A stretch of DNA of 64,000 bases, from assembly GCA_903845055.1 (NCBI GenBank), contig CAIMWF010000147.1, forward strand, positions 12,182 through 76,181, written 5' to 3'. Position numbers and translations under genes: made by a program. The stretch is from an uncultured Bacteroidales bacterium (lineage in GTDB: Bacteria; Bacteroidota; Bacteroidia; Bacteroidales; FEN-979). The notes beneath the pieces were generated by a model. That model worked only from the letters and a program-made list of their open reading frames with translations. It searched no databases and was not told where the DNA came from. Every line of letters begins with the position of its first letter. Positions within the stretch are counted from its first letter, which is position 1. Below, one piece after another: positions 1 through 64,000 of the stretch.

Positions 1-1433
1 TACTGGCCCATTTCACGGATATCCGTGATGGTGAGGTAGCGGTTGTGGAAGATCATGTCGGTGTCGATGTCATCTTTGGGGATGATCCATACCGAACCCT
101 CAACTACCACTGGTTTGGCGATCTTTTCCTTTTCCTGGCGCGCAATGCGTGACGCGCCGGGGATGCCGGTTGCATGAAAAAGTGCCGGCTGTTCAGGGAT
201 CTGGTCGGGGGTTGTGATGAACCCGGCTACCGCGGATGCAGCCACCACGGCGGGAGAGGCAAGATAAACAAATCCTTTGCCCTGTTTCCCGTCAAAGTTC
301 CTGTTTCCGGTGCTGATCGTCACTTCGCCCGGCCCGTTCTGGCCGACCTGTCCGGCGGCACATCCCGCGCAGCCTGCATTGGAAACCATTACGCCCGCCT
401 CTTTGAAGACCTGGATGAGTCCCTCGTCCATGGCCCGTGTCCAGATGGCGTCGGTGGCGGGAACGATCTTCAGGACCACGCCCGGGGCTACCTTACGTCC
501 CCTGAGAACCGAAGCGGCTATCCGTAGGTCTTCGATGCGGCCATTGGTGCAACTGCCGATAAAACCCGAATCGATCTTCTGGTTCCGCACCGTTTCAATG
601 GAAGTATCGTCGTGCGGATGACCTGGTTTTGCCACCATGGTGACAAATTTTGACAGGTCGATATCAAATGTCTTTTCATAAACCGCATCCTGACCTGCGG
701 TCACCATGGTGTAATCCTTACCGGTGATCAGTTTCAGTTCGTTGATCAGGGCAGGGGAGGTGGGGAACAGGATGATGATGGCCCCCATTTCGGTACCCAT
801 CGATGCGATGGTGATTCGTTCAGCCAGGGTGAACTTTTCAGTTTCCTCCCCGTAAATTTCCACGGAGTTTCCCAACAGCTTATTCGCCCCGAAAATCGAG
901 AGCAGGTTCAGCACAATGTCCTTGGCCGAGAGGCTGGCCGGTCTTTTGCCGTTCAGGTTGATCCTGACCGATGAAGGAACTTTGAACCATACGGCTCCCT
1001 TTGCCCAGGCTGCCGCAATGTCCTGGTCGCCCATCCCCTGTCCGAAGGATGCGATGGCCCCCATGATGTTTGCGTGGGAATCGGTTGAAACGAAGGTACT
1101 CCCTGGCCATACAAGCCCATTGTCGATGGCAAGGTGGGTACCGATGCCGGCATTGACATCGTAAACCCTGATGCCGTTTTCGCGGGCGTAGAGCCGGCAA
1201 TAATGCTGGTTGGCGGCATATTTCTGGTCCGACCCGCCCGGGTTGCAGTCGAAGGTGAAGATGGTCTTTTTCGGATCGGCGATCGTAAGTCCGTTGTCAA
1301 CCAGGTTTTTCACAACATTGGCCCCGCCGAAATCCCTTGCGGCGCGGGTATCTATGGCAACATCCACGATGTCGCCCGGCTTTACGGTCTGGAGACCGGA
1401 ATGGCTGGCTATGATTTGTTCTATGATGGTCAT
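1..1433 (-). CDS. Aconitase/3-isopropylmalate dehydratase/homoaconitase-family protein, large and small subunits fused; 3' end runs off the window
   Basis: Not in the ORF track because the stop is outside the window. Manual translation from ATG 1433 gives MTIIEQIIASHSG...RDFGGANVV, Fe-S motifs GFIGSCTNGR and NAGCAGC, STGNRNF, then in frame the small-subunit motif DDIDTDMIF. Confidence 0.88.
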   Translation of the reverse strand, partial: MTIIEQIIASHSGLQTVKPGDIVDVAIDTRAARDFGGANVVKNLVDNGLTIADPKKTIFTFDCNPGGSDQKYAANQHYCRLYARENGIRVYDVNAGIGTHLAIDNGLVWPGSTFVSTDSHANIMGAIASFGQGMGDQDIAAAWAKGAVWFKVPSSVRINLNGKRPASLSAKDIVLNLLSIFGANKLLGNSVEIYGEETEKFTLAERITIASMGTEMGAIIILFPTSPALINELKLITGKDYTMVTAGQDAVYEKTFDIDLSKFVTMVAKPGHPHDDTSIETVRNQKIDSGFIGSCTNGRIEDLRIAASVLRGRKVAPGVVLKIVPATDAIWTRAMDEGLIQVFKEAGVMVSNAGCAGCAAGQVGQNGPGEVTISTGNRNFDGKQGKGFVYLASPAVVAASAVAGFITTPDQIPEQPALFHATGIPGASRIARQEKEKIAKPVVVEGSVWIIPKDDIDTDMIFHNRYLTITDIREMGQ

Positions 1434-1476
1434 ACGGTTGGGTTTAATAATGAAAATGCAGAAAAAAAGGAATGCA

Positions 1477-1683
1477 GGAATGCAGAAATATCAGAATGCA
1501 GGAATATGAATGATGCCTTTATTATCATGTGATTATTGGGCTTAATTTTATTTTCTCCTGGATTTTTTACACCTCAAATATACTTATAAAGGAAGGTAAC
1601 AATCAGGTAGCAATAAAATTAAATATCTGTAAATTCACCGATTTCGGCATCCAGTATTCCTGCATTTACTATTTCTGCATTCC
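1477..1683. repeat. MITE/REP-like element with ~28-bp imperfect terminal inverted repeats built from AATGCAG units
   Basis: ggaatgcagaaatatcagaatgcaggaat (1477-1505) matches the reverse complement of attcctgcatttactatttctgcattcc (1656-1683); the core is AT-rich. Confidence 0.65.
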
Positions 1684-1691
1684 ATTATTGG

Positions 1692-2240
1692 TTACTTAAG
1701 TCTATCCCTGAACGGTTCAAAAGTCATGAAATCGGCATGATGCACGACATAGGCTTCGACGGTTCGCTTCACCATGTCCCCCTCGCCTGCGTGGGTTGCG
1801 ATGATGTGGCATACTGCGGGCGGTACACCGCATTGTTCGGCCAGTGAAACCCCCGAAAAGGGATGGCGCAGGTACTTGCCGTACTTGCCCTGGAACGATT
1901 TTCCGTTTGCATCCAGTTCATATTCCAGTAATTTGCCTACATCCGCCAGAATCGCCCCCGCAATAAGGACATCCATATTGACAGGAAGATCATCATTGAA
2001 AAATTCATTCATTTTATTGCCGGCATCGCGGGCGACATGCACCACGCAGCGCTTATGCGCCATGAACGACACCCGGAGGTCGGGGCCGGCGAGCAGGGTG
2101 AAGGGGATCTTGTTCAGGTCATCGGCGGTAAGTACGCTCTTTTCAAGAGCCACTTCCCAGGTCCGGGCAGTCTTTTCACGGAGATCAGTATCGCCGATCC
2201 ACATCAGTTCGGGCCAGAGGGCTAAGATTTCTTGGGTCAT
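1692..2240 (-). CDS. HD-domain (HDIG-like) protein
   Basis: 182 aa; H..CVV, GAILADVGKL (HD appears as AD), LRHPFSG, HIIATH, HHAD. Confidence 0.8.
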   Translation of the reverse strand: MTQEILALWPELMWIGDTDLREKTARTWEVALEKSVLTADDLNKIPFTLLAGPDLRVSFMAHKRCVVHVARDAGNKMNEFFNDDLPVNMDVLIAGAILADVGKLLEYELDANGKSFQGKYGKYLRHPFSGVSLAEQCGVPPAVCHIIATHAGEGDMVKRTVEAYVVHHADFMTFEPFRDRLK

Positions 2241-2289
2241 TTGCTGGATTTAAAGTTTTCAAATTAATGCATTACCTGCATTGCTTCAT

Positions 2290-3486
2290 TCATGCCTTCA
2301 TTTTTGCAATGATGGCGTCGGTCATCTGCTGGGTTGTGGCTGCGCCTTTGCTGAAAGCATCGGGTTTGCCGGGCAGTTTCATCATATCATAGGTCATCAC
2401 TTTGCCTTCTTCAACCACGGCTGCGACTGCGGCGGAAATTTTCGCCGCGAGTTCCATTTCACCCAGGTGTTCGAGCATCATGACGGCCGAGAGGATCATG
2501 GCCGTGGGGTTCACGATGGAAGGGCTGAATTCGGCATATTTGGGAGCTGAACCGTGGGTAGGCTCAAAAACGGCGATTTCAGGGCCGATATTGGCGCTGC
2601 ACGCAAATCCCAGTCCGCCGATCAGGCCTGCAAACCCATCGGAAACGATGTCGCCGAACATGTTGCCGGCAACCATCACATGATAGGTTTCGGGGTTCTT
2701 AGTAAGCCACATCATCTGTGCATCGATGTTGGTATCCTGTACCTTGATGCCCGGGTATTCGTTTTTGGCCATTTCCTGGGCCATTTTCAGCATCATCCCT
2801 GAGGTTTCGCGGATGACGTTGGGTTTTTCACAAACCGTCACCGTGTCAAAACCGCGTGCCTTGGCATAATCAAAGGCTGCCTTCAGGATGCGGCCGGTAT
2901 ATTTTTTGGTAAAGATGCGTGTCGATACGGCCAGTTCAGGGCGGGGACACCAGGCAAAGTTATCCCTGAATTTCTTGTGGGTCATCAGGGCATCGTATAC
3001 CTGGTCGGAAGGATTTGACCATTCCACGCCGCCATAAAGGCATTCGGTATTCTGACGGAAGATCATGGTGTCGATGACCGGTTCTTCGATCACACCGCCG
3101 AAACCGCGGCGGATGAAATTGAGGGGGTTCCCCTTGAAGGTGCGGCAGGGCCTCATGCAGATGTCGAGGTCATACTTCTGGCGCATGGTTACGATAGGGC
3201 TGTAATAAGCAAACCCTTTGCCTTTTAGTTCAGGGGCAAGTTCAGCCTCAGTTTTGTCTTTCGGCTTGGAGGTGATGGCGCCGAAAAGTCCTATTTTGTA
3301 TTTTTCAAGAAGCTTCTGGGTGCGCTCGGGAAACGGATCACCCTCTTTGCACCAGAATTCCCAGCCAATATCACCATGTACATATTCAGCATCAAATCCG
3401 GCAGCATCCAGCACGCGGATGGCCTCATCAAGGACGACTTTGCCAATGCCGTCACCCGGCATTGCAACGATTGTTCTCTTTGCCAT
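2290..3486 (-). CDS. Isocitrate/isopropylmalate (homoisocitrate) dehydrogenase family protein
   Basis: 398 aa; PGDGIG, RQNTE, NMFGDIVSD, FEPTHGSAP, NPTAMILS. Confidence 0.92.
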   Translation of the reverse strand: MAKRTIVAMPGDGIGKVVLDEAIRVLDAAGFDAEYVHGDIGWEFWCKEGDPFPERTQKLLEKYKIGLFGAITSKPKDKTEAELAPELKGKGFAYYSPIVTMRQKYDLDICMRPCRTFKGNPLNFIRRGFGGVIEEPVIDTMIFRQNTECLYGGVEWSNPSDQVYDALMTHKKFRDNFAWCPRPELAVSTRIFTKKYTGRILKAAFDYAKARGFDTVTVCEKPNVIRETSGMMLKMAQEMAKNEYPGIKVQDTNIDAQMMWLTKNPETYHVMVAGNMFGDIVSDGFAGLIGGLGFACSANIGPEIAVFEPTHGSAPKYAEFSPSIVNPTAMILSAVMMLEHLGEMELAAKISAAVAAVVEEGKVMTYDMMKLPGKPDAFSKGAATTQQMTDAIIAKMKA

Positions 3487-3506
3487 AAAAACGTCTTTTT
3501 TTAGAA

Positions 3507-3540
3507 TAGTTATTTAATTAACAATTGGACTGCAAAGATA
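3507..3540 (-). promoter_or_regulatory. Bacteroidota -7 promoter element (TATCTTTG, 3533-3540) with a Rex-like box downstream (TAGTTATTTAATTAACAA, 3507-3524)
   Basis: Matches TAnnTTTG and TTGTNAAnnnnTTAACAA by eye. Confidence 0.45.
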
Positions 3541-3673
3541 CAATTACAGGACTAATGACCAAAACCCGGAATGTAATTTTTCCCGAAATTTTACGGGTTA
3601 TTCCTTACTTTTGCACGATCATGGCCGGAAAACATTTTGCCATTTTACCATATTATAATTTTGCCATCTGATT

Positions 3674-5083
3674 TTGAAACAGCACCTCACAAATCCCGTC
3701 TTTGAAATTATCGCGCAGGTAGCCGCGGAGATGCAGCTGAATGCGTTCGTGATCGGGGGATTTGTGCGCGACCTGCTGCTTCACCGGGATAACAAGAAAG
3801 ATATTGACATTGTAGTACTGGGCAGCGGAATTGATTTCGCCCAGCAGGTGGCAGCCAGGCTTGAGGGTAAGGTGCCGGTGAAATATTTCAGGAACTTCGG
3901 CACGGCCATGCTGAACTACCAGGGGTGGAAAGTGGAGTTTGTAGGGGCCCGCAGGGAATCATACCGGCGCAATTCCCGCAAGCCGATCGTCGAGGACGGC
4001 ACCCTGGTGGATGATCAGAACCGGCGCGATTTCACCATCAATGCCATGGCCATCGACCTTACGGAGCCGACCGTCGGGCGGCTGATTGACCCCTTTAACG
4101 GGATCCGCGACCTTGAACGGAAAATCATCTGTACACCCCTTGATCCCGATATAACCTTCTCCGACGATCCGTTGCGCATGATGCGGGCCGTGAGGTTTGC
4201 AACCCAGCTTGACTTTACCATCGACCCTGCCTGCCTGGAGGCCATCAGGCGAAACGCCGGCAGGCTCTCCATCGTTTCGATGGAACGCATTTCCGACGAA
4301 TTCAACCTCATCATAGGTGCAGCCGTGCCTTCCAGAGGGTTCAGGCTCATGGATGAAACCGGCCTTCTTGAATTGATCTTTCCTGAATTTTGCGAATTAA
4401 AAGGTTCTGAAATCATTGATGGCAAGGGACATAAGGATAATTTTTACCATACGCTGGCGGTTCTGGACAATGTCGCCGCTGTTTCCGATAATCTCTGGCT
4501 GCGCTGGGCTGCGATTTTGCACGATATCGCAAAACCTGCAACCAGGAAATTTGTCTCAGGGACCGGCTGGACCTTTCATGCCCATGAATTTAAAGGGGCG
4601 AAGATGGTATCGCCGATCTTCCGTAAGCTGAAACTGCCCCTGAATGAAAAGATGCGCTATGTTGAAAAACTGGTACTGCTGCATCTGAGGCCGATCGTGC
4701 TGGCCGAGGATGTGGTCACCGATTCGGCGGTTCGCAGGCTCCTTTTCGAGGCGGGAGACGACATCGACGACCTGATGTTGTTGTGCAATGCCGACATTAC
4801 CTCTAAAAACCCTGTTAAAGTCAAACGGTATATCGAAAACTTCGGTCTCGTCAGGAATAAACTCAGGGAAATTGAAGAGAAGGACAAACTTCGCAACTGG
4901 CAGCCACCCATAACGGGCGAACTGATCATGGAAACCTTTGGCATCCCCCCTTCGAAGGTGGTGGGTGTCATCAAGAACCTGATCACCGAAGCCATCCTGG
5001 AGGGGCAGATATCCAACGACTATGATTCAGCCTACCGGCTCATGCTGGTGGAGGGATTGAAACTCGGTTTGAAAAAAGAATAA
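3674..5083 (+). CDS. cca: CCA tRNA nucleotidyltransferase / poly(A) polymerase family with HD domain
   Basis: GGFVRDLLL..KDIDI, RRDFTINAMA, DDPLRMMRAVRF, LHDIAK. Confidence 0.9.
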   Translation: MKQHLTNPVFEIIAQVAAEMQLNAFVIGGFVRDLLLHRDNKKDIDIVVLGSGIDFAQQVAARLEGKVPVKYFRNFGTAMLNYQGWKVEFVGARRESYRRNSRKPIVEDGTLVDDQNRRDFTINAMAIDLTEPTVGRLIDPFNGIRDLERKIICTPLDPDITFSDDPLRMMRAVRFATQLDFTIDPACLEAIRRNAGRLSIVSMERISDEFNLIIGAAVPSRGFRLMDETGLLELIFPEFCELKGSEIIDGKGHKDNFYHTLAVLDNVAAVSDNLWLRWAAILHDIAKPATRKFVSGTGWTFHAHEFKGAKMVSPIFRKLKLPLNEKMRYVEKLVLLHLRPIVLAEDVVTDSAVRRLLFEAGDDIDDLMLLCNADITSKNPVKVKRYIENFGLVRNKLREIEEKDKLRNWQPPITGELIMETFGIPPSKVVGVIKNLITEAILEGQISNDYDSAYRLMLVEGLKLGLKKE

Positions 5084-5158
5084 CGACCCCGATTTTTTTG
5101 ATGCGGGATATTTCACGGAATTTTATATTTTTGACTCGGATTTAGCGCGGGAAAAAAC

Positions 5159-5962
5159 ATGTTGATATATCGTTTCAGAATAACATGCGAAGAGCATGAC
5201 GGCTTTCTCAGGGAAATCGAAATTCAGCCGGGGCAGACTTTCCTTGACTTTCACCATATAATTATCGATTCGTCGGAATTGCTTCATTGCGAGCGGGCCT
5301 CCTTTTTTATGACCGATAAAAAATATAAGAAGGACAGGGAGATCTCCCTGAAACCTGAGAAACGCCAATTCCGCCGCTACGATGACGATCTCGACCAGGT
5401 TGTTACCGAATCGCTGGCATTGCCCCTGATGAAGGTATCCAAACTGAAGGATTTCATCGAAGATCCTCATCAGAAGATGATCTATGAATTTGAAGGACGC
5501 GATCATTTTTCGTTTCATATTGAATTATTCAAAATTTTCCCTTTCGAAGGCGTTGTTTCATTTCCCCGTTGCACCAGGCGTGTTGCCGAATTGCCCAAAA
5601 AAGCCGAACAGCCTGCGCAGACCGCGCAGGCAGCACCGACCCCACCGGCACCCAGGGTGGTTGTCCCCAAAGTTCCGCTTCCGAAAATCGAGGAACTTTC
5701 AAAATTCGCCGATATCGTCGAAGATGACCAGGAACTGGCAGCCATCGAAAACGAGCTGGGCAACCTGATCGGAGAAGAAGAGACCGCTGCATTTGATGTG
5801 CAGGATCAGGATGGATCTGCTGAGGACGATTTTGGTTTTTCAGACCTGCACAACGATGACGACGATCCGGATGAAAAGCTGGATCATCTGGAGGATTACG
5901 AGGATATAGAGAGCCTCGACAAGCGGATTTCAGGCTATGACCGCGACACCGATGACTATTGA
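5159..5962 (+). CDS. Plasmid pRiA4b ORF-3 / TnpR-like family protein with Pro-rich linker and acidic tail
   Basis: FLREIEIQPGQTFLDFHHII...KLKDFIEDPHQKMIYEF; D/E-rich C-terminus. Confidence 0.65.
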   Translation: MLIYRFRITCEEHDGFLREIEIQPGQTFLDFHHIIIDSSELLHCERASFFMTDKKYKKDREISLKPEKRQFRRYDDDLDQVVTESLALPLMKVSKLKDFIEDPHQKMIYEFEGRDHFSFHIELFKIFPFEGVVSFPRCTRRVAELPKKAEQPAQTAQAAPTPPAPRVVVPKVPLPKIEELSKFADIVEDDQELAAIENELGNLIGEEETAAFDVQDQDGSAEDDFGFSDLHNDDDDPDEKLDHLEDYEDIESLDKRISGYDRDTDDY

Positions 5963-6911
5963 TGTCCCTTTGCTGGTCGTAATTGCCGGACCTACGGCAG
6001 TCGGAAAAACTTCAATCGGAATACAACTTGCCAGCCATTTTTCTTCGGAGATTATCTCAGCCGATTCACGCCAGTTTTTCCGGGAAATGAAAATTGGGAC
6101 CGCGGCACCCGGTGATGCGGAACTGGAGGCGGTTCCGCACCATTTCGTCAGGCACCTTTCGGTTCATGATGCCTACAACGTTTCACGATACGAATCCGAC
6201 GTCCTGGCTCTGCTTGAAAAACTTTTCGTGTCTTACCCGGTGGTATTCATGGTGGGCGGGTCGGGTTTGTACATCGACGCGGTGTGTCATGGAATTGACC
6301 TGTTACCTGACCCCGATGCCGGGACCCGGAAGGAACTGAAGGAATTGCTTGCAACCTCGGGCATCGGGGCGCTGCGGGAAGAACTGATGCGTGCCGACCC
6401 TGTTTACGCAGCCGTGGTTGACGCCTCGAACCCGGCACGGCTGATCCGGGCACTTGAAGTTTGCAGGACAACCGGCGTTCCCTATTCCTCCTTCAGGACA
6501 AACCAGCCGAAAAAACGTCCCTTCAGGATCCTGAAACTGGGTTTCGGACTGCAGCGTGAGGTGCTGAACGCCAGGATCAACGCACGCGTGGATGCCATGA
6601 TGGAAAATGGACTTTACGGGGAGGCGCTTGCGCTCTATCCGCTGAAACACCTCAATTCGCTCAATACCGTAGGATACCGCGAACTTTTCGACCATTTTGA
6701 GGGACTAACCTCCCTGGAATTTGCCGTGGAAAAGATAAAAACCAATACCCGCCGCTATGCAAAACGGCAGCTGACCTGGTTTGGGAAAGACCCTCAGGTG
6801 CATTGGTCCGGTCCCGGGGAAATCCGCGCTTGTATTGATCTGATCAACACGGCATCTGCTGAAGGTGATATTCGATCAATCCCTCCACAGGGGAGGACAA
6901 GACCCTGGTGA
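5952..6911 (+). CDS. miaA: tRNA dimethylallyltransferase
   Basis: GPTAVGKT, SADSRQ, VGGSGLY, RALEV, TRRYAKRQLTWF. Start ATG 5952 preferred; track gives 5937. Confidence 0.95.
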   Translation: MTIDVPLLVVIAGPTAVGKTSIGIQLASHFSSEIISADSRQFFREMKIGTAAPGDAELEAVPHHFVRHLSVHDAYNVSRYESDVLALLEKLFVSYPVVFMVGGSGLYIDAVCHGIDLLPDPDAGTRKELKELLATSGIGALREELMRADPVYAAVVDASNPARLIRALEVCRTTGVPYSSFRTNQPKKRPFRILKLGFGLQREVLNARINARVDAMMENGLYGEALALYPLKHLNSLNTVGYRELFDHFEGLTSLEFAVEKIKTNTRRYAKRQLTWFGKDPQVHWSGPGEIRACIDLINTASAEGDIRSIPPQGRTRPW

Positions 6912-7695
6912 TGCGCACGCCCTCACCGGCTGCAACCTCCCCGAGGACTTCCCGGTAGCTGGATGCGATGGAACCGATAAACCCGACAGGCTGTGATTGA
7001 TACTGTTCGTATTTCCGGATGTGTGCCGTGAAAAAATCGCGGAAGGAACGGTTCAGCAGTTCCCTGACGAACGGATGATCGCGGTTGGGACTGAGGAAAA
7101 TGCTGAAGGATGCCAGGAACCGGTTGGGTGACGGGCGGTTGTACAACGAATTCAGGATGTCTTCAAGTGTGAGCCCGTACTGTTTGTCAAAGGCCTCTCT
7201 CAGGTCATCCGGGAGCTCCTTTTTCAGGTAGGCCCCCATGAACAATTTGCCCAGGTAAGATCCGGCCCCCTCGTCGCCGAACAGGTAGCCGAGCGAGTCA
7301 ACCTTTGAAACAGTGGTCGAACCGTTGAAATAGCAGGAATTGCAGCCTGTCCCCAGGATGCAGGCAATCCCCGAACCATCGCCGAACAGGGCCCTTGCCG
7401 CGCCAAGAATGTCATGATAGACAAATACTTTCGCCTTCCTGAAAAAGAGGTGGATCGCATCCGAGATCATCTGGTTGTTGAAATCGGTGGAGCAGCCGGC
7501 GCCGTAAAAATGAACCTCGCTGATGTGGTCCTCCACCAGGAAAGGCGAGAGATCGGCCCTGATTACCGACTCGACACTCTCAGAATTGTGGAAATAAGGA
7601 TTCAGCCCGATCGTTGCAATGGTCTGTTTGACCCTCAGGCCGTCGAGCACCACCCAGGTCGTCTTTGTTGAACCGCTGTCGGCTATCAGTTTCAT
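6844..7695 (-). CDS. N-acetylglucosamine kinase-like / BadF-BadG-BcrA-BcrD ATPase
   Basis: LIADSGSTKT, FYGAGC, ILGTGCNSC, LGYLFGDEGAG. Confidence 0.85.
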   Translation of the reverse strand: MKLIADSGSTKTTWVVLDGLRVKQTIATIGLNPYFHNSESVESVIRADLSPFLVEDHISEVHFYGAGCSTDFNNQMISDAIHLFFRKAKVFVYHDILGAARALFGDGSGIACILGTGCNSCYFNGSTTVSKVDSLGYLFGDEGAGSYLGKLFMGAYLKKELPDDLREAFDKQYGLTLEDILNSLYNRPSPNRFLASFSIFLSPNRDHPFVRELLNRSFRDFFTAHIRKYEQYQSQPVGFIGSIASSYREVLGEVAAGEGVRITRVLSSPVEGLIEYHLQQMPC

Positions 7696-7705
7696 ACTTC
7701 GGCAG

Positions 7706-8398
7706 TTAATTATCCACTTTCTTCCTGATATCCTCCAGTATCTCCACCTGGATCTGCTGGATGCTCATCATTTTCGACCATTGGTCGAGCAGCAGGTGGT
7801 CCACCTTTTCATGCAGCGTCCTGATCTCGATCTCCGATTTAAGATTTACCTCGTAATCATTCTCCGAACGGATCCGGTCTTTCGTTTCCTGGCGGTTCTG
7901 GCTCATCATGATGATGGGAGCCTGGATGGCTGCAAGGCACGACAACACGAGGTTCAGCAGGATAAAGGGATAGGGATCGAAAGGCTTGGTCATCAGGTAC
8001 AGGCCGTTGATCAGGATCCATATAACCAGGATCGTGAAAAAGGAGATGATGAACTTCCAGCTGCCGCCGAAGGATGCCACCTTGTCGGCGATCCGCTCCC
8101 CGAAGGTAACCTTTTCGGCTGCTACCCTCGGGTTGACAGTGATGATCTCATTCTGCCTGATGCTGGTAATGACGGCCTCTTCAAGAACTTCAATGCTTCC
8201 TTTTTCCTCGTCGATGATCTTTGCAATATAGCGGTTCCTGAATTTGTTCATGTCCTCCCGGCAGATCAGGCTGGTGTCATTCCAGCCAGGGTGTTCGCTG
8301 ATGATCATATTCTCAATTTCATGACGGATGCCGTGACCCACGATCAGCTGGTCTTCGGGAAACACCCTGTCGCATATGGCACATTTGAATTCTTTCAT
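7706..8398 (-). CDS. DUF1003 membrane protein
   Basis: GERIADKVASFGGSW, FDPYPFILLNLVLS, QAPIIMMSQNRQ. Confidence 0.9.
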   Translation of the reverse strand: MKEFKCAICDRVFPEDQLIVGHGIRHEIENMIISEHPGWNDTSLICREDMNKFRNRYIAKIIDEEKGSIEVLEEAVITSIRQNEIITVNPRVAAEKVTFGERIADKVASFGGSWKFIISFFTILVIWILINGLYLMTKPFDPYPFILLNLVLSCLAAIQAPIIMMSQNRQETKDRIRSENDYEVNLKSEIEIRTLHEKVDHLLLDQWSKMMSIQQIQVEILEDIRKKVDN

Positions 8399-8494
8399 GG
8401 TTTTCCGTTAACGATTTTATGTTTCATTTTAATTGCAAATCTATTCAAAACCGTAGAATCTTCCCGGGCTTCTGACAATTTTTCAAAATACCGC

Positions 8495-9799
8495 TCACCA
8501 CGACTCCTCCTGACCATGGTCACGGTCGTATCCGGGTTTGCAGAGAGCAAGGGGAATGATCAGCAATAATGCGCCATAGGTCACCGCCTTATAATGCTGG
8601 GTGATGGCATTCAGGTGCCTGCCGATCAGCCCGTCGGTTGTCAGGGTCATCAGGACGAAGGAGGCCGCCAGGAAAATGCAGGCCGTATTGAACAACACTG
8701 CATCCCGCCTGCTTTCCCTGTCTTCAAAATGCGTGATGACATAGTGTGTAAGGTAGAACATCGCCGGGGCGGCAAGTAAAAATGCATATTTCTGCTGGTG
8801 TGGAAAGATCAGCGGGACGAGCAGGAAGATATAACTTAATTCGCGGAGGGCGGCAGGGCCGGATTTTGCCCTGGTGAACGGAGGCCACGCAAGGAACCGG
8901 AGGGTAACCAGCACGAGGAAGAGCCGTGTCCCGTTCAGGATCAGCGTCGTGGTCCCGGGATCAAGGTCGAGGATGTTGCGTGCGTAGGGGAGCAAGCCGG
9001 GAGTCCGGGTGAACAGGGTCGGAACCAGTGCGGTGAGGCTGTGCAGGCCGAGGTCGGTTTCGGCAAGATGTTCTGCGTTGACCGGGTTGATTGAATTCCA
9101 CCACGATGAAAGTAGCTGAAGGTTTCCCTGCCAGCCTGTAAACAGGGCCGGCAGTAAAAGGAAAAAAACGGAAAACAGCAGGGTGTAAAGTGCTGCCTTC
9201 GATTCCTTCCTGTATATAAGGTAGGGCAGCAGTACGATTGGCAGTATCTTGATATTGATGATCAGCGCAAGCAGCAGGGAACCGGGTATCGCCCTGCCTT
9301 TTTTAAACTGCGACAGGCTTTCAAGTGAGCCCCACAACAGGAAGACGGTCATCTGCATCATTTCAAAATTGTAAAGAATGTACCTTGCAGACAGCACGAT
9401 CGTTACCAGCAACAACCACCCCTTTTGCCCTCTTGTCAGACAATGAATTGCAATATATTTGTTGAGCAAAACCCATGTCCTGTAAAGGAACCACGCGTTG
9501 GCCAGCAGCCATATGAAATTCGGGATGAAATAGGGCAGGTAGGTGAACGGGACCAGGAGGAGCGCACAAAGTGGACTATAATAATAGAGATCATAATTGC
9601 CTTCGCTCACGAAGATCCACAGGTGGTAAGGGTTTTTCCCGGCGGCAATGAGTTTCGCCGCCTCCAGCAGCACTTTGAAATCACCGTTGGCCGTGGCTGT
9701 TTTTATCAGGAACCCCAGGATCAACACACCCGCCAGCCAGGGTATATATCGCTGCCAGGCGCTGCTGATCCTTCCCTCCCGATAGATGTTGCCGGTCAT
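8495..9799 (-). CDS. Glycosyltransferase family 87-like polytopic membrane protein
   Basis: GDF..., YYYSPLCALLLVPF, NIKILP; many TM segments. Confidence 0.75.
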   Translation of the reverse strand: MTGNIYREGRISSAWQRYIPWLAGVLILGFLIKTATANGDFKVLLEAAKLIAAGKNPYHLWIFVSEGNYDLYYYSPLCALLLVPFTYLPYFIPNFIWLLANAWFLYRTWVLLNKYIAIHCLTRGQKGWLLLVTIVLSARYILYNFEMMQMTVFLLWGSLESLSQFKKGRAIPGSLLLALIINIKILPIVLLPYLIYRKESKAALYTLLFSVFFLLLPALFTGWQGNLQLLSSWWNSINPVNAEHLAETDLGLHSLTALVPTLFTRTPGLLPYARNILDLDPGTTTLILNGTRLFLVLVTLRFLAWPPFTRAKSGPAALRELSYIFLLVPLIFPHQQKYAFLLAAPAMFYLTHYVITHFEDRESRRDAVLFNTACIFLAASFVLMTLTTDGLIGRHLNAITQHYKAVTYGALLLIIPLALCKPGYDRDHGQEESW

Positions 9800-9841
9800 T
9801 GATCTCTCACTTCGTTATTCGTTATTCGATATTCAATATTC

Positions 9842-10669
9842 TCATTTTATCAGTGATGTCATCGGGTTCCGCAGCCCCTTTGCTTCCTTAAGATAGGCCT
9901 TCACCGTTCCCACAATGATTTTGGCCTCAACGTAAACCGGGATCCTGTTTGCGTCGTCGGTGACCCAAACCAGCACATCTTCCTCCCCTTTGAAAATGGT
10001 CCCCTGGACCATCTTTGCAGCAAATTTAATGCACTTGTAATGCTTCCCGTCGGTGGTTTCCACCACTTCCCTGCCGATGTACCGGATGTAGATGTCGTAA
10101 TAGGCATCGTCGATGAGGACCGTCACCTTTTTTTTCACATCGGGACGGAAATCGGTAAAATCGAGGGTTCGGGTGTAATAGATGGAGGCAAGCATGTCAA
10201 AGGCACAGTTTCGCATGCGCAGGGTATCGGTACGCATCGGATTATTGTTGCTTTTGGTGTTTGAAATGATCCGGCGGGTCTGCTGGTCGAACCAGAGCGT
10301 GTTCAGCAGCGTGTATTTCCCTTCGTATATGTAGCGTTTGAAATTGTAGGTTTGGAACGTTTCCGGGTCGATCCAGGAATCATAATAATCGCGCACTTTG
10401 AAAAGTACATCGTATGAAGGAAAACTCTTGCCGGTGCTTTTCAGGTGCCAGGACTGTTTTCCCAGGTAGATCTCCTTTGTCACCGAGAAGGTTACCAGCC
10501 CGGCATCGACCCAAACCGGGCCCCAGTTGTAGGAAGCGGTATAGGAGATTTGCTCGCCGTCGCCGAAAACGGTGTTGGTGGCGGGGCACTGTGCATTCAG
10601 GGTTTGTGCAAATAACAGGAGCAGGGGGAATCCGTAATTTATAACCAGCAGTTTTCCGGGTAGTTTCAA
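9842..10669 (-). CDS. DUF3108 secreted protein
   Basis: Signal peptide; FGDGEQISY, FKVRDYYDS, VWVTDDANRIPV. Confidence 0.85.
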   Translation of the reverse strand: MKLPGKLLVINYGFPLLLLFAQTLNAQCPATNTVFGDGEQISYTASYNWGPVWVDAGLVTFSVTKEIYLGKQSWHLKSTGKSFPSYDVLFKVRDYYDSWIDPETFQTYNFKRYIYEGKYTLLNTLWFDQQTRRIISNTKSNNNPMRTDTLRMRNCAFDMLASIYYTRTLDFTDFRPDVKKKVTVLIDDAYYDIYIRYIGREVVETTDGKHYKCIKFAAKMVQGTIFKGEEDVLVWVTDDANRIPVYVEAKIIVGTVKAYLKEAKGLRNPMTSLIK

Positions 10670-10717
10670 GGTATGTAGCGCTTTAAGTCAGTGGTGGATG
10701 AACTTGCGATGCCGGGT

Positions 10718-12208
10718 TTATTTCTTCTTCCAAAGGAAGTATACCGGGATCCCCAACAGAACGATAATAAGGCCTGGCCAGGTATATTCGGGTTTGTAAA
10801 TAAGCAGAATGATCATTACAATCACCGCCAGGATGATGTATATCAGCGGGATGACAGGATATCCGAATGCCCTGTAGGGCCGCTCGAGCCCGGGTTGGTT
10901 GATGCGCAGCAGGAACAAACCGATGATCGTAAGGACATAGAATATCAGGACCGCAAAAACCACGTAGTCGAGCAACTGCCCGTAAGTGCCGGAAAGACAT
11001 AAAAGGCTCGCCCATATCCCCTGGATCGCGAGGCCGGTTGAAGGAACCCCTTTTGAATTCAGCGTGCCCACCTTTTTAAAGAAAATTTTGTCGGCAGCCA
11101 TTGCATAATAGACCCGCGCCCCTGCAAGGATGAGACCGTTGTTGCAGCCAAAGGTGGAGATTACGATGAAACCGGCCATGATAAGCACCGCGTAGTTGCC
11201 GAAGATGCCCGAAATAGAGGCAGTCCCCAGCCGGTCGTTCACCGCGAACTGCATGCCCCGCGCTGCTATATCGGCACCATGTGGATCACCCCTGACCGGC
11301 AGTGCAGTGAGATATACCACGTTCGCCAGCAGGTAAAGGATGGTTACGGCAAGGGTGCCGAGGAATAGGCTCAGGGGGATGTTTTTTCGCGGGTTGATCA
11401 CTTCGCCTGCCGTAAAGGTGATGTTATTCCAGGCATCCGATGAGAAGAGACTCCCCACCATGGCCATGCCGATGGCGGCAACGATGGCCATGCCTGCCAG
11501 CGGGATGTGTTGCCCGTCGGGGGTGGCATGTTCGGGACTCCAGAATACCTGGCTGTTGAGATGCATGGTTGAGGAACTGGAGGCAAAAGCAAGCCCGACG
11601 ATGATGAACAATACCAGCAGGACAAACTTACCCGAAGTAAAGGCATTCTGAATCTTCTTTCCTTCCTGGACCCCGCGTGTGTTCACCCAGGTCAGGAAGG
11701 CAATGGAACCGATGGCTACCAGCTGGACTGGTCCGAATTTGACAAAGCCCAGGTCGAAATGTTTCAAGGTGAACATCCCAAAATCCACCGGGCCAAAGTT
11801 GACGGATTTGAGGCTGAACCAGACGACCGACTCGGAAACCCACGGCACCAGGACGCCGGTGAATTTGGCAAAAGCCATCCCCACGGCTGCGATGGTCCCA
11901 GCCTGGATCACCAGGAAGAGGGTCCATCCGTATAAAAAGCCGGTGAGCGGGTTGTAGGCCTCCCTGAGATAGACATATTGTCCACCGGCCCTGGGGAACA
12001 TCCCTGCCAACTCGCCATAGCTGAGGGCTGCAAAAATGGTCATAAAACCGGTTATCAGCCAAACGGTCATGATCCAGCCGGGTGAGCCGACCATCCGTGC
12101 GATATCGGCGCTGACGATGAAGATCCCCGATCCGATCATGGAACCCACGACAATCGCCGTGGAGTCGAAAAGCGTCAGCCTGCGCTGGAATTCATGTTCA
12201 TTGCTCAT
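10718..12208 (-). CDS. APC-family amino acid permease
   Basis: VGSMIGSGIF, YGELAGMFP.AGG.Y.YL, RPYRAFGYP; ~12 TMs. Confidence 0.92.
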   Translation of the reverse strand: MSNEHEFQRRLTLFDSTAIVVGSMIGSGIFIVSADIARMVGSPGWIMTVWLITGFMTIFAALSYGELAGMFPRAGGQYVYLREAYNPLTGFLYGWTLFLVIQAGTIAAVGMAFAKFTGVLVPWVSESVVWFSLKSVNFGPVDFGMFTLKHFDLGFVKFGPVQLVAIGSIAFLTWVNTRGVQEGKKIQNAFTSGKFVLLVLFIIVGLAFASSSSTMHLNSQVFWSPEHATPDGQHIPLAGMAIVAAIGMAMVGSLFSSDAWNNITFTAGEVINPRKNIPLSLFLGTLAVTILYLLANVVYLTALPVRGDPHGADIAARGMQFAVNDRLGTASISGIFGNYAVLIMAGFIVISTFGCNNGLILAGARVYYAMAADKIFFKKVGTLNSKGVPSTGLAIQGIWASLLCLSGTYGQLLDYVVFAVLIFYVLTIIGLFLLRINQPGLERPYRAFGYPVIPLIYIILAVIVMIILLIYKPEYTWPGLIIVLLGIPVYFLWKKK

Positions 12209-12238
12209 GGGAATGGCTTTTATATGACACGCAATGCT

Positions 12239-12695
12239 TCACATGTCCAGTGTCATGGTATTTCCTTCGCAATTTATGGGAATTTTTGATACATGGGGCA
12301 AGGTATTGTAATAATACCTGATCGTGATGTTCAGGTTCAGGGGTTCCATGGTTAACCTGAATTTTGAGTCGTCATAACCGGGTGAGCCAAAATGGCCCCT
12401 GACATTGTTTGAAACACCGACTCCCTCCCTGGGAATCCCCAGGAGGTTTGTGTCCATCTTGCCGATGCCATTCTCATCGTGAATAACGGCAATGGCATAT
12501 TCGCCATCAGGAACATCTTTGAAAACAAGGGTGGACCTGCCATTAAAAACAGGCCCTGTCACGCTTTTGATGGCTTTACCGGGTTCATTCGGAAATCCCT
12601 TTTTGTGGTTGTACAGGTAAACCTGGCATTTGCCCTTGTCTGATCGTAGCCCGCCGACGTTTACGGTGATGTCGCTATGCTGCGAATATGCGCTT
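12239..12695 (-). pseudogene. DUF2141 gene lacking start codon and signal peptide
   Basis: The frame extends upstream of the track ORF as SAYSQHSDITVNVGGLRSDKGKCQVYLYN..GEYAIAVIHDENG..MDTNLLGIPREGVGVSNN. No ATG/GTG/TTG occurs before an in-frame TGA, and the 5' end abuts a repeat. Confidence 0.65.
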
Positions 12696-12725
12696 TCACC
12701 ATTTCGCCAATTCGCTATTTTGCTT

Positions 12726-14531
12726 TTACTGGAAAGTCATCCATCTTCCGGCACCATGGAATATCGTATGACTATGGAGATACGTGAAATGAGAAGTGCT
12801 GTTATGAATAATTGATTTTACAAGAGTACCTGTATTCAGATCATATATTTTATAAAAATTGTCATCCTCCGTCATGATCTGGTAATCGTTATAATCAACA
12901 CTGAACTCCATGAATCCGGGGAAAGGCACACTGAGTTCGGTGCTTTTGGTAACAAGATTATAAATGTCATATCCCGTCGGGCGGATGAGCACAACCTTGT
13001 CGGGCTGATCAGCCATGAACTCCAGGGTGCTGAACCCGACATCGCCGATATTGAATATCTCGGTGAAAGTACCTCCCGAAAATCTGTAGATCCGGTTTTT
13101 GTATTCAGTATAAACATAAACATAATCCCCGGCCCCCGAGATCTGGCACTGGTTTAGCGTGCCATTTGTCATGGAAAGGGTGCCGAGCAACTGGTTATGA
13201 ACAACATCAATCAGTTTGAGGTTGCTAAAACCGTTCATGACCGTCATCCTGCCGTTATCCGAAACATCAAAGTCATTCACATCTGCTACCGGCAGAAAAT
13301 CACTGATCAAAACGGAAAGGTCCTGCCCGTTTGTAACATTGTATAGATGAAACCTGTTGTCGCGCATTGTCAGGACATACCTGTTGTTTGCCGAAACAGA
13401 AAACCTTCCGTCGGAGCAATAGATGCTGTCCACCTTTTGACGGGTTAATGCGGAATAACGATAGAGGTAGTTCTCGTTATCCTCGTGCAGGTAAATGTCA
13501 TTTCCGCGGGGTGATTCGCACTCGTCAAAGGGATGAATAGGATTTCCCGGCCTGTAAGTAACCCCGTAACCGAACTCCTCCATTTCCAGTTCGGGAGGAA
13601 TATATTGTAAGTTCACCTTCGGAAGATGGGTGACATAGATATCGATCGATCCGGGAAAACCCAGGTCAAGGGTTGATTGAACCGTATCGTTGATATCCGT
13701 GATCTCCTTTAGCAGGATGCTGTTGCCATAGCTTTTTTTCTTGCGTATCCTGTAACTCCCGAAATTCTGATAATACCGGTTTTTATTCCATTGAATGACC
13801 GGTCGGCCATTTGCGTCACTGTAAACTTGATGGGGTGTTAATTCATTCGGTTTATTGGCTGATCCGGAGCCGGAGAAAAACAATCCAGCTGAATCACCCG
13901 TTTGGTACCCCGTAAGCGTATAATAGGCATTTTCACCAACATAGCTATGGTCTGAAAATACCATCTCACCATTACCAGTTGCCGTTACCGAATCTACCCT
14001 GACTTCGGTGTTGCTGTAATTATAGAATTTTGTTACCGCAAGCGCTTTTATCTGCAGTATCTTGTTAAATGATCCTGCCAGTGTGCCGTTTTTTTCAGCC
14101 AGAAGCGGTTCCGGGATAGGTGTAAACCCTGTAAACCGTATCACAACCTGGCGCTGGTTGATATTGGTGCCACTAAGCAGGATCTGGTTCAAGGTCTGGT
14201 TTGACGCTCCCCCGAAAATTTCAAACCTGGTATTGTAGGATCCGGTGGTTAAAAAAAGCCTGTCAACTGATATGTAAAAAGTGCCGTTATAACTGGAATC
14301 TTTTAACATCAGAACGCCCTGGCTGAAAACCTTCACCGCATATTTCTGGAATTGTGCACCGCCAATCCTGACGTTCAGAACAGAATGAAAATTCACCTGT
14401 ATGGTATCGGCATTATCAGGAAAATTATTGATCGTAATCCCGGAGGAGCTTTTATTCCCGGGCTCGGTGCCGGGTTTGGTGCATGAAACTGCAACCAGGA
14501 TAATCATAAGAAACTCGAATAAGCGTTTCAT
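12726..14531 (-). CDS. Lipoprotein, predicted C-terminal beta-propeller
   Basis: 601 aa; lipobox ILVAVS-C; repeated beta-rich blades in the C-terminal half. Confidence 0.7.
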   Translation of the reverse strand: MKRLFEFLMIILVAVSCTKPGTEPGNKSSSGITINNFPDNADTIQVNFHSVLNVRIGGAQFQKYAVKVFSQGVLMLKDSSYNGTFYISVDRLFLTTGSYNTRFEIFGGASNQTLNQILLSGTNINQRQVVIRFTGFTPIPEPLLAEKNGTLAGSFNKILQIKALAVTKFYNYSNTEVRVDSVTATGNGEMVFSDHSYVGENAYYTLTGYQTGDSAGLFFSGSGSANKPNELTPHQVYSDANGRPVIQWNKNRYYQNFGSYRIRKKKSYGNSILLKEITDINDTVQSTLDLGFPGSIDIYVTHLPKVNLQYIPPELEMEEFGYGVTYRPGNPIHPFDECESPRGNDIYLHEDNENYLYRYSALTRQKVDSIYCSDGRFSVSANNRYVLTMRDNRFHLYNVTNGQDLSVLISDFLPVADVNDFDVSDNGRMTVMNGFSNLKLIDVVHNQLLGTLSMTNGTLNQCQISGAGDYVYVYTEYKNRIYRFSGGTFTEIFNIGDVGFSTLEFMADQPDKVVLIRPTGYDIYNLVTKSTELSVPFPGFMEFSVDYNDYQIMTEDDNFYKIYDLNTGTLVKSIIHNSTSHFTYLHSHTIFHGAGRWMTFQ

Positions 14532-14794
14532 TCAGAGCTGTATTTAGGTTCAAACAAATCTAGTAATTGTTTTTCGTATAACAAAACAAGATATTGTTTT
14601 AACCGGTATCTCCGACAGCACACACCCGGATCAATATTGCCAAAAACTTCCAGGGTAACCTATCACTGGTTCGGGCTTCTTTGAAAAAAGGGAATACCAT
14701 GTGATGAAAAATCAGTCATCCGACACAAAAGTTAAATACGGAATTCAGAACTGCTAACACAGTGAACATTGCATTAATTGCGTTTGATGCCGAA

Positions 14795-14894
14795 ATATGG
14801 TAAAATGCAAAATGGCGAAGCAGTTTTCACCATTTCCCATTTGCCTTGTAGGGGGATCGAGCGTTGAACTCGATACCCCCGGGTTATGAATCCG
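14795..14894 (-). repeat. Degenerate copy of the tRNA-Met 3' portion plus its downstream flank (distal att site)
   Basis: 14847-14894 matches 25302-25349 at 44/48 nt; flank atggtaaaatgcaaaatggcgaagcagttttcaccattt also resembles 25236-25274. Confidence 0.85.
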
Positions 14895-15582
14895 GCTCGT
14901 AAAATTTTATTTATATGTAACAACAAGTATTTCAGTTCAGTGTGAGTGTGATTTTGTCCAACTCCTTATCTCACCCCCAAAAACCTCCCTTTTACCTTAC
15001 CTCATTCCTTACCTCGATTGAATGGAATATTCAGTATTTGTTCTTCCGCTCCAATGGTTCAGGTAAAGTAGTTAATACATTATGGTTCCAAACCATAAAG
15101 GTTATCGCTAAAAGTCCAAATCTTTCTTTATCAATACTTTCATCAAGCTTAAAAACTTTAATTCTTTTCCCTGTTTCCCTAACCTCTGCATTTCTCACAT
15201 GACGCATCCGTTCATACATATATTGTCTTTCCTTAAACTTACCTTATTTCCATTTGCAACTATAACTTGATCTGACAATATGTCTAATGATTTGTCGTAG
15301 AGTGAAATAGCCTTAAAAAATGGGTAAAAATTATTGGAATGATGATTATTCCATGCCTTTATTTGTCATTATTTTATTGATCTATAAATCGTTAACATGG
15401 AGAGTAAATTAAACTATCAGAAATACAGCAACTTGGAAATAATTTAGAATAAATATAGGAAAACTCTTGCTTTTTGATAATTTTTATTTCTACTTTAGCC
15501 TACAATTTACCTAATATTTTAAAGTAATTAATTATTTGTTAAGTTTTCCTTATTCAATAATGTTTAACCAAATTTTAAAACC

Positions 15583-16353
15583 ATGAAAAAAATCATTCTC
15601 TTTCTGGCGCTGATATTTGCCTCTACACTAGTTTTTGCCCAAATACAGCCAATAAACAATCCTAACATAAAGGCAACTATTACAAAAGGACAGGCCATTG
15701 CCAATAAGCATAACAGCCCTGACGCCCCCGCAAGTACAATAGTTCTTAATTTTGAAGGATTGACAAATAATGAATCCATTGATCATTATTATGATGGCGG
15801 ACCGCCTGCAGGTGGTACGAATTATGGAGTGTATTTTAGTAATGATCCCAATAACTCACAGGCTTTGGCAATTGTTGCAACAACGTCCGGTGGTACAGGT
15901 AATTTCTGTAATAATCCTTCAGGAAATACAATAATGTACTTCTTAACAGGAAATGCCGCAATAATGAATGTCCCTGCGGGATTTACAACTGGTTTTTCGT
16001 TTTATTACAGTACCGCCCAACCAATGACTATTAATGTCTATGATGGACTTGAGGGATCCGGAAATTTACTTATGACAGCAAATTATCCTGCCCAAAACAA
16101 TGTTGGTTGCACGTGCAACACATATTGTAATTGGACCCCGGTTGGCGTTTCTTTTGCCGGGACAGCAAGGTCCGTTGCATTTGTGGGTGCTGCAAACTAT
16201 TGTGGATTCGATGATGTGACTTTCGGAAGTGCAACACCTGGTAATGGTGGTACAATCCCAACTGTTTCCCAATGGGGATTAATCATCCTTGGTTTTCTGT
16301 TCCTTGCAATTGGCACCATTGTTATCCTGAGATGGAGGGGTGCTTCTGCCTGA
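15583..16353 (+). CDS. Secreted protein with IPTL-CTERM (IPTxxxWG) sorting signal
   Basis: Signal peptide; C-terminus IPTVSQWGLIILGFLFLAIGTIVILRWR (motif, TM helix, basic residues). Confidence 0.85.
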   Translation: MKKIILFLALIFASTLVFAQIQPINNPNIKATITKGQAIANKHNSPDAPASTIVLNFEGLTNNESIDHYYDGGPPAGGTNYGVYFSNDPNNSQALAIVATTSGGTGNFCNNPSGNTIMYFLTGNAAIMNVPAGFTTGFSFYYSTAQPMTINVYDGLEGSGNLLMTANYPAQNNVGCTCNTYCNWTPVGVSFAGTARSVAFVGAANYCGFDDVTFGSATPGNGGTIPTVSQWGLIILGFLFLAIGTIVILRWRGASA

Positions 16354-16809
16354 TCCGACTTAATTTATCTGTCGTCTTATTTTTCTTATTAACTCTTACC
16401 GGAGTTGGGGGAATTTATAGGTACGGACTTTTCCCAGGGAAAAAAACGTAGCAAAAAGCAGGGCAAAACTTTCGCATTCACTGGAATGCGGTTGCTATGG
16501 CAGGATAAACGCACTTTTTTTTCATGCTGGGCTTTGTCCTGCTTATTCCATTACGGTGATGCCACCGTAGTTACAGATATTTAACCGTGATGTTCATTAT
16601 TCTCGGAGGATTTATCAGATTTGAGAGGACAATAGAATCAGGATTGTGTTGAAAGATAGAGAATATGGCGCGCTGGTGTGACGGTCGAAAAGCCGGACCA
16701 TCTGACCGCCCTCCGCCGGTTTTGATTGACCACCTTAATTTATTGACAATCTGTAATATTAAATGATTTGGCTGTTCCGGCGCAGCCTGGTCAAAGCGAA
16801 TATTTTTTC

Positions 16810-17001
16810 CACTTTACACTTTGCGTAAAAAAGTCGCAGACTTCACTTTTATAATTTGGGAGAGGGATTTAATCGCTGACTTAATAATTTTATGTTCGAC
16901 AAGCCGAAACCCTTTATTCCCTGGTCAATTGAAAGCAAAAGTAACGTGATTATAACTTCTTTCCAAAATTATTCCGGGGTTTTCTAATCTTATCTTTTAA
17001 C
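16810..17001. repeat. ~190-bp non-coding repeat, copy 1; contains a leftward promoter
   Basis: Colinear with 20066-20256; minus-strand TTTG (16964-16967)-N20-TACTTTTG (16936-16943). Confidence 0.85.
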
Positions 17002-17061
17002 GTCGAATGTTGTTCCCTGAACATTTTTTGAAAAATGATTATCTTTGTAAAAAGTCGGACA

Positions 17062-17247
17062 ATGAAGACAACTCATCTTCCAAAAGATTTAACCACTAAA
17101 AAGAACACAAACTGGGCTTTACCTGACCAGGCAGTTTCTATCGATGACTTCAAGGCTGAAATAAAAAAAGCCGAGCAAGGCCCGTTTATTAATCCGGATG
17201 AATTTGAGCAACGGTTTGAAGAATGGAAACTCAGGAGAGGCCTGTAA
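17062..17247 (+). CDS. Putative antitoxin of a ParE/RelE pair
   Basis: 61 aa; overlaps the downstream toxin; IKKAEQGPFINPDEFEQRFEEW; TATCTTTG promoter at 17040. Confidence 0.65.
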   Translation: MKTTHLPKDLTTKKNTNWALPDQAVSIDDFKAEIKKAEQGPFINPDEFEQRFEEWKLRRGL

Positions 17248-17555
17248 TCATTTCAATCCTTGCTGAAACTGACATACAAAACATCTATTTGTATGGCGTC
17301 GAAACATTTGGCAAGAACGCTGCGGAAACTTTCAAGGCTGAACTGCTTTTCATGATCCGTGCACTCAGGAACCTTTATGAAATTCATCCGGAATGCAGGT
17401 TTCTTGTAACAAAAAGCCGGATGTACAGAAATATCATTTTTGGTTCATATCTGGTCATCTGCCGAATTACTCCAACTCGCATTGAAATCCTTAAAGCTAT
17501 AAGTTCTCGAATGAGCATTTCAAGATTAAGGACTGCCAGGAAGATAAAACCCTGA
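17223..17555 (+). CDS. Type II toxin, RelE/ParE family
   Basis: IISILAETDIQNIYLYGVETFGKNAA...YRNIIFGSYLVICR..IEILK. Confidence 0.8.
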   Translation: METQERPVIISILAETDIQNIYLYGVETFGKNAAETFKAELLFMIRALRNLYEIHPECRFLVTKSRMYRNIIFGSYLVICRITPTRIEILKAISSRMSISRLRTARKIKP

Positions 17556-17587
17556 GCAAAAATATTGATATTGCTTAGATTAATATA

Positions 17588-19651
17588 ATGAAAGTCAATT
17601 GGACCTCATTCAAGCTTTTAACACTTATAACGATAATATTAAATATCTCCGGTTCCGGCTATGCTCAATGGAAGCAAATATCTGAACCTTACGGTGGTAC
17701 CATACAATCTGTTGTGATTTCAGGCAACCAACTGTTCGCCGGGGGAGGTAACCTTTACGTATCTAATGATTATGGTCATACCTGGGAGATCGACAGTGCC
17801 TTCCCGGGCCATTCCATCAACGTTCTGCTGGTGAAAAATAATTCGATTTTTGCGGTAACCGGAGAACAATTGTACCGCTCTGACGACCAGGGCCTGAACT
17901 GGATTCTACTTAACTTCCCTGCAAGCAATGGAGGCATCATCTTCTTGGCCCGGATGAACAGTACTTTGATCGCCTGTACGAACCCGTACCATCCATCATC
18001 GGGATTTTATCGTTCGGAGGACAACGGGGAGACATGGACCCTGCCTGCAAAGAAACCGCCCGAACAGAATTACAGGGGGATATTCCCCATCGGGCAGACA
18101 ATATACGCATGTGGTTACGACGGAATCTACCAATCCATCGATGAGGGCCTTCACTGGGAGGTTTTTTCCAGTTCAATTAACATCTCTTGTGTGATAGTAA
18201 GGGCCAACAACCGCCTGATCGTCGCCAAAACGGGATACTGCCTCCGGTCTTATGACGGCGTTAGCTGGGACAGTATAATGAACAATTTGGCCTATCCGAC
18301 CTGCATGTTGGTGCTCGATTCCGTAAACGGCGACCGGCAGAAATTGCTTATGGGGACGGGGACAGGATTGTTCATGTCAGGGGATGACGGAACCACATGG
18401 GATCCGGTCGCTGATGTCAACCGCAGTAATGGTCATATTTATTGCCTGAATGGGGCTGACTCATCGCTGTTTGCTGCCACATCAAGCGATGGAATTCTGC
18501 GATCATCTGACAAGGGAAGTACTTGGGAAATTGCGAATTCCGGTATACAGGAACGGCTTTATGACTTTGTCGCCGCCAGCGGGAACAATGTTGCAGTGGT
18601 GGAACAAAATCATCAGGCGATCTTCGTATCAACGGATCGGGGATTGACATGGAAATTCCAAGGTATTGAAGGTGAGCTTTATTCGGGTTGGGTCAACGGA
18701 GTGATGATCCAGGACGACTGGCTGTTTGTATCATCTTGCAGAGGACTCTACCGGAAGAAAATCTCCGATCCGGCGTGGGAGAGGCTTATGCCGGATTCAT
18801 GCTTTCATCACCTGGCAAAATCCGGCAACTTGTTGTATGTTGCAACGTGGTGGGTCATGTTAAAGTCGGAGGACCATGGCGATTCATGGAAAGTATGCAA
18901 CCAGGGAAAGGTTCTGCCCGGTGCAATTGGCCTGTCGGCCATTGGTAATACAGTGGTCACCGTGGCGAATATCGGTGGGGTCCACGATACAGTAATGGTA
19001 TCTACCGATTTGGGAGAACATTTTCTATCAACATCGCTTTATTTCTGGTTCGATGAAGGATTGGCCATGACCCATGACAGTTTTGCATTTTACATCGCAT
19101 CATCGCACGGGATTTACCGATCCAAAAATAATGGTGCGGTCTGGGAACTGGCATCGGATACCTCCCTCTGGTATTTCAACGCGATGACCGCTGACGCAGG
19201 GCACCTTTATATCTCAACCCGTGACGGTGTTATCCGTTCCGGTGACAGGGGAAATTCGTGGACACCGTATAATGAAGGTTTGCCGGGCGATCGCGTTTTT
19301 GATATGGCTATCGCGGAAGACACTTTGTACGCCATTGGATCTTCAACCTACGCGGGGTTCGGAATCTGCAAACGATCTGCCTGGCCTGTTGGAATTCGGT
19401 TTTTGAGTAAAAACCAATCCGGAATCAGAATCAGTCCGAATCCCACTGATACTAAGTTAAGAATGACTATCCAAGGGTGGGATAATTGCTTGATACCTTA
19501 TTGCATCTATGATACGAAAGGAAACGTACAGAAAAATGGTATATCAAATACAGTTGGAGAAATTACTGTTGAGGACATAATTCCAGGCATGTATTTGTTA
19601 TATGTCAGTCTTCAGAATCGGAATTATACCATTCCATTCATCAAAAATTAA
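17588..19651 (+). CDS. T9SS-secreted BNR/Asp-box repeat beta-propeller protein
   Basis: Repeated S.D.G.TW; CTD IRISPNP...IYDTKG...PGMYLL...FIK. Confidence 0.85.
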   Translation: MKVNWTSFKLLTLITIILNISGSGYAQWKQISEPYGGTIQSVVISGNQLFAGGGNLYVSNDYGHTWEIDSAFPGHSINVLLVKNNSIFAVTGEQLYRSDDQGLNWILLNFPASNGGIIFLARMNSTLIACTNPYHPSSGFYRSEDNGETWTLPAKKPPEQNYRGIFPIGQTIYACGYDGIYQSIDEGLHWEVFSSSINISCVIVRANNRLIVAKTGYCLRSYDGVSWDSIMNNLAYPTCMLVLDSVNGDRQKLLMGTGTGLFMSGDDGTTWDPVADVNRSNGHIYCLNGADSSLFAATSSDGILRSSDKGSTWEIANSGIQERLYDFVAASGNNVAVVEQNHQAIFVSTDRGLTWKFQGIEGELYSGWVNGVMIQDDWLFVSSCRGLYRKKISDPAWERLMPDSCFHHLAKSGNLLYVATWWVMLKSEDHGDSWKVCNQGKVLPGAIGLSAIGNTVVTVANIGGVHDTVMVSTDLGEHFLSTSLYFWFDEGLAMTHDSFAFYIASSHGIYRSKNNGAVWELASDTSLWYFNAMTADAGHLYISTRDGVIRSGDRGNSWTPYNEGLPGDRVFDMAIAEDTLYAIGSSTYAGFGICKRSAWPVGIRFLSKNQSGIRISPNPTDTKLRMTIQGWDNCLIPYCIYDTKGNVQKNGISNTVGEITVEDIIPGMYLLYVSLQNRNYTIPFIKN

Positions 19652-19818
19652 TTTCGTTGTAGGAATTAATAGGGTTGAAAAGGAATGATAATCCAACATA
19701 TATCCTTATAATCTAACAGATTGTAACTTTATTATAAAATAAAATCTTCGCAGGTCAAAGTATGCAATATTAGCAGAAATCAGGAATTTAGAAACACATT
19801 TTGTCGCAATTCAACATA

Positions 19819-19865
19819 AAAAATACCCACAATATATTGATGGACAATAAATTGTGGGTATTTTT
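19819..19865. terminator. Inverted repeat / intrinsic terminator next to the internal tRNA fragment
   Basis: aaaaatacccacaat ... attgtgggtattttt (15-bp arms). Confidence 0.6.
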
Positions 19866-19882
19866 GTAGCGGGATCGAGAGT
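19865..19882 (-). repeat. 18-bp exact copy of the tRNA-Met 3' end (internal att core)
   Basis: tgtagcgggatcgagagt is identical to 25302-25319; flanked by ttttgtcgca repeats near 19799, 19960 and 19972. Confidence 0.85.
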
Positions 19883-20065
19883 ATACAGATAAAAACTATA
19901 TACTGATAATCAATTAGTTGAAAATCAAAAATACCCCTTTTATAGTGCTTTTCAGGTGGTTTTGTCGCAGTTTTTGTCGCAAAAGTGCAACGAATTTTCG
20001 TTGTAACATCTCCTTTCCCGGTCTTCGGATCCAGAGTTTTTAAAACGTCATAGTAACGTGGTTTA

Positions 20066-20256
20066 CACTTTACACTGTGCGTAAAAAAGTCGCAAACTTC
20101 ACTTTTTTGATTTGGGAGGGGGAATTAACCTTTGCCTTCCTGATGATCAGTTCGACAGGCTGAAACCCTTTATTCCCAGGTCATTTGAAAGCAAAAGTAA
20201 CGTGTTTAAAACTTCTTTGCAAATTTATTTCGGGTTGTCGAATTTTATCTTTTAAC
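20066..20256. repeat. ~190-bp non-coding repeat, copy 2; contains a leftward promoter
   Basis: Colinear with 16810-17001; minus-strand TTTG (20220-20223)-N20-TACTTTTG (20192-20199). Confidence 0.85.
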
Positions 20257-20322
20257 TGTCTCTTATAAAATTTAATTGTTTCCTAATAAAGAAACATTTA
20301 TCTTTGCGCATATTTTTACTGT

Positions 20323-20664
20323 ATGACTGAAAAATTTCAAGTTCAGTTTTTGGAAGAAGCAGCAAGGTTTATTGAAAACCTTGACGAAAAGACGAGAGAT
20401 AAAGTCATTTATAATATTCAAAAGGCAAGATTTTCAAATGATAAAGAGCTGTTCAGAAAACTAAAGGACGAAATCTGGGAGTTCAGGACCTTGTTTAACA
20501 AAACCCATTACAGACTCTTTGCATTTTGGGACAAGACCGGAAAGACAGAAACCGTCGTAATTGCAACCCACGGACTTGTTAAAAAGACCGACAAAACACC
20601 AGGTTCTGAATTGGAAAAAGCAGAGAAAATCAGGCAACTTTATTTTAAAAGGAACAAACAATGA
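20323..20664 (+). CDS. Type II toxin, RelE/HigB (Gp49-like) family
   Basis: FLEEAARFIENL..KVIYNI..EIWEFRT...YRLFAFWDK..THGLVKKTDKTP. Confidence 0.88.
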   Translation: MTEKFQVQFLEEAARFIENLDEKTRDKVIYNIQKARFSNDKELFRKLKDEIWEFRTLFNKTHYRLFAFWDKTGKTETVVIATHGLVKKTDKTPGSELEKAEKIRQLYFKRNKQ

Positions 20665-20987
20665 AAGGTAAACCGTTACAAACAATAAGTCTGGATGAAG
20701 TTACCGATAAATATATTGGTAAACCAGGCTCTCCAAAGCGTGAAGCATTCGACAACGAATTGCGTCTTGATCTGCTCGGAGAGGCTATTAAACAAGCAAG
20801 AAAAGAGCGCCATTTGACTCAGGAAGAACTTGGGCAGTTAGTTGGTGTTAAAAAAGCACAAATCTCCAAATTGGAAAACAGCCTGACACAAGCCCGGTTT
20901 GATACGATAATTAAAGTTTTTAATGCGCTGAACGCCCGGGTAAGTTTTAACGTCGAGTTGCTCAATCAGATCGTTAAACTTGCATGA
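20661..20987 (+). CDS. HigA-like XRE HTH antitoxin
   Basis: IKQARKERHLTQEELGQLVGVKKAQISKLEN; overlaps the toxin. Confidence 0.88.
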   Translation: MKGKPLQTISLDEVTDKYIGKPGSPKREAFDNELRLDLLGEAIKQARKERHLTQEELGQLVGVKKAQISKLENSLTQARFDTIIKVFNALNARVSFNVELLNQIVKLA

Positions 20988-20988
20988 C

Positions 20989-21726
20989 ATGAATTGCCTT
21001 ATCATCGATGATGAAAACCACTGCATCCAATCCCTGATCAAGCTGATTGAAAAGAAATTCAGCGAAGTCAAAATTCTCGGGACCTGCCTTGATTCAACAA
21101 CCGCATTTGACCAGATCATGCAGTTAAAGCCGGATTTCATTTTCCTTGATATCGAGATGCCTTTCCTGAATGGGTTTGATCTGCTTTCCAAGTTTGAAAA
21201 GCTGTTTTTTGAGGTGATCTTTACCACCGCATACGATGCTTATGCCATTAAGGCTATTAAGTTCAGTGCACTCGATTATTTGTTAAAGCCAATAAATCCC
21301 GAAGACCTTGATGTTGCGATTGAAAAGGTTAAAAGCAAACATAGCTATGTCAGCCAGGAACAACTCCAGCTTGCTAAAACTATAAATAACAGGCATCTGC
21401 CCGATACGATTGCCTTGCCAACCACAGATGGGTTGACATTTACCCAGGTGAATGATATCATATATTTCTCTGCAGAAAGCAATTACACAAGAATTCATTT
21501 GACAGATAAAAGCGATATCCTTCTTTCAAAAACCCTCGGTGATGTGGACGAACTGTTTCGCGACTACCATTTTTTTCGTATTCATAATTCCTTTCTCATC
21601 AACCTGAAGCAAGTCAAAAAGTATATACGGGGAGATGGGGGTGAGGTAATAATGAGCAATGGCCAGAACCTCCAGGTGGCCCGCACGCGGAAGACTGATT
21701 TCCTGAATGAATTTATGCGGATCTGA
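20989..21726 (+). CDS. LytTR-family response regulator
   Basis: CLIIDDE, FLDIEMP, FTTAYD, LDYLLKP, FFRIHNSFLINL. ATG 20989 preferred; track gives 20980. Confidence 0.93.
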   Translation: MNCLIIDDENHCIQSLIKLIEKKFSEVKILGTCLDSTTAFDQIMQLKPDFIFLDIEMPFLNGFDLLSKFEKLFFEVIFTTAYDAYAIKAIKFSALDYLLKPINPEDLDVAIEKVKSKHSYVSQEQLQLAKTINNRHLPDTIALPTTDGLTFTQVNDIIYFSAESNYTRIHLTDKSDILLSKTLGDVDELFRDYHFFRIHNSFLINLKQVKKYIRGDGGEVIMSNGQNLQVARTRKTDFLNEFMRI

Positions 21727-21730
21727 TCCG

Positions 21731-21824
21731 CTGCCTGCCAATAAAAATTTCCTACCTGTTACAGCACAATTCCTGCCAGCGGATAAGTTCCGCTTGATTT
21801 CACTTTTCCCGGAACCTACATTTG
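21731..21824 (+). promoter_or_regulatory. Three direct repeats at 21-bp spacing (putative LytTR boxes) and a -7 element
   Basis: ctgcctg 21731, ctacctg 21752, ctgccag 21773; TACATTTG 21817-21824. Confidence 0.55.
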
Positions 21825-21898
21825 TTTATTCTTGAATTGAAAATCGATAAATTCATTCGTAAACCCAAAATCGTCCAATTATAAATAATTCAATCGCC

Positions 21899-23113
21899 AT
21901 GAAAAAAACACTTATACTTTCTATAGTTCTGATCCTGATAGGACTAGGCTCATTCGCACAATGGGTCCCATTATCAAGTGGTACCAGCAATAATATAAGT
22001 GCCCTTGCTTTTACCAGTGCTACTGCGGGCTATGCAGTATGTGATGCCGGCATCATCTTAAAAACCACAAACGGTGGGCAATCCTGGACCCAACTACCCA
22101 GTGTAACATCCAGTAATTTATGGTCTGTTTCCTTTCCAACTGCCGACACGGGGTATGTGGTAGGGGAAAATGGAACCGTGTTAAAAACCACAAATGCAGG
22201 AGCCCAATGGGTTGCCTTACCGAGCGGGACAACACAATGGCTGGATGCTGTTTTTTTTACATCAACAGAAAGCGGGTGTGCTGTAGGCCAGAATGGAACC
22301 ATACTTAAAACAATCAATGGAGGTATAAGTTGGACTGATCATTCAGTATCGCTTAGTTATCCGTTGAGATCGGTGTTCTTCACTGATGCCAGTACGGGAT
22401 ATGCTGTTGGTGGAACTCTCATTGTATCTGTTGTATTAAAAACCATTGATGGAGGAATAAACTGGACTATTCTACCTGCTGGCCCGCAGAACAAGATTTT
22501 GACTTCAGTTTTCTTTCCCAATGCAAATACAGGTTATATAGTAGGGGGCAAAGGGAATCACAATATTGGCACAATACTTAAAACCACCGATGCTGGCTCA
22601 TCATGGACGGAACAAACGATCGGTACCTCCTGGTTATGGTCAGTTTCATTTCCTGACAATAATACTGGCTATGCTGTTGGTGAGGCTGGAAGCATCTGGA
22701 AAACCTATGATGCAGGTGCAACATGGGCGGCCCAGTTCTCTGAAACACTTGATGCACTATATGCAAGTTTCTTTACTAATGCTTATTTGGGGTATGTGGC
22801 TGGTGCTAATGGTACAATTCTGAAAACCACCAATGGGGGGATACAGGTTGGAATTGATGAAAAACAAAATATATTTGGATTATCATTCCATTTTGACCCT
22901 GCCAATGAAAAGATAACCATCAGACAATCGGAATCAGTCCGGAATATTATTGGAACAGTAGCAATTTTTGGAATGACAGGACAAATTCTGATCAAACAAC
23001 CAATTGTCAGTTCTGTGCTGAAATTGAATGTTAGTGGACTTGCAGCCGGTGTTTATATTGTCAGACTGAGCAATAATGAAAAGGTAGTGTCAGGAAGGTT
23101 CATAAAAGACTAA
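21899..23113 (+). CDS. YCF48-like BNR-repeat protein with T9SS CTD
   Basis: Seven repeats of L.SV.F....GYAVG..GTILKTT.GG..W; CTD GLAAGVYIVRL...RFIK. Confidence 0.88.
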   Translation: MKKTLILSIVLILIGLGSFAQWVPLSSGTSNNISALAFTSATAGYAVCDAGIILKTTNGGQSWTQLPSVTSSNLWSVSFPTADTGYVVGENGTVLKTTNAGAQWVALPSGTTQWLDAVFFTSTESGCAVGQNGTILKTINGGISWTDHSVSLSYPLRSVFFTDASTGYAVGGTLIVSVVLKTIDGGINWTILPAGPQNKILTSVFFPNANTGYIVGGKGNHNIGTILKTTDAGSSWTEQTIGTSWLWSVSFPDNNTGYAVGEAGSIWKTYDAGATWAAQFSETLDALYASFFTNAYLGYVAGANGTILKTTNGGIQVGIDEKQNIFGLSFHFDPANEKITIRQSESVRNIIGTVAIFGMTGQILIKQPIVSSVLKLNVSGLAAGVYIVRLSNNEKVVSGRFIKD

Positions 23114-23143
23114 CAAATAGTATTAAATATGAGATGATAAATC

Positions 23144-25222
23144 TTGTCCACTCATTTTTGTACATTTACCCTTGTGAAATCCCGCACCCTAAATTGTTGG
23201 CAAACGCTACTGCTGATCCTGTTAATCAGCGGAAAGGTTATTGCCCAACACTCTGAGCAGGAAAAACTACCTATACTGATTGCTAAAGAGTCTAACGAAG
23301 TAAACAGAATAAACCTAATTGTTCGTTACGTCATGATCTATGCAGCAACCCGCGATTTCAAGCATTGGTTTGATGAAATACATATTCTGTCAATCAAGAA
23401 CAATTACCGCCCAGGGTTGGTTTATAGTCGTTACTATGAAGCGGTTATTCTGGCTGACAGCGGTAAATATAATGGTGCCATAGCAAGGTGCAAAAATTGC
23501 ATTGATGGAATGGATTCTACAAGAGCTGTTCAATATTTTGACTATCCGCTGCATAATATCCGCTTTTTCTTTAATATGGCAGATAAAAGGCTGGAGATGT
23601 TTCAATATTATACTACCAAACTTGCCTATTATAAAATTCACGGTCCTGTTGAAAATACCGCGACATGTTTTCATAGTTTGGGATTGTATTATCTTTCCAT
23701 AGCGGATTATGATAAGGCAATAGGGTATTTCATCAGGGCCCTCGAGGTGTATAAAACGTTTGATCCGCTTGGCGCTCTGAATGAAAGGGGAGTCATCGGG
23801 TCTGCATATCTGGATTGGGGAAATATAGATAAAGCTGAATTGTACATGAAGTCATTTAATACCCAAAACCAGGCTAATAAAGGATATGACACTGATGATT
23901 TTGACATGTGGGGAGACCTCTATTTCATGAAACACGAATACAGCCGCGCACTTCAATGTTATTTCATGCAAAAGCAGACCATCAAGAAGATGGAGACGTT
24001 TTTTCAAGCCAATAATTTGATGAAAATTGCATCGGTGCACCTGAAATTAGGCGACAACGACAGTGTGTTGTTCTACCTTGAAAGCGCAGATAATATTAGG
24101 CAAAAAGAAAAATCCGGAATCTATTTTGCAAATAATTTTGGTGACATTGATTTTATTTTTTACCAGTATTATGTTGCTGTTGGCAATAAAAAGTCAGCCC
24201 TTAAAAGTCTGGAGATATCATTTCAAAATGCCCGACTATCAAATGATGTCCGCCAAATATTGGGATGCACCAAAGAATTAAATTCATTTCTTTTGAAAAA
24301 TGGAGACTCAATGCGTGCTCTCCGATACTTGTTGCAATACAACACTTTGCAGGATTCATTGAATTCACAGAACGCACAGGCAAGAATCGCAAGTTTTGAA
24401 ATTGAACAGCAGCAGCAAGCGAAAGAAACTGAAATTGAACATTTGCAGGTGCAAAAGAAAGAACAACGAAACTACTATTTGTTTGGAGGTGCGTTTTTGC
24501 TGCTGATTGTCATCGCCGTGATCAGCCTAATTCTCTACAGAAGAAAAAGAGACAAAGCGCAGTTAACCTCAGATTTCAAAAACCAACTGGCTAAGGCCGA
24601 AACCAAGGCCCTGCGTGCGCAGATGAACCCTCATTTCATCTTCAATTCACTGAACTCGATCAACAATTTCGTGACAGATCAGAAACATGAGATTGCTTCT
24701 GATTACCTGCTCAAGTTTTCAAAACTGATACGGTTGATTCTGGATAATTCACGAAGTGAAACGATTCCGCTTGATAAGGAACTGGAAACATTACAGTTAT
24801 ATGTCCAGCTTGAAAGCATCCGATTCGAAAATCATTTCAAATATGAAGTCAACATTGCCGAAAACACAAGTACCGGTTCCATCATGATCCCCCCAATGCT
24901 GCTGCAACCTTTTATTGAAAATGCCATCTGGCACGGTTTGATGCAGAAACGGTCCAAAGGCACAATTACGGTTGACATTGGTAAGGAGAATGAGAAATTC
25001 CTGCATATTTCAATTACCGATGACGGTATAGGGCGGGAGAAAGCCGCAGAAATTAAAAGCAAATCTGCCACCCACCAATCACACGGGCTGAAAGTAACCT
25101 CCGAGCGGATCGAGATGATGAACAAGCTTAATTCCACCGGGGCGCAGGTTCATATTATTGATCTGAAAGATGAGCAGGGCAATGCTTTGGGGACCAGGGT
25201 GGAATTGATCATCCCGGTTTAA
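23144..25222 (+). CDS. TPR-containing LytS-type sensor histidine kinase
   Basis: ALRAQMNPHFIFNSLNSI, LQPFIENAIWHG, DDGIG; one TM; periplasmic TPRs. Confidence 0.9.
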   Translation: MSTHFCTFTLVKSRTLNCWQTLLLILLISGKVIAQHSEQEKLPILIAKESNEVNRINLIVRYVMIYAATRDFKHWFDEIHILSIKNNYRPGLVYSRYYEAVILADSGKYNGAIARCKNCIDGMDSTRAVQYFDYPLHNIRFFFNMADKRLEMFQYYTTKLAYYKIHGPVENTATCFHSLGLYYLSIADYDKAIGYFIRALEVYKTFDPLGALNERGVIGSAYLDWGNIDKAELYMKSFNTQNQANKGYDTDDFDMWGDLYFMKHEYSRALQCYFMQKQTIKKMETFFQANNLMKIASVHLKLGDNDSVLFYLESADNIRQKEKSGIYFANNFGDIDFIFYQYYVAVGNKKSALKSLEISFQNARLSNDVRQILGCTKELNSFLLKNGDSMRALRYLLQYNTLQDSLNSQNAQARIASFEIEQQQQAKETEIEHLQVQKKEQRNYYLFGGAFLLLIVIAVISLILYRRKRDKAQLTSDFKNQLAKAETKALRAQMNPHFIFNSLNSINNFVTDQKHEIASDYLLKFSKLIRLILDNSRSETIPLDKELETLQLYVQLESIRFENHFKYEVNIAENTSTGSIMIPPMLLQPFIENAIWHGLMQKRSKGTITVDIGKENEKFLHISITDDGIGREKAAEIKSKSATHQSHGLKVTSERIEMMNKLNSTGAQVHIIDLKDEQGNALGTRVELIIPV

Positions 25223-25303
25223 AATCAAATATAAAATGGTAAAATGTAAAATGGCGAAACAGTTTTCACCATTTCGCCATCTTGCCATTTTGCATTTGCC
25301 CTG

Positions 25304-25377
25304 TAGCGGGATCGAGAGTTGAACTCGAGACCTCCGGGTTATGAATCCGACGCTCTAACCATCTGAGCTACCCCGCC
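25304..25377 (-). tRNA. tRNA-Met (CAT), probably elongator; CCA not encoded
   Basis: GGCGGGGTAGCTCAGATGGTTAGAGCGTCGGATTCATAACCCGGAGGTCTCGAGTTCAACTCTCGATCCCGCTA folds as a cloverleaf with anticodon CAT. Confidence 0.93.
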
Positions 25378-25499
25378 AGAATTTGAGGGTGCAAAGTTAA
25401 AAAAAATGTTGAATGGATAACGCTAAAATCACAAAATATTGGTCACGGGTTTCACGCCTGACGTGAACCTTAAAACCTTTTCACAAGGCCGCCCCATTC

Positions 25500-25529
25500 C
25501 TCGTCACTCGTCACTCGTCACTCGTCACT
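25500..25529. repeat. Heptamer tandem repeat (CTCGTCA)x4
   Basis: Seen directly; a related array lies at 48658-48687. Confidence 0.8.
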
Positions 25530-26883
25530 TGATCCACACCGTCTTGACATTGACAAATTCCCTGATGCCATAAGACCCCAGTTCGCGTCCGTATCCTGAC
25601 TTTTTAATCCCGCCGAAAGGCAACCGGGGATCGGACCTGGTCATCCCGTTTACAAACATGGCCCCTGTCTCCACCTGGCGGGCAACGGCCTCACCTCTTT
25701 GAACATCCCGTGTAAACACGCACCCACCCAACCCGAAAGAGGAATCGTTGGCCACCAGGACTGCCTCCGCTTCGTCGTGTACGGTGATCAGTGATATAAC
25801 CGGGCCGAAGGTCTCTTCACTGTATACCGGCATCCCGGGCAGGACATCCGCCAAAATGGTGGGTTCGAAATAACATCCCGCGCGTTTCGCGCGATATCCG
25901 CCGGTGACCAGCCGTGCCCCGGCCGCGACCGACCGCTGCACCTGTGCCTCAATTTCGTCCACCAGGTCTGGCCTTGCAAGCGGACCCACCTGCGTTGCGG
26001 AGTCCGTCGGGTCGCCGGTCCTCAGGGCTTCAAAAGCGGTTTTAAGCGCGGTTTCAAACGGCGGGGCAACCTCCTTCACCACGATGAACCTTTTGGCGGC
26101 GATGCAGCTCTGCCCCTGGTTGATCATCCGGGCGGTGACCGCGGTTGCTGCCGCCAGTCCCAAGTCGGCGTCGGCCAGCACAATGAAAGGATCGGCCCCG
26201 CCCAGTTCAAGGAGGCTCTTTTTAAGGTAGCGGCCTGCCAGGGAGGCCACCTGGCTGCCGGCAGCCTCGCTGCCCGTGAGGGTGACCGCAACGACGTCCG
26301 GATGGGCGATGACCGCTTCAACAGCGGGGGAGGGGATCAGCAGGGTCCTGAAAAGGTTTTCCGGGAACCCGGCCAGGCGGAAAATATCCTCTAAGGCCAG
26401 GGCGCAGCCGGGAACATTGGAGGCATGTTTGAGAACAGCCGCGTTGCCCGCCATCAGGGCCGGGGCGGCAAACCGGATCACCTGCCAGAAGGGGAAGTTC
26501 CATGGCATGACTGCCAGGATAACACCCAGGGGCTGAAATGCCACGAAACTGCGGGAGGCAGCGCTGGCGATCTCTTCATCACGCAGGAATTCTTCGGCCT
26601 TTTCGGCATAAAATTCGCAGACCCAGGCACATTTTTCAATTTCCGCCTCCGATTCAAGGAGCAGTTTTCCCATTTCTGCCGTCATCAGCCGGGCAAACTC
26701 TGCTTTTTGTTCGCGCAGGATACGCGCCGCGTTCTTCATCATGACCGCACGCTCGCTGAAGGAGGTGGATTTCCAATCCTGCCAGTCAAGGTCAACTTGG
26801 TGGATGATGGACTGAACCTCCTGGGATGAATGCTCTTGGTATTCCTGTATTATCTCCCCTGTGGCGGGATTGATCGACTTCAT
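25525..26883 (-). CDS. NAD(P)-dependent succinate-semialdehyde dehydrogenase family
   Basis: MPWNFPFWQ, LTGSE, LELGG, GQSCIAAKR, EETFGP, PFGGIKKSGYGRE. Confidence 0.9.
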   Translation of the reverse strand: MKSINPATGEIIQEYQEHSSQEVQSIIHQVDLDWQDWKSTSFSERAVMMKNAARILREQKAEFARLMTAEMGKLLLESEAEIEKCAWVCEFYAEKAEEFLRDEEIASAASRSFVAFQPLGVILAVMPWNFPFWQVIRFAAPALMAGNAAVLKHASNVPGCALALEDIFRLAGFPENLFRTLLIPSPAVEAVIAHPDVVAVTLTGSEAAGSQVASLAGRYLKKSLLELGGADPFIVLADADLGLAAATAVTARMINQGQSCIAAKRFIVVKEVAPPFETALKTAFEALRTGDPTDSATQVGPLARPDLVDEIEAQVQRSVAAGARLVTGGYRAKRAGCYFEPTILADVLPGMPVYSEETFGPVISLITVHDEAEAVLVANDSSFGLGGCVFTRDVQRGEAVARQVETGAMFVNGMTRSDPRLPFGGIKKSGYGRELGSYGIREFVNVKTVWIK

Positions 26884-26921
26884 GGGCAGTTGAATATCTG
26901 GATAAAGAATGAACCTGGTTC

Positions 26922-28976
26922 TTATTCGATGATGAGCTTCTGAATGGCAAGCACGGTCGCATCAGGACCGGATAGCTTCACGATATACATACCCGGGTTT
27001 AGTTTCCCGGCGTCGAAAAGGTAGTCATTTCCATCCAGGCGGGCAGAAAATACCTTCCTGCCGGTAAGATCATACAGGGCAACCGACTTTTCAGAACCGG
27101 GCAGAAAACCGCTCAGCGTAACCCTTATGCTACTTCTGGCGGGGTTTGGGAATACCGTTATCCCGCCGGTTTGGGCCTGTCCGATGCCGGTTCCGTAACG
27201 GCCCGACTGCACCAGGCAAAGGTTATGATTGCCCGCAGGAGTTTCGATAACAAGGTTTGCCACGCGGTTTCCGGCCCCGTTGTGACTCTGCCCGGCAGTG
27301 AACTCCACCAGGGCACCGCCGGTCCCGGAGGTAGCGGAAGCATTGGCCCACGAAGGCCAGCCAACGTTGCTGATGGACCAGGGCTGGTTTGTCTTTATGA
27401 ACAGATCTTCGGTGTAAGAACCCCACTCCCAACCGAGGACCAGCGTGTCGGGATGGGATTCGAAATAGGGGGCCGGATTGGGTGATTGCATCACGGAGTA
27501 ATATTTAACATTTGAATTGTTGCCGGTGGTAATCTGGACAACCGTAACGACCAGGCCCAGGGTCGTGTTGGTATCTGTAGTTGTCACGAGAATATTTGCA
27601 TTCCCGGAACCGTTTAGCTGGCTGAACTGGAATTTTGTATCTCCCGGGGGTATGTGCAGGGACCACGAGCTGTTTGACACAATGTGCATGGTGGCAGTAT
27701 CTCCGGGCAGATATCCCAGGGTCAACGAGGCAGGACTTACTGTAAGCGATGGGATCATCGTATTGCAATCAATGTATATTGGGGTTCCCCATTCCTCACT
27801 GCCTTTCTTGAAATATACCAGGTCTTCATAATCATAATAAACCTCCCAGTTATAGAGGGTCCATTGCTTCCAGTGGTTGCGCCCGACTCCCCGGGTAAAT
27901 TCCTCTTCATAAATATGACTGCTGTAAGCGGGGTTTTCCATCCAGCAACACGCGTAATAGTTGTATTTTTCACCGGTGGCCGGGTGTTCCAGTCCGATGC
28001 CCTGCAGCGTTGTGTAGAACTGCGTCCCCGACGTATTGAATATACAGGGGACCGTACCAGGCGAATTGCCGGCCGGTTGGTTTGTATAGGGATAGGATTC
28101 CTGCATAATGCCAATGGAATAGGAGGTCACATATCCCTGGGAGAAGCTGAAACCGGTCGTAGCCTTGCAGTAATCGAATGTATAGGTGACGGTGCCCCCG
28201 CCGGCGGCTACCTGCTTTGCGGTCACCGTTTTGATTGTATAATAATCATCGGTATAATGCTGCGAAGTCAGCTGGTAATTGTCGTGTTTTTTGATATGGA
28301 ATACGTCCCCGATATTATAATCGTAGACATCGTGCCAGGTGAGTCCCTGGAAGCCGATGGCCGGCTGGGAGCGGCCTTCCAGCGTATAAAGATCGGTGGA
28401 TTCAGGCATCCTGTAAAGATCGTAAAACTGGACCAGTCCGAACCGGCGGCTCAACCGGATGGTTTTGCCGTTAAAGTAGTGCGCGATGTTCGCGCCCCCT
28501 GCATCCTTCGCCTGGAAGGTGAAGGTCTTGACCGTGTCGGTCATGCCGAGAAACGTTTCCGGCTGGATGGAAGTGCAGGTGGCCATCAGCAGCCCGTATT
28601 GGGGCAGGTTGATAAACTTCCACGTGCTATTCACACCAGCACCTGCGTTCAGCAGTATGGTGTCGCCGGCGGCTGTATAAAACCTGAACCATCCATTGCT
28701 GAGCTTTTCGATCCTACGGCCCAGGATGCCGCCGGTGGTGTCGAGGATGGTTCCCGGGGGTGTCATCGGGCGGAAGGTGTTTACCGCCAGGAACAGTGTG
28801 TCGCCATTGCCCGCTGCCGTGGCGGATTCGTAACCGACGCCCGAGAGAAGCCCGGGCTGAACGGTCAAAGCCGAATACCAGGCTGTTCCGGAGTTTATAA
28901 GATTGCAATAGTTCTGGCCCTGCAAAACCGGGCAGGCGACCAGGAGGACGAGGATTAGGAAAAGATGGGGTTTCAT
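26922..28976 (-). CDS. T9SS-secreted protein with BACON-like domains
   Basis: Signal peptide from MKPHLF; two (I/V).(S/T)N..W...(A/S).SG.G repeats; CTD VFPNPA..YDLTGR..PGMYIV..KLII. Confidence 0.8.
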   Translation of the reverse strand: MKPHLFLILVLLVACPVLQGQNYCNLINSGTAWYSALTVQPGLLSGVGYESATAAGNGDTLFLAVNTFRPMTPPGTILDTTGGILGRRIEKLSNGWFRFYTAAGDTILLNAGAGVNSTWKFINLPQYGLLMATCTSIQPETFLGMTDTVKTFTFQAKDAGGANIAHYFNGKTIRLSRRFGLVQFYDLYRMPESTDLYTLEGRSQPAIGFQGLTWHDVYDYNIGDVFHIKKHDNYQLTSQHYTDDYYTIKTVTAKQVAAGGGTVTYTFDYCKATTGFSFSQGYVTSYSIGIMQESYPYTNQPAGNSPGTVPCIFNTSGTQFYTTLQGIGLEHPATGEKYNYYACCWMENPAYSSHIYEEEFTRGVGRNHWKQWTLYNWEVYYDYEDLVYFKKGSEEWGTPIYIDCNTMIPSLTVSPASLTLGYLPGDTATMHIVSNSSWSLHIPPGDTKFQFSQLNGSGNANILVTTTDTNTTLGLVVTVVQITTGNNSNVKYYSVMQSPNPAPYFESHPDTLVLGWEWGSYTEDLFIKTNQPWSISNVGWPSWANASATSGTGGALVEFTAGQSHNGAGNRVANLVIETPAGNHNLCLVQSGRYGTGIGQAQTGGITVFPNPARSSIRVTLSGFLPGSEKSVALYDLTGRKVFSARLDGNDYLFDAGKLNPGMYIVKLSGPDATVLAIQKLIIE

Positions 28977-29025
28977 TGCTGAAGGATTGGTGGCCATAAG
29001 CAAATCTGTCTTCTGCTCCATAAAT

Positions 29026-29083
29026 ATAGTGACAATTTCACCAAAATGGCAAAAGATAGTGACAATTTCACCAAAATAGCAAA
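29026..29083. repeat. ~30-bp tandem duplication
   Basis: atagtgacaatttcaccaaaat(g/a)gcaaa occurs twice. Confidence 0.75.
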
Positions 29084-29107
29084 TACAGGGATGAATAAAG
29101 GCAGGTC

Positions 29108-31921
29108 CTATCCGAGTTTTTCCTGCAGATAGCCGGCAGTATAGGAATCTTTGACCTTCAGGAGACCTTCGGGAGTGCCTTCAAAAACAAGGTTGCCGCC
29201 TTCATCACCGCCCTCGGGGCCCAGCTCGATCACCCAGTCGGCGCTCTTGATCACCTCCAGGTTGTGCTCGACCACCAGGATGCTGTGGCCGTTGGCGATG
29301 AGCGATTCAAAGGCGATGAGGAGCTTGTGGATGTCGTGGACATGGAGACCCGTGGTCGGCTCGTCGAAAATAAAGAGGGTCGGCTTTTCGCTGGTTCCCT
29401 TTGAGAGAAAAAACGCAAGCTTGATGCGCTGTGCCTCGCCCCCCGAAAGGGTGCTCGAAGACTGTCCCAGCCGGAGGTATCCCAGGCCGACATCCTGAAG
29501 CGGTTTCAGTTTCGCCAGGATATGCTTTTCGTGGGCGGTGGGCTTCGTGGTTTTCTGGAAAAACTCCATGGCCTCATCCACGGTCATGTTCAGGATATCG
29601 ACGATCGATTTCTCACAGTATTTCACGTCGAGCACCTCCTCCTTGAAGCGGTTCCCCTTGCAGCTCTCGCAGGGCAGGAACAGATCGGCCATGAACTGCA
29701 TTTCAATTTTAACCACGCCTTCCCCTTCGCATTCGTCGCAGCGCCCTCCCTCGATGTTGAAGGAAAAATAACCGGGCTTGTAGCCCCTTACACGGGCCAG
29801 CTGCTGGTCGGCGTATAGATCGCGGATTTCGTCGAAGGCCTTAATGTAAGTCGCCGGGTTTGAACGTGAGGAGCGGCCGATCGGGTTCTGGTCGATCATC
29901 TCCACCGATCCGATGCGGTTGTAATCCCCCTCGAGCCGATCAAATTTCCCGGTCTTCTCGCCGTAGCCACCCAGGATCTTTTTCAGGGCAGGGTAGAGGA
30001 TCCTTTTGATAAGGGAGGTTTTCCCGGAACCGCTCACCCCGGTGATCACCGTGAATATGTGCAGCGGGACCTTTACGTCTATGTTTTTCAGGTTGTTTTC
30101 GCGTGCCCCCAAAATTCCAATAGACTCAAGCCATTTCCGCCTTACAGCAGGCACCTCGATGGAGCGGATGTGGTTGAGGTATTGGCCGGTCAGGCTCCGT
30201 GTATCTTTGTTCAGCGTTCTGAAATCGCCCTGGAAAACGATCTCTCCCCCCTGGTGACCGGCCATGGGGCCGATGTCGATGATCTGGTCGGCCGCCCGGA
30301 TGATCTCCTCGTCATGTTCAACCACGATGACTGTGTTGCCAAGGTCGCGCAGCCTCAGCAATACCTTGATCAAACGCTGGGTGTCGCGCGAATGGAGCCC
30401 GATGCTGGGTTCGTCGAGGATATACATCGACCCGACCAGGTTGCTCCCCAGCGAGGTTGCCAGGTTGATCCGCTGCGATTCGCCGCCTGAGAGGGTCGAC
30501 GAAAGCCGGTTGAGTGTGAGGTAACCGAGTCCGACATCGTTCAGCACATCGAGCCGGTTGTTGATCTCCAGCACCAGGCGTTTTGAAACCGCTAGTTCAT
30601 AACCCGTGAGTTGCAGGTCGCGGCAAAAGGTGGTGAGCCCCGTGAGTGGCATCAGGACCAGTTCGCTGATCGATTTCCCGCTGACCTTCACATAAGAAGC
30701 ATCCTTGCGGAGGCGCGTGCCTTTGCATTCGGGGCAAACCGTTTTTCCGCGGTACCGCGACATCATCACCCGGTACTGCACTTTGTAATTCTGGCTTTCG
30801 ATGTATTCGAAGAATTCATTCAGCCCCTTGAAATACGCATTGCCGGTCCATATAAGTTCGTTCTGGGCAGGGGTGAGTTCGTATATGGGTTTGTGGACGG
30901 GGAAATCGAATTTATAGGCGTTTACCAGCAGTTCATTTTTCCATTCGCTCATCTTTTCTCCCCGCCAGCAGGCAACAGCCTCTTCGTAGACCGACATCCG
31001 CTTGTTGGGGATCACCAGGTCCTCATCGATGCCGATTACGCTGCCAAACCCTTCGCAGGCCTTGCAGGCACCATAGGGGTTGTTGAAGCTGAAGAGATTC
31101 TCGGTGGGCTCCTCGAAAACGATGCCATCGGCCTCAAACCGGTTGTTGTAAACGACTCTGTTCTTTACATCCCCAGTGGTTTCGACCATGCAGGAGCCGT
31201 GGCTTTCAAAAAAGGCGGTTTGCACCGAGTCGGCGATCCGGCCGGCCAGTTCTTCGTCGTCGTGAACCACCGTAAAACGGTCGATCAAAACAAAAAGTTC
31301 CTTGAATTTTTTCTTTTTCAGTCCTGAAATCTCATCCAGGCGCACGATCTCGCCGTCGAGCATGATCCTGGTGAATCCCTGCTGCATGAGCACTGTGCAT
31401 TTTGCGGCAAGGTCGCCGTTTTTGGCGGCCAGGTCGAGCGGGGCGAAAATATTGACGCGGGTATTTTCGGGCAGGTCGAGCAGGTGGTCGACGACAGTGG
31501 TCACGGTATCGCGTTTGACCAGGTTTCCCGAAACCGGGGAATAGGTCTTGCCGATGCGGGCATAGAGCAGCTTCAGGTATTCATAGATCTCAGTGGAGGT
31601 CCCGACCGTTGACCGGGGATTGGAGGTATTGACCTTCTGTTCGATGGCAACCGCAGGCGCGATCCCGGTGATCGAGTCGACATCGGGTTTGCTCATGCGC
31701 CCGAGGAACTGCCTGGCATAGGAGCTCAGGCTTTCAACATAGCGCCGCTGTCCCTCCGCATAGAGCGTGTCAAACGCCAGGGAAGATTTTCCTGATCCCG
31801 ATAAACCTGTGATGACCACGAACCTGTTTCGTGGTATGGCAACGGTAATATTTTTAAGATTATTGACCCGTGCGCCTTTGATGATGATATTGTCCCTTGG
31901 GTCGAGTGTGTTTTCGTTCAT
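29108..31921 (-). CDS. uvrA: Excinuclease ABC subunit A
   Basis: [28 protein letters not shown], two ABC cassettes ([16 protein letters not shown]), Zn fingers. Confidence 0.97.
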
Positions 31922-32123
31922 GAAATTCGTCCTGCCTTCCTTCAAAGTGGCAAAATTATAAAGAAAACTTGCTTTTTGGATTTTTTTATTTATTTTTGCT
32001 GCAACTAAACCGGGAAAATCCCGTATCAGGAATAAACCAGCGCAGTTAAAACAGGCTGCGCAAAATATAGGAGGGACACTATAGACTAGACTTATACTCT
32101 TTTTTACTTAAAAAGGAGGCCCC

Positions 32124-32708
32124 ATGCAAGCCAATGTCATTAGTGATCAGGATTTGATCGGTAAGTATCTTGCCGGTTATGAGCCAGCCCTCGAAAAACT
32201 CATCCGTCGTCATAAAAACCGCGTCTATGCTTACATCCTTATGGTTGTAAAGGATAAAGAACTGGCGGAGGACCTTTTCCAGGATACATTCATAAAAGTG
32301 ATCAACACCTTCCGTTCCGGTCAGTACAAGGAAGAGGGGAAATTCATACAGTGGGTCATGCGCATCGCGCACAACCTCATCATCGACTATTTCAGGAAGG
32401 CCAAGCGAATCCCCATCGTAGAGAACAACGACGATTACGATATTTTCGACAAGGTGAGGATTCCCGTTGAATCGGTTGAGGAGCAACTGATTACCGAGCA
32501 GATTCACCGCGATGTCAAGAAACTGATCGATTACCTCCCGTCGGAACAGAAGGAGGTGCTCGTCATGCGTCATTACGGTGACATGAGTTTCAAGGATATT
32601 GCCGAAATAACCAACGTGAGCATCAATACCGCACTTGGCCGGATGCGCTACGCGCTCATCAACCTCAGGAAACTGGTTAAGGAAAAGGACATTATTCTTT
32701 CGGTGTAA
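32124..32708 (+). CDS. ECF RNA polymerase sigma-70 factor
   Basis: AEDLFQDTFIKV, WVMRIAHNLIID, MSFKDIAE..VSINTALGRMRYA. Confidence 0.93.
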   Translation: MQANVISDQDLIGKYLAGYEPALEKLIRRHKNRVYAYILMVVKDKELAEDLFQDTFIKVINTFRSGQYKEEGKFIQWVMRIAHNLIIDYFRKAKRIPIVENNDDYDIFDKVRIPVESVEEQLITEQIHRDVKKLIDYLPSEQKEVLVMRHYGDMSFKDIAEITNVSINTALGRMRYALINLRKLVKEKDIILSV

Positions 32709-32821
32709 CCGGTGAATTGATATTGCAAAATCACGGATGATTTTTTTTTCAACAGGTAAAATATTGATCTGTTAATCCCGTTTCTTAGGTATGAATTTCA
32801 TTAATCATCAAAATTTGGCCT

Positions 32822-33016
32822 ATGAAGCGTACTGCTACATTTTATTCTTTGACCAATCTCCATTCCAAGGTCAGCGACCCTGCGGTCGGAAGGCACAGGA
32901 ACAGGAAGGCAGTTTCTCCCAGTGAATCGGTGATCCGCAACCTGCTCAATTACTCAAAAGCACTCACAGTATTACAGACAACTGAAACAGGATACATCAA
33001 CATTGTGATGAACTAA
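32822..33016 (+). CDS. Small hypothetical protein downstream of the sigma gene
   Basis: 64 aa; SPSESVIRNLLNYSKAL..IVMN; followed by a terminator. Confidence 0.65.
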   Translation: MKRTATFYSLTNLHSKVSDPAVGRHRNRKAVSPSESVIRNLLNYSKALTVLQTTETGYINIVMN

Positions 33017-33018
33017 AC

Positions 33019-33047
33019 AAAAAACCCCGCTTTGGCGGGGTTTTTTT
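33019..33047. terminator. Bidirectional intrinsic terminator
   Basis: aaaaaaccccgc-tttg-gcggggttttttt between convergent genes. Confidence 0.85.
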
Positions 33048-33066
33048 ATGCATTTCGATAAAAGTC

Positions 33067-33423
33067 TTAAATCCGTTCTTCCTTGATACGGGCCTTTTTG
33101 CCCTGAAGTCCACGGAGGTAGAAAATACGTGCCCTGCGCACAACACCGTGTTTGTTCACCTCGATTTTATCAATGAAAGGGGAAGTACACGGGAAAATAC
33201 GTTCAACACCGATGTTTCCTGATATTTTCCTGACAGTGAAGGTTTCATTCACTCCCTTGCCTGAACGCTGTAACACCACACCCTGGTATGTCTGGATACG
33301 TTCCTTGTTCCCTTCTTTGATCTTGTAATGAACCGTGATGGTATCTCCAGCTTTGAAAGAAGGTAAGGTAACTTTCTGGATCACTGTGTCCTCGACAAAT
33401 CTGATAATTTCCTCTTTATTCAT
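33067..33423 (-). CDS. rplS: 50S ribosomal protein L19
   Basis: [32 protein letters not shown]. Confidence 0.98.
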
Positions 33424-33569
33424 GGCTTTTGGTGTAATTTTGATCAGTTACTCACTAAAAAGTTTGCAAATATATGATTTTTTTCGAAATAAAAAACGCG
33501 GGGCGTAAAAGTAAGGAAGAAAATTCACCCGAACGCTCAACATAAGTCGTGATGCGGGAGATGACAGGC

Positions 33570-34250
33570 TCAAACATCGGGGTTTAGCCCGGGTCTGCGC
33601 TGTTTCGTCCGTTCCACCGACTGTTCGTACTTCCAGCGTGCAATTTCCTTGTCATTTCCCGAAAGCAGGATGTCGGGCACCTGAAGGCCCCTGAAATCAT
33701 AGGGGCGGGTATACACCGGGGGCGATAGAAGATTATCCTGGTATGAATCGGAGAGGGCGGAGGTTTCATCGTTCAGAACGCCGGGCATGAGCCTCACAAT
33801 GGTGTCGGTGAGCACCATGGCGGCCAGTTCTCCACCCGAAAGTACAAATTCTCCGACCGAGATCTCGCGCGTGATAAAGTGGGTACGGATGCGTTCGTCG
33901 ATGCCCTTGTAATGGCCGCAAAGCAGCAGGAGGTTCTGGCTGCCTGAAAGCCGGTTTGCGACCGGCTGGTTGAGCAACTCCCCATCGGGACTCAGATAAA
34001 TGATGTCATCATAAACGGTTTTTGATTTTAGTTCTTCAATACAGGCTACTACTGGCTCAATCATCATCACCATCCCGGCACCCCCGCCATAGGGATAATC
34101 ATCCACGTTCTTATGCTTCGAGGTGGACCAGTCGCGGATGTTGTGCAGCCTGACCGTCAGGAGCCCCTTTGACTGGGCACGTTTCATGATGGAATGGCTG
34201 AAAGGCCCTTCGAACATCTCCGGAAACAACGTCAGGATATCAATCGTCAT
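33570..34250 (-). CDS. trmD: tRNA (guanine-N1)-methyltransferase
   Basis: ILTLFPEMF, VDDYPYGGGAGM, CGHYKGIDER, VLSGGE. Confidence 0.97.
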   Translation of the reverse strand: MTIDILTLFPEMFEGPFSHSIMKRAQSKGLLTVRLHNIRDWSTSKHKNVDDYPYGGGAGMVMMIEPVVACIEELKSKTVYDDIIYLSPDGELLNQPVANRLSGSQNLLLLCGHYKGIDERIRTHFITREISVGEFVLSGGELAAMVLTDTIVRLMPGVLNDETSALSDSYQDNLLSPPVYTRPYDFRGLQVPDILLSGNDKEIARWKYEQSVERTKQRRPGLNPDV

Positions 34251-34263
34251 ATTTTTTTTAATT

Positions 34264-34312
34264 TTCGCTACCTCGCTATTTCGCTACCTCGCTACCTCGC
34301 CACCTCGCTACC
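34264..34312. repeat. Octamer tandem repeat (TCGCTACC)x~6
   Basis: Seen directly; fills the trmD/MBL intergenic gap. Confidence 0.8.
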
Positions 34313-34316
34313 TTTT

Positions 34317-35102
34317 TTATACCTCCACCACCAACCCGTCATACGCCAGCCTGATAAAACCGGGAAGTTTTTTGTTTACCTCTTCATGCAAACCGACAAA
34401 ATGGCTCAGGTGGGTAAGGTAAGCCACTTCAGGTTTCAGGTATTTCAGGATTTCAACTGCTTCATTGACTGAAAAATGGGACACATGTTTAGAATTTCGC
34501 AGGGCATTCAGTACGACCACCCGCGAACCCTTGATTTTATCCATTTCAGCATCACTGATGAAGCTGGCATCGGTAATATAGGTGAAATCGCCCACCCTGA
34601 ATCCCGTCACCGGCAGCTTTTCATGCAGCACCATGATGGGTGTGAACTCTGTATCGAGGATCGTGAATTTCCGGTCATCGATCGGGTGGATGGTCAGCTG
34701 GGGAGCCCCGAAATACCTGCTTGAGGAGAAAATGTACGGGAACTCGATCCGGATCGCCTCCATGACCTGGTCGGATCCGTAAATGTCAATCTTTTTATTC
34801 AGGACATAGTTGAACGCTCTTACATCGTCAAGCCCGGCAATATGGTCCCGGTGCTCGTGGGTGAAGATCACGGCATCGAGGTTCATCACCTGCTGGCGCA
34901 GCATCTGGTGGCGGAAATCGGGGCCGCAGTCGATCACGAAGGTATGCCCGTTCACCTCGATCATTGCGGAGGTGCGGGTCCGCTTGTCGCGCTGGTCGGT
35001 CGATACGCAAACCGGGCAGTCGCAGGTAATCACAGGCACTCCGATCGAGGTACCTGTACCCAGGAAGGTGACTTTAAGCCGGTTGTTTGTGGTTTCTGAC
35101 AT
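34317..35102 (-). CDS. MBL-fold metallo-hydrolase (PhnP-like)
   Basis: FLGTGTSIGVP..CDC.VC, IDCGPDFR, THEHRDH, YITD, THLSH. Confidence 0.9.
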   Translation of the reverse strand: MSETTNNRLKVTFLGTGTSIGVPVITCDCPVCVSTDQRDKRTRTSAMIEVNGHTFVIDCGPDFRHQMLRQQVMNLDAVIFTHEHRDHIAGLDDVRAFNYVLNKKIDIYGSDQVMEAIRIEFPYIFSSSRYFGAPQLTIHPIDDRKFTILDTEFTPIMVLHEKLPVTGFRVGDFTYITDASFISDAEMDKIKGSRVVVLNALRNSKHVSHFSVNEAVEILKYLKPEVAYLTHLSHFVGLHEEVNKKLPGFIRLAYDGLVVEV

Positions 35103-36031
35103 CAGAAAATGAGTTCATCCACCTGGTTGCGGTCGATGGTAAGTTGTTTTTTCAGTTCTTCCGTCGTGGTAAGGATGCGCTCCTCCCTGATCCGCTTGTG
35201 AAAAAGCAGGGTGACGATCTCCCCTTCGATGGTCCCGTAACTTTCCAGCAGATGAACCTCAACAAGCGTGTCGATGGGACTCTCCTCATTCTTCCGGATA
35301 AAGCACATGGCCCGTGAGAAGCTGTCCTGGCCAATCACGGTTACGGCATACACCCCATTGGGGGGTACCAGTTTGCAATCTTCCTCTATGCGTATGTTGT
35401 AGCAGGGAAACCCGATTTCCTCCAGTGTCTGGCTGCTTTTCTGGGCCAGTCCCATTAAGATGTACTGGTGGTCGAGGTAGGCGTTTGCCTTCTGGATATT
35501 CCCATCCTGGATGGCCTTCCTGATTTTTGTCGAACTCACCGATTCGTTGTGGATATCCTGTTCGGGAATCTCTTCCACCTCGAAATTATTTTCACTCCCA
35601 AGGGCGCGCAATGCCTCGAAATCGCCTTCACGGTTGTGGCCGAAATGGTGGTTGAAACCGATGACGATCTTTCTTGCATGAAGTTTGTTCAGCAGGATGT
35701 TCCTGACAAAGTCGACCGAAGTGATTTTCGAAAACTCCAGGGTGAAGGTAACGATGACCAGGTTGTCGAGCCCGGCTTTCTGCAGCAGGCTTATCTTCTC
35801 CCGCTGGGAATTGATCAGGAAGAGCCCTTTGCCGGCCGTTTCGGGGTAAAGTACTTTGCGCGGATGGGGGTGGAAGGTGATCAGAACTGTTTCACCTCCG
35901 ATTTCGGCGGCAAGTTTTTTCAGCCGCTGGAGAATCACCTTGTGGCCGATATGCACGCCATCAAACGACCCTGTGGTTACAACCGCGTTACGGATCGTCC
36001 CGACATGGTCAAAATCATAAAATATTTTCAC
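35102..36031 (-). CDS. ribF: RibF-like FMN adenylyltransferase with a degenerate riboflavin-kinase domain
   Basis: GSFDGVHIGH, TFHPHP, GFNHHFG, VSSTKIR; the kinase motif GFPTAN reads GFPCYN. Confidence 0.8.
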   Translation of the reverse strand: MKIFYDFDHVGTIRNAVVTTGSFDGVHIGHKVILQRLKKLAAEIGGETVLITFHPHPRKVLYPETAGKGLFLINSQREKISLLQKAGLDNLVIVTFTLEFSKITSVDFVRNILLNKLHARKIVIGFNHHFGHNREGDFEALRALGSENNFEVEEIPEQDIHNESVSSTKIRKAIQDGNIQKANAYLDHQYILMGLAQKSSQTLEEIGFPCYNIRIEEDCKLVPPNGVYAVTVIGQDSFSRAMCFIRKNEESPIDTLVEVHLLESYGTIEGEIVTLLFHKRIREERILTTTEELKKQLTIDRNQVDELIF

Positions 36032-36042
36032 CTTGGTCCTCT

Positions 36043-36684
36043 CTACTTAAACCGTTCGTCATTCTTTTTCGCGAAAAAGGCTACCTTTTCAAGCGAGGTG
36101 ATCATATCATACTCCTCCAGGTAAACGAACGGCGGAACATTCAGCGGCTTCGGTGTAAAATTCAGGATCCCCTTGATGCCTGCAAGTACCAGTATTTCAG
36201 CGCTTTCAGGTGCCTGTTCGGCCGGAACGGCAATGATCCCGATGGAGATGTTGTTCTGTTTGATGATCTCCGCCATCTGGCTGGTGTGATAACACGCAAC
36301 CCCGTCGTAAACACGGTTTATTTTTTCGGGATTGATGTCGAAAGCGGCAATGATGGCCAGTTTCGAACGTTTCCCCTTGAAATAGCTGATGATGGCTTTC
36401 CCGAGATTTCCCAATCCCAGGACAGCCACCCGCTGCCCGCGCTCCGAATCAATGATCTTCCCGATCAGTTCAATCAGTTCCTTGATATCGTAACCTTTCC
36501 GGAGATTGCCGGAATAGCCGATCAGCATCAGGTCGCGGCGCACCTGGACAGGTGTTATGTGAAGCATCTGGGCGATCTCGTGTGAGAAAACATGGGTCTT
36601 CTCTTTCGAAAGGATCATCAGTAAGGCGCGGCGATACTGGCTTAAACGCTCAACCGTTTTATGGGGCAAATTTTTTATAAACAT
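36043..36684 (-). CDS. rex: Redox-sensing transcriptional repressor Rex
   Basis: LPHKTVERLSQY, QVRRDL..GY, GLGNLGKAI, GIKGILNF. Confidence 0.95.
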   Translation of the reverse strand: MFIKNLPHKTVERLSQYRRALLMILSKEKTHVFSHEIAQMLHITPVQVRRDLMLIGYSGNLRKGYDIKELIELIGKIIDSERGQRVAVLGLGNLGKAIISYFKGKRSKLAIIAAFDINPEKINRVYDGVACYHTSQMAEIIKQNNISIGIIAVPAEQAPESAEILVLAGIKGILNFTPKPLNVPPFVYLEEYDMITSLEKVAFFAKKNDERFK

Positions 36685-37808
36685 GGTTTATCAATTGGAA
36701 GTCTGACAATAAATGTACTACCCGAGTCCGGGATGCTGCTTACTTCGATTTTCCCTGAATAATTGTCAATCAGTTTCCTGACGATGGAAAGCCCGAGGCC
36801 GCTCCCGGTTATATTTTTGGTTTTATCATTCTTGATCCTTACAAAGTCATCGAAAATTCTATCGGTTTCAACGGAGGTCATCCCGATACCTGTGTCCACA
36901 ACCCCTATTTCGAGGGTACCGTCACCCAGGACCAGGGTCGTATCAACGGATCCCCCGTCCTTGTTGTACTTTATAGCGTTGGATATCAGGTTATTGAATA
37001 TGATTTCCATCTCTTCTGCATCGGCCTGGATGACAACAGGGCCCTGGTGATGAAGATTCATCTTCACATCGCGCTGGATGGCATAGGGGCGCATGGTATC
37101 CATGGCCGTCCGGGCCACCATGACGAGGTCAACGTCGGTGATGTTCCTTTTTGCTTTCCCTGATTCAACGCGGGTAAGGTCCAGCAGGTCGAGGATCAGG
37201 CTGCGCATCCCCTTGATCCTGTCGAGCGAACGGTCGATCATGACGTCGTAGTCCTCTAACCTGGTTCCGTTCTGACGCTCGCGTATCATCCTCAGGTAGC
37301 CTTCGATGGCATTGAGGGGTGCCTTGAGTTCATGCGATAAAACCGAAAGGAAGGTAAACCGGATCTGTTTGCCGGTATCCTGCAGTTTGTTGGTCATCTT
37401 TTTCAGAAACACCCGCTTGGTGATGTTCTCGATGGAAGACTTAAGCTCCTGGGGGGTAAAAGGCTTTGGAATAAAATCGTAAGCGCCGTCGCTGGTGGCC
37501 TTAACAGCGAGTTCGAGAGAGGCGTAGGAGGTGATCATGACGACAATGATGTTCTTTTGCTTCTTCTTGATGTATTCCAGCACTTCAACCCCCTGGATGC
37601 CGGGCAGTTTGTTGTCGAGCAAAAGGATATCCGGTTCATTTGATTCGATGATCTCGATCCCGGCTTCACCGGTAGGAGCCTCGATCACGTCGAATTCAAA
37701 GGCTTCATCCATGAAGGGGTAATCAACCCGGAAATTCCGCAGGATACGGGTAATGCCGCTCCTGATGCCGGGTTCGTCATCGACGACGAGAATTTTTAGT
37801 GTTGACAT
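36675..37808 (-). CDS. Cytoplasmic hybrid receiver-histidine kinase
   Basis: N-terminal REC (VVDDE, LLDNKLP, KPF), HisKA SHELKAPL, NLISNAIKY, DTGIG, GSGLGL. Confidence 0.92.
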   Translation of the reverse strand: MSTLKILVVDDEPGIRSGITRILRNFRVDYPFMDEAFEFDVIEAPTGEAGIEIIESNEPDILLLDNKLPGIQGVEVLEYIKKKQKNIIVVMITSYASLELAVKATSDGAYDFIPKPFTPQELKSSIENITKRVFLKKMTNKLQDTGKQIRFTFLSVLSHELKAPLNAIEGYLRMIRERQNGTRLEDYDVMIDRSLDRIKGMRSLILDLLDLTRVESGKAKRNITDVDLVMVARTAMDTMRPYAIQRDVKMNLHHQGPVVIQADAEEMEIIFNNLISNAIKYNKDGGSVDTTLVLGDGTLEIGVVDTGIGMTSVETDRIFDDFVRIKNDKTKNITGSGLGLSIVRKLIDNYSGKIEVSSIPDSGSTFIVRLPIDKPCL

Positions 37809-37855
37809 ATAATTATTTCACTTCAAAAATAACGGAAAAATCAGTTAACAATACA

Positions 37856-38260
37856 TCAATTGTTATTTTTTAACAGTAAATTTTCAATCTCCTCTTTCAG
37901 CCGTTCCGAGCGGATTCCCTTGTCGAGAAAGCGATCAGCCTTGATCCATTTCCTGTTATTTTCATCGTTGATATCAAAACTGATTCCTGTTTCGGCAGTA
38001 ACACCGGTTGCAATGATGATCGGAACACCCGGATATTTCTTTTTCATTTTATAGCAAAGGATAAATCCACTGTCCTCGTTCTCCATCATCAGGTCGAGGA
38101 TGGCCAGGTCGGGCCTGGTCTTTTCCAGGATTTCCTCAGCTTCCTTCTGGCTTTCGGCAACAATCGTCTTAAAACCGAATTTCTGCACTTTCGCCTGGAG
38201 CTGGAAAAGATAATCCTGGTCATCATCAACGATCAGGATGGTGTAATTTGCTGGTTTCAT
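37856..38260 (-). CDS. Single-domain response regulator
   Basis: IVDDD, LDLMME; no output domain. Confidence 0.88.
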   Translation of the reverse strand: MKPANYTILIVDDDQDYLFQLQAKVQKFGFKTIVAESQKEAEEILEKTRPDLAILDLMMENEDSGFILCYKMKKKYPGVPIIIATGVTAETGISFDINDENNRKWIKADRFLDKGIRSERLKEEIENLLLKNNN

Positions 38261-38337
38261 ATTTTGATTTTATTTCTCAAAGTCAAGCTAAATTCTGCGG
38301 ATTGCCTGCGGCCCGGTTCTGCCATATCACTTCCATC

Positions 38338-40323
38338 TTATGCCCTTCCCCTGGGTACCGTGATCAGGAAAGTTGTTCCTGTCGGTCCTTCGGCAGGATC
38401 GGCGTTGGAGGATACCTGGATCTTCCCCTTGTGCATTTTAACAATCCCGTATATAAGCGCGAGCCCGAGCCCGGTTCCTTTTCCCATCTCCTTGGTGGTA
38501 AAAAACGGTGTAAAGAGCTTGTCCATGTTCTCCTTCAGAATTCCGCTGCCGGAGTCCGATACCGTAAAAACAATTTCGTCAGGGGTGCCTTCAACGCCAA
38601 CCTTGAGTTCACCACCGCCAGGCATGGCTTCAATGGCATTCTTTTCAAGGTTGGTGAGTACCTGCATCATCTGGTCGATGTCGAGCCATGCCACCGGATC
38701 GGAAATTTCCGACGATACCGAGAATGTGATGTTCTCCGGCTTTACGATCGAGTTAAGGCTGTGCTGCATGAATTTTACCACATCGGTTTCAGAGCGGTTC
38801 ACCTGGTTCTTGCGTGCAAAATTGAGCAGTCCGCTGACAATTTTCTTGCACCGTTCGGCCTGTTCCACGATCAGCTGGAGATCCTCCCGAACGCTGTCGC
38901 CCTCAGGGGCCTCATCCATCAGGATGTTGCTGTACATCGTGATAACCCCCAGGGGGTTGTTTAGTTCGTGTGCGATCCCCGCCGAGAGCTGCCCCATGTG
39001 GGCAAGTTTTTCCGACTGTTTCAGCGCCGCTTTCGCCTTCGCGAGTTTTTCGTTCGATACATTCAGGTTCCCGATGGAGTCGTGCAATTTTTCGATGGTA
39101 TAAGGCAGGCACATCTCGGTTTCGGCAAGTCCGTTCACAATGGCGCTGGCATGATCCACACAGGTGTTGTAGCCGCAAGCACCGCAGTTTAGATGGTCCT
39201 GCGGGGAGAATTTTCCCATGGAGTGCAGCGCTTTCAGCACCTCCTCGTTCGTCGGCGGTTCAAGCCGCCGGTCCTCCGGCGTGAAACTTTGTGAAAGATC
39301 CAGTCTCCCGTAGGTTTGCATTTCACCTTCCCATCTTTCCACATCGTTGTTCCTGAGTTTGTTGCTGACATATTCGCCTACGGCGGCACTGCGCGCGAAA
39401 CGCTTGCCGCCGGGTGATGTCCCCGGACCCATAATGCATCCCTCGCAACAGAGGAGCATCAGGTGTTTTTTCCTGATGTAACCCTCCTCGAACTCCCTGA
39501 TGGCCTCTTTGAAATTGACTTGTCCTTCGGCGATGATAACGTGTTCTTCGGGGATCGATTCCTGGTTGTTGGCGGTATAATAGAGCCCGCGGCTGATGGG
39601 AAAGATGGCGCCTTTGCCGCTGTGGGGCGGATCAAAGTCGGACGCTTCGGTGCTTTCTGCGCGGATGTTCAGTTTGTCGAACATCTCTCTCAGCTCAACA
39701 AAGGTGAGGACTTCGTCCACCTCGTCGGTTTCGGCTTTTTTAGCAAAACAGGGTCCAATGAAGACCACCTTCAGGTCCTTCCCGTGTTTTTCCTTCATCA
39801 CCCGGGTCATGGCAACCATGGGGGAGGCAATGGGCACAAGATAGGGGACCATGTCGGGATGGTAATGCCTGATAAAATAAACGATGGCGGGACAGTCGGA
39901 GGAAATATCCCCTTCAAAACCGCCCTCCTTGATCTTTTTCTCATATTCGCGGGCGACGATGTCGGCCCCGAAGGAGACCTCCGTGACGTAATCGAATCCC
40001 AGTTTCCGGATCATTCCCACCAGTTTCCGGTGGTCGGTAATTTCATCAAATTCGGCCGGGAAACTGGGAGCGATGCAGGCTGCGATGGTGCTGTCGGATT
40101 TCAGCAATGCGAGCACCGAATCTACCGAACGCAGCGGGATCTTGGCCCCCTGGCTGCATACCTTCACACAATTGCCGCAACCTATGCAGCGGTCGTTGAT
40201 CACTTCGGCCTGACCGTTGATAATCTTGATGGCCTTTACCGGGCATTCCCTGACACAGGTAAAACAGACCCTGCACCGGTCCTTGAGGGTGAATACCAGC
40301 TGCCGGTTGTAGGAGTGGCTCAT
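38338..40323 (-). CDS. Sensory [FeFe]-hydrogenase-histidine kinase fusion (group C1-like)
   Basis: 2x[4Fe-4S]; H-domain SSDCP / GPCFAKKAE / LLCCEGCIMG; FeS domain CGACGY..C..C; HisKA AHELNNPL; HATPase GTGLGL. Confidence 0.9.
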   Translation of the reverse strand: MSHSYNRQLVFTLKDRCRVCFTCVRECPVKAIKIINGQAEVINDRCIGCGNCVKVCSQGAKIPLRSVDSVLALLKSDSTIAACIAPSFPAEFDEITDHRKLVGMIRKLGFDYVTEVSFGADIVAREYEKKIKEGGFEGDISSDCPAIVYFIRHYHPDMVPYLVPIASPMVAMTRVMKEKHGKDLKVVFIGPCFAKKAETDEVDEVLTFVELREMFDKLNIRAESTEASDFDPPHSGKGAIFPISRGLYYTANNQESIPEEHVIIAEGQVNFKEAIREFEEGYIRKKHLMLLCCEGCIMGPGTSPGGKRFARSAAVGEYVSNKLRNNDVERWEGEMQTYGRLDLSQSFTPEDRRLEPPTNEEVLKALHSMGKFSPQDHLNCGACGYNTCVDHASAIVNGLAETEMCLPYTIEKLHDSIGNLNVSNEKLAKAKAALKQSEKLAHMGQLSAGIAHELNNPLGVITMYSNILMDEAPEGDSVREDLQLIVEQAERCKKIVSGLLNFARKNQVNRSETDVVKFMQHSLNSIVKPENITFSVSSEISDPVAWLDIDQMMQVLTNLEKNAIEAMPGGGELKVGVEGTPDEIVFTVSDSGSGILKENMDKLFTPFFTTKEMGKGTGLGLALIYGIVKMHKGKIQVSSNADPAEGPTGTTFLITVPRGRA

Positions 40324-42041
40324 CTGTTTTCTGTTGATGTTCTTATTACATGGAGCAACTCCATATTCTGTCCGCTGCCCGGCTTCGCCAGGAACTTTTC
40401 ATACAGGTCGAGGATGACAGGGTTCTTGTGCGATACTTTGATGATCTCTTCATCATCCACATCATAAAGTGCTTTCATCCTTGCCTTGAGGTTTTTTTCA
40501 TCGCCGCCGCGCATCTGTCCTCCGCCGTTGATGCATCCGTAAGGGCATGCCATCACCTCGATGATCTGGTAGTCGGCCCGTCCGGCTTCAACTTCATCCA
40601 ATAACGTCTTTGCACTGGCAAGCCCGTTAACGGCTGCTACGCTGAAAAAGGTTTTACCGGCCTTTACCCTGGCCTCCTTTTTGTTTTTTAATCCACGTAA
40701 TTCGTTGATTTTTATTGGATTCAATTCCTGTCCTGTTATCATAAAATGAACCGTACGCATCAGGGCTTCCAGGTGTCCCCCGGAGATGCCGAACAGGTTA
40801 CCGGCCGAACTCCGCATGCTGAAAGCCGTGTCGGATGGTTCTGGCTCGAGGCTGTTCATTTCAATGCCCAGTAGACGTATCATTTTGACCAGTTCCCTGG
40901 TGGTGAGAACGGCGTCAACGTTGCAGGTGATGCCGTCTTTCATCCGGTCCGACGCAGCTTCATGCTTTTTGGCAGTGCAGGGCATCACCGACACCACGAA
41001 AACGTTTTCAGGTTTCTGTCCCGCCGAGGTGGAGATGTAATTTTTTATGAGCCGGCCCATGATCTGCTGCGGTGAATTTGCAGTCGACAGGTTCGGCAGC
41101 CAGTGGGGCCTTGATTCCTCCACGTATCTAACCCAACCCGGGCAGCAGGAGGTGAGCATTGGCAGGTTTTCATGTTTGTTCAGCCTGCTGACAAATTCTG
41201 ATGCCTCTTCCATAATCGCCAGGTCGGCAGCCATGGAAACATCAAAGACCTGCTTGAACCCCAGTTTTTTCAATGCTGATCGCAAGAGGTTCAGGATGTC
41301 CTTGCTCGCTTTGATGTTGAATGCCTCAGCAACAGAACCGGGGATGGTCGGTGAAAACTGGATTACCGGGAACAGTTCAGGATTGCTCAGGGCATCAAGC
41401 ACCACCTGGAAGTTTGATTTTTCGGTCAGGGCGGCAGTTGGGCATACCATGATGCACTGTCCGCATTTGATGCAGCCCTGCATGTTCAGTCCTTTATTGT
41501 ATGAGGTCCCGATCCTGCTTTCGCTGCCGCGGCCCACCACGTCGATTGCAAAAGCCCCGATCACCTCGTCGCAGACCCGGATACAGCGGCCGCACAGGAC
41601 ACATTTTGCCGGATCACGCACGATGGAACTGCACGCCTTGTCGATCTGTACCTGGCGACGTTTGCCATGGTATTTACGTTCACGGATATTCATCCCGGCG
41701 GCAAGTTCCTGCAATTCACAGCTCCCGTTCCTTTCGCAATAGTGACAATCGTCGGGATGACCGGCAAGCAGCAATTCCACGAGGATCTTCCTGGCTTTCA
41801 GTACCCTGGGTGAATGGGTCTTGATTTTCATCCACTCCGTCACAAAGTGCGAACAGGATGGCACAAGTTCGGAGATCCCATCAACTTCAACGACACACAT
41901 CCGGCACCCGCCCGAGGGTGAAAAGCCATTCATGTAACAGAGGGTGGGCACCTGGATACCAATCCTGTCGAGCACATTTTTGATGGTTTCTCCACGCTTG
42001 GCCGATACCTCCTGGTCGTTAATCTCAATATTGAATTGCAT
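40320..42041 (-). CDS. hydA: [FeFe]-hydrogenase group A catalytic subunit (divergent HydA)
   Basis: N-terminal 2Fe-2S, His-ligated and 2x4Fe-4S clusters; TSCCPGW, MPCTAKKHE, EVMACPYGCINGGG. Confidence 0.9.
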   Translation of the reverse strand: MQFNIEINDQEVSAKRGETIKNVLDRIGIQVPTLCYMNGFSPSGGCRMCVVEVDGISELVPSCSHFVTEWMKIKTHSPRVLKARKILVELLLAGHPDDCHYCERNGSCELQELAAGMNIRERKYHGKRRQVQIDKACSSIVRDPAKCVLCGRCIRVCDEVIGAFAIDVVGRGSESRIGTSYNKGLNMQGCIKCGQCIMVCPTAALTEKSNFQVVLDALSNPELFPVIQFSPTIPGSVAEAFNIKASKDILNLLRSALKKLGFKQVFDVSMAADLAIMEEASEFVSRLNKHENLPMLTSCCPGWVRYVEESRPHWLPNLSTANSPQQIMGRLIKNYISTSAGQKPENVFVVSVMPCTAKKHEAASDRMKDGITCNVDAVLTTRELVKMIRLLGIEMNSLEPEPSDTAFSMRSSAGNLFGISGGHLEALMRTVHFMITGQELNPIKINELRGLKNKKEARVKAGKTFFSVAAVNGLASAKTLLDEVEAGRADYQIIEVMACPYGCINGGGQMRGGDEKNLKARMKALYDVDDEEIIKVSHKNPVILDLYEKFLAKPGSGQNMELLHVIRTSTENR

Positions 42042-42049
42042 GGCAGCCG

Positions 42050-43999
42050 TTATTTGAAGTAAATAGCGTTGAACTTACAACAGTCAAAACAGATACCGCA
42101 GCCGGTACATTTTGACTCCACGATGAAATGGGGTAATTTTACACTCCCGATGATGGCATTTTCAGGACATTTTTTCTTGCAGATGTTGCAACCGTTGCAG
42201 GCCTCGACATCGATAAAAAATGTCCGCAGGTCATGACAAATCCCCGCCTTGCATTTCCTGTCAAAAATATGTTCCTCGTATTCCTCCCTGAACCATTTCA
42301 GAGATGACAATACCGGGTTCGGGGCATTTCGTCCAAGACCGCAAAGGGAGGTATCGCGGATCACTTCGGCAAGGCTCTCTAGTTCCACAACACCCTTGAA
42401 CCGTTCAAGGGTTTCATGCGAGCTGTCTTCCCTCGGCCGGCGCGTGATCTCTTCGAGAATGTTCCGCATCCGCCTGGTCCCCTCCCGGCAGGGAATGCAT
42501 TTGCCGCAGCTCTCTTTCTGGAGGAACTCCATGAAATATTTCGACAGGTTAACCATGCAGGTATCCTCATCGAGGATGATGATGCCTCCCAGCCCCAGTG
42601 ACGATCCTAGCGCCCGGAGTGATTCATAACCGACGGGGGTATTAAGGTCCTGCACCGGGAGGCAAACGCCGGAAGGCCCGCCGAACTGGACGGCCTTCAG
42701 CTGTTTGTTGCCCTTGGTTCCTCCTGCAATGGAAACGACGATATCGGAAATGGTGGTCCCCATCTCAATTTCGATAAAACCCGTATGGGTCGCCTTGCCG
42801 GCGATGCTGAATATTTTTGTTCCCCGGCTTTCCCTGATCCCGATGGATTTGAACCAGCCGGGGCCGTTTTCCATGATGGAGGGAATGTTGGCCAGTGTTT
42901 CGATGTTGTTGACGATGGTGGGGTGACCGAACAAACCTTTCTCGGCAGGGAAGGGCGGTTTCGACTGCGGGATGCCGCGTTTGCCTTCAATACTGGCAAT
43001 CAGCGCGGTTTCCTCCCCGCATACAAACGCCCCGGCCCCCTGCCGGATATGGATATGCAGGTTGAATCCACTGTTGAAAATGTTTTCACCGACAAATCCG
43101 TATTCTTTTGCCTGTGAAAGCGCCTTCTCGAGAATGACCAGCGACTGCTCGTAATCGGACCTCACGTAAATGTAGGCGTTGCTCGCTCCTATGGCATAGG
43201 CCGAGATGGCAATTCCTTCGATGACCCTGTGGGGGTCGCCTTCAATAATGGCACGGTTCATGAATGCGCCCGGGTCACTTTCATCGGCATTACAGATGAG
43301 GTATTTCTGATCACTGCCGGTACCGAGGGCAAGCGCCCACTTCTTCCCGGTGGGATAACCTCCGCCTCCGCGCCCCCGGAGTTCACTCTGGTCCACAATC
43401 TCGCAAACTTTGTCGGACGTATAATTCAGGACGGTTTTATAGAGGGACCTATAACCACCGTGGGCAATATAGTCGTCAACCGACCAGGGTGAAATGATCC
43501 CCGAATTGCGGAGAATATTCCTGTGTTGCAACGCGAAAAACGGCATTTGCAGGACATAGGGCATGTTGGCCCAGTCTTCGTGACCGGGATGTTTATATTG
43601 ACCCAGCACCGTCTCTTCTAACAGCAGGTGATGGAATACAGCGTCAAGCAATCCCTCCACGCGGTCTTCAGTTGCGTGATGGAATGATATCCGCGATTTG
43701 CCAGGCAACTGTACGTCGAGCAGCGGTTCCATTGAACACAGGCCGATGCAGCCCACATGGATAATTTCGGCATCCAGGTTGTTTTTTTCCAGGTATTGTT
43801 CAACGGCTGTCAGGGTGTTCCCCGCCCCTGCGATCAGGCCGCAAGTGCCCGTTCCGATATAGATAACCGGGTGGATGACCTTGTCGCGTTTTACCAGGGC
43901 AAGCCGGTCCGAATTGGCTTTATCGAAGATGGTGGAATAACTTTTCAGGATTTTTTCGACCAGAAATTCTTTATTTTCCGGGGTGTTCAGAATGGCCAT
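42050..43999 (-). CDS. hydB: NuoF-like diaphorase subunit HydB with N-terminal thioredoxin-like 2Fe-2S domain and C-terminal 2x4Fe-4S
   Basis: RGRGGGGYPTG, NADESDPGAFMNR, GAFVCGEE, ESCGKCIPCREG. Confidence 0.9.
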   Translation of the reverse strand: MAILNTPENKEFLVEKILKSYSTIFDKANSDRLALVKRDKVIHPVIYIGTGTCGLIAGAGNTLTAVEQYLEKNNLDAEIIHVGCIGLCSMEPLLDVQLPGKSRISFHHATEDRVEGLLDAVFHHLLLEETVLGQYKHPGHEDWANMPYVLQMPFFALQHRNILRNSGIISPWSVDDYIAHGGYRSLYKTVLNYTSDKVCEIVDQSELRGRGGGGYPTGKKWALALGTGSDQKYLICNADESDPGAFMNRAIIEGDPHRVIEGIAISAYAIGASNAYIYVRSDYEQSLVILEKALSQAKEYGFVGENIFNSGFNLHIHIRQGAGAFVCGEETALIASIEGKRGIPQSKPPFPAEKGLFGHPTIVNNIETLANIPSIMENGPGWFKSIGIRESRGTKIFSIAGKATHTGFIEIEMGTTISDIVVSIAGGTKGNKQLKAVQFGGPSGVCLPVQDLNTPVGYESLRALGSSLGLGGIIILDEDTCMVNLSKYFMEFLQKESCGKCIPCREGTRRMRNILEEITRRPREDSSHETLERFKGVVELESLAEVIRDTSLCGLGRNAPNPVLSSLKWFREEYEEHIFDRKCKAGICHDLRTFFIDVEACNGCNICKKKCPENAIIGSVKLPHFIVESKCTGCGICFDCCKFNAIYFK

Positions 44000-44000
44000 C

Positions 44001-44465
44001 TTATTCTGTTTTTTCTTTGAGAGAATGGATGATACGGGTTAATGCTTCCGGGGTAACATGAGGGTGGTAGACGTCGTTGATGCGGATTACCGGTGCTGAT
44101 TCACAGGCTCCCATGCAATTCACCAGCTCCAGGCTGTACCTTCGGTCCCTGCTGGTTGTTCCGGCTTTCAGTTTCAACTGCTTTTCAAGTTCACCCAGGT
44201 ATGACAGCGAACCATGCAGGTGGCAGGCGGTGCCCCGGCACAGCTGGACATGATACAGGCCATGGGGCCTGAACCTGAACTGGTCGTAAAATGCCGCGAC
44301 ACTGAAGACCTTGTTGACCGGCATGTTCAGGGTGCGGCCGACTTCGGCGATCAGGTCATCTGTCAGGTAACCGTTGACCTGTTGTACCTCCTGCAGGATG
44401 GGCAGCAGCGAATCTTTCCTGTTCGCAGGGTACCGGACAAGAATTTTTTCAAGAATTTCGTTCAT
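44001..44465 (-). CDS. hydC: NuoE-like 2Fe-2S subunit HydC
   Basis: LLPILQEVQ, CRGTACH, CMGAC. ATG 44465 preferred. Confidence 0.9.
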   Translation of the reverse strand: MNEILEKILVRYPANRKDSLLPILQEVQQVNGYLTDDLIAEVGRTLNMPVNKVFSVAAFYDQFRFRPHGLYHVQLCRGTACHLHGSLSYLGELEKQLKLKAGTTSRDRRYSLELVNCMGACESAPVIRINDVYHPHVTPEALTRIIHSLKEKTE

Positions 44466-44533
44466 AAGACAAAACAAAATAGAGTATCTGCTTTACAAAA
44501 ATAACGTTTTAATCTTAATAATGACATTTTTAA

Positions 44534-44568
44534 TTGTGAAATATTTAGCAATGTGAATAATTAAACAA
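44534..44568. promoter_or_regulatory. Tandem Rex-like operator pair
   Basis: TTGTGAAATATTTAGCAA (44534-44551) and ATGTGAATAATTAAACAA (44551-44568) in a divergent promoter region. Confidence 0.75.
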
Positions 44569-44657
44569 ATATTTTTAGGGACAAAATGCATATTATTTTT
44601 CGATCAATGAACCGGATTACCGCAGATATTCCTAATTTTGACATGAACAACAACACT

Positions 44658-46526
44658 ATGCCCGACGAACCTCTCTTTCATATTTCGCACAAAACCTGTG
44701 TCAGGTGTTATTCCTGTGTCAGGATATGCCCCGTGAAGGCCATCAGGGTTGATGTGAACACCGAATTTCCGTCGATCCTTCCCGAACGCTGCATCGGCTG
44801 CGGAAGCTGCTACCGGGCCTGTTCACCGCATTCCATCTCCTACCGCAGTTCTTCCGGACAGACCAAGGAGCTGCTATCCTCCGGCATGCCGGTGGCCGCC
44901 ATCTGCGACCCCTCCATTTCCGGTGAGTTCCACGATATTACCGACTACCGGAAATTTGTTGAGATGATCAGGCAACTTGGCTTTTCATACGTCATTGAAG
45001 CTTCCTTTGGCGTCGACCTGGTGGCCTTGCAATACAAGGAACTTTTCGATGATTTCAGGGGGAAATACCACATCACCGCGAATTGTCCCGCGGTGGTGGC
45101 TTTTATTGAAAAATACCACCCCGAACTCATCAACAACCTGGCACCAGTGGTTTCGCCCATGGTGGCGACCGCGAAGGTGGTGCACCGGAAATTCGGGACT
45201 GACGTGAAGGTGGTGTTTATCGGGCCTTGCATCGCCTCCAAGGATGAAGCCCTCCGGTATGACGGGGATGCGAAAATTGATGCCGTGCTCACGTTCGTTG
45301 AACTGCGCGGGTTGTTTACCGAATTCAACATCCGCGAGAGCCAGGTCGAATTTTCGGAATTCGATCCGCCCCTCGGCCACAAAGGATCACTTTATCCCAT
45401 CAGCAACGGCATCCTTCAGGCGGCCGACATCAGCGAGGACCTGCTCACGGGAAGCGTCATCACCACCGAAGGCCGGAACAACATGCTCGACGCGGTCAAG
45501 GAATTTGATTCCCGCATTGAGCTGATCAGGAGGAACTTCAACATTTTTTACGATGAAGGTTGCCTCATGGGACCCGGAACATCGCCCGGCGGAGAAAAAT
45601 TCCTGCGCATGACCCTGGTTACCGATTATGCCAACAAACGCCTCATTACCCTCGACAAGGAGGCATGGGAACAGGATATGGCATCCTTCGCCGGTCTCGA
45701 TCTCGGCAGGGAATTCCAGGCCGACGACCAGCGTCTGCCGGTCCCCGGTGACGAAACCATCGAGGAAATGCTGAAAATGATGAACCGCGAAGGCCAGATG
45801 CACAACGACATCGGATGCGAGGCCTGTGGATATTCCAACTGCCGCGATCTTGCAATAGCCATCTCCCAGGGGCTGGCTACCACCGAGATGTGCCATATCT
45901 TCAGCGGTCATAACCGTCAGGAATACATCCAGACCCTGCGGACCGCCAATGAAACGCTGGCCAAAACCAAAATCGCCCTGAAGGAATCGGAAGAAAAGGC
46001 CAGGCACGAACAGGAGGCCCAGAAAGAATCCTCCGAGATCATCTCCATCATGCTTCAGAACCTGCTTTCGGGCGTGGTGATCGTGGATGAAGAACTCAGG
46101 ATCTACCAGTCAAACAAGGCCTTCATCCGGATCGTCGGTGAAGAGGCGGCCCTGATCGACGAGGTCATCCCGGGGCTGGTCGGCGCCGACCTTAAAACGT
46201 TGCTCCCGGTTCACTTTTACAAGATGTTTTCGTATGTCCTTTCGTCCGATGAACCCATTGAAAATAAAGATGTTCAGTATGAGGATAACAAGCTGGGGGT
46301 CTCCATTTTTCCCATCAGGAGCCATAAATATGTCGGGGGAATTCTCCGCGACATGTACACCCCGGAGGTCAGGAAAGAACAGATCATCACCAGGCTCACC
46401 GAGGTGGTCGACGAAAATTTCGACATGGTCCAGAAGATCGCCTACCTTTTAGGAGAAGGTGCTTCCAAGACCGAGCAGATGCTGAATTCAGTGATCAATT
46501 CGTATAAGAATCCTGGTAAGAAATGA
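44658..46526 (+). CDS. PAS-containing sensory [FeFe]-hydrogenase-like protein (HfsB/HydS, group C3-like) with degenerate H-cluster site
   Basis: 2x4Fe-4S; TANCP / PCIASKDE / IFYDEGCLMG; FeS domain, PAS, VQKIAYLLGE tail. ATG 44658 follows TAATTTTG at 44633; track gives 44586. Confidence 0.85.
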   Translation: MPDEPLFHISHKTCVRCYSCVRICPVKAIRVDVNTEFPSILPERCIGCGSCYRACSPHSISYRSSSGQTKELLSSGMPVAAICDPSISGEFHDITDYRKFVEMIRQLGFSYVIEASFGVDLVALQYKELFDDFRGKYHITANCPAVVAFIEKYHPELINNLAPVVSPMVATAKVVHRKFGTDVKVVFIGPCIASKDEALRYDGDAKIDAVLTFVELRGLFTEFNIRESQVEFSEFDPPLGHKGSLYPISNGILQAADISEDLLTGSVITTEGRNNMLDAVKEFDSRIELIRRNFNIFYDEGCLMGPGTSPGGEKFLRMTLVTDYANKRLITLDKEAWEQDMASFAGLDLGREFQADDQRLPVPGDETIEEMLKMMNREGQMHNDIGCEACGYSNCRDLAIAISQGLATTEMCHIFSGHNRQEYIQTLRTANETLAKTKIALKESEEKARHEQEAQKESSEIISIMLQNLLSGVVIVDEELRIYQSNKAFIRIVGEEAALIDEVIPGLVGADLKTLLPVHFYKMFSYVLSSDEPIENKDVQYEDNKLGVSIFPIRSHKYVGGILRDMYTPEVRKEQIITRLTEVVDENFDMVQKIAYLLGEGASKTEQMLNSVINSYKNPGKK

Positions 46527-46533
46527 TTTTTTA

Positions 46534-46822
46534 TTTCAGATTTCAAATTTCAGATATCATATTTCACATATACCAGATATAGTTAACATTAACTTTTTTT
46601 ACCACAGAGAATCGGCGGAGGATGGAGGTCACTAAAAATTCATCTGAGTTTGGAAAATTTCAATTTTCGACCTCTGTATTTTCTCCGTGCCTCTGTGTTA
46701 AAATACACTGATTGAACACCGGAGTATGATTTTTAAAATCTGCAAATAGTGCCACAAAACTTTAACCCCTATATCCAGGCTATGTTCATTAAATCGTATA
46801 TCGTATATCGTAATTCGTAAAT
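46534..46822. repeat. Intergenic repeat patch: ATTTCAG-type heptamers, an accacagag...ctctgtgtt inverted repeat (46597-46703) and ATCGTAT heptamers
   Basis: Seen directly. Confidence 0.6.
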
Positions 46823-46828
46823 TTACCT

Positions 46829-48013
46829 GTGGACGAAAAATTCTTCATCGAAGTAAACTGTCAGCAAAAATGCCACGGCGAGGCGCGGGTTTGCGGCGAT
46901 GTCTTTCTTTCCCGTCGTATCAAGGAGGAGGGCAGGATCATCATCGTGCTGTCCGACGGCATGGGGCATGGCATCAAGGCCAACATGCTCGGGATTCTCA
47001 CGGCGACCCTGGCCGTAAATTTCACCCAGGAACACAAGAGTGTCCAGAAGATCACGGAGATCATCATGAAAACGCTCCCGGTCGATAGTGTCAAGCAGAT
47101 GAACTATTCCACCTTCACCATCGTTGAAATCGACGTGGAGGGCCAGGTTTCGATCCTGGAATATGAAAATCCGAAAACGATGATCTTTCGCGGGTTGCAT
47201 CTTTTCGAGCCGGAGTGGAACTGCGTTGTACTTGAAGGTGATCGTTATGCAGGGAAGGAGGTGCTTTCAACCACCTTCAGGCCGCAGAAGGAGGACCGGA
47301 TTGTTTTCTGTTCCGACGGTGTAACCCAGTCGGGACTCGGAAGCGAACGCTTCCTGATGGGCTGGGGACCCGAAAACCTTCAGAAATTTGTCGAGGAGGC
47401 CATCCGTGAAGAAAGGGACATTTCGGCTGTAAAACTGGGCACGCGGGTCATCAACAAGGCAAACCAGAACGACAATTTTCATCCCAGCGACGACATCAGC
47501 TGCGGGGTGATCTATTTCCGTGACCCGCGAAAACTGATGATCTTCTCCGGACCCCCGCAGGACCCCGGCAATGATAAAATGTTCACGGGTTTGCTGAAGC
47601 AGTTTGAGGGAAAGAAAATTGTCTGCGGCGCCACTACCGCCGATATGCTGGCCCGGGAATGGGAGGAGGATATCACCGACAGCAGGGAGATCCTCGACCC
47701 CGAACTCCCGCCTGTTTCGCACATGAACGGTGTCGAGCTTATTACCGAAGGAATCCTGACCTTGAGCAAGGTAAGCGAACTTCTGAAGAAATACAACAAC
47801 AACCACCCGCTGGGCAGGGGCCCCGCCGACGAGATCATCCGCTACATCCTCGACAGCGATGAGATCCATTTCCTGGTCGGTACCAACATCAATGTCGCCC
47901 ACCAGGATCCCACCCTCCCGGTAGAACTTGAACTCCGGAGAACGGTCGTTCACCGCATTGCCCGCACCCTGGAGGAGAAGTTCCTGAAAGAGGTTACCAT
48001 GAAGTTCTATTAG
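46829..48013 (+). CDS. SpoIIE/PP2C-type Ser/Thr phosphatase (HfsC-like)
   Basis: CGDVF, VLSDGMGHGIKA, YSTFTI, CSDGVTQ, DDIS, VELITEGILTL. Confidence 0.9.
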   Translation: MDEKFFIEVNCQQKCHGEARVCGDVFLSRRIKEEGRIIIVLSDGMGHGIKANMLGILTATLAVNFTQEHKSVQKITEIIMKTLPVDSVKQMNYSTFTIVEIDVEGQVSILEYENPKTMIFRGLHLFEPEWNCVVLEGDRYAGKEVLSTTFRPQKEDRIVFCSDGVTQSGLGSERFLMGWGPENLQKFVEEAIREERDISAVKLGTRVINKANQNDNFHPSDDISCGVIYFRDPRKLMIFSGPPQDPGNDKMFTGLLKQFEGKKIVCGATTADMLAREWEEDITDSREILDPELPPVSHMNGVELITEGILTLSKVSELLKKYNNNHPLGRGPADEIIRYILDSDEIHFLVGTNINVAHQDPTLPVELELRRTVVHRIARTLEEKFLKEVTMKFY

Positions 48014-48077
48014 GAAAAAAGGCAATGGGCAATAGGCAACAGGCAACAGGCAATAGACATCATTGACAGGTTGTCAA

Positions 48078-48116
48078 AAAATAAGCCTGCCGGTGAAAAC
48101 CCGGCAGGCTTATTTT
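48078..48116. terminator. Bidirectional intrinsic terminator, preceded by a (GGCAAYA)x5 heptamer array at 48021-48056
   Basis: aaaataagcctgccgg-tgaaaac-ccggcaggcttatttt. Confidence 0.85.
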
Positions 48117-48138
48117 GTAAGGGACCAACCTGTTTCGA

Positions 48139-48618
48139 TCAGCCCTGGTATTCTGCAACTATATCCTTGACACCGTCGGGAGACACACGTCCGTAAACCT
48201 TTTCACCCACCAGCACCACGGGCGCCAGCCCGCAGGCACCCACGCAGCGCAGGCAGCTGAGTGAAAACTTGCCGTCGGCGGTAGTTTCGCCGACCTGGAT
48301 CTTCAGAACGCGTTTGAATTCTTCAAGCACCTTTTCGGCACCGCGCACATAGCATGCGGTACCCAGGCAGATTGAAATCGGGTGCTGTCCTTTCGGAAGC
48401 ATGGTGAAAAACGAATAAAAGGTTACCACGCCGTAAACGTGCGCCACCGAGCAATTCAATTCCTTGGCGATCACCTCCTGGATTTCCGCCGGAAGGTAAC
48501 CGAATATGCTCTGGGCCTTGTGGAGAACATTGATCAGTTCACCCTTTTCGTTGTTGAACGATTTGCATACCTCCTTCAGTTCTTCAACCTTCCTTTCTGA
48601 TAACTTTATCTTTGCCAT
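48139..48618 (-). CDS. hndA: NuoE-like subunit (HndA/HydC)
   Basis: LINVLHKAQ, CLGTACYVRG, CVGACGLAP. Confidence 0.9.
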   Translation of the reverse strand: MAKIKLSERKVEELKEVCKSFNNEKGELINVLHKAQSIFGYLPAEIQEVIAKELNCSVAHVYGVVTFYSFFTMLPKGQHPISICLGTACYVRGAEKVLEEFKRVLKIQVGETTADGKFSLSCLRCVGACGLAPVVLVGEKVYGRVSPDGVKDIVAEYQG

Positions 48619-48692
48619 AACGATAATTTAAAACTCAAAAATTAATATTCAATTCCACTCGTCATTCGTCACTCGTCACTTGTCATTATCCC

Positions 48693-50465
48693 TTATTCTT
48701 CCACAAACGTTCCCTGGCTCTTGTCAAAATAGTGGGTGTGAAGCAGGTGGTGTGACTTCTCGCCAAGGGGCTTTCCTAAAAATTCCTTGTAGAGTTCAAT
48801 GATGAACGGGTTTTCGTGAGATTTGCGGATTGGTTTTCCTTCATCTTCGCGATAGATGGCTGCAGCGCGCTGTTTGATGATCTCTGAATCGCCATGGTGG
48901 AAGGGCTGTCCGCCGCCGCCGATGCATCCGCCGGGGCAGGCCATGATTTCGATGGCATGGAACTGGCTTTTTCCGGCCTGCACATCTTCGAGGAGTTTCC
49001 GTGCATTGCCCAGTCCATGGGCAATACCGATATTGATGGGTAAACCGTCGAAGTCGATGGTTGCGTGACGGATATTCTCCAGTCCGCGCAACTCTTTGAA
49101 TTCAACGTGTTCAAGTTTTTTACCTGTGTATAGTTCGTAGGCGGTGCGGCAGGCAGCTTCGATCACCCCGCCGGTATTTGCAAATATCACGGCAGCACCT
49201 GTTGAGGCGCCGAGCGGGTTGTCAAAGTCCTCATCAGGCAGGCTGTTGAAATCAATATTGGCCGATTTGATCAGGTGGGCAAGCTCGCGGGTCGACAATG
49301 AATAGTTGACATCGGGGTCGCCGTCAACTTTGAACTCGTCGCGCTGGCATTCATATTTTTTGGCCAGGCAGGGCATGATCGAAACCACGATCATGTTCTT
49401 CCGGTCGATGCCGAGTTTTTTCCCGAAATATTCCTTGGCTATTGGCCCGAACATTTGCTGCGGCGATTTTGCCGTTGACGGAACATCCATCAGGTCGGGA
49501 AAATTGTGTTCAAAGAAATTCACCCAGCCCGGGCAGCAGCTTGTCAGGATGGGAAGTTTCACATCCTTGTCACCCTTGAGATAACGGGTAAGGCGGTCGA
49601 GTAATTCGCTTCCTTCTTCCATGATGGTCAGGTCGGCAGCAAAATCGGTGTCGAACACGTAGTTAAAGCCCAGTCGTCTGAGTGCTGCAACCATCTTACC
49701 CGTTACAAGAGTGCCTGGTGCGAGGCCAAATTCTTCTCCAAGGGCGGCGCGGACGGCAGGTGCTGTTTGGACAACAACCGTTTTCGTAGGATCTGCGAGT
49801 GAATTAATCACATTGCGCGAGTGGTCAACTTCAGTCAGGGCACCGGTAGGACAAACAGATACACATTGTCCGCAGTAAGTACAGGGAGATTTCTCGAGAT
49901 TCATTTCGAATGCCGGAGCTACCACTGCCATGAACCCTCTGTTGACGGCAGAAAGCGCACCTACCGTCTGTACTTCATTACACATCATTTCGCACCGCCT
50001 GCACATGATGCATTTGTCAACATCGCGGATGATCGCCGGTGAGGTATCTTTCCGGTATGTTGACTGTTCACCCTGGTAGGGAATTTCGCGTACGCCAAGT
50101 TGCTGTGCCATGGTCTGGAGCTCACAACAGCCCGATTTGGCACAGGTAAGACATTCGGCAGGATGATCGGAGAGAATTAACTCCAGAACAGTACGGCGCG
50201 CGTTCAAAACCCTGATAGAGTGGGTGTTCACAACCATATCCTTGGCTACATTGGTAGAACAGGCAGGAGCGAGGTTCCGCCGGCCGGCAACTTCCACCAC
50301 ACAGATGCGGCAACCGCCGGGACGGTTTTCAATGTTCATGTCTTTGAGTTGAAAGTAGCAAAGGGTAGGTATATCTATGCCAATCGTCTTGGCAGCTTTT
50401 AAAATCGTTGTATCTTTTTCGACCTCGACAGGTTTTCCGTCGATGGTCAGTTTTACCATTTCCAT
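48693..50465 (-). CDS. hndD: [FeFe]-hydrogenase group A3 catalytic subunit (HndD/HydA)
   Basis: Start MEMVKLTIDG at 50465; QTAPAVR, ADLTIMEEG, TSCCPGW, MPCLAKKYE, EIMACPGGCIGGGGQP. Confidence 0.93.
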   Translation of the reverse strand: MEMVKLTIDGKPVEVEKDTTILKAAKTIGIDIPTLCYFQLKDMNIENRPGGCRICVVEVAGRRNLAPACSTNVAKDMVVNTHSIRVLNARRTVLELILSDHPAECLTCAKSGCCELQTMAQQLGVREIPYQGEQSTYRKDTSPAIIRDVDKCIMCRRCEMMCNEVQTVGALSAVNRGFMAVVAPAFEMNLEKSPCTYCGQCVSVCPTGALTEVDHSRNVINSLADPTKTVVVQTAPAVRAALGEEFGLAPGTLVTGKMVAALRRLGFNYVFDTDFAADLTIMEEGSELLDRLTRYLKGDKDVKLPILTSCCPGWVNFFEHNFPDLMDVPSTAKSPQQMFGPIAKEYFGKKLGIDRKNMIVVSIMPCLAKKYECQRDEFKVDGDPDVNYSLSTRELAHLIKSANIDFNSLPDEDFDNPLGASTGAAVIFANTGGVIEAACRTAYELYTGKKLEHVEFKELRGLENIRHATIDFDGLPINIGIAHGLGNARKLLEDVQAGKSQFHAIEIMACPGGCIGGGGQPFHHGDSEIIKQRAAAIYREDEGKPIRKSHENPFIIELYKEFLGKPLGEKSHHLLHTHYFDKSQGTFVEE

Positions 50466-50478
50466 GTATTCCTCCTGA

Positions 50479-52272
50479 TTATTTAATAAAAATCGCGTTG
50501 AACTTACATTTCTCCATACAGGCACCGCACTTGATGCACTTATCCTGGTCGATGACGTGGGCCTGCTTGCGCTCTCCGGCAATGGCGTCGACCGGGCAGT
50601 TGCGGGCACAAAGGGTGCACCCGATACAGTTTTCAGCGTTGATGATGTATTGCATCAGCGACTTGCAGTTGCCGGCGCGGCATTTTTTGTCGCGTACGTG
50701 TTCCAGGTATTCATGGTAAAAATTATCCATGGAGGAGAGCACCGGGTTCGGCGAGGTTTGTCCAAGGCCGCACAGCGAGGTATCCTTGATAACATAGCTG
50801 AGATTCCTCAGTTTGTCTAGGTCGTCCATGACCGCATGGCCCTGCGTTACCTTTTCGAGCAGTTCGAATAAACGTTTATTGCCGATCCTGCAGGGTGAGC
50901 ATTTGCCGCACGACTCTTCCACGGTGAATTCCAGGTAGAATTTTGCCATGCCGACCATGCAGTCGTCTTCGTCCATGACAATCATCCCGCCCGATCCCAT
51001 CATGGAGCCGGCAGCGATCAGGTTGTCATAGTCGATCGGGGTATCCAGGTCTTTTTCGGTCAGCATCCCGCCCGAAGGTCCGCCGGTCTGTACCGCCTTG
51101 AATTTCCGGTCGTTTTTAATCCCGCCGCCGATTTCAAAGATCACCTCGCGCAGAGTAATTCCCATGGGTACCTCGATGAGTCCCACGTTGTTGATCTTCC
51201 CGGCGAGGGCAAATACTTTCGTTCCTTTTGATTTTGCCGTTCCGATGCTTGCAAACCAGTCGGCACCCTTGAGGATGATGGCCGGGATGTTGGCGTAAGT
51301 TTCGACATTGTTGACATTGGTCGGCTTTCCCAGAAATCCCGATTCGGATGGGAAGGGGGGTTTTACGGTTGGTTCGCCGCGGAGCCCCTCCATGGAGTGG
51401 ATCAGCGCGGTTTCCTCACCGCAAACGAATGCTCCGGCGCCATAGCGGATCTCGATATCGAAGTTGAAACCTGTTCCCAGGATGTCGTTGCCGAGCAGCC
51501 CGTATTCCCGTGCCTGTTTCATGGCGATTTTCAGCCTCTCAACAGCCAGCGGGTATTCGGCGCGGATATAGATGACGCCCTTGTCGGCCCCCGTGCAGTA
51601 GCCATTGATGGCCATGGCCTCGAGCACCGTGTGGGGATCGCCCTCCAGCACCGAGCGGTCCATGAAGGCACCGGGGTCGCCTTCGTCGGCATTGCAGACT
51701 ACATATTTCTGATCGGCTTTGACTGCACGTGTGATCTCCCATTTGAGACCGGTCGGGAAACCGCCGCCGCCGCGCCCGCGCAGACCCGATTTCTTCAGGA
51801 TCTCAATGGTCGCTTCCGGGGTTAATTCGGTCAGGACCTTGCCCAGGGCCTGGTAGCCATCACGGGCAATATATTCGTCGATATTCTCGGGGTTGATGAA
51901 CCCGCAGTTCCGCAATGCGATCCTGATCTGTTTCTTGTAGAAACCCATATGCTTGGAATCGCTTTTGTATTCCTTTGTCTCGGGATCCTGGTACAACAGC
52001 CTGTTGACACGGCGTCCCTTAATGACATGCTCCTCGAGTATCTCGGCGCAGTCTTCAGGTTTTACCTGGGTATAGAACGTGTTGTCGGGCATCATTTTTA
52101 CAATGGGCCCCTTTTCGCAAAAACCGAAACAACCGGTCTTGATCACCTGTACTTCGGTTTCCAGTCCCTTTGACCTGATAAGATCCTGAAAATTCCTCAG
52201 GATGTCGTCGCTTTTTGAGGCATGGCAACCAGTCCCGCCGCAAACAAGCATGTGATATTTTATTTGTGTCAT
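50479..52272 (-). CDS. hndC: NuoF-like subunit (HndC/HydB), bifurcating-type motifs
   Basis: NADEGDPGAFMDR, KPPFP, GGPSGG; N-terminal 2Fe-2S and C-terminal 2x4Fe-4S. Confidence 0.93.
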   Translation of the reverse strand: MTQIKYHMLVCGGTGCHASKSDDILRNFQDLIRSKGLETEVQVIKTGCFGFCEKGPIVKMMPDNTFYTQVKPEDCAEILEEHVIKGRRVNRLLYQDPETKEYKSDSKHMGFYKKQIRIALRNCGFINPENIDEYIARDGYQALGKVLTELTPEATIEILKKSGLRGRGGGGFPTGLKWEITRAVKADQKYVVCNADEGDPGAFMDRSVLEGDPHTVLEAMAINGYCTGADKGVIYIRAEYPLAVERLKIAMKQAREYGLLGNDILGTGFNFDIEIRYGAGAFVCGEETALIHSMEGLRGEPTVKPPFPSESGFLGKPTNVNNVETYANIPAIILKGADWFASIGTAKSKGTKVFALAGKINNVGLIEVPMGITLREVIFEIGGGIKNDRKFKAVQTGGPSGGMLTEKDLDTPIDYDNLIAAGSMMGSGGMIVMDEDDCMVGMAKFYLEFTVEESCGKCSPCRIGNKRLFELLEKVTQGHAVMDDLDKLRNLSYVIKDTSLCGLGQTSPNPVLSSMDNFYHEYLEHVRDKKCRAGNCKSLMQYIINAENCIGCTLCARNCPVDAIAGERKQAHVIDQDKCIKCGACMEKCKFNAIFIK

Positions 52273-52289
52273 CTGATTAATTCCGGATT

Positions 52290-52688
52290 TTATTTGTTAT
52301 CAATCGTTTCATAGTTCACCGGGATGATCCCGTCGACCAGTTCATTGTTCAGGATGTACTTGTCGATGATCTTGCTGGCCTTTTTTACATCAACATAGCC
52401 GAAGGTGATGGGTTCGTTGCCCGGTTTTGTGATCTCTACCGTAGGTTCGGCATAGCAGTATCCCATGCACCCGGTTTGTGTGACAACTGCATCGATGTTG
52501 CGTTTCGTAAATTCTTCAATGAATACTTCCATGACCTCTTTGGCCCCGGAGGCGATCCCGCAGGTGGCCATGGCTACCTTCACCTGGATGCGCTTGTCGG
52601 GGTCATTGCTTTTTTCCCGCAAGTCGATTTTGGCACGAAGACCATCCTGCATCTTCTTCAGATCAGCCAATGATTTGATTTTTTCCAT
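52290..52688 (-). CDS. hndB: Thioredoxin-like 2Fe-2S ferredoxin subunit (HndB/HydD)
   Basis: VAMATCGIASGA, TGCMGYCYAEP. Confidence 0.9.
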   Translation of the reverse strand: MEKIKSLADLKKMQDGLRAKIDLREKSNDPDKRIQVKVAMATCGIASGAKEVMEVFIEEFTKRNIDAVVTQTGCMGYCYAEPTVEITKPGNEPITFGYVDVKKASKIIDKYILNNELVDGIIPVNYETIDNK

Positions 52689-52706
52689 ATCTGTTTTGTT
52701 ATAATT

Positions 52707-53261
52707 TTATGAAGAGGTTGTTACGCCTATATCCGATAAATTTTCCTCAATCATCTCCCGCAGGTATGGGTATACCAGCGGATCGTTCAGCTGAATCCCA
52801 CCAAGGGCCTCCAGGGCCTCCTCCGTTGAAAAACGGTAATTCTTCCCGTTTTTCGTGTGTGAATAGACAAAGCCTGTTCCGGGGTTGGCAATGACGGTGA
52901 GCAACACCGCACCGGTAACGTCGCCGAGAACCGGCCGGTCAAGGTGATCCAGTATGAACCGTACGGTAACCCTGGTGCCTTTTCCTTCCTCGCTTTCGAG
53001 GGTGAAGCTGCCACCCGTGCGTTCGGCATTCTGTTTAAGCAGTGACAGACCTAAACCTACCTTGCGCGTTGTGCGGGTCGTAAAAAACGGGTCTGTTACC
53101 TTCCTGGCCATCTCTTCTGTCATGCCCTTTCCGTTGTCGGCAAATTCAAGCTGTAATGTGTTGCCGGGAGTATTTTCCACGATGTCAAGACTTACCTGGC
53201 TTGCATCCGCGCTGATCGCGTTTTGAAAAATATCCATGATATGCATCGATAAATCTTTCAC
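52707..53261 (-). CDS. Stand-alone HATPase_c protein of hydrogenase operons
   Basis: DLSMHIMDIFQNA, DNGKGM, DPFFTTRTTRKVGLGL, HLDRP.LGD. Confidence 0.85.
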   Translation of the reverse strand: MKDLSMHIMDIFQNAISADASQVSLDIVENTPGNTLQLEFADNGKGMTEEMARKVTDPFFTTRTTRKVGLGLSLLKQNAERTGGSFTLESEEGKGTRVTVRFILDHLDRPVLGDVTGAVLLTVIANPGTGFVYSHTKNGKNYRFSTEEALEALGGIQLNDPLVYPYLREMIEENLSDIGVTTSS

Positions 53262-53281
53262 GGCAAAATTACGAATTCTTA

Positions 53282-53316
53282 TTGTTATATAATTAACTTT
53301 GTTATTAAATTAACAA
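53282..53316. promoter_or_regulatory. Tandem Rex-like operator pair at an internal promoter for the hnd genes
   Basis: TTGTTATATAATTAACTT (53282-53299) and TTGTTATTAAATTAACAA (53299-53316); minus-strand TAATTTTG at 53264-53271. Confidence 0.7.
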
Positions 53317-53317
53317 A

Positions 53318-54061
53318 TTAGTTGATGATTTTTGGATTTTTCCTCCCCTTTTCAAGGATAGTTTTCCTCAATTCACCAAACCCCGGATGTTCCATTTCAA
53401 AACAGGTTACCCGTGTTCCGATCAGCGCCGGCAAATGTGCGTCGGAACTGCTGATCAATGGGATTCCCCTGAGTTCGGGATGAAGGAGAAGGAATTGTGC
53501 AGGGCTCGTCTTTGGCGAAATTTCAAGGGCATCCACCTGCAGTCCGGCCGGCATGAATCCAAGCTGACCGTAAAGGCTGAACCTGGGCTTATCGATGTGC
53601 GCGGGGATGAAAAGGCCGCCCAGGCTGTGTACCTTTGCTTCAACCTGCCCGATGCCCTCGTCCAGGGCAGAGATCAGCAGCCGTTCCTCGGTATAGACAA
53701 TATCGTTGTGTTCATCCACGGCCACCTGGTAGCCGAACCGCTTAACATCATTCCGGATATCGGGAATATGATGGTCAAGGTAGGCCTGGAAATCATCCAG
53801 TTGCTCAAGTGTTTCAAAGAACGTGAGGCAGTGAACCTCCTCTTTGGTGGTCACCTCGGCCCCCATCAGGACGGCAATGCCGGCCTTTTCGCCCAGTTTT
53901 CTGGTAACCCGGCACTGCCGGGTTGTATTGTGGTCGGTGATCCCGATGATGTCCAGCTTCATTTCCAGGGCCCTCGCCACAATCACGTCGGGACTCATCT
54001 CCAGGTCGCCGCAGGGAGAGAGAACGGTATGTATGTGAAGATCGGCCCTGAAGGTTTTCAT
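53318..54061 (-). CDS. PHP-domain phosphoesterase
   Basis: DLHIHTVLSPC, ITDHN, EEVH, PAHID, SSDAH. Confidence 0.9.
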   Translation of the reverse strand: MKTFRADLHIHTVLSPCGDLEMSPDVIVARALEMKLDIIGITDHNTTRQCRVTRKLGEKAGIAVLMGAEVTTKEEVHCLTFFETLEQLDDFQAYLDHHIPDIRNDVKRFGYQVAVDEHNDIVYTEERLLISALDEGIGQVEAKVHSLGGLFIPAHIDKPRFSLYGQLGFMPAGLQVDALEISPKTSPAQFLLLHPELRGIPLISSSDAHLPALIGTRVTCFEMEHPGFGELRKTILEKGRKNPKIIN

Positions 54062-54396
54062 TTTTTGTGCAGCAGTTTGTAGGTTTTTCCACTGATTTCA
54101 AATGCCTCTTCATGGGTGCCCAGCACGGGAATCCCTTCGATGTTGCTCTGTTCAAGCATATCCTCTTCAGGCAGGTATCCCTTGACGATGACCACCGCCG
54201 CAAGTTCTTTGAGGGAAGCGATGGCCATGACGTTTTTATGTGTCTGGAGGGTGATCCAGATGCTGCCCGCACGGGCATGTCCCATCACATCGCTCAGCAG
54301 GTCGGAGGTATATCCGCCGGTGATTTCCTGGTCAAGACCTTTGGCCCCGCCGTAAATTTCAAGTCCCAGTTTTTCCGCAAGTTGTGAAACGTTCAT
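54058..54396 (-). CDS. DRTGG-domain protein
   Basis: GGYTSDLLSDVM, WITLQTH.N..A.A. Confidence 0.85.
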   Translation of the reverse strand: MNVSQLAEKLGLEIYGGAKGLDQEITGGYTSDLLSDVMGHARAGSIWITLQTHKNVMAIASLKELAAVVIVKGYLPEEDMLEQSNIEGIPVLGTHEEAFEISGKTYKLLHKK

Positions 54397-54409
54397 TTTT
54401 ATATATTTT

Positions 54410-55816
54410 TCAATTTATCTCATTGATCTCGTCCTTCAGGCTGTTCTTATCCAGCTTGTTTTCGCTCCAGATGGACTGCATGATCCGAACCGATTCCTGC
54501 ATATCAAGTTTTTCGTTCTGTTCCAGGATCTTCTGAACAAAAATGCATTGCTTGATGGTCGCCTGGTCCTGGACCACATCCTCCGAAAGGGATTTGCAGG
54601 TAGGTGAGCCGCAGATGCCGCAGTCGACCTGTGGGAGGACCCGGTTGAGTTCATAGATCCTTTTCATCTTGATCATGGCCTCGGCAACATTGTCATCGAG
54701 TTTCATGATCGAACGCGGGTTAATTTTCTCGATGGTGATCTGTTCGGGGCTGAGGTTGATGGTGCGGGTCACCTTTTCCTCTTCACAGGATGTCTGTGCA
54801 GGATTGGCACCGCACCTTGCCGCACGTTTCCTGAGCTTGTCGGCGGTGATAAAGCGGTTTCCCGGGCACAGGATCCCGCCGGCGCAGCTTTCGTCACAGG
54901 CGCGCAATTCGAGGAAATCGATTCCGTCGATCTCTTCATTTTCAACTTTTTCGAGAAACTCCATCACATTGTTGATCTCATCGATGGCCAGGCTTCTTCC
55001 CTGGTCCATGTGATCGGCTTCTCCGTGGGTCAGGCTCCAGCAGACCGATTTCCCCGACAGTGCGGCATAAGGGTGGTTCCCTGTTTTATCCTTTTTTTGC
55101 CGGAGGATCTTGAAAACCTTGTTATACAGGTAATTCATGTTGATCACCCCGTCGATCACCGATTTTATTTCGCCGACCGGGCTTTTTACGGCGACGATTT
55201 TAGCGGCACAGGGGGTGACATAGAAAATGCCGGTTTCGGCAGGGTCGAAACCCTGTCCGGCAAGGATTTTCCTGGTGTGGAGCGCGGTGATGTCGACGGG
55301 TGCCTTCAAAAGGATGATGTTCCCGGCCAGGGTCGGGAATTTAACCTGGATGAGGCGCACGATGGCCGGGCAGAAAGGGGAGATGAGCGGTTTGACTGTT
55401 TTGTGGGCCGTAAAATATTCCTTGAACCGTTCATTCAGGAATTCAACACCCTCCTCCACTTCGAAAACATGCGTGAATCCGAGTGTGCGAACCGCCTCGA
55501 GGATTTCACAGGTACCGACACTGTCGGGGAACTGCCCGGTGAACACAGTCGGGATCAGGGCGACCCGCGTGGTGAATTTGTAGATGTCGTCAAAATCATC
55601 CTGTTCGACGATGATGGCCCCGACCGGGCACACGCGGTAGCATTCGCCGCAGTCGACACACCAGTTGGCATGCAGCTGCGCCTTGCCGTGCTGCACACGG
55701 ATGGCTTCGGTCGGACAGATATTCATGCAATGGGAACAGCCGATGCAGATATCTTCGCGGAACTTCAGGGCATGATGGAACTGGATATTTTGTTTGCTGT
55801 CCATGGGGTTATTCAT
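54410..55816 (-). CDS. Group D-like (TamHydS/M2e-type) putative sensory [FeFe]-hydrogenase
   Basis: 2x4Fe-4S; SPFCPAIVRLIQ, TPCAAK, ELRACDESCAGG; C-terminal LPQVDCGICGSPTC..C. Confidence 0.82.
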   Translation of the reverse strand: MNNPMDSKQNIQFHHALKFREDICIGCSHCMNICPTEAIRVQHGKAQLHANWCVDCGECYRVCPVGAIIVEQDDFDDIYKFTTRVALIPTVFTGQFPDSVGTCEILEAVRTLGFTHVFEVEEGVEFLNERFKEYFTAHKTVKPLISPFCPAIVRLIQVKFPTLAGNIILLKAPVDITALHTRKILAGQGFDPAETGIFYVTPCAAKIVAVKSPVGEIKSVIDGVINMNYLYNKVFKILRQKKDKTGNHPYAALSGKSVCWSLTHGEADHMDQGRSLAIDEINNVMEFLEKVENEEIDGIDFLELRACDESCAGGILCPGNRFITADKLRKRAARCGANPAQTSCEEEKVTRTINLSPEQITIEKINPRSIMKLDDNVAEAMIKMKRIYELNRVLPQVDCGICGSPTCKSLSEDVVQDQATIKQCIFVQKILEQNEKLDMQESVRIMQSIWSENKLDKNSLKDEINEIN

Positions 55817-56225
55817 GAAAGTAGTTGGTGATCACTACCGTGGTTCCTTTGCCAACTTCGCTGGTTATCTCCAACTTATCGGCGTTGCTGTTCATGTTTG
55901 AAAGCCCCATTCCTGCGCCGAATCCCATTTCCCTCACCTCCGGCGTGGCAGTTGAATAGCCGATCTCCATGGCTTTCCGGATATCGGGAATGCCGGGACC
56001 TTCATCCGCCAGGGTGATGATGATCTTGCCCGCGTCGATGTCAACCGAGATGACGCCGCTGTAGGCATGTGCGACAATGTTCACTTCCGCTTCGTACAAT
56101 GCCACCACGGTGCGCTTGATGACGCTGCCGTCGACGTTGAGTTGCTTCAACCGCTTCTTCACCTCACTGGAGGGAAACCCGGCACGTGAAAAATTACCGC
56201 CCTCCACCTTGAACTCGAAATGCAT
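55809..56225 (-). CDS. RsbT/anti-sigma-type Ser/Thr kinase
   Basis: YEAEVNIVAHA, DEGPGIPDI, GYSTA, GFGAGMGL. ATG 56225 preferred. Confidence 0.88.
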   Translation of the reverse strand: MHFEFKVEGGNFSRAGFPSSEVKKRLKQLNVDGSVIKRTVVALYEAEVNIVAHAYSGVISVDIDAGKIIITLADEGPGIPDIRKAMEIGYSTATPEVREMGFGAGMGLSNMNSNADKLEITSEVGKGTTVVITNYFHE

Positions 56226-56241
56226 TTTTCCGGGTGTTATG

Positions 56242-56589
56242 TTAATAAACGGGTTGAATGCCCGCCTCAAAAAGAATGCCGCTTGCCTTGTACATGGAAT
56301 AGGGGCTTTGTATGATGGTAATCCTGTTTTCCCTCGCCACCGTGGTCATCTCTTCGGTGACCCGCTTGTTCCTGACGAATACGACGCAGGTAATGTCGGA
56401 CATCTCCGCCGTGCGGATGGCCTGGACGTTGACCAGCCCGGTGAGCAGCAGGAGGTTGTCGGTTTTCACGGTGAGCACGTCGCTCATCAGGTCGGAGGCA
56501 AAAGCCATGTCGACAGAGCTTTCGTTGTTTTCAATACCTGTGATGACAGATCCATCGAGCAGGGCAACCACATCTTTTATTTTCATCAT
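56242..56589 (-). CDS. DRTGG-domain protein
   Basis: AFASDLMSDVL, LLTGL.N.QAIRTAEMSD, FVRNK. Confidence 0.85.
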   Translation of the reverse strand: MMKIKDVVALLDGSVITGIENNESSVDMAFASDLMSDVLTVKTDNLLLLTGLVNVQAIRTAEMSDITCVVFVRNKRVTEEMTTVARENRITIIQSPYSMYKASGILFEAGIQPVY

Positions 56590-56674
56590 GCAATCTACTT
56601 CGTTTCGGGACCTACAAAACCATGCTGAATCCGCTGCAAATTTACAAACAACGAATATTAAATCCTAACTTTAT

Positions 56675-56709
56675 ATGTTAAATAATTCACAATGTTAATA
56701 AAATAACAC
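56675..56709. promoter_or_regulatory. Tandem Rex-like operator pair
   Basis: ATGTTAAATAATTCACAA (56675-56692) and ATGTTAATAAAATAACAC (56692-56709); minus-strand TAAATTTG at 56637-56644. Confidence 0.7.
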
Positions 56710-56926
56710 AAATTTAATATTGAATGAAAGTAATATATTGAATAATAATATTTTGTACTACATTCAGTTTCTATAAATTCTTAATAATACTTCACAGTTC
56801 CAATTAAAAATGTTGAAAGTTCATGCAATATTCTTTAAGAAATACCTACCAGGAATGGCATCAGAACGATAAAGGGTTCACCCGATGGCTTTGAGCAGGA
56901 GATGGGAGGGGGGAAGGCTACCGGCT

Positions 56927-57622
56927 TCAGGAGATGATGATCCGGAAACCATTGCCGTGGATGTTGGCAATTTCAATGGACGGGTCTGCTTTCAGGCACT
57001 TTCGCAAACGGGCGATAAAGACATCCATGCTACGGCCGTTGAAATAATTGTCGCTTCCCCAGATCTTTTCCAGGGCGTCTTTCCTCAGCAGGATCCCGTC
57101 TTTGGCAGAACAGAGCATTTTGAGCAAACTTGCCTCCTTGGGAGAGAGCTGGAGTGCTAACTTTTCATGGGTGAGCATGCGCAGGTTGTAATTGAAAAGA
57201 AACTTACCAACCCTGAATTCATTGGCTTCGGCATCGCTATCCGAACGTGCATGGTTGCGTTTAAGGATCGCGTGAAGTTTGAACAGCAAAACCTCCGAAT
57301 CGAAGGGTTTTGTGATGTAGTCATCGGCGCCCGCCCTGAATCCTTCGAGCATGTCCTCCTTGAGCGATTTGGCGGTGAGGAATATAAACGGTATTTCACT
57401 GTTTGCCTTCTTGATCTCCTTTGCAAGCGTGAAACCATCCATTTCGGGCATCATCACATCAAGGATGCAGATATGAAAGCGCTCCGCCCTGAAGGCCACC
57501 AATCCCTGTTTTCCGTCTGCTTTCAAAACTACTTCAAAATCATTCAGCTCCAGGTAAGATTTCATGATCGACCCGAAATTGGGGTCGTCTTCGACAAGCA
57601 ATATTTTAATTTTCTGATCCAT
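56927..57622 (-). CDS. OmpR-family response regulator (RprY-like)
   Basis: LVEDDPNFG, LDVMMP, FLTAK, YITKPF, WGSDNYFNGRSMDVFIARLRK. Confidence 0.92.
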   Translation of the reverse strand: MDQKIKILLVEDDPNFGSIMKSYLELNDFEVVLKADGKQGLVAFRAERFHICILDVMMPEMDGFTLAKEIKKANSEIPFIFLTAKSLKEDMLEGFRAGADDYITKPFDSEVLLFKLHAILKRNHARSDSDAEANEFRVGKFLFNYNLRMLTHEKLALQLSPKEASLLKMLCSAKDGILLRKDALEKIWGSDNYFNGRSMDVFIARLRKCLKADPSIEIANIHGNGFRIIIS

Positions 57623-57707
57623 GGTTTCAAGATTCTATCCTCAAACTTCGTTATCCGGTATTCAATATTCTTTTCAGGCATCAGGCCACCGTATCCATCC
57701 CCGGATC

Positions 57708-59579
57708 TTACAGGCCGGGCAAACTGATCTCAAAACTGCTCCCTTTCCCCACTTCACTCCTGATCTGGATCTCCCCGTGATGCGCCAGCACGATGGCTTT
57801 CACGTAACTCAGACCGAGCCCGAATCCTTTGATGTTATGAATGTTCCCGGAGGTCACCCTGAAAAACTTGTCGAAGACCCGGCGTTGGGTCTCCTGCGAC
57901 ATCCCCAGCCCTTTGTCCTTTACGCTAAAATAGAATTTCCCCGACCGGTTAAAGGAGAATATCTCGATCTCAGGTTTGACGATTGAATATTTATTGGCAT
58001 TATCGAGGAGGTTCAGCAACACATTCCTGAGGTGGTCCTCATCACCCTGCACCATCGGGTGTTCAGCATCAAGGCGGGTGGTGATGCATCCTTCCCTTTT
58101 TTCAATCTGGAGCCGGTAGTGCCCCACTGCCTTGTCGATAAGGTTGTTCATGTCAATCGGCGCGGGCCGGAGATTAAAATCGCGGCTGTCGAGCAGGGCC
58201 ATCTGAAGGACTTGTTCCACCCGCGTATTCATGCGCGAATTCTCCTCCTTGATGATCCGGGTGAAATTCCTGATCTTGTCGGGTTCGGCGATCACCCGCG
58301 GGTTGGTGATGGAATCGGCCGCAATGGAGATGGTCGCGATCGGGGTCTTGAATTCGTGCGTCATGTTGTTGATGAAGTCGGTCTTGATATCCGATATTTT
58401 CTTCTGGCGGATCATGACGACAATGCTCGCACCCGAGGAGAGAATGATGATAAGGGTGAACAGTACCGAACCAAGCAGCAGGAGCGACAGCGACTTCAGT
58501 ACATGGGTTTTCTGATCCGGGAAATTGACCAGCAGCAGGTCGGGTTTCCTGAACAGGTCGTTCGGGAAGAGCGAAACCTTGTATTGCGCGCTGTTGTCGT
58601 CGCTGTTGAAACCGGCCGACCTGATGGGCATGTGGTTCGTATCGTTTGAGGGGATAAATACCGCAAACTCAAATGGCAGGTTGATTCCCTTGTCGGCAAA
58701 GGATTTGCCCAGGGTTGCCTGCAGGGTTCTTTTATTGATCCTCTGCTGGATCGGGGCGGGTTTTGTTTCGATGGCGATGGCCATCTGCTTGATGAAATCC
58801 TGGATTTTTTTCGCCTTGTTGTCCAGTTTCTGTAAATTGTCGTTCCTTAATGTTTTCCTGTTTATGTTTTCCTCTTTCGGATGCCGGTGCTGGCGATGCT
58901 GGTTGTACTGAGGCACAATATACCGGATGGAGGTAGCCCCGCCGGGACTTACCGTATCTATGATAATCTCACCTTCATTTTCTCCGGGGCCTGGCCTGTG
59001 TGCACCGGGCATCATCATGGCCTCCGGCGAATTCAGGTCCATCAGGGAATCGATCCTGCTGAACTGGTCGTTCCATTCAAAGCTGAACTCATCCATTTCG
59101 GCGGGCGGCATCTCCTGGAAGACCTGCTCCATGCTCACGGTCACCGAATCAATCCCATGCTGAATGGGTACGACATTGTACTGGTACGAATAATGGATCA
59201 CCCCGGCTGGCGGACCGCGATGATGGTCGGGTGTGGGCGGCGGGGGGGGCGGGAGGGGGTGCTTTCCGCGTGCGACGGGCATTTCGTTCAATGCCATCAG
59301 CGAATCGAGCCGTTCCTTGATGACCTGCGTGGTATCCTTTGTAAAGGCCTTCACGATGCGCATGATGCTGTCGCCTTCAAAGTTCCGGCTGATGAAATAC
59401 ATGTTTTCCCTTGCCTCGAGGTTTTCGACCACGCTGCCAAGTGCGTCGTTGACGCTGCGCGAAAATTGCGATTCCTTAACCTGGAATGCGTTGCGTATCC
59501 AGAAAAACTGGACGATAATAATCCCCAGCAGTGAGATGCAGATGGAGACGATCAGGATATACAGCAACTTTTTATTCAC
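57708..59579 (-). CDS. Membrane sensor histidine kinase (RprX-like) with Pro/His/Met-rich periplasmic insert
   Basis: Two TMs; FINNMTHEFKTP, NLLDNANKY, GFGLGL. GTG 59579 preferred. Confidence 0.9.
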   Translation of the reverse strand: MNKKLLYILIVSICISLLGIIIVQFFWIRNAFQVKESQFSRSVNDALGSVVENLEARENMYFISRNFEGDSIMRIVKAFTKDTTQVIKERLDSLMALNEMPVARGKHPLPPPPPPTPDHHRGPPAGVIHYSYQYNVVPIQHGIDSVTVSMEQVFQEMPPAEMDEFSFEWNDQFSRIDSLMDLNSPEAMMMPGAHRPGPGENEGEIIIDTVSPGGATSIRYIVPQYNQHRQHRHPKEENINRKTLRNDNLQKLDNKAKKIQDFIKQMAIAIETKPAPIQQRINKRTLQATLGKSFADKGINLPFEFAVFIPSNDTNHMPIRSAGFNSDDNSAQYKVSLFPNDLFRKPDLLLVNFPDQKTHVLKSLSLLLLGSVLFTLIIILSSGASIVVMIRQKKISDIKTDFINNMTHEFKTPIATISIAADSITNPRVIAEPDKIRNFTRIIKEENSRMNTRVEQVLQMALLDSRDFNLRPAPIDMNNLIDKAVGHYRLQIEKREGCITTRLDAEHPMVQGDEDHLRNVLLNLLDNANKYSIVKPEIEIFSFNRSGKFYFSVKDKGLGMSQETQRRVFDKFFRVTSGNIHNIKGFGLGLSYVKAIVLAHHGEIQIRSEVGKGSSFEISLPGL

Positions 59580-59617
59580 GGTACAAAAATAAGGAAAGCA
59601 TACAGTCAATTCGCAGG

Positions 59618-59655
59618 ATTAACTTTTCATTAACCAACATTAACGTTTTATTAAC
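59618..59655. promoter_or_regulatory. Four ATTAAC direct repeats at 11/10/11-bp spacing (putative OmpR-type boxes)
   Basis: Starts at 59618, 59629, 59639 and 59650 in a divergent intergenic region. Confidence 0.65.
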
Positions 59656-59714
59656 ATTTTCAGCCACTTACCCGTCTTAGATTTGCATTCACAAACTTAA
59701 TACAGGAGGGATCC

Positions 59715-60506
59715 ATGAAAACGTACCCGATTAACCTTAAAATGATGTTCATGCTGGCAGCTGCGGCGATGCTGGGGATTTTTATCACACGACCCGCTTA
59801 CGCGCAGGAAAACGGCGGCAGGGGATCGAAAAAAATTACCTTAAAGATTGTCAGCAATGACAACGGGAAAACGACGGTGATCGACACCACCATGACCTAT
59901 CCCGATTCTGTCATGACCGATTCGATAAGGAAAGAGGTTGACAAGGTAATGGAAATGGGCAGGGGCCACGGCCATGCCCGCATCAGGATGCATAAAATGC
60001 CGGAAGGATTTGATTACAATTTCGAAATGCCCTGCCCCGCCGACTGCCCGATGAGCATGAAAGATATGGAGGATTTCGACTTCGAAGGTATGATGCCGGG
60101 TGAAGATATGGAGCAGGAGATGGAACAGTTGGCGCCCATGATGAGACACCACATGACAAGGTCGGATGGCGGACGCCAGTCCCTGTCGGACATTTTAGGA
60201 GATATTCCCATGGACCGGGTTGAAAGTTATTCGATCAGGGATCACAAACATGGTAAAAGGATCGTCATCGACCTGAAGGAGGCCCCCATGTTTGAGCACC
60301 AGCAAAGGGTCATTTACATTCATGGTGACGGAAGAAATAACCATGCAGGCAACCACCCGCATCACAAGGTGAGGGTTTACGTCAATCCGGGTGATGATCA
60401 GAAGGTGGACAAATCACAGGATCAGGATGTGACGCCGCCACCTCCGCCGCCACCACCTCCTGCGGCACAGCCCGATAAGACCACAACCAAGAAACCCAAA
60501 ATCTAA
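59715..60506 (+). CDS. Secreted Met/His-rich hypothetical protein with poly-Pro tail
   Basis: Signal peptide ..AYA-Q; many Met and His; PPPPPPPPP. Confidence 0.75.
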   Translation: MKTYPINLKMMFMLAAAAMLGIFITRPAYAQENGGRGSKKITLKIVSNDNGKTTVIDTTMTYPDSVMTDSIRKEVDKVMEMGRGHGHARIRMHKMPEGFDYNFEMPCPADCPMSMKDMEDFDFEGMMPGEDMEQEMEQLAPMMRHHMTRSDGGRQSLSDILGDIPMDRVESYSIRDHKHGKRIVIDLKEAPMFEHQQRVIYIHGDGRNNHAGNHPHHKVRVYVNPGDDQKVDKSQDQDVTPPPPPPPPPAAQPDKTTTKKPKI

Positions 60507-60548
60507 TCACCCTCGTTCTTTATACCTACATTTGTTAGTAATGTGCGC

Positions 60549-60624
60549 AAAACTGCCGCCTGATTAGCGGCAGTTTTTTTTTTTGTAAAATAAAAAGCTG
60601 CCTGGTTTCCCGGGCAGCTTTTTG
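60549..60624. terminator. Two adjacent intrinsic terminators between convergent genes
   Basis: aaaactgccgc..gcggcagtttt and aaaagctgcctgg..ccgggcagcttttt. Confidence 0.8.
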
Positions 60625-60641
60625 TTGAGTTGGCAGTCAGT

Positions 60642-62435
60642 TTAGTACCTCTTGCGGGCAGTGTAGTGCGTGTGAAGAAGTTCATGCGATTTATGACCCA
60701 GCGGTTTTTCGAGGAATTCTTTGTATATCTCGGCAATTTCAGGGTTTTCGTGTGATTTGCGGATGGGCATTCCCATGTCCTCTTCGTAAATGGCCATTTT
60801 GCGTTTTGTGCGGATCTCCTTGTTGGTAGGGATTGGCTGCCCGCCACCACCCAGGCATCCGCCCGGGCAGGCCATGACTTCGATGAAATGATAGTTTGCC
60901 TTGCCATCCCTGACATTCTGCATGACGGTTTTGGCATGAGCCAGACCATTGGCCACCGCGCATTTCAGTTCAACACCTTCCAGGAAGCTCCACTCGGGTT
61001 TGACCTTTTCGATTTTGATGGTTGCTTCCCGCACCTCTCCTTCAGTTCCGCGGACAGGGGTGATGTTTAGCCCGTCGAACGGCACTTCGCGGCCGGTTAC
61101 GATCTCATATGCGGTACGCAGGGCAGCTTCCATGACACCTCCTGTTGATCCGAATATGACTGCAGCGCCGGAGGAGGTGCCCATGAAGCTGTCGAATTTT
61201 TCGTCGGGAAGTTCGTCGAATTCCAGTCCTGCCTGTTTGATCATGATCCCAAGTTCGCGGGTGGTCAGCACGTAATCGACATCCTTATACCCGCTTGAAC
61301 GCATTTCGGGGCGGTTGGCCTCGAATTTCTTCGCAGTGCAGGGCATGATGGAAACCGAAACCACATTCTTCGGATCGAGTTTGCGTTTCTGGGCATAATA
61401 GGTCTTGGCAAGGGCCCCGAACATCTGCTGGGGCGATTTGCAGGTTGACAGGTTAGGCAGGAATTCAGGGAACGTATGTTCAATGAATTTGATCCAGCCG
61501 GGAGAACATGAAGTTGCCATCGGGAGTGTCACGGTGGGATCTTTGTCCACCAGCGCTCTTTTCAGGCGGGTAAGCAATTCGTGACCCTCTTCAATAATGG
61601 TCAGGTCGGCCGTGAAATCGGTATCAAGCACCGAGGAAAAGCCCAGCCGTTTAAGCGCTGCGACCATTTTACCGGTAACGATTTTCCCGGTTGCCATTCC
61701 AAGGGCTTCGCCAAGGGCGACACGCACTGCCGGGGCCGTTTGCACGACTACGTGTTTGGTTGAATCGTAGATCGCATCCCATACCTGGTCGATATAGTTG
61801 CGTTCGATGAGGGCGCCGGTCGGGCAGCGGTTCACGCACTGGCCGCAATTGGTACATACGACTTCGAACAGCGGATGTTCATGAAAGGTGGAGATCTTCA
61901 TCTTGTCACCCTTATACGCTACACCAAGTGCACTGACGCTCTGCAGTTCCTCACAGGTGCGCACGCAGCGCTGACAACGGATGCAACGGCTGTCGTCCTT
62001 GATGATGGCCGTATTGAACATGTCGATGGTATATTTCTTGCCGGGAACCAGGTCAAGAAACAGGTGGTCGCCGGTGAGCATTTGTGAGGCCAGGCCCTGC
62101 AGTTCGCAGTTGCCGTTTTTGTAGCATTTGGTGCAATCGGCGTTGTGTTCGGATAGAAGCAACTCAACGATGTGTTTGCGTGCCATGCGCACCTTCATGC
62201 TGTTGGTGTGGATCACCATGCCCTCTGCTGCCGGGGTGGCGCAGGAAGCCGGCAGGTTTTTGACCTTTTCCTGTTCGACGACGCATACCCGGCAATTTCC
62301 GGCCACGCAAAGGTCTTCATGATAGCACAATGTGGGAATATGAATGTTCAGTTGGCGGGCGGCTTCAAGGATGGTGGCACCTTCATCCACCGAGATATTG
62401 ATGCCGTCGATTGTCAGATTAATTTTATTAGCCAT
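60642..62435 (-). CDS. hydA: [FeFe]-hydrogenase group A catalytic subunit (third complex)
   Basis: Start MANKINLTIDG at 62435; QTAPAVR, TSCSPGW, MPCTAKKFE, EVMACPGGCLGGGGQP. Confidence 0.92.
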   Translation of the reverse strand: MANKINLTIDGINISVDEGATILEAARQLNIHIPTLCYHEDLCVAGNCRVCVVEQEKVKNLPASCATPAAEGMVIHTNSMKVRMARKHIVELLLSEHNADCTKCYKNGNCELQGLASQMLTGDHLFLDLVPGKKYTIDMFNTAIIKDDSRCIRCQRCVRTCEELQSVSALGVAYKGDKMKISTFHEHPLFEVVCTNCGQCVNRCPTGALIERNYIDQVWDAIYDSTKHVVVQTAPAVRVALGEALGMATGKIVTGKMVAALKRLGFSSVLDTDFTADLTIIEEGHELLTRLKRALVDKDPTVTLPMATSCSPGWIKFIEHTFPEFLPNLSTCKSPQQMFGALAKTYYAQKRKLDPKNVVSVSIMPCTAKKFEANRPEMRSSGYKDVDYVLTTRELGIMIKQAGLEFDELPDEKFDSFMGTSSGAAVIFGSTGGVMEAALRTAYEIVTGREVPFDGLNITPVRGTEGEVREATIKIEKVKPEWSFLEGVELKCAVANGLAHAKTVMQNVRDGKANYHFIEVMACPGGCLGGGGQPIPTNKEIRTKRKMAIYEEDMGMPIRKSHENPEIAEIYKEFLEKPLGHKSHELLHTHYTARKRY

Positions 62436-62470
62436 ATCTTGTTGGTATATTTTCTTGTTAATACTTGGGA

Positions 62471-63637
62471 TTAGTAGATCATCTCTTCCTTGAAGTTGTT
62501 CACGATGGAGGAAAAGGAGTTGGCAACGGATTGACCCAGACCGCATTTTGCCGTGATCTTCATGCTTTCGCTCAGTTTCATGAGCTGATCGAGGTATATT
62601 GCTTTCTTTTCACCTTTCTTGACAGCGACAATGCCTTTCAGCAGCTGCTGACAGCCAACGCGGCAAGGGGTGCATTGTCCGCAGGATTCTTCCTCGAAAA
62701 ATTCGAGGTAGTTGTGCAGGACATTATACATGGACCGCGAGCTGTTAAAGATCATCATTGAGCCTCCGGTGGGCACGCCCTCGAAACCGATGACGGTGTC
62801 TTTGAATTTCTTGCGGGGTACGCAGAAGCCTGAAGCGCCTCCGACCTGCACGGCCTTTGTATCGCCGTCGCCGAACTCATCCACAAATTTGTCGAGGGGC
62901 ATCCCAAGTTCAAGTTCATAAATACCGGGGATGGGCGTGTCGCCTGAAACGGAGAATACTTTGGAACCACGGGAGTCGGTGGTACCGAGTTTGCGGTACT
63001 GATCCGGCCCGAGCCGCATGATCATCAATACGTTGACAAATGTTTCAACGTTGTTGATGACGGTCGGTTTTTTCATAAAACCGCTCGTGGTGGGGTAGGG
63101 GGGCTTGTTGCGGGGTTCACCGCGTCCGCCTTCCATCGATTCGAACAGGGCGCTCTCTTCACCGCAGATATAGGCACCCGATCCCATCCTGATTTCAATG
63201 GTAAAATCGAAACCAAGTTTTTTGGCATGCTCGTGGTAAATGGCAAGTTCCTTTACCAGTTCCGGAACCATGAACTTATACTCGCCCCTGAGGTACATGT
63301 AGCCTTTTTTAGCTCCGATTACCTTGCCGCAGATGGCCATTCCTGAGAAAACCTTGCGGGGAACGCGGTAAAGGATCTCGCGGTCTTTGAAGGTGCCGGG
63401 TTCGCCTTCGTCGGCATTGCAGACGACATACTTTTCATCACCAGGGGTTTCGGCCGTGTATTTCCACTTCATGGCTGTCGGGAACCCGGCGCCGCCGCGA
63501 CCGCGGAGACCTGAATCCAGGAGTTCCTGTAAAATCTCTTCATTTGTACGTTCCAGGGTAGTTGCTAACACCTTATATTTTTCGTTGGAATATTCCCCGA
63601 AGATTAAGTCAACTCTTTTAAGGGTTTGTTCTGACAT
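62471..63637 (-). CDS. hydB: Short NuoF-like subunit (388 aa), non-bifurcating-type motifs
   Basis: RGRGGAGFPT, NADEGEPGTFKDR, KPPYP, GGASG, ESCGQCTPCR; no extra Fe-S domains. Confidence 0.9.
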   Translation of the reverse strand: MSEQTLKRVDLIFGEYSNEKYKVLATTLERTNEEILQELLDSGLRGRGGAGFPTAMKWKYTAETPGDEKYVVCNADEGEPGTFKDREILYRVPRKVFSGMAICGKVIGAKKGYMYLRGEYKFMVPELVKELAIYHEHAKKLGFDFTIEIRMGSGAYICGEESALFESMEGGRGEPRNKPPYPTTSGFMKKPTVINNVETFVNVLMIMRLGPDQYRKLGTTDSRGSKVFSVSGDTPIPGIYELELGMPLDKFVDEFGDGDTKAVQVGGASGFCVPRKKFKDTVIGFEGVPTGGSMMIFNSSRSMYNVLHNYLEFFEEESCGQCTPCRVGCQQLLKGIVAVKKGEKKAIYLDQLMKLSESMKITAKCGLGQSVANSFSSIVNNFKEEMIY

Positions 63638-63660
63638 GACTGTTTCTCCTATTTTCTAAG

Positions 63661-64000
63661 TTATTTTTGAATATATTCGCTTATGATATCATGCACCTTT
63701 TCCGAGGTCAGGCCGCTGTATGGCGTGTCGTTGATCAGCATGGCCGGTCCTTCGTGGCACCATCCCAGGCAGTTGGTTTCGAGCAGGGTGAACTTCTTGT
63801 TCGGTGTGGTTTCGCCGACTTTGATCTTCAGCATGTCTTCCAGCGTCTGCACGATGGTTTTCTTGCCGTGCATGTCGCAGGTAATGGTTTTGCATACCCT
63901 GATGACATATTCGCCGCGGGGTTCGGTGTCGAGGAATGAATAAAAGGTGGCGGTTCCGTAAACCTGGGCAGCCGAAAGGTCAAGTTCCTTTGCGATATCG
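63661..64000 (-). CDS. hydC: NuoE-like subunit; 5' end outside the window
   Basis: The frame extends to the edge: AQVYGTATFYSFL..VCKTITCDM..NCLGWCHEGPAM. Confidence 0.88.
   Translation of the reverse strand, partial: DIAKELDLSAAQVYGTATFYSFLDTEPRGEYVIRVCKTITCDMHGKKTIVQTLEDMLKIKVGETTPNKKFTLLETNCLGWCHEGPAMLINDTPYSGLTSEKVHDIISEYIQK

Follow-up and report, generated by a model that had tools for sequence, protein, structure and literature searches.

The question raised by this locus is where the signal of a kinase relay encoded directly behind a hydrogenase operon ends. In this freshwater Bacteroidales genome the relay operon, seven genes on the minus strand, occupies positions 36043-44465 of the window (the whole stretch of 64,000 nucleotides that was analysed). 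The operon and its promoter region contain the following features:

44534-44551 and 44551-44568, no strand assigned: two abutting Rex-box-like palindromes, with 2 and 3 mismatches to TTGTGAAN4TTCACAA, taken as the Rex-box consensus
44001-44465, minus strand: hydC, NuoE-like [2Fe-2S] subunit (PF01257, E=1.9e-45)
42050-43999, minus strand: hydB, NuoF-like FMN/NADH subunit (PF01512, 8.3e-46; PF10589, 1.3e-27; Fer4)
42392-42436, minus strand: segment for HydB residues 522-536, with the RPREDSSHET insertion, specific to this paralogue, and the LERFKG motif; predicted docking site of the stand-alone REC
40320-42041, minus strand: hydA, catalytic [FeFe]-hydrogenase with a NuoG-like N-terminus (Fe_hyd_lg_C, E=1.9e-84)
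38338-40323, minus strand: HydS-HK, hydrogenase-kinase fusion of 661 aa (2x Fer4; Fe_hyd_lg_C, 2.8e-45; PF04060 FeS, 4.7e-9; HisKA, 1.4e-14; HATPase_c, 1.5e-23)
37856-38260, minus strand: stand-alone REC of 134 aa (PF00072, 2.6e-16)
36675-37808, minus strand: REC-HisKA-HATPase hybrid kinase (Pfam)
36043-36684, minus strand: rex, NADH/NAD+-sensing repressor (PF06971, 3.1e-13; PF02629, 5.3e-19)

ORF calls and Pfam bore out the gene set that the first-pass annotation had assigned to 36043-44465, with all seven proteins encoded on the minus strand. Both overlaps it had reported, at 40320-40323 and 36675-36684, were recovered: the ATG of the fusion gene (40323-40321) overlaps the hydA stop codon (40322-40320) by 4 nt, and the hybrid kinase gene, ending at 36675, is overlapped over its last 10 nt by rex, whose start is at 36684. 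The hydC start used here, as in the first-pass annotation, is the ATG at 44465, the ORF finder running on to a TTG at 44477, and the four cysteines of HydC are invariant in 46 sequences. The hydB product has an extension at its N-terminus and a 2x[4Fe-4S] domain at its C-terminus, and its closest solved relatives are the B subunits of bifurcating enzymes (E down to 2.7e-186); the L1, L2 and L3 motifs of HydA are canonical (TSCCP, MPC..KK.E and MACPYGC). Since no 19-residue window exceeded a Kyte-Doolittle value of 1.6 in any of the seven proteins, all of them appear soluble, as had been proposed. By Pfam, the fusion, REC and REC-kinase genes encode no DNA-binding domain, and Rex is indeed the only DNA-binding protein within the operon. 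The further statement that the operon includes no DNA-binding response regulator also holds, but elsewhere in the same hydrogenase island an OmpR-type regulator is encoded with its own kinase at 56927-59609.

Non-conservation of the gene order had been set beforehand as grounds for refutation; the order proved conserved. The REC gene followed the fusion gene in 74/74 testable loci, a REC-kinase hybrid was present after the REC in 69/69, and hydA adjoined the fusion in 67 of 74 loci and lay within 7 kb in 5 more. Of 63 testable loci, 42 had rex after the relay and 21 lacked it, and the kinase-REC-kinase trio was invariant, including in the loci without rex. Of 10 loci fetched from other families of the phylum, at 40-58% identity, 8 had the same order, which persists in lineages of no more than 41-45% identity; the remaining two (L097 and L098) show the fusion followed by REC, REC-HK, REC and the second hydCBA, with no hydCBA before the fusion. 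In these distant lineages rex is not in the locus (its position is covered in 7 of the 10) and the trio is kept, the REC-kinase hybrid having an extra PAS domain. Type II loci have a member of the REC subfamily directly upstream of hydC. These data support the existence of a soluble, conserved, kinase-linked sensory-hydrogenase relay behind hydCBA.

Residues D12, D13, D56 and K114 of the stand-alone REC are invariant and T85 is nearly so. Its N-terminal half matches the RR468, YycF and PhoP receivers, the PDB matches ending at about residue 91; the alpha4 region is atypical, and the protein belongs to a hydrogenase-linked subfamily that its family HMM distinguishes from generic receivers (5e-35 or below, against 2e-21 or above). 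In the AF2 monomer model (pLDDT 86), alpha4 residues 88-96 fall below 50 and are unstructured, which would fit an ordering of this segment on binding. Co-folding of HydB, HydC and REC gave ipSAE values of 0.61, 0.61 and 0.64 (best of three controls, 0.00), with 41-44 contacts, runs agreeing in at least 95% of contacts and a partner pLDDT of at least 84; these figures are the model's own confidence, and they come from three chains with unpaired alignments, unlike the tool's calibration, in which 58 of 80 solved complexes and 2 of 110 mismatched pairs attained this mark. No receiver-HydB or receiver-NuoF complex, whether solved or published, turned up in the searches, and it is therefore unlikely that the co-fold score reflects a memorised structure.

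The predicted interface joins family-specific conserved residues of REC (M58, M59, D63, S64, F66, V87, T91, F95, W105 and I106) to the HydB insertion 522-531, to L531, R533, F534 and K535, and to positions 575, 578 and 579, which flank the invariant H577. The docking site consists of an insertion of 9-10 residues and, in addition, the RFKG motif; the insertion was absent in alignment from HydB2 and HydB3 of the window, from HydB2 of locus L099 and from the four solved homologues compared. Measured as spacing, HydB proteins fall into a long form (42-45 residues) and a short form (34): the long form was found in 79/79 HydB encoded directly upstream of the fusion, in 0/9 other paralogues of the same loci and in 25/25 further relay-type HydB of the genome sample (104 in total), and the short form in 30/30 other HydB homologues matched by pattern. 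Among 401 genomes, all 26 with a long-form HydB had the special REC family, which was matched in only 4 of the 375 without it (one match each), although these co-occurrence counts are not independent since they stem from few related families (f1, f11, f23, f33 and f42). Two genomes without the fusion keep both REC and the long-form HydB, and a covariation between HydB and REC (T530/E62 versus A530/[Q/K]62) is confounded with clade. In the distant lineages a member of the REC family lies directly upstream of hydC2, whose HydB2 is without the insertion; thus, not every member acts via the insertion site. The available part of PMC9499530 describes HydB as having a zinc hinge and a mobile bridge domain, and from this description and the sequence position we infer that His577 is a ligand of the hinge and that the docking site would lie near it. 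Taken together, these results suggest that the stand-alone REC may dock directly onto HydB, and point to the HydB of the adjacent hydrogenase, rather than Rex, as its target.

A rather unlikely alternative, which nevertheless has to be taken seriously, is that the phosphate ends on a DNA-binding response regulator that is unlinked or distal, for example the OmpR-type protein encoded at 56927-57622, with the REC as a sink or shuttle and the REC-HydB dock as a modelling artefact. It is well established that single-domain receivers can act as sinks in networks of several kinases, and the H-box of the hybrid kinase, SHELKAPL, belongs to a type often seen in the partner kinases of OmpR-family regulators. 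A conventional output would be possible within the same island, where synteny of the OmpR-type regulator and its kinase, at 12-29 kb from the fusion, held in 5/5 type I genomes tested; some type II loci have a Cache kinase and a NarL-type regulator just upstream (cluster c18 in 12 loci, c22 in 8), and one (L047) has a REC-GerE (LuxR-type) regulator upstream of the operon. However, the OmpR-type regulator already has its adjacent kinase, and no DNA-binding response regulator was kept throughout locus types I-IV or in the distant lineages, in contrast to the REC subfamily, present in every testable locus. A pure sink would also leave unexplained both the family-specific conserved alpha4 insertion and the strict co-occurrence with the HydB insertion (26/26 versus four single matches in 375), and the co-fold controls, at 0.00, argue against an artefact.

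At the input side, HydS-HK is composed of 2x[4Fe-4S], an H-domain, a C-terminal 4-Cys motif, a helical linker, a DHp domain (His452) and a CA domain. All 20 cluster cysteine ligands, among them the H-cluster's four, as well as the SDCPA, GPC..KK.E and H-box (AHELNNPLG) motifs are invariant in 78 orthologues of 61-91% identity; at 43% identity C144, C192 and C296 are still invariant and C292 is near-invariant (A6 columns). The AF2 model is confident for the sensor part, and its helices 406-420, 427-435 and 438-471 lead into the DHp domain; Cys405, the last ligand of the 4-Cys motif, precedes the phospho-accepting His452 by about 45 helical residues. The kinase half is ZraS/NtrB-like (closest match ZraS 9jfj, E=9.1e-35). 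HydS-HK has an Asp at the proton-relay Cys position and a Gly at the Met353 position, which matches the sensory HydS described in the available part of PMC10055695. The HydDB C1 class is known only from annotation, and literature searches found no biochemical characterisation of kinase-linked sensory hydrogenases, in agreement with what the first-pass annotation had stated.

It is from motif conservation that we infer H2 as the putative input of HydS-HK. We consider it improbable that the fused domain is instead a general redox or Fe-S sensor (of the ferredoxin pool, O2 or iron), with or without a [2Fe] subcluster, or a low-activity catalytic hydrogenase whose kinase reports electron flux. Such readings would draw on HydS2, the paralogue encoded next door (39% identity over 497 residues), which has lost one of the four H-cluster cysteines yet keeps the scaffold and the 4-Cys motif, so that the scaffold can persist without a normal H-cluster; on one genome survey which, in the available part of PMC11406978, reported trouble in locating H-cluster motifs among the sequences of its group C1; and on the Asp, the only substitution of the proton-relay Cys that keeps activity in prototypical enzymes according to the available part of PMC10055695. 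Moreover, the portions of the literature at hand name no sensory [FeFe]-hydrogenase with a demonstrated physiological signal. Nonetheless, the invariance of the H-cluster cysteines, SDCPA and GPC..KK.E, the presence of a hydF maturase gene in the genome and the locking of the fusion gene to H2-producing HydABC operons all argue for H2.

We also looked at the Rex boxes, which sit in the divergent promoter region, 120 nt long, that separates hydC from a HydS paralogue on the plus strand. The tandem pair, with its 17-nt spacing, is kept upstream of hydC in related loci, and a Rex-box-like site lay within 300 nt of the operon start in 25/32 rex-linked and 6/17 rex-less loci, for an expectation of about 0.05 per locus (background, 0.165 sites per kb). 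The boxes proposed at 44534 are thus conserved and track the operon start; their weight is in this position and conservation in orthologous loci and not in the window-wide count, which was not above chance (8 sites found versus 4.9 expected). Rex control of hydrogenase operons is by itself ordinary. The rex gene is the sole one of this 3.95-Mb genome, and its product is presumably global; in the available part of PMC5707799, Rex is a regulator of fermentation genes. Its orthologues in type I loci are 79-97% identical and keep the overlap with the hybrid kinase gene. Genomes with rex-less loci keep rex elsewhere (5/5 tested), and in both of the loci scanned for neighbours it adjoins a pseudouridine synthase gene. 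Locus L077, which is arranged differently, has a divergent rex paralogue (34% identity) immediately upstream of the fusion gene, so that the association with rex recurs. Pfam detected neither a receiver domain nor any other known phospho-acceptor domain in Rex. The proposal of the first-pass annotation that the relay acts on Rex, physically or via its DNA binding, with H2 and NADH/NAD+ integrated at the Rex boxes and Rex as the only output, could appeal to the kept overlap, the recurrent linkage, the conserved boxes and the lack of another DNA-binding protein in the operon, but it is very unlikely given that the trio persists where rex is absent and that Rex is without a receiver domain. As rex comes after the relay in no more than 42 of 63 loci, is the only copy in this genome and, where missing from the locus, is kept elsewhere, Rex looks like a transcriptional layer rather than the endpoint of the relay.

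The reading that we prefer, and hold tentatively at somewhat less than an even chance, is a dedicated cytoplasmic multi-kinase two-component module that would control the bifurcating HydABC at two levels, transcription and signalling. At the first, Rex would act on the tandem boxes of the hydC promoter, and a rising NADH/NAD+ ratio would release the operon, including, in this lineage, rex itself. At the second, H2 would set autophosphorylation via the redox state of the HydS-HK clusters, the complete sensory-type H-cluster site and the extra 4-Cys cluster serving as the putative sensor, and phosphate would then move among the REC-kinase hybrid and the stand-alone REC. The core of the hybrid kinase is closest to 7z8n_A (E=1.6e-29) and to HK853-type chains (3dge_A, 1.3e-27), and its REC resembles the Spo0F, LuxO and NtrC receivers; judged only by such class resemblance, the likeliest order would run from HydS-HK to the NtrC/Spo0F-like REC of the hybrid, and from the HK853-like hybrid kinase to the stand-alone REC. 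As for the output, in the modelled complex the beta3-alpha3 loop and the atypical alpha4 region of REC, beside the phospho-acceptor Asp56, would dock onto the HydB insertion and RFKG motif, beside His577 of the putative zinc hinge that would bear the mobile C-terminal ferredoxin-like domain of HydB. What is new here is the putative wiring of the relay and the proposed enzyme-level output predicted by the model, by which H2, the product, would tune the bifurcating enzyme post-translationally.

The seven genes that the first-pass annotation had read as one hydrogen- and redox-responsive relay were all recovered where it had placed them, on the minus strand:

44001-44465, minus strand, hydC, NuoE-like subunit (Pfam)
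42050-43999, minus strand, hydB, NuoF-like, FMN/NADH part and two C-terminal [4Fe-4S] (Pfam)
40320-42041, minus strand, hydA, NuoG-like with H-cluster (Pfam)
38338-40323, minus strand, 661-aa hydrogenase-kinase fusion, HydS-HK, six parts by Pfam
37856-38260, minus strand, REC, stand-alone receiver
36675-37808, minus strand, REC-HisKA-HATPase hybrid kinase
36043-36684, minus strand, rex

The gene overlaps seen at first pass were confirmed: hydA and the fusion gene share ATGA, and the hybrid kinase gene shares 10 nt with rex. The impression that the relay is soluble was also borne out, as no relay protein has a hydrophobic stretch of membrane-helix length, and Pfam scans found, Rex apart, no DNA-binding regulator among the relay genes of any locus type. 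The three-subunit bifurcating set (HydA, HydB and HydC; group A3/Bfu) is complete by Pfam, the nearest matches of HydB being the B subunits of solved bifurcating enzymes (E=2.7e-186 to 7.1e-161), and the Cys residues of the HydB C-terminal clusters are invariant. By its subunit set, the operon hydrogenase qualifies as a predicted electron-bifurcating HydABC. Co-directional genes run on past rex (ribF, a metallo-beta-lactamase-fold gene, trmD and rplS). Since the sigma-70 and terminator scan of the window gave hits at chance level, and the sole strong minus-strand terminator-like hairpin (33046-33019) lies after rplS, we drew no operon or transcript boundary. A search of sequencing runs returned seven matching DNA datasets (freshwater and lake metagenomes from four studies) and no RNA dataset.

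The fusion comprises two [4Fe-4S] ferredoxin motifs, an H-domain (E=2.8e-45), a PF04060 four-Cys motif at residues 378-407 (E=4.7e-9), a HisKA domain (443-506) and a HATPase_c domain (548-658). Across 78 orthologues (61-91% identical) no cluster ligand varies, which holds for the eight Cys in the N-terminal clusters, for the four in the H-cluster (C144, C192, C292 and C296; motifs SSDCP, GPCFAKKAE and LLCCEGC) and for the four in the C-terminal motif (C380, C383, C388 and C405). The SDCPA motif and the H-box AHELNNPLG are invariant in the same 78 sequences, and the proton-relay Cys of catalytic enzymes is thus replaced by Asp. Mapping by motif alignment indicated an altered second sphere: D143 (position of C299 in CpI) and G190 (position of M353) are invariant, and L290, at the position of M497, was not scored. 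H-cluster Cys, altered second sphere and extra 4-Cys motif are all features of the sensory class. According to the available text of PMC10055695, the relay residue of sensory HydS proteins is mostly Ala, Cys, Pro or Ser, with small residues at Met353, and in prototypical enzymes no relay-position replacement other than Asp leaves activity intact. The kinase half has the boxes AHELNNPLG (H452), NLEKNAIEAM, DSGSGI, FTPFFTTK and GTGLGL, and its closest match is ZraS (E=9.1e-35). In an AlphaFold2 (AF2) monomer model the sensor part is confident and three helices (406-420, 427-435 and 438-471) connect the last cluster ligand to the DHp domain, which is itself poorly predicted, as expected for a monomer. 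One further Cys, C492 in AERCKKIV (window 38848-38850), lies in DHp helix 2, outside any cluster motif, and is also invariant in the 78 orthologues. A hydF maturase gene is present elsewhere in this genome. From the composition of the protein, we infer H2 to be the probable input of the fusion.

This architecture is close to that of the HydS/HfsB proteins of Thermotoga maritima, Ruminococcus albus and Thermoanaerobacterium, with which it shares the N-terminal 2x[4Fe-4S], a non-Cys relay residue, Gly at Met353 and the 4-Cys motif (PMC10055695, PMC5707799). Like them it adjoins HydABC, and Rex is discussed there as a possible link (PMC10055695, PMC5707799). The relay position differs, with an invariant Asp in the fusion and Ala in TmHydS. 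HydS/HfsB have a PAS domain at the C-terminus, and their signalling is thought to run via Ser/Thr kinases and PP2C phosphatases (PMC10055695, PMC5707799), whereas the fusion has DHp and CA domains in place of PAS and is followed by His-Asp partners. For the PAS type, the available text of these papers reports spectroscopy and genetics without a defined pathway (PMC5707799, PMC10055695). HydDB group C1, entered as 'histidine kinase-linked (putative)' with an 'undetermined role' (PMC5037454), likewise combines a sensory-type H-domain with a histidine kinase, beside a bifurcating (A3-type) hydrogenase; in the Bacteroidales isolate Petrimonas mucosa, a HydDB-C1 gene lies three genes from hndABCD (PMC7768429, in the part available). 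Compared with the C1 entry, sensor and kinase here share a single polypeptide, the set of partners is defined (REC, REC-kinase and, optionally, rex or extra RECs) and a target at the level of the enzyme is proposed from modelling. A 2024 survey places some kinase-domain forms under C3 (PMC11406978, as available); the fusion may belong to C1 or to C3, and the kinase linkage itself is present as fused HisKA and HATPase. The relay is a new version of a known, uncharacterised sensory class.

The gene order, on which the first-pass annotation had made its reading depend, is clearly conserved. At least 570 species-level genome records encode a relative (one-genome-per-species scan), and the best 80 of 570 are all full length, most of them labelled as Bacteroidales, Bacteroidota, Prolixibacteraceae or Draconibacterium MAGs. 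As greedy longest-ORF calling is crude and mislabels, for example, rex in locus L038 and REC in L043, L049 and L065, genes in the fetched loci were counted as tblastn matches. REC follows the fusion in all 74 loci with enough sequence, and the hybrid kinase follows in 69 of 69 testable loci. Directly upstream, hydA was found in 67 of the 74; in five further loci a phosphate-type ABC transporter stands between hydA and the fusion, and hydA was not found by tblastn in the remaining two. The transporter (binding protein, two permeases and ATPase; L050:6149-9828 and seven similar loci) occurs in one locus type. We distinguished four types, the window's own having rex-ribF downstream. The second (type II) lacks rex and has two extra stand-alone RECs before hydC and hydG-hydF-hydE behind the hybrid kinase; these RECs directly before hydC, like those before hydC2 in distant lineages, belong to the REC subfamily. 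Across 401 evenly sampled genomes of the phylum, this one included, 23 carry a full-length fusion and one carries it split. Even among ten loci fetched at 40-58% identity, eight have the order hydCBA, fusion, REC, REC-kinase and seven have a further REC preceding a second hydCBA; the one Pfam-scanned, L099, has a REC-kinase with a PAS domain and no DNA-binding domain. The hydrogenase-linked kinase relay is conserved as a module.

Some loci depart from this pattern. In L103 (G390:C1:3434923-3452734) hydA and REC stand without the fusion gene between them, and the locus keeps REC, REC-kinase (tblastn only), a second REC, long-form HydB (see below) and a second hydCBA; judging from its gene content, this relay appears to run without a hydrogenase-like sensor. 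Two fusions 72-78% identical to ours, with the same gene order (L029 and L034), are labelled Alphaproteobacteria and Syntrophothermus, and are likely to reflect MAG binning or labelling errors rather than transfer.

The stand-alone receiver has invariant D12, D13, D56 and K114, with T85 at least 90% conserved (53 sequences). PDB receivers match it only to about residue 91, and a conserved loop, ETGxxF...W(I/L)xxD, takes the place of the alpha4 region. The AF2 model (pLDDT 86, pTM 0.83) has five strands and, between beta4 and beta5, just a 4-residue helix (100-103), residues 88-96 being unstructured, with pLDDT below 50. A family HMM separates its members (5e-35 or lower) from generic receivers (2e-21 or higher). 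The hybrid kinase carries the boxes SHELKAPL, NLISNAIKYN, DTGIGM and GSGLGL and matches HK853 (E=1.3e-27); its own receiver has the DD, D, T/S and KP motifs (PF00072, E=4.2e-25). By resemblance only, the ZraS/NtrB-like fusion kinase would fit the NtrC/Spo0F-like receiver of the hybrid, and the HK853-like hybrid kinase the RR468/YycF-like N-terminal half of the stand-alone REC. The reverse order of phosphotransfer, or a branched transfer, is possible as well.

In the first-pass annotation, Rex is the only DNA-binding protein encoded with a relay that would integrate H2 with NADH state and be autoregulated through Rex boxes at 44534. Rex has the expected winged helix (PF06971, 3.1e-13) and Rossmann domain (PF02629, 5.3e-19; loop GLGNLG), and the operon copy is the only rex in the genome (3.95 Mb, 95% complete). 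With TTGTGAA-N4-TTCACAA, which we take to be the Rex operator consensus, sites were predicted upstream of hydC at 44534 and 44551. The count over the whole window was not enriched (8 found for 4.9 expected, 12 of 100 shuffles reaching 8), and we thus used conservation as evidence for the boxes. Rex-box-like sites (at most 3 mismatches) occur within 300 nt of the first operon gene in 25 of 32 rex-linked loci, compared with 6 of 17 rex-less and 7 of 10 truncated loci, for a background of 0.165 sites per kb (about 0.05 per region), and the tandem pair with its 17-nt spacing keeps its place in the window's locus type. We read these boxes as pointing to ordinary Rex repression of the hydrogenase operon, including rex itself where it is in the operon, and in this respect the earlier proposal stands. 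As to the relay, rex follows it in 42 of 63 testable loci, and all five genomes of the rex-less locus type have rex elsewhere, adjoining a pseudouridine synthase gene in both loci whose neighbours were scanned. A weaker form of the link between Rex and the relay is kept alive by L077, where a rex paralogue lies directly upstream of the fusion. This locus (L077:4008-13045), without hydCBA, contains the paralogue (34% identity), fusion, hybrid kinase, REC, a PilS-like membrane kinase, a polyferredoxin and an aldehyde:ferredoxin oxidoreductase. The evidence does not support Rex in the role of integrating endpoint of the relay.

The HydB subunit of the relay operon differs from its paralogues. Residues 522-531 form an insertion, followed by an LERFKG motif (531-536), and both are absent from the window's two other NuoF-like genes, from the second HydB of one distant locus and from four solved homologues. 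We told the two forms apart by the number of residues that separate Cys 3 from Cys 4 in the N3-type cluster. The long form (42-45 residues) was found in all 79 HydB encoded directly upstream of a fusion and in each of 25 other top-tier HydB from the 401-genome sample. The short form (34 residues) was that of the other paralogues in the same loci (9 of 9), of five further paralogues (5 of 5) and of 16 of 16 pattern-matched HydB from fusion-less genomes (2 of 18 being unmatched). The 26 genomes with long-form HydB are exactly those with a top-scoring REC of the family; four others have one lower-scoring member each, with only short-form HydB found, and the remaining 371 of the 401 have no REC-family member. 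Two genomes without the fusion keep long-form HydB and RECs, meaning that the insertion is tied more closely to REC than to the sensor. These co-occurrence counts are not independent events, since the genomes come from few families.

Because the REC family persists where rex is absent, REC was chosen for co-folding with HydB and HydC (three chains, with our own alignments). The three runs scored 0.61, 0.61 and 0.64 (best of three controls, 0.00), with 41-44 contacts, agreement between runs of at least 95% and partner pLDDT of at least 84; in the tool's calibration, from which our setup differs, 58 of 80 solved complexes and 2 of 110 mismatched pairs attain the co-fold mark. The model supports binding of REC to HydB. 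On the REC side the modelled interface involves residues 58-71, the loop after the phospho-acceptor Asp56, and 87-106, the atypical alpha4 region, and on the HydB side residues 522-542 and 575-579. C481, H577, C583 and C588 of HydB are invariant, and the contacted residues 575, 578 and 579 flank H577. A Zn site has been described in T. maritima HydB (PMC9499530, in the part available). Judging from sequence position, REC might on binding either hold the mobile domain of HydB in place or release it. A covariation table of the interface was confounded with clade and was given no weight. No receiver-hydrogenase pair, nor a receiver acting on HydB, was found described in the literature searched.

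Taken together, the best-supported reading is that of an H2-sensing multi-kinase module whose small receiver would act on HydB, sensing being deduced from the protein and docking from the model. In the mechanism that we propose, a relay headed by the [FeFe]-hydrogenase-kinase would phosphorylate the single-domain REC in response to H2, REC would dock on the dedicated HydB insertion beside the zinc hinge of the mobile ferredoxin-like domain, and the docked REC would gate electron bifurcation. We put this gating forward tentatively, as somewhat more likely to fail than to hold. Rex would contribute transcriptional control of its own, dependent on NADH.

All six H-domain genes of the genome lie within the window, and the relay operon has the following neighbours:

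44586-48013 (with a PP2C gene), plus strand, second HydS-like gene, 646 aa, divergent from hydC
48139-55816, minus strand, second HydABC operon and accessory genes
56927-59609, minus strand, OmpR-type response regulator and 633-aa kinase (about 400 N-terminal residues without assignment), at the island edge
about 60843-62700, minus strand, third catalytic-type HydA (Fe_hyd_lg_C, E=1.7e-97) and third NuoF-like gene (short form)

The second HydS-like protein is 39% identical to the fusion over 497 residues, linker included, and lacks the first Cys of the L3 motif (FYDEGC, compared with LLCCEGC in the fusion). In place of a kinase it has a weak PAS-like region (E=0.04) at its end, and the PP2C/SpoIIE phosphatase gene comes next; the two genes are conserved as a pair in window-type loci (cluster c9, 37 ORFs). 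With this paralogue of the PAS and PP2C type, both kinds of sensory hydrogenase coexist in the window. The second operon consists of a third HydS-like gene (468 aa, weak H-domain, 4-Cys motif), a DRTGG-like ORF, a PHP-domain gene, a HATPase-only protein (184 aa), a thioredoxin-like [2Fe-2S] ORF, hydB2, hydA2 and hydC2, in this order, and Rex-box-like sites were seen at 53299 and 56675. An orthologue of the OmpR-type regulator (72-86% identity) lies on the fusion's contig, 12-29 kb away, in five of five related genomes. A fourth NuoF-like gene is on another contig of this genome (C158:771-2531).

Single-domain response regulators that act on protein targets are known, as in CheY-FliM, DivK and CpdR-ClpXP. 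Like these, REC has no output domain, and in our model it contacts its target via the surroundings of the phospho-site, the alpha4 region and beta5; it differs in that the proposed target is a redox subunit, the NuoF-like HydB, and that alpha4 is a family-specific loop with a conserved Trp. The HoxBC-HoxJ-HoxA system of Ralstonia eutropha offers a parallel, as a regulatory hydrogenase controls a histidine kinase and thereby sets the expression or use of energy-converting hydrogenases (PMC5707799, in the text available). The Hox sensor is, however, an unrelated [NiFe] enzyme (HydDB group 2b) associated non-covalently with its kinase, and the output is the DNA-binding NtrC-type HoxA (PMC5707799), whereas here an [FeFe] sensor is fused to the kinase and no DNA-binding regulator of that kind is co-encoded. 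In another phylum, 'BfuT' of Hydrogenedentota is a hydrogenase-like protein with a His-kinase domain encoded beside A3 hydrogenase genes; it is catalogued as a subunit type, and the available text of the survey names no receiver partners, Rex or HydB insertion (PMC11406978). In the literature text available, no description of the fusion-REC-REC-kinase module or of the HydB insertion was found.

Sensory [FeFe]-hydrogenases are abundant in anaerobes. Their role is still called unclear or undetermined (PMC5037454, PMC10055695, as available), and the fusion form is the easiest to test, since a single soluble polypeptide holds both sensor and kinase, its set of partners is defined and conserved, and autophosphorylation with and without H2 gives a simple read-out. 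If the proposed mechanism is true, a flavin-based bifurcating enzyme would be under product-sensing, post-translational control by two-component signalling, without a transcription factor. If the contact between REC and HydB is real, REC would be the first regulator known to act directly on an electron-bifurcating hydrogenase, and would give a handle on the disputed role of the HydB mobile domain in bifurcation (PMC9499530, in the part available). It would also show how fermenters match H2 release to ambient H2, and would constitute a point of control over hydrogen transfer between species in sediments, digesters and guts.

Follow-up and report, generated by a model that had tools for sequence, protein, structure and literature searches.

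Three [FeFe]-hydrogenase complexes, three sensor-type H-domain proteins and candidate Rex operators in a conserved locus of an uncultured Bacteroidales bacterium

Results

Gene content of the locus and its conservation

The window, meaning the whole 64,000-nucleotide stretch of DNA that was analysed, carries the Pfam domain Fe_hyd_lg_C (PF02906) in exactly six open reading frames, at the coordinates given in an earlier reading made from the letters alone (the sequence-only reading). The six genes lie within a 28-kb cluster and comprise three catalytic and three sensor-type proteins; a whole-genome scan of the 3.95-Mb assembly (95% complete) yielded no further PF02906 match. Pfam, NCBIfam and a motif alignment confirmed three catalytic HydA proteins, each with its own NuoE and NuoF partners, and the distinct signalling contexts proposed for the three sensor-type proteins were borne out by Pfam and fold comparisons (a His kinase; PAS with PP2C; GHKL, DRTGG and PHP). 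The closest homologues have Bacteroidota source names and T9SS Por_Secre_tail proteins are encoded in the window, supporting the Bacteroidota host named in that reading. As it had also stated, hydEFG are absent from the window; hydE, hydG and hydF were found on other contigs of the genome by profile search, above their cut-offs, so a genome without maturases, which that reading had set against its own proposal, is not the case here. The genome also encodes a Tat-signal [NiFe] hydrogenase operon, and no STAS-type partner encoded in the locus was detected with Pfam.

The locus is typical of its genus and not peculiar to the source genome, and its core recurs widely among Bacteroidales MAGs: five or more PF02906 matches were present in 23 of 24 genus genomes, and the gene order was retained in all the relatives compared (n = 7/7).

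Operon 1 encodes a HydABC set, a kinase-fused sensor and Rex

All genes of operon 1 are on the minus strand. It includes hydC1 (44001..44477; NuoE-like [2Fe-2S] subunit; PF01257, E 1.9e-45), hydB1 (42050..43999; NuoF-like with a C-terminal 2x[4Fe-4S] domain, by Pfam and motifs) and the catalytic hydA1 (40320..42041; PF02906, E 1.9e-84; TIGR02512, 415 bits, cut-off 406; NF040763, 668 bits, below its cut-off of 765). The HydA1 motifs are canonical in the alignment (TSCCPGW, MPC and EVMACPYGC), and HydB1 shows the bifurcating-type signatures GAFM, GAGAFVCGEE and GGPSG under the criteria of PMC7311640, with three of the four cysteines in its N-terminal thioredoxin-like domain.

The next gene (38338..40323; PF02906, E 2.8e-45), whose first 4 nt are shared with the end of hydA1, encodes a sensor H-domain protein fused to a His kinase, with 2x[4Fe-4S], H-domain, Cx2Cx4Cx16C, HisKA and HATPase_c parts in Pfam and the aligned motifs SSDCPAI, GPC and LLCCEGC. 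In all 79 orthologues the proton-relay position is Asp, and the four cluster cysteines and the H-box AHELNNP are retained. A single-domain response regulator follows (37856..38260; REC only, Pfam), found in 72/72 related loci with enough flank, and then a hybrid REC-HisKA-HATPase_c kinase (36675..37808; Pfam), which lies downstream of the kinase-fused sensor in 68/68 such loci. The last regulator gene of the operon is rex (36043..36684; NCBIfam NF003995, 198.2 bits, cut-off 126; Pfam Put_DNA-bind_N and CoA_binding), a redox-sensing repressor that is 91-97% identical to those of six genus relatives.

The PAS-type sensor lacks one H-cluster cysteine

Divergent from hydC1, on the plus strand, are a PAS-type sensor H-domain protein (44586..46526; PF02906, E 8.5e-41) and a PP2C/SpoIIE phosphatase (46829..48013; PF07228, E 2.3e-12). 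The sensor likely starts at about 44658, as in the sequence-only reading, since most close homologues have about 622 aa. Its PAS domain falls below the Pfam threshold (PAS_9, E 0.0071, 17 bits, cut-off 27) and was confirmed with an AlphaFold model, for which PAS/LOV domains were the top Foldseek hits. The phosphatase model (pLDDT 87.8) has a predicted PP2C fold (Z 25.6 to 3pu9_B) followed by a C-terminal alpha/beta domain at residues 235-394, whose best match is NuoG 7awt_G (Z 9.6).

The three signalling contexts stand, but this protein lacks one of the four H-cluster cysteines: its aligned motifs are TANCPAV, GPC and FYDEGC, with Asp at the position equivalent to Cys499. Asp or Asn occupies this position in 31/31 orthologous loci of at least 69% identity, in addition to the window, and Cys in 9/10 loci of 50-58% identity. 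The protein may therefore have no bound H-cluster, because Asn, a poor Fe-S ligand, is found there in 24/119 close homologues and the cysteines are lost in two distant representatives (at all three motif positions in P0122, which is 53% identical, and in L2 and L3 in P0133, whose alignment does not reach L1). Taken further, the same observations would make it a degenerate pseudo-sensor in a locus with only two working H2 sensors, a reading that we consider doubtful though far from negligible, given that the other three cysteines are kept in the L1, L2 and L3 columns of 41/41 orthologous loci and the window, and that Cx2Cx4Cx16C is matched in 120/120 close homologues. The engineered CrHydA1 C362D, altered at the same ligand position by the order of the four cysteines, also argues against it, as the [2Fe] cofactor is still inserted into this variant, whose activity is under 2.5% and whose cluster has a more positive potential (PMC5855289).

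Complex 2 and the group-D cassette

The genes of complex 2 are on the minus strand: hydC2 (48139..48618; NuoE-like; PF01257, E 1.7e-49), the catalytic hydA2 (48693..50609; PF02906, E 1.3e-94; NF040763, 898.7 bits, cut-off 765; TSCCPGW) and hydB2 (50479..52272), a full bifurcating-type HydB with an N-terminal 4-Cys [2Fe-2S] domain, an FMN domain, C-terminal 2x[4Fe-4S] and the motifs GAFM, GAGAFVCGEE and GGPSG. The true start of hydA2 is probably near 50468, because the profile match begins only at residue 52 of the reading frame. They are accompanied, on the same strand, by genes for a small thioredoxin-like, ferredoxin-like protein with three cysteines (52290..52688; weak PF01257 match, E 3.6e-4; 82-97% identity in 7/7 relatives) and a HATPase_c-only protein (52707..53261; PF02518, E 3.9e-18).

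Also on the minus strand are a PHP phosphoesterase (53318..54061; PF02811, 35.5 bits, cut-off 26.4), two DRTGG-like proteins below the PF07085 cut-off of 25.2 (54058..54396, 22.0 bits; 56242..56589, 23.3 bits), a sensor H-domain protein without PAS (54410..55816; PF02906, E 5.5e-21) and an RsbT/SpoIIAB-like GHKL protein of Ser/Thr kinase type (55809..56270; TIGR01925, E 1.1e-17, below cut-off, and source names of homologues). By the motif and domain criteria of PMC8163306 the sensor is M2e/group-D-like, with SPFCPAI, TPC, ELRACDESC and Cx2Cx4Cx16C. The stop of the GHKL gene overlaps the start of the sensor gene, and a complex of the two proteins was weakly predicted (0.46, against 0.00 for the best control). 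The cassette is dispensable, since it is present in only four of the seven relatives and missing in the other three.

Complex 3 has a short HydB of predicted non-bifurcating type

Between the operons, and kept there in 7/7 relatives, is a minus-strand OmpR-type pair (56927-59609) formed by an RprY-like response regulator (56927..57622; NF051850, 286.8 bits, below the cut-off of 370) and a histidine kinase (57708..59609; Pfam HisKA and HATPase_c) whose long N-terminal region matches no Pfam family. The genes of complex 3 follow on the same strand. The catalytic hydA3 (60642..62546; PF02906, E 9.2e-97; NF040763, 866.4 bits) likely starts near 62435, and its L1 motif TSCSPGW, kept in 7/7 relatives, also occurs in A. 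woodii HydA1 (7q4v_A). The NuoE-like hydC3 (154 aa in full; Pfam) is cut by the window end (63661..64000 for the part within it).

The product of hydB3 (62471..63637; Pfam; GTFK, GSGAYICGEE and GGASG) is a NuoF-like subunit of 388 aa without the N- and C-terminal FeS domains (Pfam). In an alignment with T. maritima HydB (7p5h_B), A232 and M234 are replaced by T and K and GGPSG 427-431 by GGASG, and the GAGA[F/Y]xCGEE motif has Tyr; these positions (A/M, F/Y and GGPSG) are the discriminators of non-bifurcating HydB named in PMC7311640. The best solved relative of HydB3 is the non-bifurcating, NAD-reducing HoxF 5xf9_A. Complex 3 thus carries signatures of ferredoxin-independent, NADH-only hydrogenases and is predicted to be non-bifurcating. 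The F/Y position is given as 367 in PMC7311640, and counting along chain 7p5h_B places it at residue 312, a mismatch in numbering.

The three complexes are not equivalent: by sequence, complexes 1 and 2 are of the electron-bifurcating type, and complex 3, with its HydB of 388 aa, is of the non-bifurcating, NADH-only type known from the literature.

Candidate Rex operators

Tandem Rex-like boxes (44534..44568; 2 and 3 mismatches) lie between the divergent promoters of hydC1 and the PAS-type sensor and, instead of covering the inferred -7 element of operon 1, stand about 30-70 nt upstream of it; this block is kept in 8/8 genomes while its flanks diverge. A box pair upstream of operon 3 was found by consensus scan (56675..56709), with at least one box of at most 3 mismatches at the same place in 8/8 genomes, with or without the group-D cassette; the genomes G021 and G016 each gave two scored boxes, and elsewhere the second was seen by eye only. 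The hydC3 promoter, beyond the window, has two Rex-like boxes kept in 7/7 genomes, and the intergenic DNA around the boxes of operon 1, operon 3 and hydC3 is otherwise diverged. A further candidate box precedes the HATPase_c gene, in a gap of 56 nt (53299..53316; 3 mismatches to the strict consensus and 1 to the relaxed form), and one Rex-like box is near the [NiFe] operon.

The eight window-wide matches at 3 mismatches are not above chance (shuffle mean 4.9; 12/100 shuffles reach 8), and 4/34 genome-wide sites with at most 1 mismatch fall in the locus under a relaxed consensus that was shaped after the local sites were seen. Taken together with the published consensus (PMC6391272), the conserved boxes suggest that the NADH-sensing repressor Rex likely controls all three hydrogenases. 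Rex and its putative operators would be a fourth regulatory layer, of which only the rex gene itself had been noted earlier. A narrow literature search found no published Bacteroidota Rex regulon.

Discussion

A working model and its alternatives

Our best explanation, to which we assign a joint probability of roughly 60% with its mechanism included, is that an uncultured, Prolixibacteraceae-like member of the Bacteroidales has gathered all of its [FeFe]-hydrogenase equipment in this one conserved locus. All three operons would be held off by Rex until NADH/NAD+ rises, and the sensors, responding to H2 or to the redox state of their clusters, would modulate which of the enzymes is produced or active. 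With reduced ferredoxin at hand and H2 higher, the bifurcating enzymes would be used, and at the very low H2 that consumers maintain, the NADH-only enzyme; the PAS-type sensor, in which Asp or Asn takes the place of a cubane cysteine, would be a variant of low turnover and shifted potential and not a standard H-cluster protein. The H2-dependent switching among hydrogenases, proposed already in the sequence-only reading with syntrophic growth as a possible setting, is something we purely infer. All three sensor-type proteins lack the proton-relay cysteine and have the C-terminal Cx2Cx4Cx16C motif, and their outputs differ: a fused His kinase with a REC protein and a REC-kinase hybrid encoded after it, PAS with PP2C, and a GHKL protein of Ser/Thr kinase type with DRTGG and PHP.

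These proteins might instead sense no H2 and be extra subunits, or redox (ferredoxin/FeS) sensors, on HydABC that report electron pressure in the manner of BfuT. Such a role would suit the translational coupling of the kinase-fused sensor to hydA1, directly after which it lies in 60/73 related loci with enough flank, the three accessory clusters that Pfam found in all three proteins, and the cysteine missing from the PAS protein; moreover, in PMC11406978 the group C proteins next to BfuABC are regarded as a T subunit, and H-cluster motifs are described as hard to find in its group C1 set. However, the kinase-fused and group-D proteins retain all four H-cluster cysteines, the characterised relatives TamHydS and TmHydS are H2-reactive proteins with a bound H-cluster (PMC8163306), and in 4/80 related loci (L080, L084, L087 and L092) the tblastn map lists no hydA1 beside the sensor, although the 10-kb upstream flank is certain only in L087. 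We regard this alternative as unlikely.

Quite improbable is government of the hydrogenases essentially by Rex (NADH/NAD+) and enzyme thermodynamics, with the sensors acting elsewhere, for example on the formation of fermentation products, as hfs acts on that of ethanol: the Rex-like operators ahead of all three operons, the lack in the locus of a DNA-binding output regulator evident for any of the three sensors, and the T. saccharolyticum hfsB deletion, which alters ethanol yield and adhE transcripts and not simply hydrogenase genes (PMC5707799), would fit it, but the linkage of the sensors to hydABC is tight and persists across families, and the OmpR-type pair is retained.

Comparison with known systems

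The modules are all of known kinds, and their combination is so far undescribed. New among the findings are the short HydB of the third complex with its published non-bifurcating signatures, the conserved Rex-like operators ahead of all three hydABC operons, the first of which ends in rex, the putative PAS sensor clade with Asp or Asn replacing one H-cluster cysteine, and a group-D-like cassette limited to some relatives.

In Caldicellulosiruptor bescii, TTGTGAAnnnnTTCACAA-type Rex operators precede FeFe and NiFe hydrogenase genes and rex, and Rex control of these hydrogenase genes was demonstrated by EMSA (PMC6391272). The Bacteroidales candidate boxes resemble them in lying before three hydABC operons and near the [NiFe] operon, and differ in being predicted from sequence, with none of at most 2 mismatches upstream of hydE, hydF or hydG.

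The group-D-like protein resembles TamHydS of Thermoanaerobacter mathranii, a group D/M2e putative sensor encoded upstream of a bifurcating group A hydrogenase (PMC8163306), in its N-terminal 2x[4Fe-4S], H-domain without the Cys299 relay, C-terminal Cx2Cx4Cx16C, absence of PAS and hydroxyl residue at the Met353 position (Thr in the Bacteroidales protein). Unlike the TamHydS locus as described there, the Bacteroidales cassette, itself in only some genus relatives (4/7), has two DRTGG-like genes, a PHP gene and a second HATPase gene instead of an AraC regulator.

PAS-type sensors of group C/M2f (Thermotoga maritima HydS, Ruminococcus albus HydS and Thermoanaerobacterium hfsB) occur with a Ser/Thr kinase and phosphatase, with Rex in the same regulatory picture (PMC5707799, PMC8163306). 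Like them, the Bacteroidales PAS sensor has 2x[4Fe-4S], an H-domain, a C-terminal cluster motif, PAS and a neighbouring PP2C, and, like TmHydS, Gly in place of Met353 (PMC8163306). In contrast to them, its clade has replaced one of the four H-cluster cysteines, and the PP2C has no adjacent kinase gene and an extra 160-aa alpha/beta domain.

HydB3 shares with the non-bifurcating, NADH-dependent Syntrophomonas wolfei Hyd1ABC and Syntrophus aciditrophicus HydAB the T/K for A/M, the Tyr in the FMN motif, the absence of GGPSG and fewer FeS domains (PMC7311640). The predicted complex 3 differs from these enzymes in coexisting with two bifurcating-type complexes and in a HydA3 with TSCSPGW, as in the bifurcating A. 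woodii HydA1.

The sequence-only reading had the modules described separately in Firmicutes and Thermotogae; they are indeed not new, because kinase-fused and PAS group C proteins beside HydABC/BfuABC have already been described in Hydrogenedentota (PMC11406978), which widens that range. The Hydrogenedentota BfuABC-BfuT clusters are similar in having several HydABC/BfuABC types per genome, adjacent group C proteins with PAS or His kinase, and one BfuB subtype without N-terminal [2Fe-2S] and C-terminal 2x[4Fe-4S] that is read as non-bifurcating. Unlike the clusters described in that source, which belong to another phylum, the Bacteroidales types all share a single 28-kb locus, which also contains rex and a group-D cassette.

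Composition and limits of the locus

ORF listing together with Pfam/NCBIfam scans gave 25 genes from position 36043 to the window end, and the six H-domain (PF02906) genes were detected by the Pfam scan exactly where the sequence-only reading had placed them. A scan of the whole assembly (3.95 Mb, 95% complete, 175 contigs) returned no PF02906 genes beyond these six. The window stops within its last gene; the contig has 1.4 kb more, which completes this NuoE-like gene (154 aa) and carries a promoter region followed by truA, so that the locus ends there. The same reading had noted that no hydEFG maturases lay in the window and had staked its proposal on their presence elsewhere in the genome: hydE (contig C99, 345.9 bits), hydG (C40, 497.2 bits) and hydF (C73, 498.6 bits) were all found over their NCBIfam cut-offs, so the objection that the genome has no maturases falls away. 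A chimeric MAG contig was ruled out, since gene order is the same in seven relatives.

Scanning for sigma-70-type promoter and terminator consensus gave nothing decisive on the operon limits; one strong hairpin lies at 60549-60577, between a gene of no known family and hydA3. That gene's product (59715-60506) has a hydrophobic N-terminus and is 33-50% identical in relatives; it is adjacent to and divergent from a histidine kinase (57708-59609), both proteins contain poly-proline runs, and throughout the genus the two stay together between operon 3 and hydABC3. On the same strand as rex, ribF (FAD synthetase/riboflavin kinase, 35102-36031) starts 11 nt past the rex stop, and may share a transcript with operon 1, the HydB of which requires FMN. 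Away from the locus, a stretch at about 14000-25000 has a low GC content (0.37-0.45, versus about 0.51 elsewhere) and codes for BNR/sortilin-like proteins that bear T9SS Por_Secre_tail domains, along with ORFs that matched no Pfam family.

Distribution among relatives

A PF02906 scan of 40 relatives gave at least five matches (matches, not copy numbers) in 23/24 same-genus genomes, and matches in 12/16 from other families of the order. According to tblastn maps, gene order was identical across seven genus genomes, with the six-gene group-D cassette present in four and missing from three of them. In one genus relative (G013, contig C133, loci L031-L033), an insertion of about 16 kb separates hydC2 from the PP2C gene.

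Species-representative genomes held at least 567 relatives of the kinase-fused sensor, and the best 80 of these loci came by title from Bacteroidales, Prolixibacteraceae, Draconibacterium, Lentimicrobiaceae or Rikenellaceae MAGs, with one labelled Syntrophothermus. Neighbours were counted only in loci with enough flank, and matches below 40% identity were dropped. On this basis hydA1 was directly upstream of the kinase-fused sensor in 60/73 loci, and hydB1 and hydC1 were near it in 63/69. The REC protein was found near the sensor in 72/72 loci, the REC-kinase hybrid in 68/68 and rex in 46/62, while the PAS sensor was found in 39/61 and the PAS sensor with PP2C in 37/61.

Catalytic complexes

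The L1, L2 and L3 motif names and the CpI numbering applied here to the H-domains are in part those of PMC8163306. In the alignment of the six H-domains, hydA1 (40320-42041, reverse strand) and hydA2 (48693-50609, reverse) had the canonical motifs TSCCPGW, MPC..K and E(V/I)MACPxGC, with all four H-cluster cysteines plus the Cys299 relay, and TIGR02512 scored over its cut-off in both. Bifurcating HydB proteins were recognized by Ala/Glu at 232, Met at 234 and GGPSG at 427-431 (T. maritima HydB numbering), plus extra FeS domains. These signatures were present in HydB1 (649 aa; 42050-43999, reverse) and HydB2 (597 aa; 50479-52272, reverse), each of which has GAFM, GAGAFVCGEE, GGPSG and C-terminal 2x[4Fe-4S] (Fer4) domains. 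Together with hydC1 (44001-44477) and hydC2 (48139-48618), complexes 1 and 2 are thus predicted to be HydABC enzymes of the electron-bifurcating type (group A3 type). Both the thioredoxin-like [2Fe-2S] domain at the HydB1 N-terminus and the small ferredoxin-like protein at 52290-52688 retain three cysteines where HydB2 has four.

The third complex (hydA3, 60642-62546; hydB3, 62471-63637; hydC3, from 63661; all reverse) is of a different type by its HydB features. As set out in Losey et al. 2020 (PMC7311640), ferredoxin-independent NADH hydrogenases are separated from bifurcating ones by Thr/Ser at 232, Lys/Ser/Ala at 234, no GGPSG at 427-431 and Tyr for Phe near FMN. HydB3 (388 aa) is without extra FeS domains; compared with T. 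maritima HydB (7p5h_B), it has GTFK opposite G231-A232-F233-M234 (T for A232, K for M234) and GGASG opposite GGPSG 427-431. Its FMN-site motif is GSGAYICGEE versus GAGAFVCGEE, giving Tyr for a Phe that is residue 312 by count versus 367 in the paper, so that the identity of the position is assumed by motif. The best solved relative of HydB3 was HoxF (5xf9_A), which is non-bifurcating and NAD-reducing. By the features of Losey et al. 2020, complex 3 would be of the NADH-only, non-bifurcating type.

The L1 motif of hydA3 is TSCSPGW, with Ser at the aligned Cys300 cluster-ligand position; its counterpart in CrHydA1, C115, is reported to be crucial for cluster binding (PMC5855289). TSCSPGW is shared with A. 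woodii HydA1 (chain 7q4v_A) and kept in 7/7 genus relatives, which rules out an assembly error.

Kinase-fused and group-D sensors

All three sensor-type proteins have two N-terminal [4Fe-4S] motifs, no Cys299 relay and an exact C-terminal Cx2Cx4Cx16C, features listed in PMC8163306 for its M2f subclass (group C) and its M2e subclass (group D). The sensor at 38338-40323 (reverse strand) runs straight on into HisKA and HATPase_c domains, and in 79/79 sequences (the window and 78 related loci) its H-box and all four H-cluster cysteines are kept and the relay position is always Asp. HydDB distinguishes C1 (histidine-kinase-linked), C2 and C3 (phosphatase-linked) (PMC5037454), and proteins with a histidine-kinase domain can be C3 best matches there (PMC11406978); architecture alone therefore does not fix the HydDB subgroup of the locus sensors.

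The sensor at 54410-55816 (reverse) has the M2e features: Fer4 domains, SPFCPAI, TPC and ACDESC motifs, four cluster cysteines, no Cys299 and no PAS domain. Thr stands in for Met353, and the C-terminus reads C-GI-C-GSPT-C-x16-C, the protein ending about 40 residues beyond. It sits upstream of hydB2A2, amid an RsbT/SpoIIAB-like GHKL gene, two DRTGG-like genes, a PHP gene and a second HATPase gene. Its best 120 homologues carried a Bacteroidota label wherever the record has a name.

The PAS sensor and its Asp/Asn clade

The sensor at 44586-46526 (forward strand) shows the group C/M2f features of accessory clusters, no Cys299, the C-terminal Cx2Cx4Cx16C and a PAS domain, and has Gly at Met353. 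Its C-terminal domain scored under the threshold of the Pfam PAS models; in the structural model (mean pLDDT 73, about 85-92 across this domain) it matched PAS/LOV structures at a Foldseek probability of 1.00.

By alignment this protein does not have all four H-cluster-binding cysteines: its L3 reads FYDEGC versus FYCEGC in relatives, placing Asp at the Cys499-equivalent cubane ligand. The Tyr of FYDEGC as the site of the missing cysteine was ruled out, because a wider alignment sets the relatives' Cys against the Asp. The replacement is a property of a clade: 119/120 close homologues (at least 71% identity) fit the motif pattern, with 94 Asp, 24 Asn, one His and no Cys (0/119) at this position. 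Orthologous loci at 69% identity or more had Asp (24) or Asn (7) in 31/31 cases, and those at 50-58% identity had Cys in 9/10 and Asn in 1/10. Farther out, two homologues have lost more cysteines: in P0122 (53% identity) they are gone from all three motif positions, with Asp in L1, and in P0133 (45% identity) from L2 and L3, the L1 region lying outside the alignment. Both have Asp/Glu in L2 and neither has it in L3, and to judge from these motifs both are apparent pseudo-hydrogenase sensors.

An engineered equivalent has been described in CrHydA1: the C362D variant, changed at the third ligand cysteine of four, still incorporates the [2Fe] site, but its activity is below 2.5% and its cluster potential more positive (PMC5855289). 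Given the Asp/Asn counts, the cysteine losses in P0122 and P0133 and the behavior of C362D, the PAS clade could therefore be either a slow, potential-shifted sensor or a protein on its way to losing the cofactor. Among the 77 representatives of 50%-identity clusters nearest to the PAS protein, 27 had HisKA, 29 HATPase_c, 17 PAS_8 and two GGDEF, indicating that kinase fusion is common in its family. Between the PAS sensor and the PP2C gene, the gap (46527-46828) measures 302 nt, but in relatives, G019 among them, it is close to 100 nt; the PP2C ORF in the window has a GTG start.

Signaling partners

The model of the PP2C protein (46829-48013) had a pLDDT of 87.8. Residues 3-234 form a PP2C fold (Z 25.6 to 3pu9_B, Z 23.0 to SpoIIE 5ucg_A), followed by a confidently modelled 160-aa alpha/beta domain (residues 235-394) that had no Pfam match; its structural matches were subdomains of NuoG and of molybdopterin formate dehydrogenases (Z 7-9.6), the best (Z 9.6) being a NuoG subdomain. 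Kinase-type (GHKL) and PP2C genes are both present in the locus, but in different operons, and Pfam detected no STAS domain among the 25 locus proteins scanned. Because there is no STAS protein, the locus is not a canonical RsbW/RsbV/RsbU-type partner-switching module.

Complex prediction for the group-D sensor and the product of the overlapping GHKL gene (55809-56270) gave a weak score of 0.46 (runs 0.39, 0.51 and 0.46), versus 0.00 for the best of three controls, with a partner pLDDT of at least 79 and at least 92% of contacts agreeing between runs. In the calibration, the mark was reached by 116/157 solved complexes and 2/215 mismatches, but only 18 of the 157 solved complexes reached it at 0.60 or below. 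The predicted complex lends weak support and was not counted as evidence of binding.

Rex and operator-like boxes

The rex gene (36043-36684, reverse; NF003995, 198 bits versus a cut-off of 126) closes operon 1, after the kinase-fused sensor, the REC-only protein and the REC-kinase hybrid. With the published Rex operator consensus TTGTGAAnnnnTTCACAA (PMC6391272), boxes with 0-3 mismatches were found in promoter gaps, conserved in 7-8 genomes. Across the whole window, eight matches at three mismatches were counted versus a shuffle mean of 4.9, a number not above chance by itself; reliance was therefore placed on conservation across genomes.

Between the divergent hydC1 and PAS-sensor genes, a tandem pair of Rex-like boxes (44534-44568) was kept in 8/8 genomes. 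Upstream of operon 3, at least one box at three mismatches or fewer stood at the same place in 8/8 genomes, irrespective of whether the group-D cassette or the small ferredoxin-like gene comes first in the operon; two boxes were scored there in two genomes, the second being recognized elsewhere by eye only. Upstream of hydC3, a proximal box occurred in 7/7 genomes with both 7-nt half-sites invariant, and a distal box at three mismatches or fewer in 4/7. These two boxes flank a TAnnTTTG element, which we take to be the Bacteroidota -7 promoter motif. The conserved boxes stand in intergenic DNA that has otherwise diverged, and the comparison with seven genus relatives is decisive for the conservation of these predicted sites. 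Having both a Rex protein and promoter operators, the locus is predicted to consist of Rex-controlled operons.

A second conserved element, the inverted repeat AATTTAGA-N5-TATAAATT, lies about 130-150 nt upstream of hydC3 (L017, on contig C147 of the source genome, past the window end); it was kept in 7/7 genomes, upstream of the Rex boxes, and a further dimeric regulator may bind there.

Genome-wide, a relaxed consensus, picked after the local sites had been seen, gave 34 sites at one mismatch or fewer, four of them in this locus; others stood before ORFs resembling nuoA, gdhA and ppdK (by eye only). One Rex-like box (one mismatch) lies in the divergent region between a [NiFe] hydrogenase operon and a gdhA-like gene. 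That operon (contig C97 of the source genome, 42409-50235, outside the window) encodes a Tat-signal small subunit and a large subunit (PF00374, 777.9 bits); by eye, its other ORFs resemble genes for a cytochrome b and a maturation protease as well as hyp genes. No Rex boxes at two mismatches or fewer were found upstream of hydE, hydF or hydG. EMSA has established in C. bescii that Rex controls FeFe and NiFe hydrogenase genes as well as its own gene (PMC6391272).

Overall reading and comparison with known systems

The modules of the locus are themselves of known kinds, and current knowledge is not overturned. Searches of the open-access literature and bioRxiv found no paper describing this Bacteroidales locus and none on a Bacteroidota Rex regulon including hydrogenases. 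The sequence-only reading, in which one Bacteroidota locus combines His/Asp and Ser/Thr signaling to switch between hydrogenases as H2 pressure changes, was right in its observation and the parts it named are real; its interpretation stands in part. What deserves follow-up is the combination, as predicted from these genes, of two bifurcating-type enzymes and one NADH-only-type enzyme with three differently wired sensors, Rex operators throughout and the Asp/Asn of the PAS clade.

We consider it unlikely, at roughly one chance in five, that the locus is a three-channel H2/redox gauge with purposely differing sensor active sites, the PAS clade having a non-cysteine ligand or an open iron. The differences would be the relay Asp of the kinase-fused sensor, Asp/Asn in place of the cubane Cys in the PAS sensor, and Thr at Met353 in the group-D sensor, and they would give the three sensors differing H2 affinities or midpoint potentials. 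Sensors and Rex would then choose between bifurcating and NADH-only H2 production over the H2 range met by a fermenter beside hydrogen consumers. If this gauge reading is true, the PAS clade would provide the first natural case of an [FeFe] H-domain whose H-cluster cubane has a non-cysteine ligand or an open iron.

In sediments, lakes and digesters, uncultured Bacteroidales are abundant as fermenters, and the amount of H2 that they supply to methanogens and other consumers is governed by how they choose between bifurcating (energy-conserving) and NADH-only H2 production. Here three enzymes, three sensor types and Rex form one conserved, compact and comparable unit. Its natural sensory variants, with a relay Asp or with Asp/Asn as a cubane ligand, match engineered variants of model enzymes, so that recombinant proteins offer a direct test of what sensory [FeFe] hydrogenases respond to and how they pass the signal on.

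Compared by published criteria, the group-D sensor (54410-55816) fits the description of TamHydS in its motifs, Thr at Met353, lack of a PAS domain and position upstream of hydB2A2, and the Gly at Met353 of the PAS sensor is likewise reported for TmHydS. In Hydrogenedentota, PAS- and kinase-domain group C proteins, both with C3 best matches in HydDB, are described beside BfuABC, and one BfuB subtype without extra clusters is read as non-bifurcating (PMC11406978).

Follow-up and report, generated by a model that had tools for sequence, protein, structure and literature searches.

A putative double Rex operator with a fixed 17-bp period at three hydrogenase-cluster promoters of a Bacteroidales genome

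The DNA analysed here (the window, a stretch of 64,000 nucleotides from an uncultured Bacteroidales bacterium) carries hydrogenase genes behind three minus-strand promoters. The genes of promoter 1 (36675..44465, minus strand) encode NuoE-like and NuoF-like proteins, [FeFe]-hydrogenase subunits, a hydrogenase-domain histidine kinase, a receiver and a receiver-kinase. Downstream in the same gene run lies rex (36043..36684, minus strand), the sole copy found in the genome, whose protein scores above the NCBIfam Rex model cut-offs. A divergent hydrogenase-domain gene (44586..46526, plus strand), the true start of which is probably later than 44586, lacks the catalytic TSCCP motif and by its sequence would be of the sensor type. 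Promoter 2 serves genes (48139..53261, minus strand) for an HATPase, a small protein without family match that we take to be HydD-like, a NuoF-like protein, an NADH-dependent [FeFe] hydrogenase (above the NCBIfam cut-off) and a NuoE-like protein. Behind promoter 3 (53318..56589, minus strand) are two small proteins, presumably DRTGG-like, with no family match at the thresholds used, followed by a kinase-like ATPase, a hydrogenase-domain Fe-S protein and a PHP protein. A search for structured RNA gave no Rfam match at the gathering score between positions 43000 and 58000.

What do the three promoters have in common? Each carries a 35-bp element made of two palindromic 18-bp boxes, assigned to neither strand, with a period of 17 bp and one base common to both boxes. 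Pair 1 occupies 44534-44551 and 44551-44568. Pair 2 (53282-53299 and 53299-53316) directly follows the stop of the PHP gene, and pair 3 (56675-56692 and 56692-56709) heads an operon of accessory genes in the second hydrogenase cluster. All six boxes, and their 17-bp period, were found where the first-pass annotation had placed them. Its assignment to three hydrogenase promoters holds in that all belong to hydrogenase clusters; it is refined in that pair 2 marks an internal promoter of the second cluster and pair 3 precedes the accessory genes belonging to it. The 18-bp Rex operator (ROP) consensus is given as TTGT(G/T)AA-N4-TT(C/A)ACAA (PMC6391272, PMC2883068). Measured against TTGTKAA-N4-TTMACAA, the boxes of pair 1 have one (44534) and two (44551) mismatches, those of pair 2 three (53282) and one (53299), and those of pair 3 one (56675) and three (56692). 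All six are thus within 1-3 mismatches of the ROP consensus, and the core G and C are invariant in orthologs.

Could such pairs arise by chance in AT-rich DNA? Throughout the 3.95-Mb genome there are exactly three period-17 pairs in which neither box exceeds three mismatches, and these are pairs 1, 2 and 3. The real sequence held two such pairs in 1508 AT-rich blocks of 120 bp, the block grid having missed the third. Dinucleotide shuffles (n=100) held none when the summed mismatches of both boxes were limited to ≤4, and a mean of 0.07 (maximum 1) under a looser criterion, so that the pairs exceed shuffled AT-rich DNA in the comparison that had been proposed at the outset. Single boxes also cluster over predicted starts in the studied genome (21 of 104, against a control mean of 3.6 and maximum of 10), where they precede nuo, pyruvate:ferredoxin oxidoreductase, glutamate dehydrogenase and a third hydrogenase. 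On the genome count, the shuffles and this clustering we reject chance occurrence. Boxes lie at promoters of NADH-linked energy genes, rex included; in Caldicellulosiruptor, hydrogenases and POR are reported as Rex targets (PMC6391272, PMC8579813).

The minus-strand TAnnTTTG boxes of the first-pass annotation, and their gaps of 30 bp to pair 1, 10 bp to pair 2 and 30 bp to pair 3, were reproduced in position and distance. The -7 boxes of promoters 1 and 3 lie at 44496..44503 and 56637..56644 (predicted starts ~44491 and ~56632). That of internal promoter 2 (53264..53271) lies 2 nt upstream of the HATPase gene's GTG, a codon whose third base, 53259, is the predicted +1. The divergent, sensor-type gene has its own TAnnTTTG box on the plus strand (44633..44640), 64 bp from pair 1. 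With TAnnTTTG set at -12..-5 relative to the start (PMC9723704), pairs 1 and 3 are predicted at -43..-77, abutting the -33 element, with the proximal box centred at about -51.5 (-49.5 to -51.5 across Bacteroidales); pair 2 is predicted at -23..-57, covering the -33 region and spacer. In the studied genome a clean TTG at -33 is absent from both promoter 1 and promoter 3. No terminator-like site was found between the PHP gene and pair 2 by a sigma-70-type scan, which is poorly suited to TAnnTTTG promoters.

At orthologous promoters, which the first-pass annotation had suggested as a check, the tandem recurs at a near-fixed distance from TAnnTTTG. The layout of pair 1 is present in 29/30 orthologous loci (gap 30 in 23, gap 29 in 6), 25 of the 29 having 63-66 bp to the divergent TAnnTTTG. 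That of pair 2 is found in 19/27 (19/21 within the genus, 0/6 outside it) and that of pair 3 in 21/25, with a gap of 28-30 in 20 of these 21. Across the aligned orthologous loci the core G, C and A never vary and the K/M positions switch; both boxes keep the core bases in 69/69 aligned pair-bearing loci. A survey of Bacteroidales recovered the exact tandem in 83/301 genomes versus 8 for the reversed control, with period 17 in 65/75 sites among those listed. The layout spans dozens of related families, in many of which period 17 is kept at unrelated promoters (gdh, rex and three hydrogenase gene kinds). Is it then a universal rule for Rex tandems? Metagenomic tandems of consensus boxes, drawn from 80 of at least 117 matching stretches, have period 17 in 3/81 distinct cases among the matches listed, all three beside TAnnTTTG; 78/81 have another period, with a preference for 20-26. 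We therefore reject such a rule.

Which protein binds the pairs? In the Rex of the cluster the base-reading arginines (Arg49/Arg50), the dinucleotide loop GLGNLG and the Ala and Tyr that take part in sensing are all preserved; the roles of these residues are described in PMC8376106 and PMC8063818. All of the closest Rex loci (30/30) encode the helix motif QVRRD. The wing has Leu61-Arg62 where Streptococcus agalactiae Rex has Arg62-Gly63, and 30/30 of the closest loci likewise have Leu at the aligned Arg position and Arg one residue later, a shifted arginine that may or may not replace the original one in the minor-groove contact at the outer base pair. Among genomes with a close Rex (E <= 1e-50) the exact pair occurs in 82/143, and in a further 12 at one mismatch (94/143), leaving 49/143 with no pair even then; it occurs in 0/59 genomes with only a distant Rex, one mismatch allowed, and in 1/99 without a Rex match, counts in which kinship and the hydrogenase cluster itself are confounding factors. 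One genome has a pair directly before rex and another has a pair divergent from a rex. Given the consensus, the neighbouring rex gene, the co-occurrence and the type of regulon, we consider it very likely that the cluster-encoded Rex binds the pairs. The 'Rex-like operator' of the first-pass annotation thereby gains comparative support, with Rex as the predicted binder.

How might two boxes sharing a base be occupied? We favour, with some reserve, a model in which the pairs hold two Rex dimers at low NADH and repress their promoters until NADH rises. Two dimers of the cluster-encoded Rex would fill both boxes of the 35-bp element at once, the 17-bp step turning the second by about 223 degrees, roughly onto the opposite face of the DNA. 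The wing of the solved complex contacts the outermost base pair of its box, which here would be the base common to both boxes; by this analogy the two wings probably meet in one minor groove and so fix the period. The geometry of the solved wing is not directly transferable, because its arginine is replaced in the Bacteroidales clade. That two dimers would bind cooperatively, as the first-pass annotation proposed, may reasonably be deduced from the constant period, and the rarity of period 17 elsewhere, together with the altered wing, hints at a dimer-dimer contact. At pair 2 Rex would cover the -33 region and spacer, causing repression; at pairs 1 and 3 it would sit against the upstream edge of -33 on A/T-rich DNA and block the upstream contacts of the polymerase. 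At high NADH, Rex would come off the DNA, and the NADH-dependent hydrogenases would be switched on along with their accessory genes, their sensor genes and rex.

Does bound Rex repress or activate? From position alone pair 2 would suit a repressing role, and pairs 1 and 3 are ambiguous. We lean towards repression throughout, because in other lineages the pair of these operons overlies the start site or the -33 region. The first-pass view that a far-upstream site is odd for repression is weakened: pairs 1 and 3 abut -33, the pairs of other lineages overlap the core, and activation stays the minority reading. It is less likely that Rex represses promoter 2 but, bound immediately upstream of -33, acts as an activator at promoters 1 and 3, low NADH then favouring the sensor and accessory genes with the first hydrogenase, and high NADH the second hydrogenase. 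Such activation would suit the sharp placement of the upstream class (64/71 at gap 28-30), as activator sites often have, the want of a clean -33 TTG at promoters 1 and 3 and at 16/43 upstream-class loci, and two genomes in which a single pair stands at gap 28-32 from both divergent promoters. Activation has also been proposed for the membrane hydrogenase of Caldicellulosiruptor bescii, the transcript of which falls in a rex deletion (PMC8579813, PMC6391272), and a Rex site 45 bp upstream of a hydrogenase start was interpreted as activating in that species (PMC8579813). Yet in the remaining 27/43 upstream-class loci a TTG precedes the -7 box by 19-20 nt. The accessory operon has a gap of 7-15 in 12 loci and of 26-32 in 21, and for the catalytic cluster, where the presumably repressing pair stands at gap 10 here, the gap is 27-30 in 12 other loci; because the loci were in part chosen by their upstream pattern, these counts and those of the upstream class are not frequencies. 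Elsewhere the pair lies over the start site of NuoE-like and gdh genes. Gaps of 33-61 gave just 7 matches and no peak one turn further upstream, and class I-type activation from there is rejected. Escherichia coli FNR represses from -50.5 (ndh, pdhR) and -53.5 (cydAB) and mostly activates from -41.5 (PMC3688515). More doubtful still is a remodelled-wing Rex acting as a cooperative dimer of dimers with an obligatory 17-bp period, a dual regulator that activates at the -33 edge, represses over the core and drives an NADH-dependent reciprocal switch between two electron-bifurcating hydrogenase systems.

Must both boxes be filled together? Rex was crystallised on 22-bp operator DNA (PMC8376106), and at period 17 a second span of that length would share 5 bp with the first; tandems elsewhere, moreover, mostly avoid this period (78/81 among the matches listed). 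Rex might therefore repress from mutually exclusive registers or independent sites, the period reflecting common descent and not protein contact, but we think this improbable given that the period is held at unrelated promoters in many families and that both boxes keep their core bases. Equally improbable is a Crp/Fnr-family or other reader, proposed because TGTGA-N6-TCACA has the geometry of a CRP site: the studied genome has five HTH_Crp_2 matches above cut-off, and relatives of one such protein occur in 77/80 pair-bearing genomes (the only genomes covered), but these are mostly 30-45% identical and include several paralogs, against the invariant helix of Rex, no relative appears at E 1e-25 in three pair-bearing genomes, and the published Bacteroides Crp-like motif is spaced differently (PMC3878776).

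Repression by Rex would be a redox switch of a well-known type, in what is likely a lineage-specific layout. Rex control of hydrogenases is already known in Firmicutes; full-text literature other than the main comparative and classic Rex papers yielded neither a Rex regulon described for Bacteroidales nor a double operator with a fixed 17-bp period. If right, the model makes the redox switching of H2 metabolism predictable in many anaerobic, free-living Bacteroidales. It would also raise a clear structural question, whether the wings of two Rex dimers are in contact, and natural promoters in three positional classes would offer material for learning how a regulator acts on the Bacteroidota -33/-7 promoter.

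How does the arrangement compare with known systems? Rex of C. bescii and Thermoanaerobacterium saccharolyticum has the same 18-bp consensus, similar targets ([FeFe] hydrogenase, POR, a predicted sensory hydrogenase operon, hfs, and rex) and one site upstream of a promoter that is read as activating (PMC6391272, PMC8579813, PMC5886521). As far as these accounts go, however, their boxes are single or widely spaced and serve Firmicutes promoters, whereas here a rigid 17-bp tandem serves Bacteroidota TAnnTTTG promoters and the Bacteroidales Rex, with its changed wing, belongs to a separate clade. The S. agalactiae Rex-operator complex (PMC8376106; PDB 3keo family) aligns without gaps at the recognition arginines, P7, R13, S34, Y65 and the dinucleotide loop, but the stoichiometry measured for it was one dimer per operator, its Ala47 is Val here, and its wing Arg62-Gly63 is Leu-Arg. 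In the Bacteroides Crp-like (BT4338) site, wwwTATGTTnTAnAACATAwww (PMC3878776), TGT and ACA are 4 bp closer together than in the present boxes, and identity with that site is rejected. The proximal boxes of pairs 1 and 3 lie, like the E. coli FNR sites at ndh and pdhR, just upstream of the core promoter (~-51.5 and ~-50.5; PMC3688515), a positional analogy alone between different protein families and sigma factors.

The first-pass annotation described two 18-bp Rex-like boxes, sharing one base, in each of three minus-strand hydrogenase promoters, and re-reading the sequence bore out the coordinates of all six boxes (pair 1, 44534–44568; pair 2, 53282–53316; pair 3, 56675–56709) and of the three TAnnTTTG elements. 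Against TTGTKAA-N4-TTMACAA the boxes carry 1 + 2, 3 + 1 and 1 + 3 mismatches, respectively. The whole genome holds 131 single sites with ≤2 mismatches; period-17 pairs with ≤3 mismatches in each box number three genome-wide, namely pairs 1, 2 and 3. Are such pairs commoner than in shuffled AT-rich DNA? In 1508 AT-rich blocks, on a grid that left out one of the three pairs, we found two pairs and 19 sites with ≤1 mismatch; 100 dinucleotide shuffles of these blocks gave no strict pair and a mean of 0.97 such sites.

Pair 1 stands at the head of a leftward run encoding NuoE-like and NuoF-like proteins, an [FeFe]-hydrogenase, a kinase with a hydrogenase domain, two receiver proteins and Rex (36043–36684, minus strand); no other rex turned up in the genome. 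Divergent from this run is a gene whose hydrogenase domain lacks the catalytic motif. Since the distance from pair 1 to the divergent promoter (44568–44640) is fixed at 63–66 bp in 25 of 29 loci, pair 1 may serve both promoters. In a second hydrogenase cluster, pair 3 lies ahead of the accessory genes and pair 2 marks an internal promoter, before a HATPase gene and the catalytic subunits. Small proteins of this cluster, which we take to be DRTGG-like and HydD-like, matched no family at the thresholds used. The predicted start of promoter 2 (53246–53271, minus strand) is the third base of the HATPase start codon, and HATPase residue 6 is Met in 21/21 genus loci versus 1/6 outside, a difference confounded by kinship. 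The internal transcript may thus yield a HATPase five residues shorter, or skip it.

How constant is the layout among orthologous loci of uncultured Bacteroidales, our own included in each count? At promoter 1 the best pair has a box-to-box step (period) of 17 bp in 29 of 30 loci (the best 30 of 46 matches, all of one genus, one cut by a contig end). At promoter 2 this holds in 19/27 (19/21 within the genus, 0/6 outside), and at promoter 3 in 21/25 (18/19 within the genus, one truncated; 3/6 outside). The gap between pair and TAnnTTTG is 29–30, 9–10 and, in 20/21 loci, 28–30 bp, respectively.

With spacing left free (0–12), exact tandems occur in 83 of 301 Bacteroidales genomes, versus 8 for a reversed control. 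Among 75 listed sites, roughly half of the matches, the period is 17 in 65, 21 in six, 20 in three and 28 in one; the neighbouring genes are mostly those of hydrogenase clusters, but also glutamate dehydrogenase and rex. In unselected metagenomes, by contrast, periods of 20–26 dominate the matches listed, and 17 accounts for 3 of 81 distinct strict-consensus tandems, each adjoining TAnnTTTG. On these counts the 17-bp period is a trait of the present lineage. A literature search, with the classic Rex papers outside its coverage, found no Bacteroidales Rex regulon and no 17-bp double operator. Elsewhere, five low-GC metagenome contigs (L254, L261, L284, L295, L297) carry numerous Rex-consensus boxes in arrays of period 20–26 among unannotated, possibly phage-like genes, perhaps as Rex decoys or origin repeats. 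On GC-rich contigs (L259, L264, L268, L288, L319, L322, L324, L325, L328, L329, L331) a strict tandem of period 23 or 25 recurs before one gene family, apparently another fixed lineage-specific spacing.

Single boxes were sought with a matrix derived from the boxes of orthologous loci, our own left out, and with 40 column-permuted controls. Of 104 sites in the genome, 21 lie over predicted starts (control mean 3.6, maximum 10), 13, three of them in pairs, at gap 26–31 and six at gap 8–14 (for both, control mean 1.2, maximum 4). Among 20 chosen downstream genes that were annotated, boxes over the start are found ahead of nuo, pyruvate:ferredoxin oxidoreductase, glutamate dehydrogenase, decarboxylase-like genes and a third hydrogenase; single boxes in the upstream position stand before a sulfide:quinone reductase and two other oxidoreductases. 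Some listed sites, before unrelated genes, may be chance. In the third hydrogenase cluster (60642–63943, minus strand) one perfect single box directly follows the TAnnTTTG, and another box lies 10 bp upstream of that element (contig positions 76361 and 76406, ~180–240 bases past the window's right end); from position, this is predicted to be a repressing arrangement without the 17-bp tandem. Strong single boxes on two other contigs (C96, 3657 and 4715; C42, 11572, 13758 and 15855) lie a nearly constant distance upstream of repeated genes that resemble those of secreted proteins and have no evident role in redox.

Do the pairs repress or activate? TAnnTTTG spans −12 to −5 (PMC9723704), in agreement with the leaderless peak of this genome 4 nt past the box (14 cases versus 1–5 at adjacent distances). 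Pair 2 would therefore occupy −23 to −57 and pairs 1 and 3 −43 to −77, the latter ending, by predicted positions, ~6–8 bp before the −33 element. Counted with slightly different patterns in the two sets, gaps of 26–32 number 71 in the 301 genomes (64 at 28–30), and in the 80 pair-bearing genomes gaps of 0–25 number 47 (16 at 7–9) and of 33–61 seven; 24 of 35 downstream matches begin 1–2 nt past TTTG. With locus choice biased to the upstream class, the accessory operon has gaps of 7–15 in 12 loci and 26–32 in 21, the catalytic cluster a gap of 10 here and 27–30 in 12 loci elsewhere, and NuoE-like genes a pair upstream as well as over the start. The layouts are most simply read as having a single sign, that of repression. 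E. coli FNR offers a positional precedent, repressing from −50.5 and −53.5 and activating mostly from −41.5 (PMC3688515). Activation from the upstream pairs is the proposed alternative: their peak is sharp, and the −33 elements of this genome's two such promoters are weak (TTG stands 19–20 nt ahead of the −7 box in 27/43 upstream-class loci, and is absent at these two). For the C. bescii membrane hydrogenase, a site lying 45 bp upstream has been proposed to mediate activation by Rex (PMC8579813), and rex deletion is reported to lower the hydrogenase transcript (PMC6391272).

Why 17 bp? In a solved complex the arginine of the Rex DNA-binding wing contacts the terminal base pair of the 18-bp box (PMC8376106), the one that the two boxes of each pair have in common. 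A 17-bp step is ~223° of twist. This would put two dimers on roughly opposite sides of the DNA and bring their wings together in a single minor groove. The wing reads Leu-Arg here (Leu61-Arg62) and in 30/30 closest loci, versus Arg-Gly or Lys-Gly in solved Rex proteins; among 20 more distant close-group loci the aligned residues are Leu-Arg in three and Ile-Arg in one. We infer wing–wing contact between the dimers; alternatively, the two may be mutually exclusive.

Which protein reads the boxes? Rex matches divide the 301 genomes into a close group (143, E ≤1e-50), a distant group (59) and none (99). Exact pairs occur in 82/143, 0/59 and 1/99, a distribution confounded by kinship and the hydrogenase cluster; one mismatch adds 12 close-Rex genomes and none of the 59, and leaves 49 close-Rex genomes without a pair. 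Several very close Rex proteins (L239–L251, G181, G299, G292, G274) accompany no tandem at one mismatch, and such genomes are natural controls for the tandem's contribution. A Crp/Fnr-family reader is the weaker candidate: relatives of one occur in 77/80 pair-bearing genomes, but mostly at 30–45% identity and in several copies. The pairs are better taken as predicted Rex operators; they match the features examined, and at the wing the Arg, shifted here by one residue, may or may not make the contact. Rex here retains the dinucleotide loop and the Ala/Tyr residues assigned to NAD+ binding (PMC8063818), and its DNA-binding domain aligns gap-free to that of S. agalactiae Rex; its Arg49 and Arg50 correspond to Arg50 and Arg51 of the latter, which read two guanines (PMC8376106).
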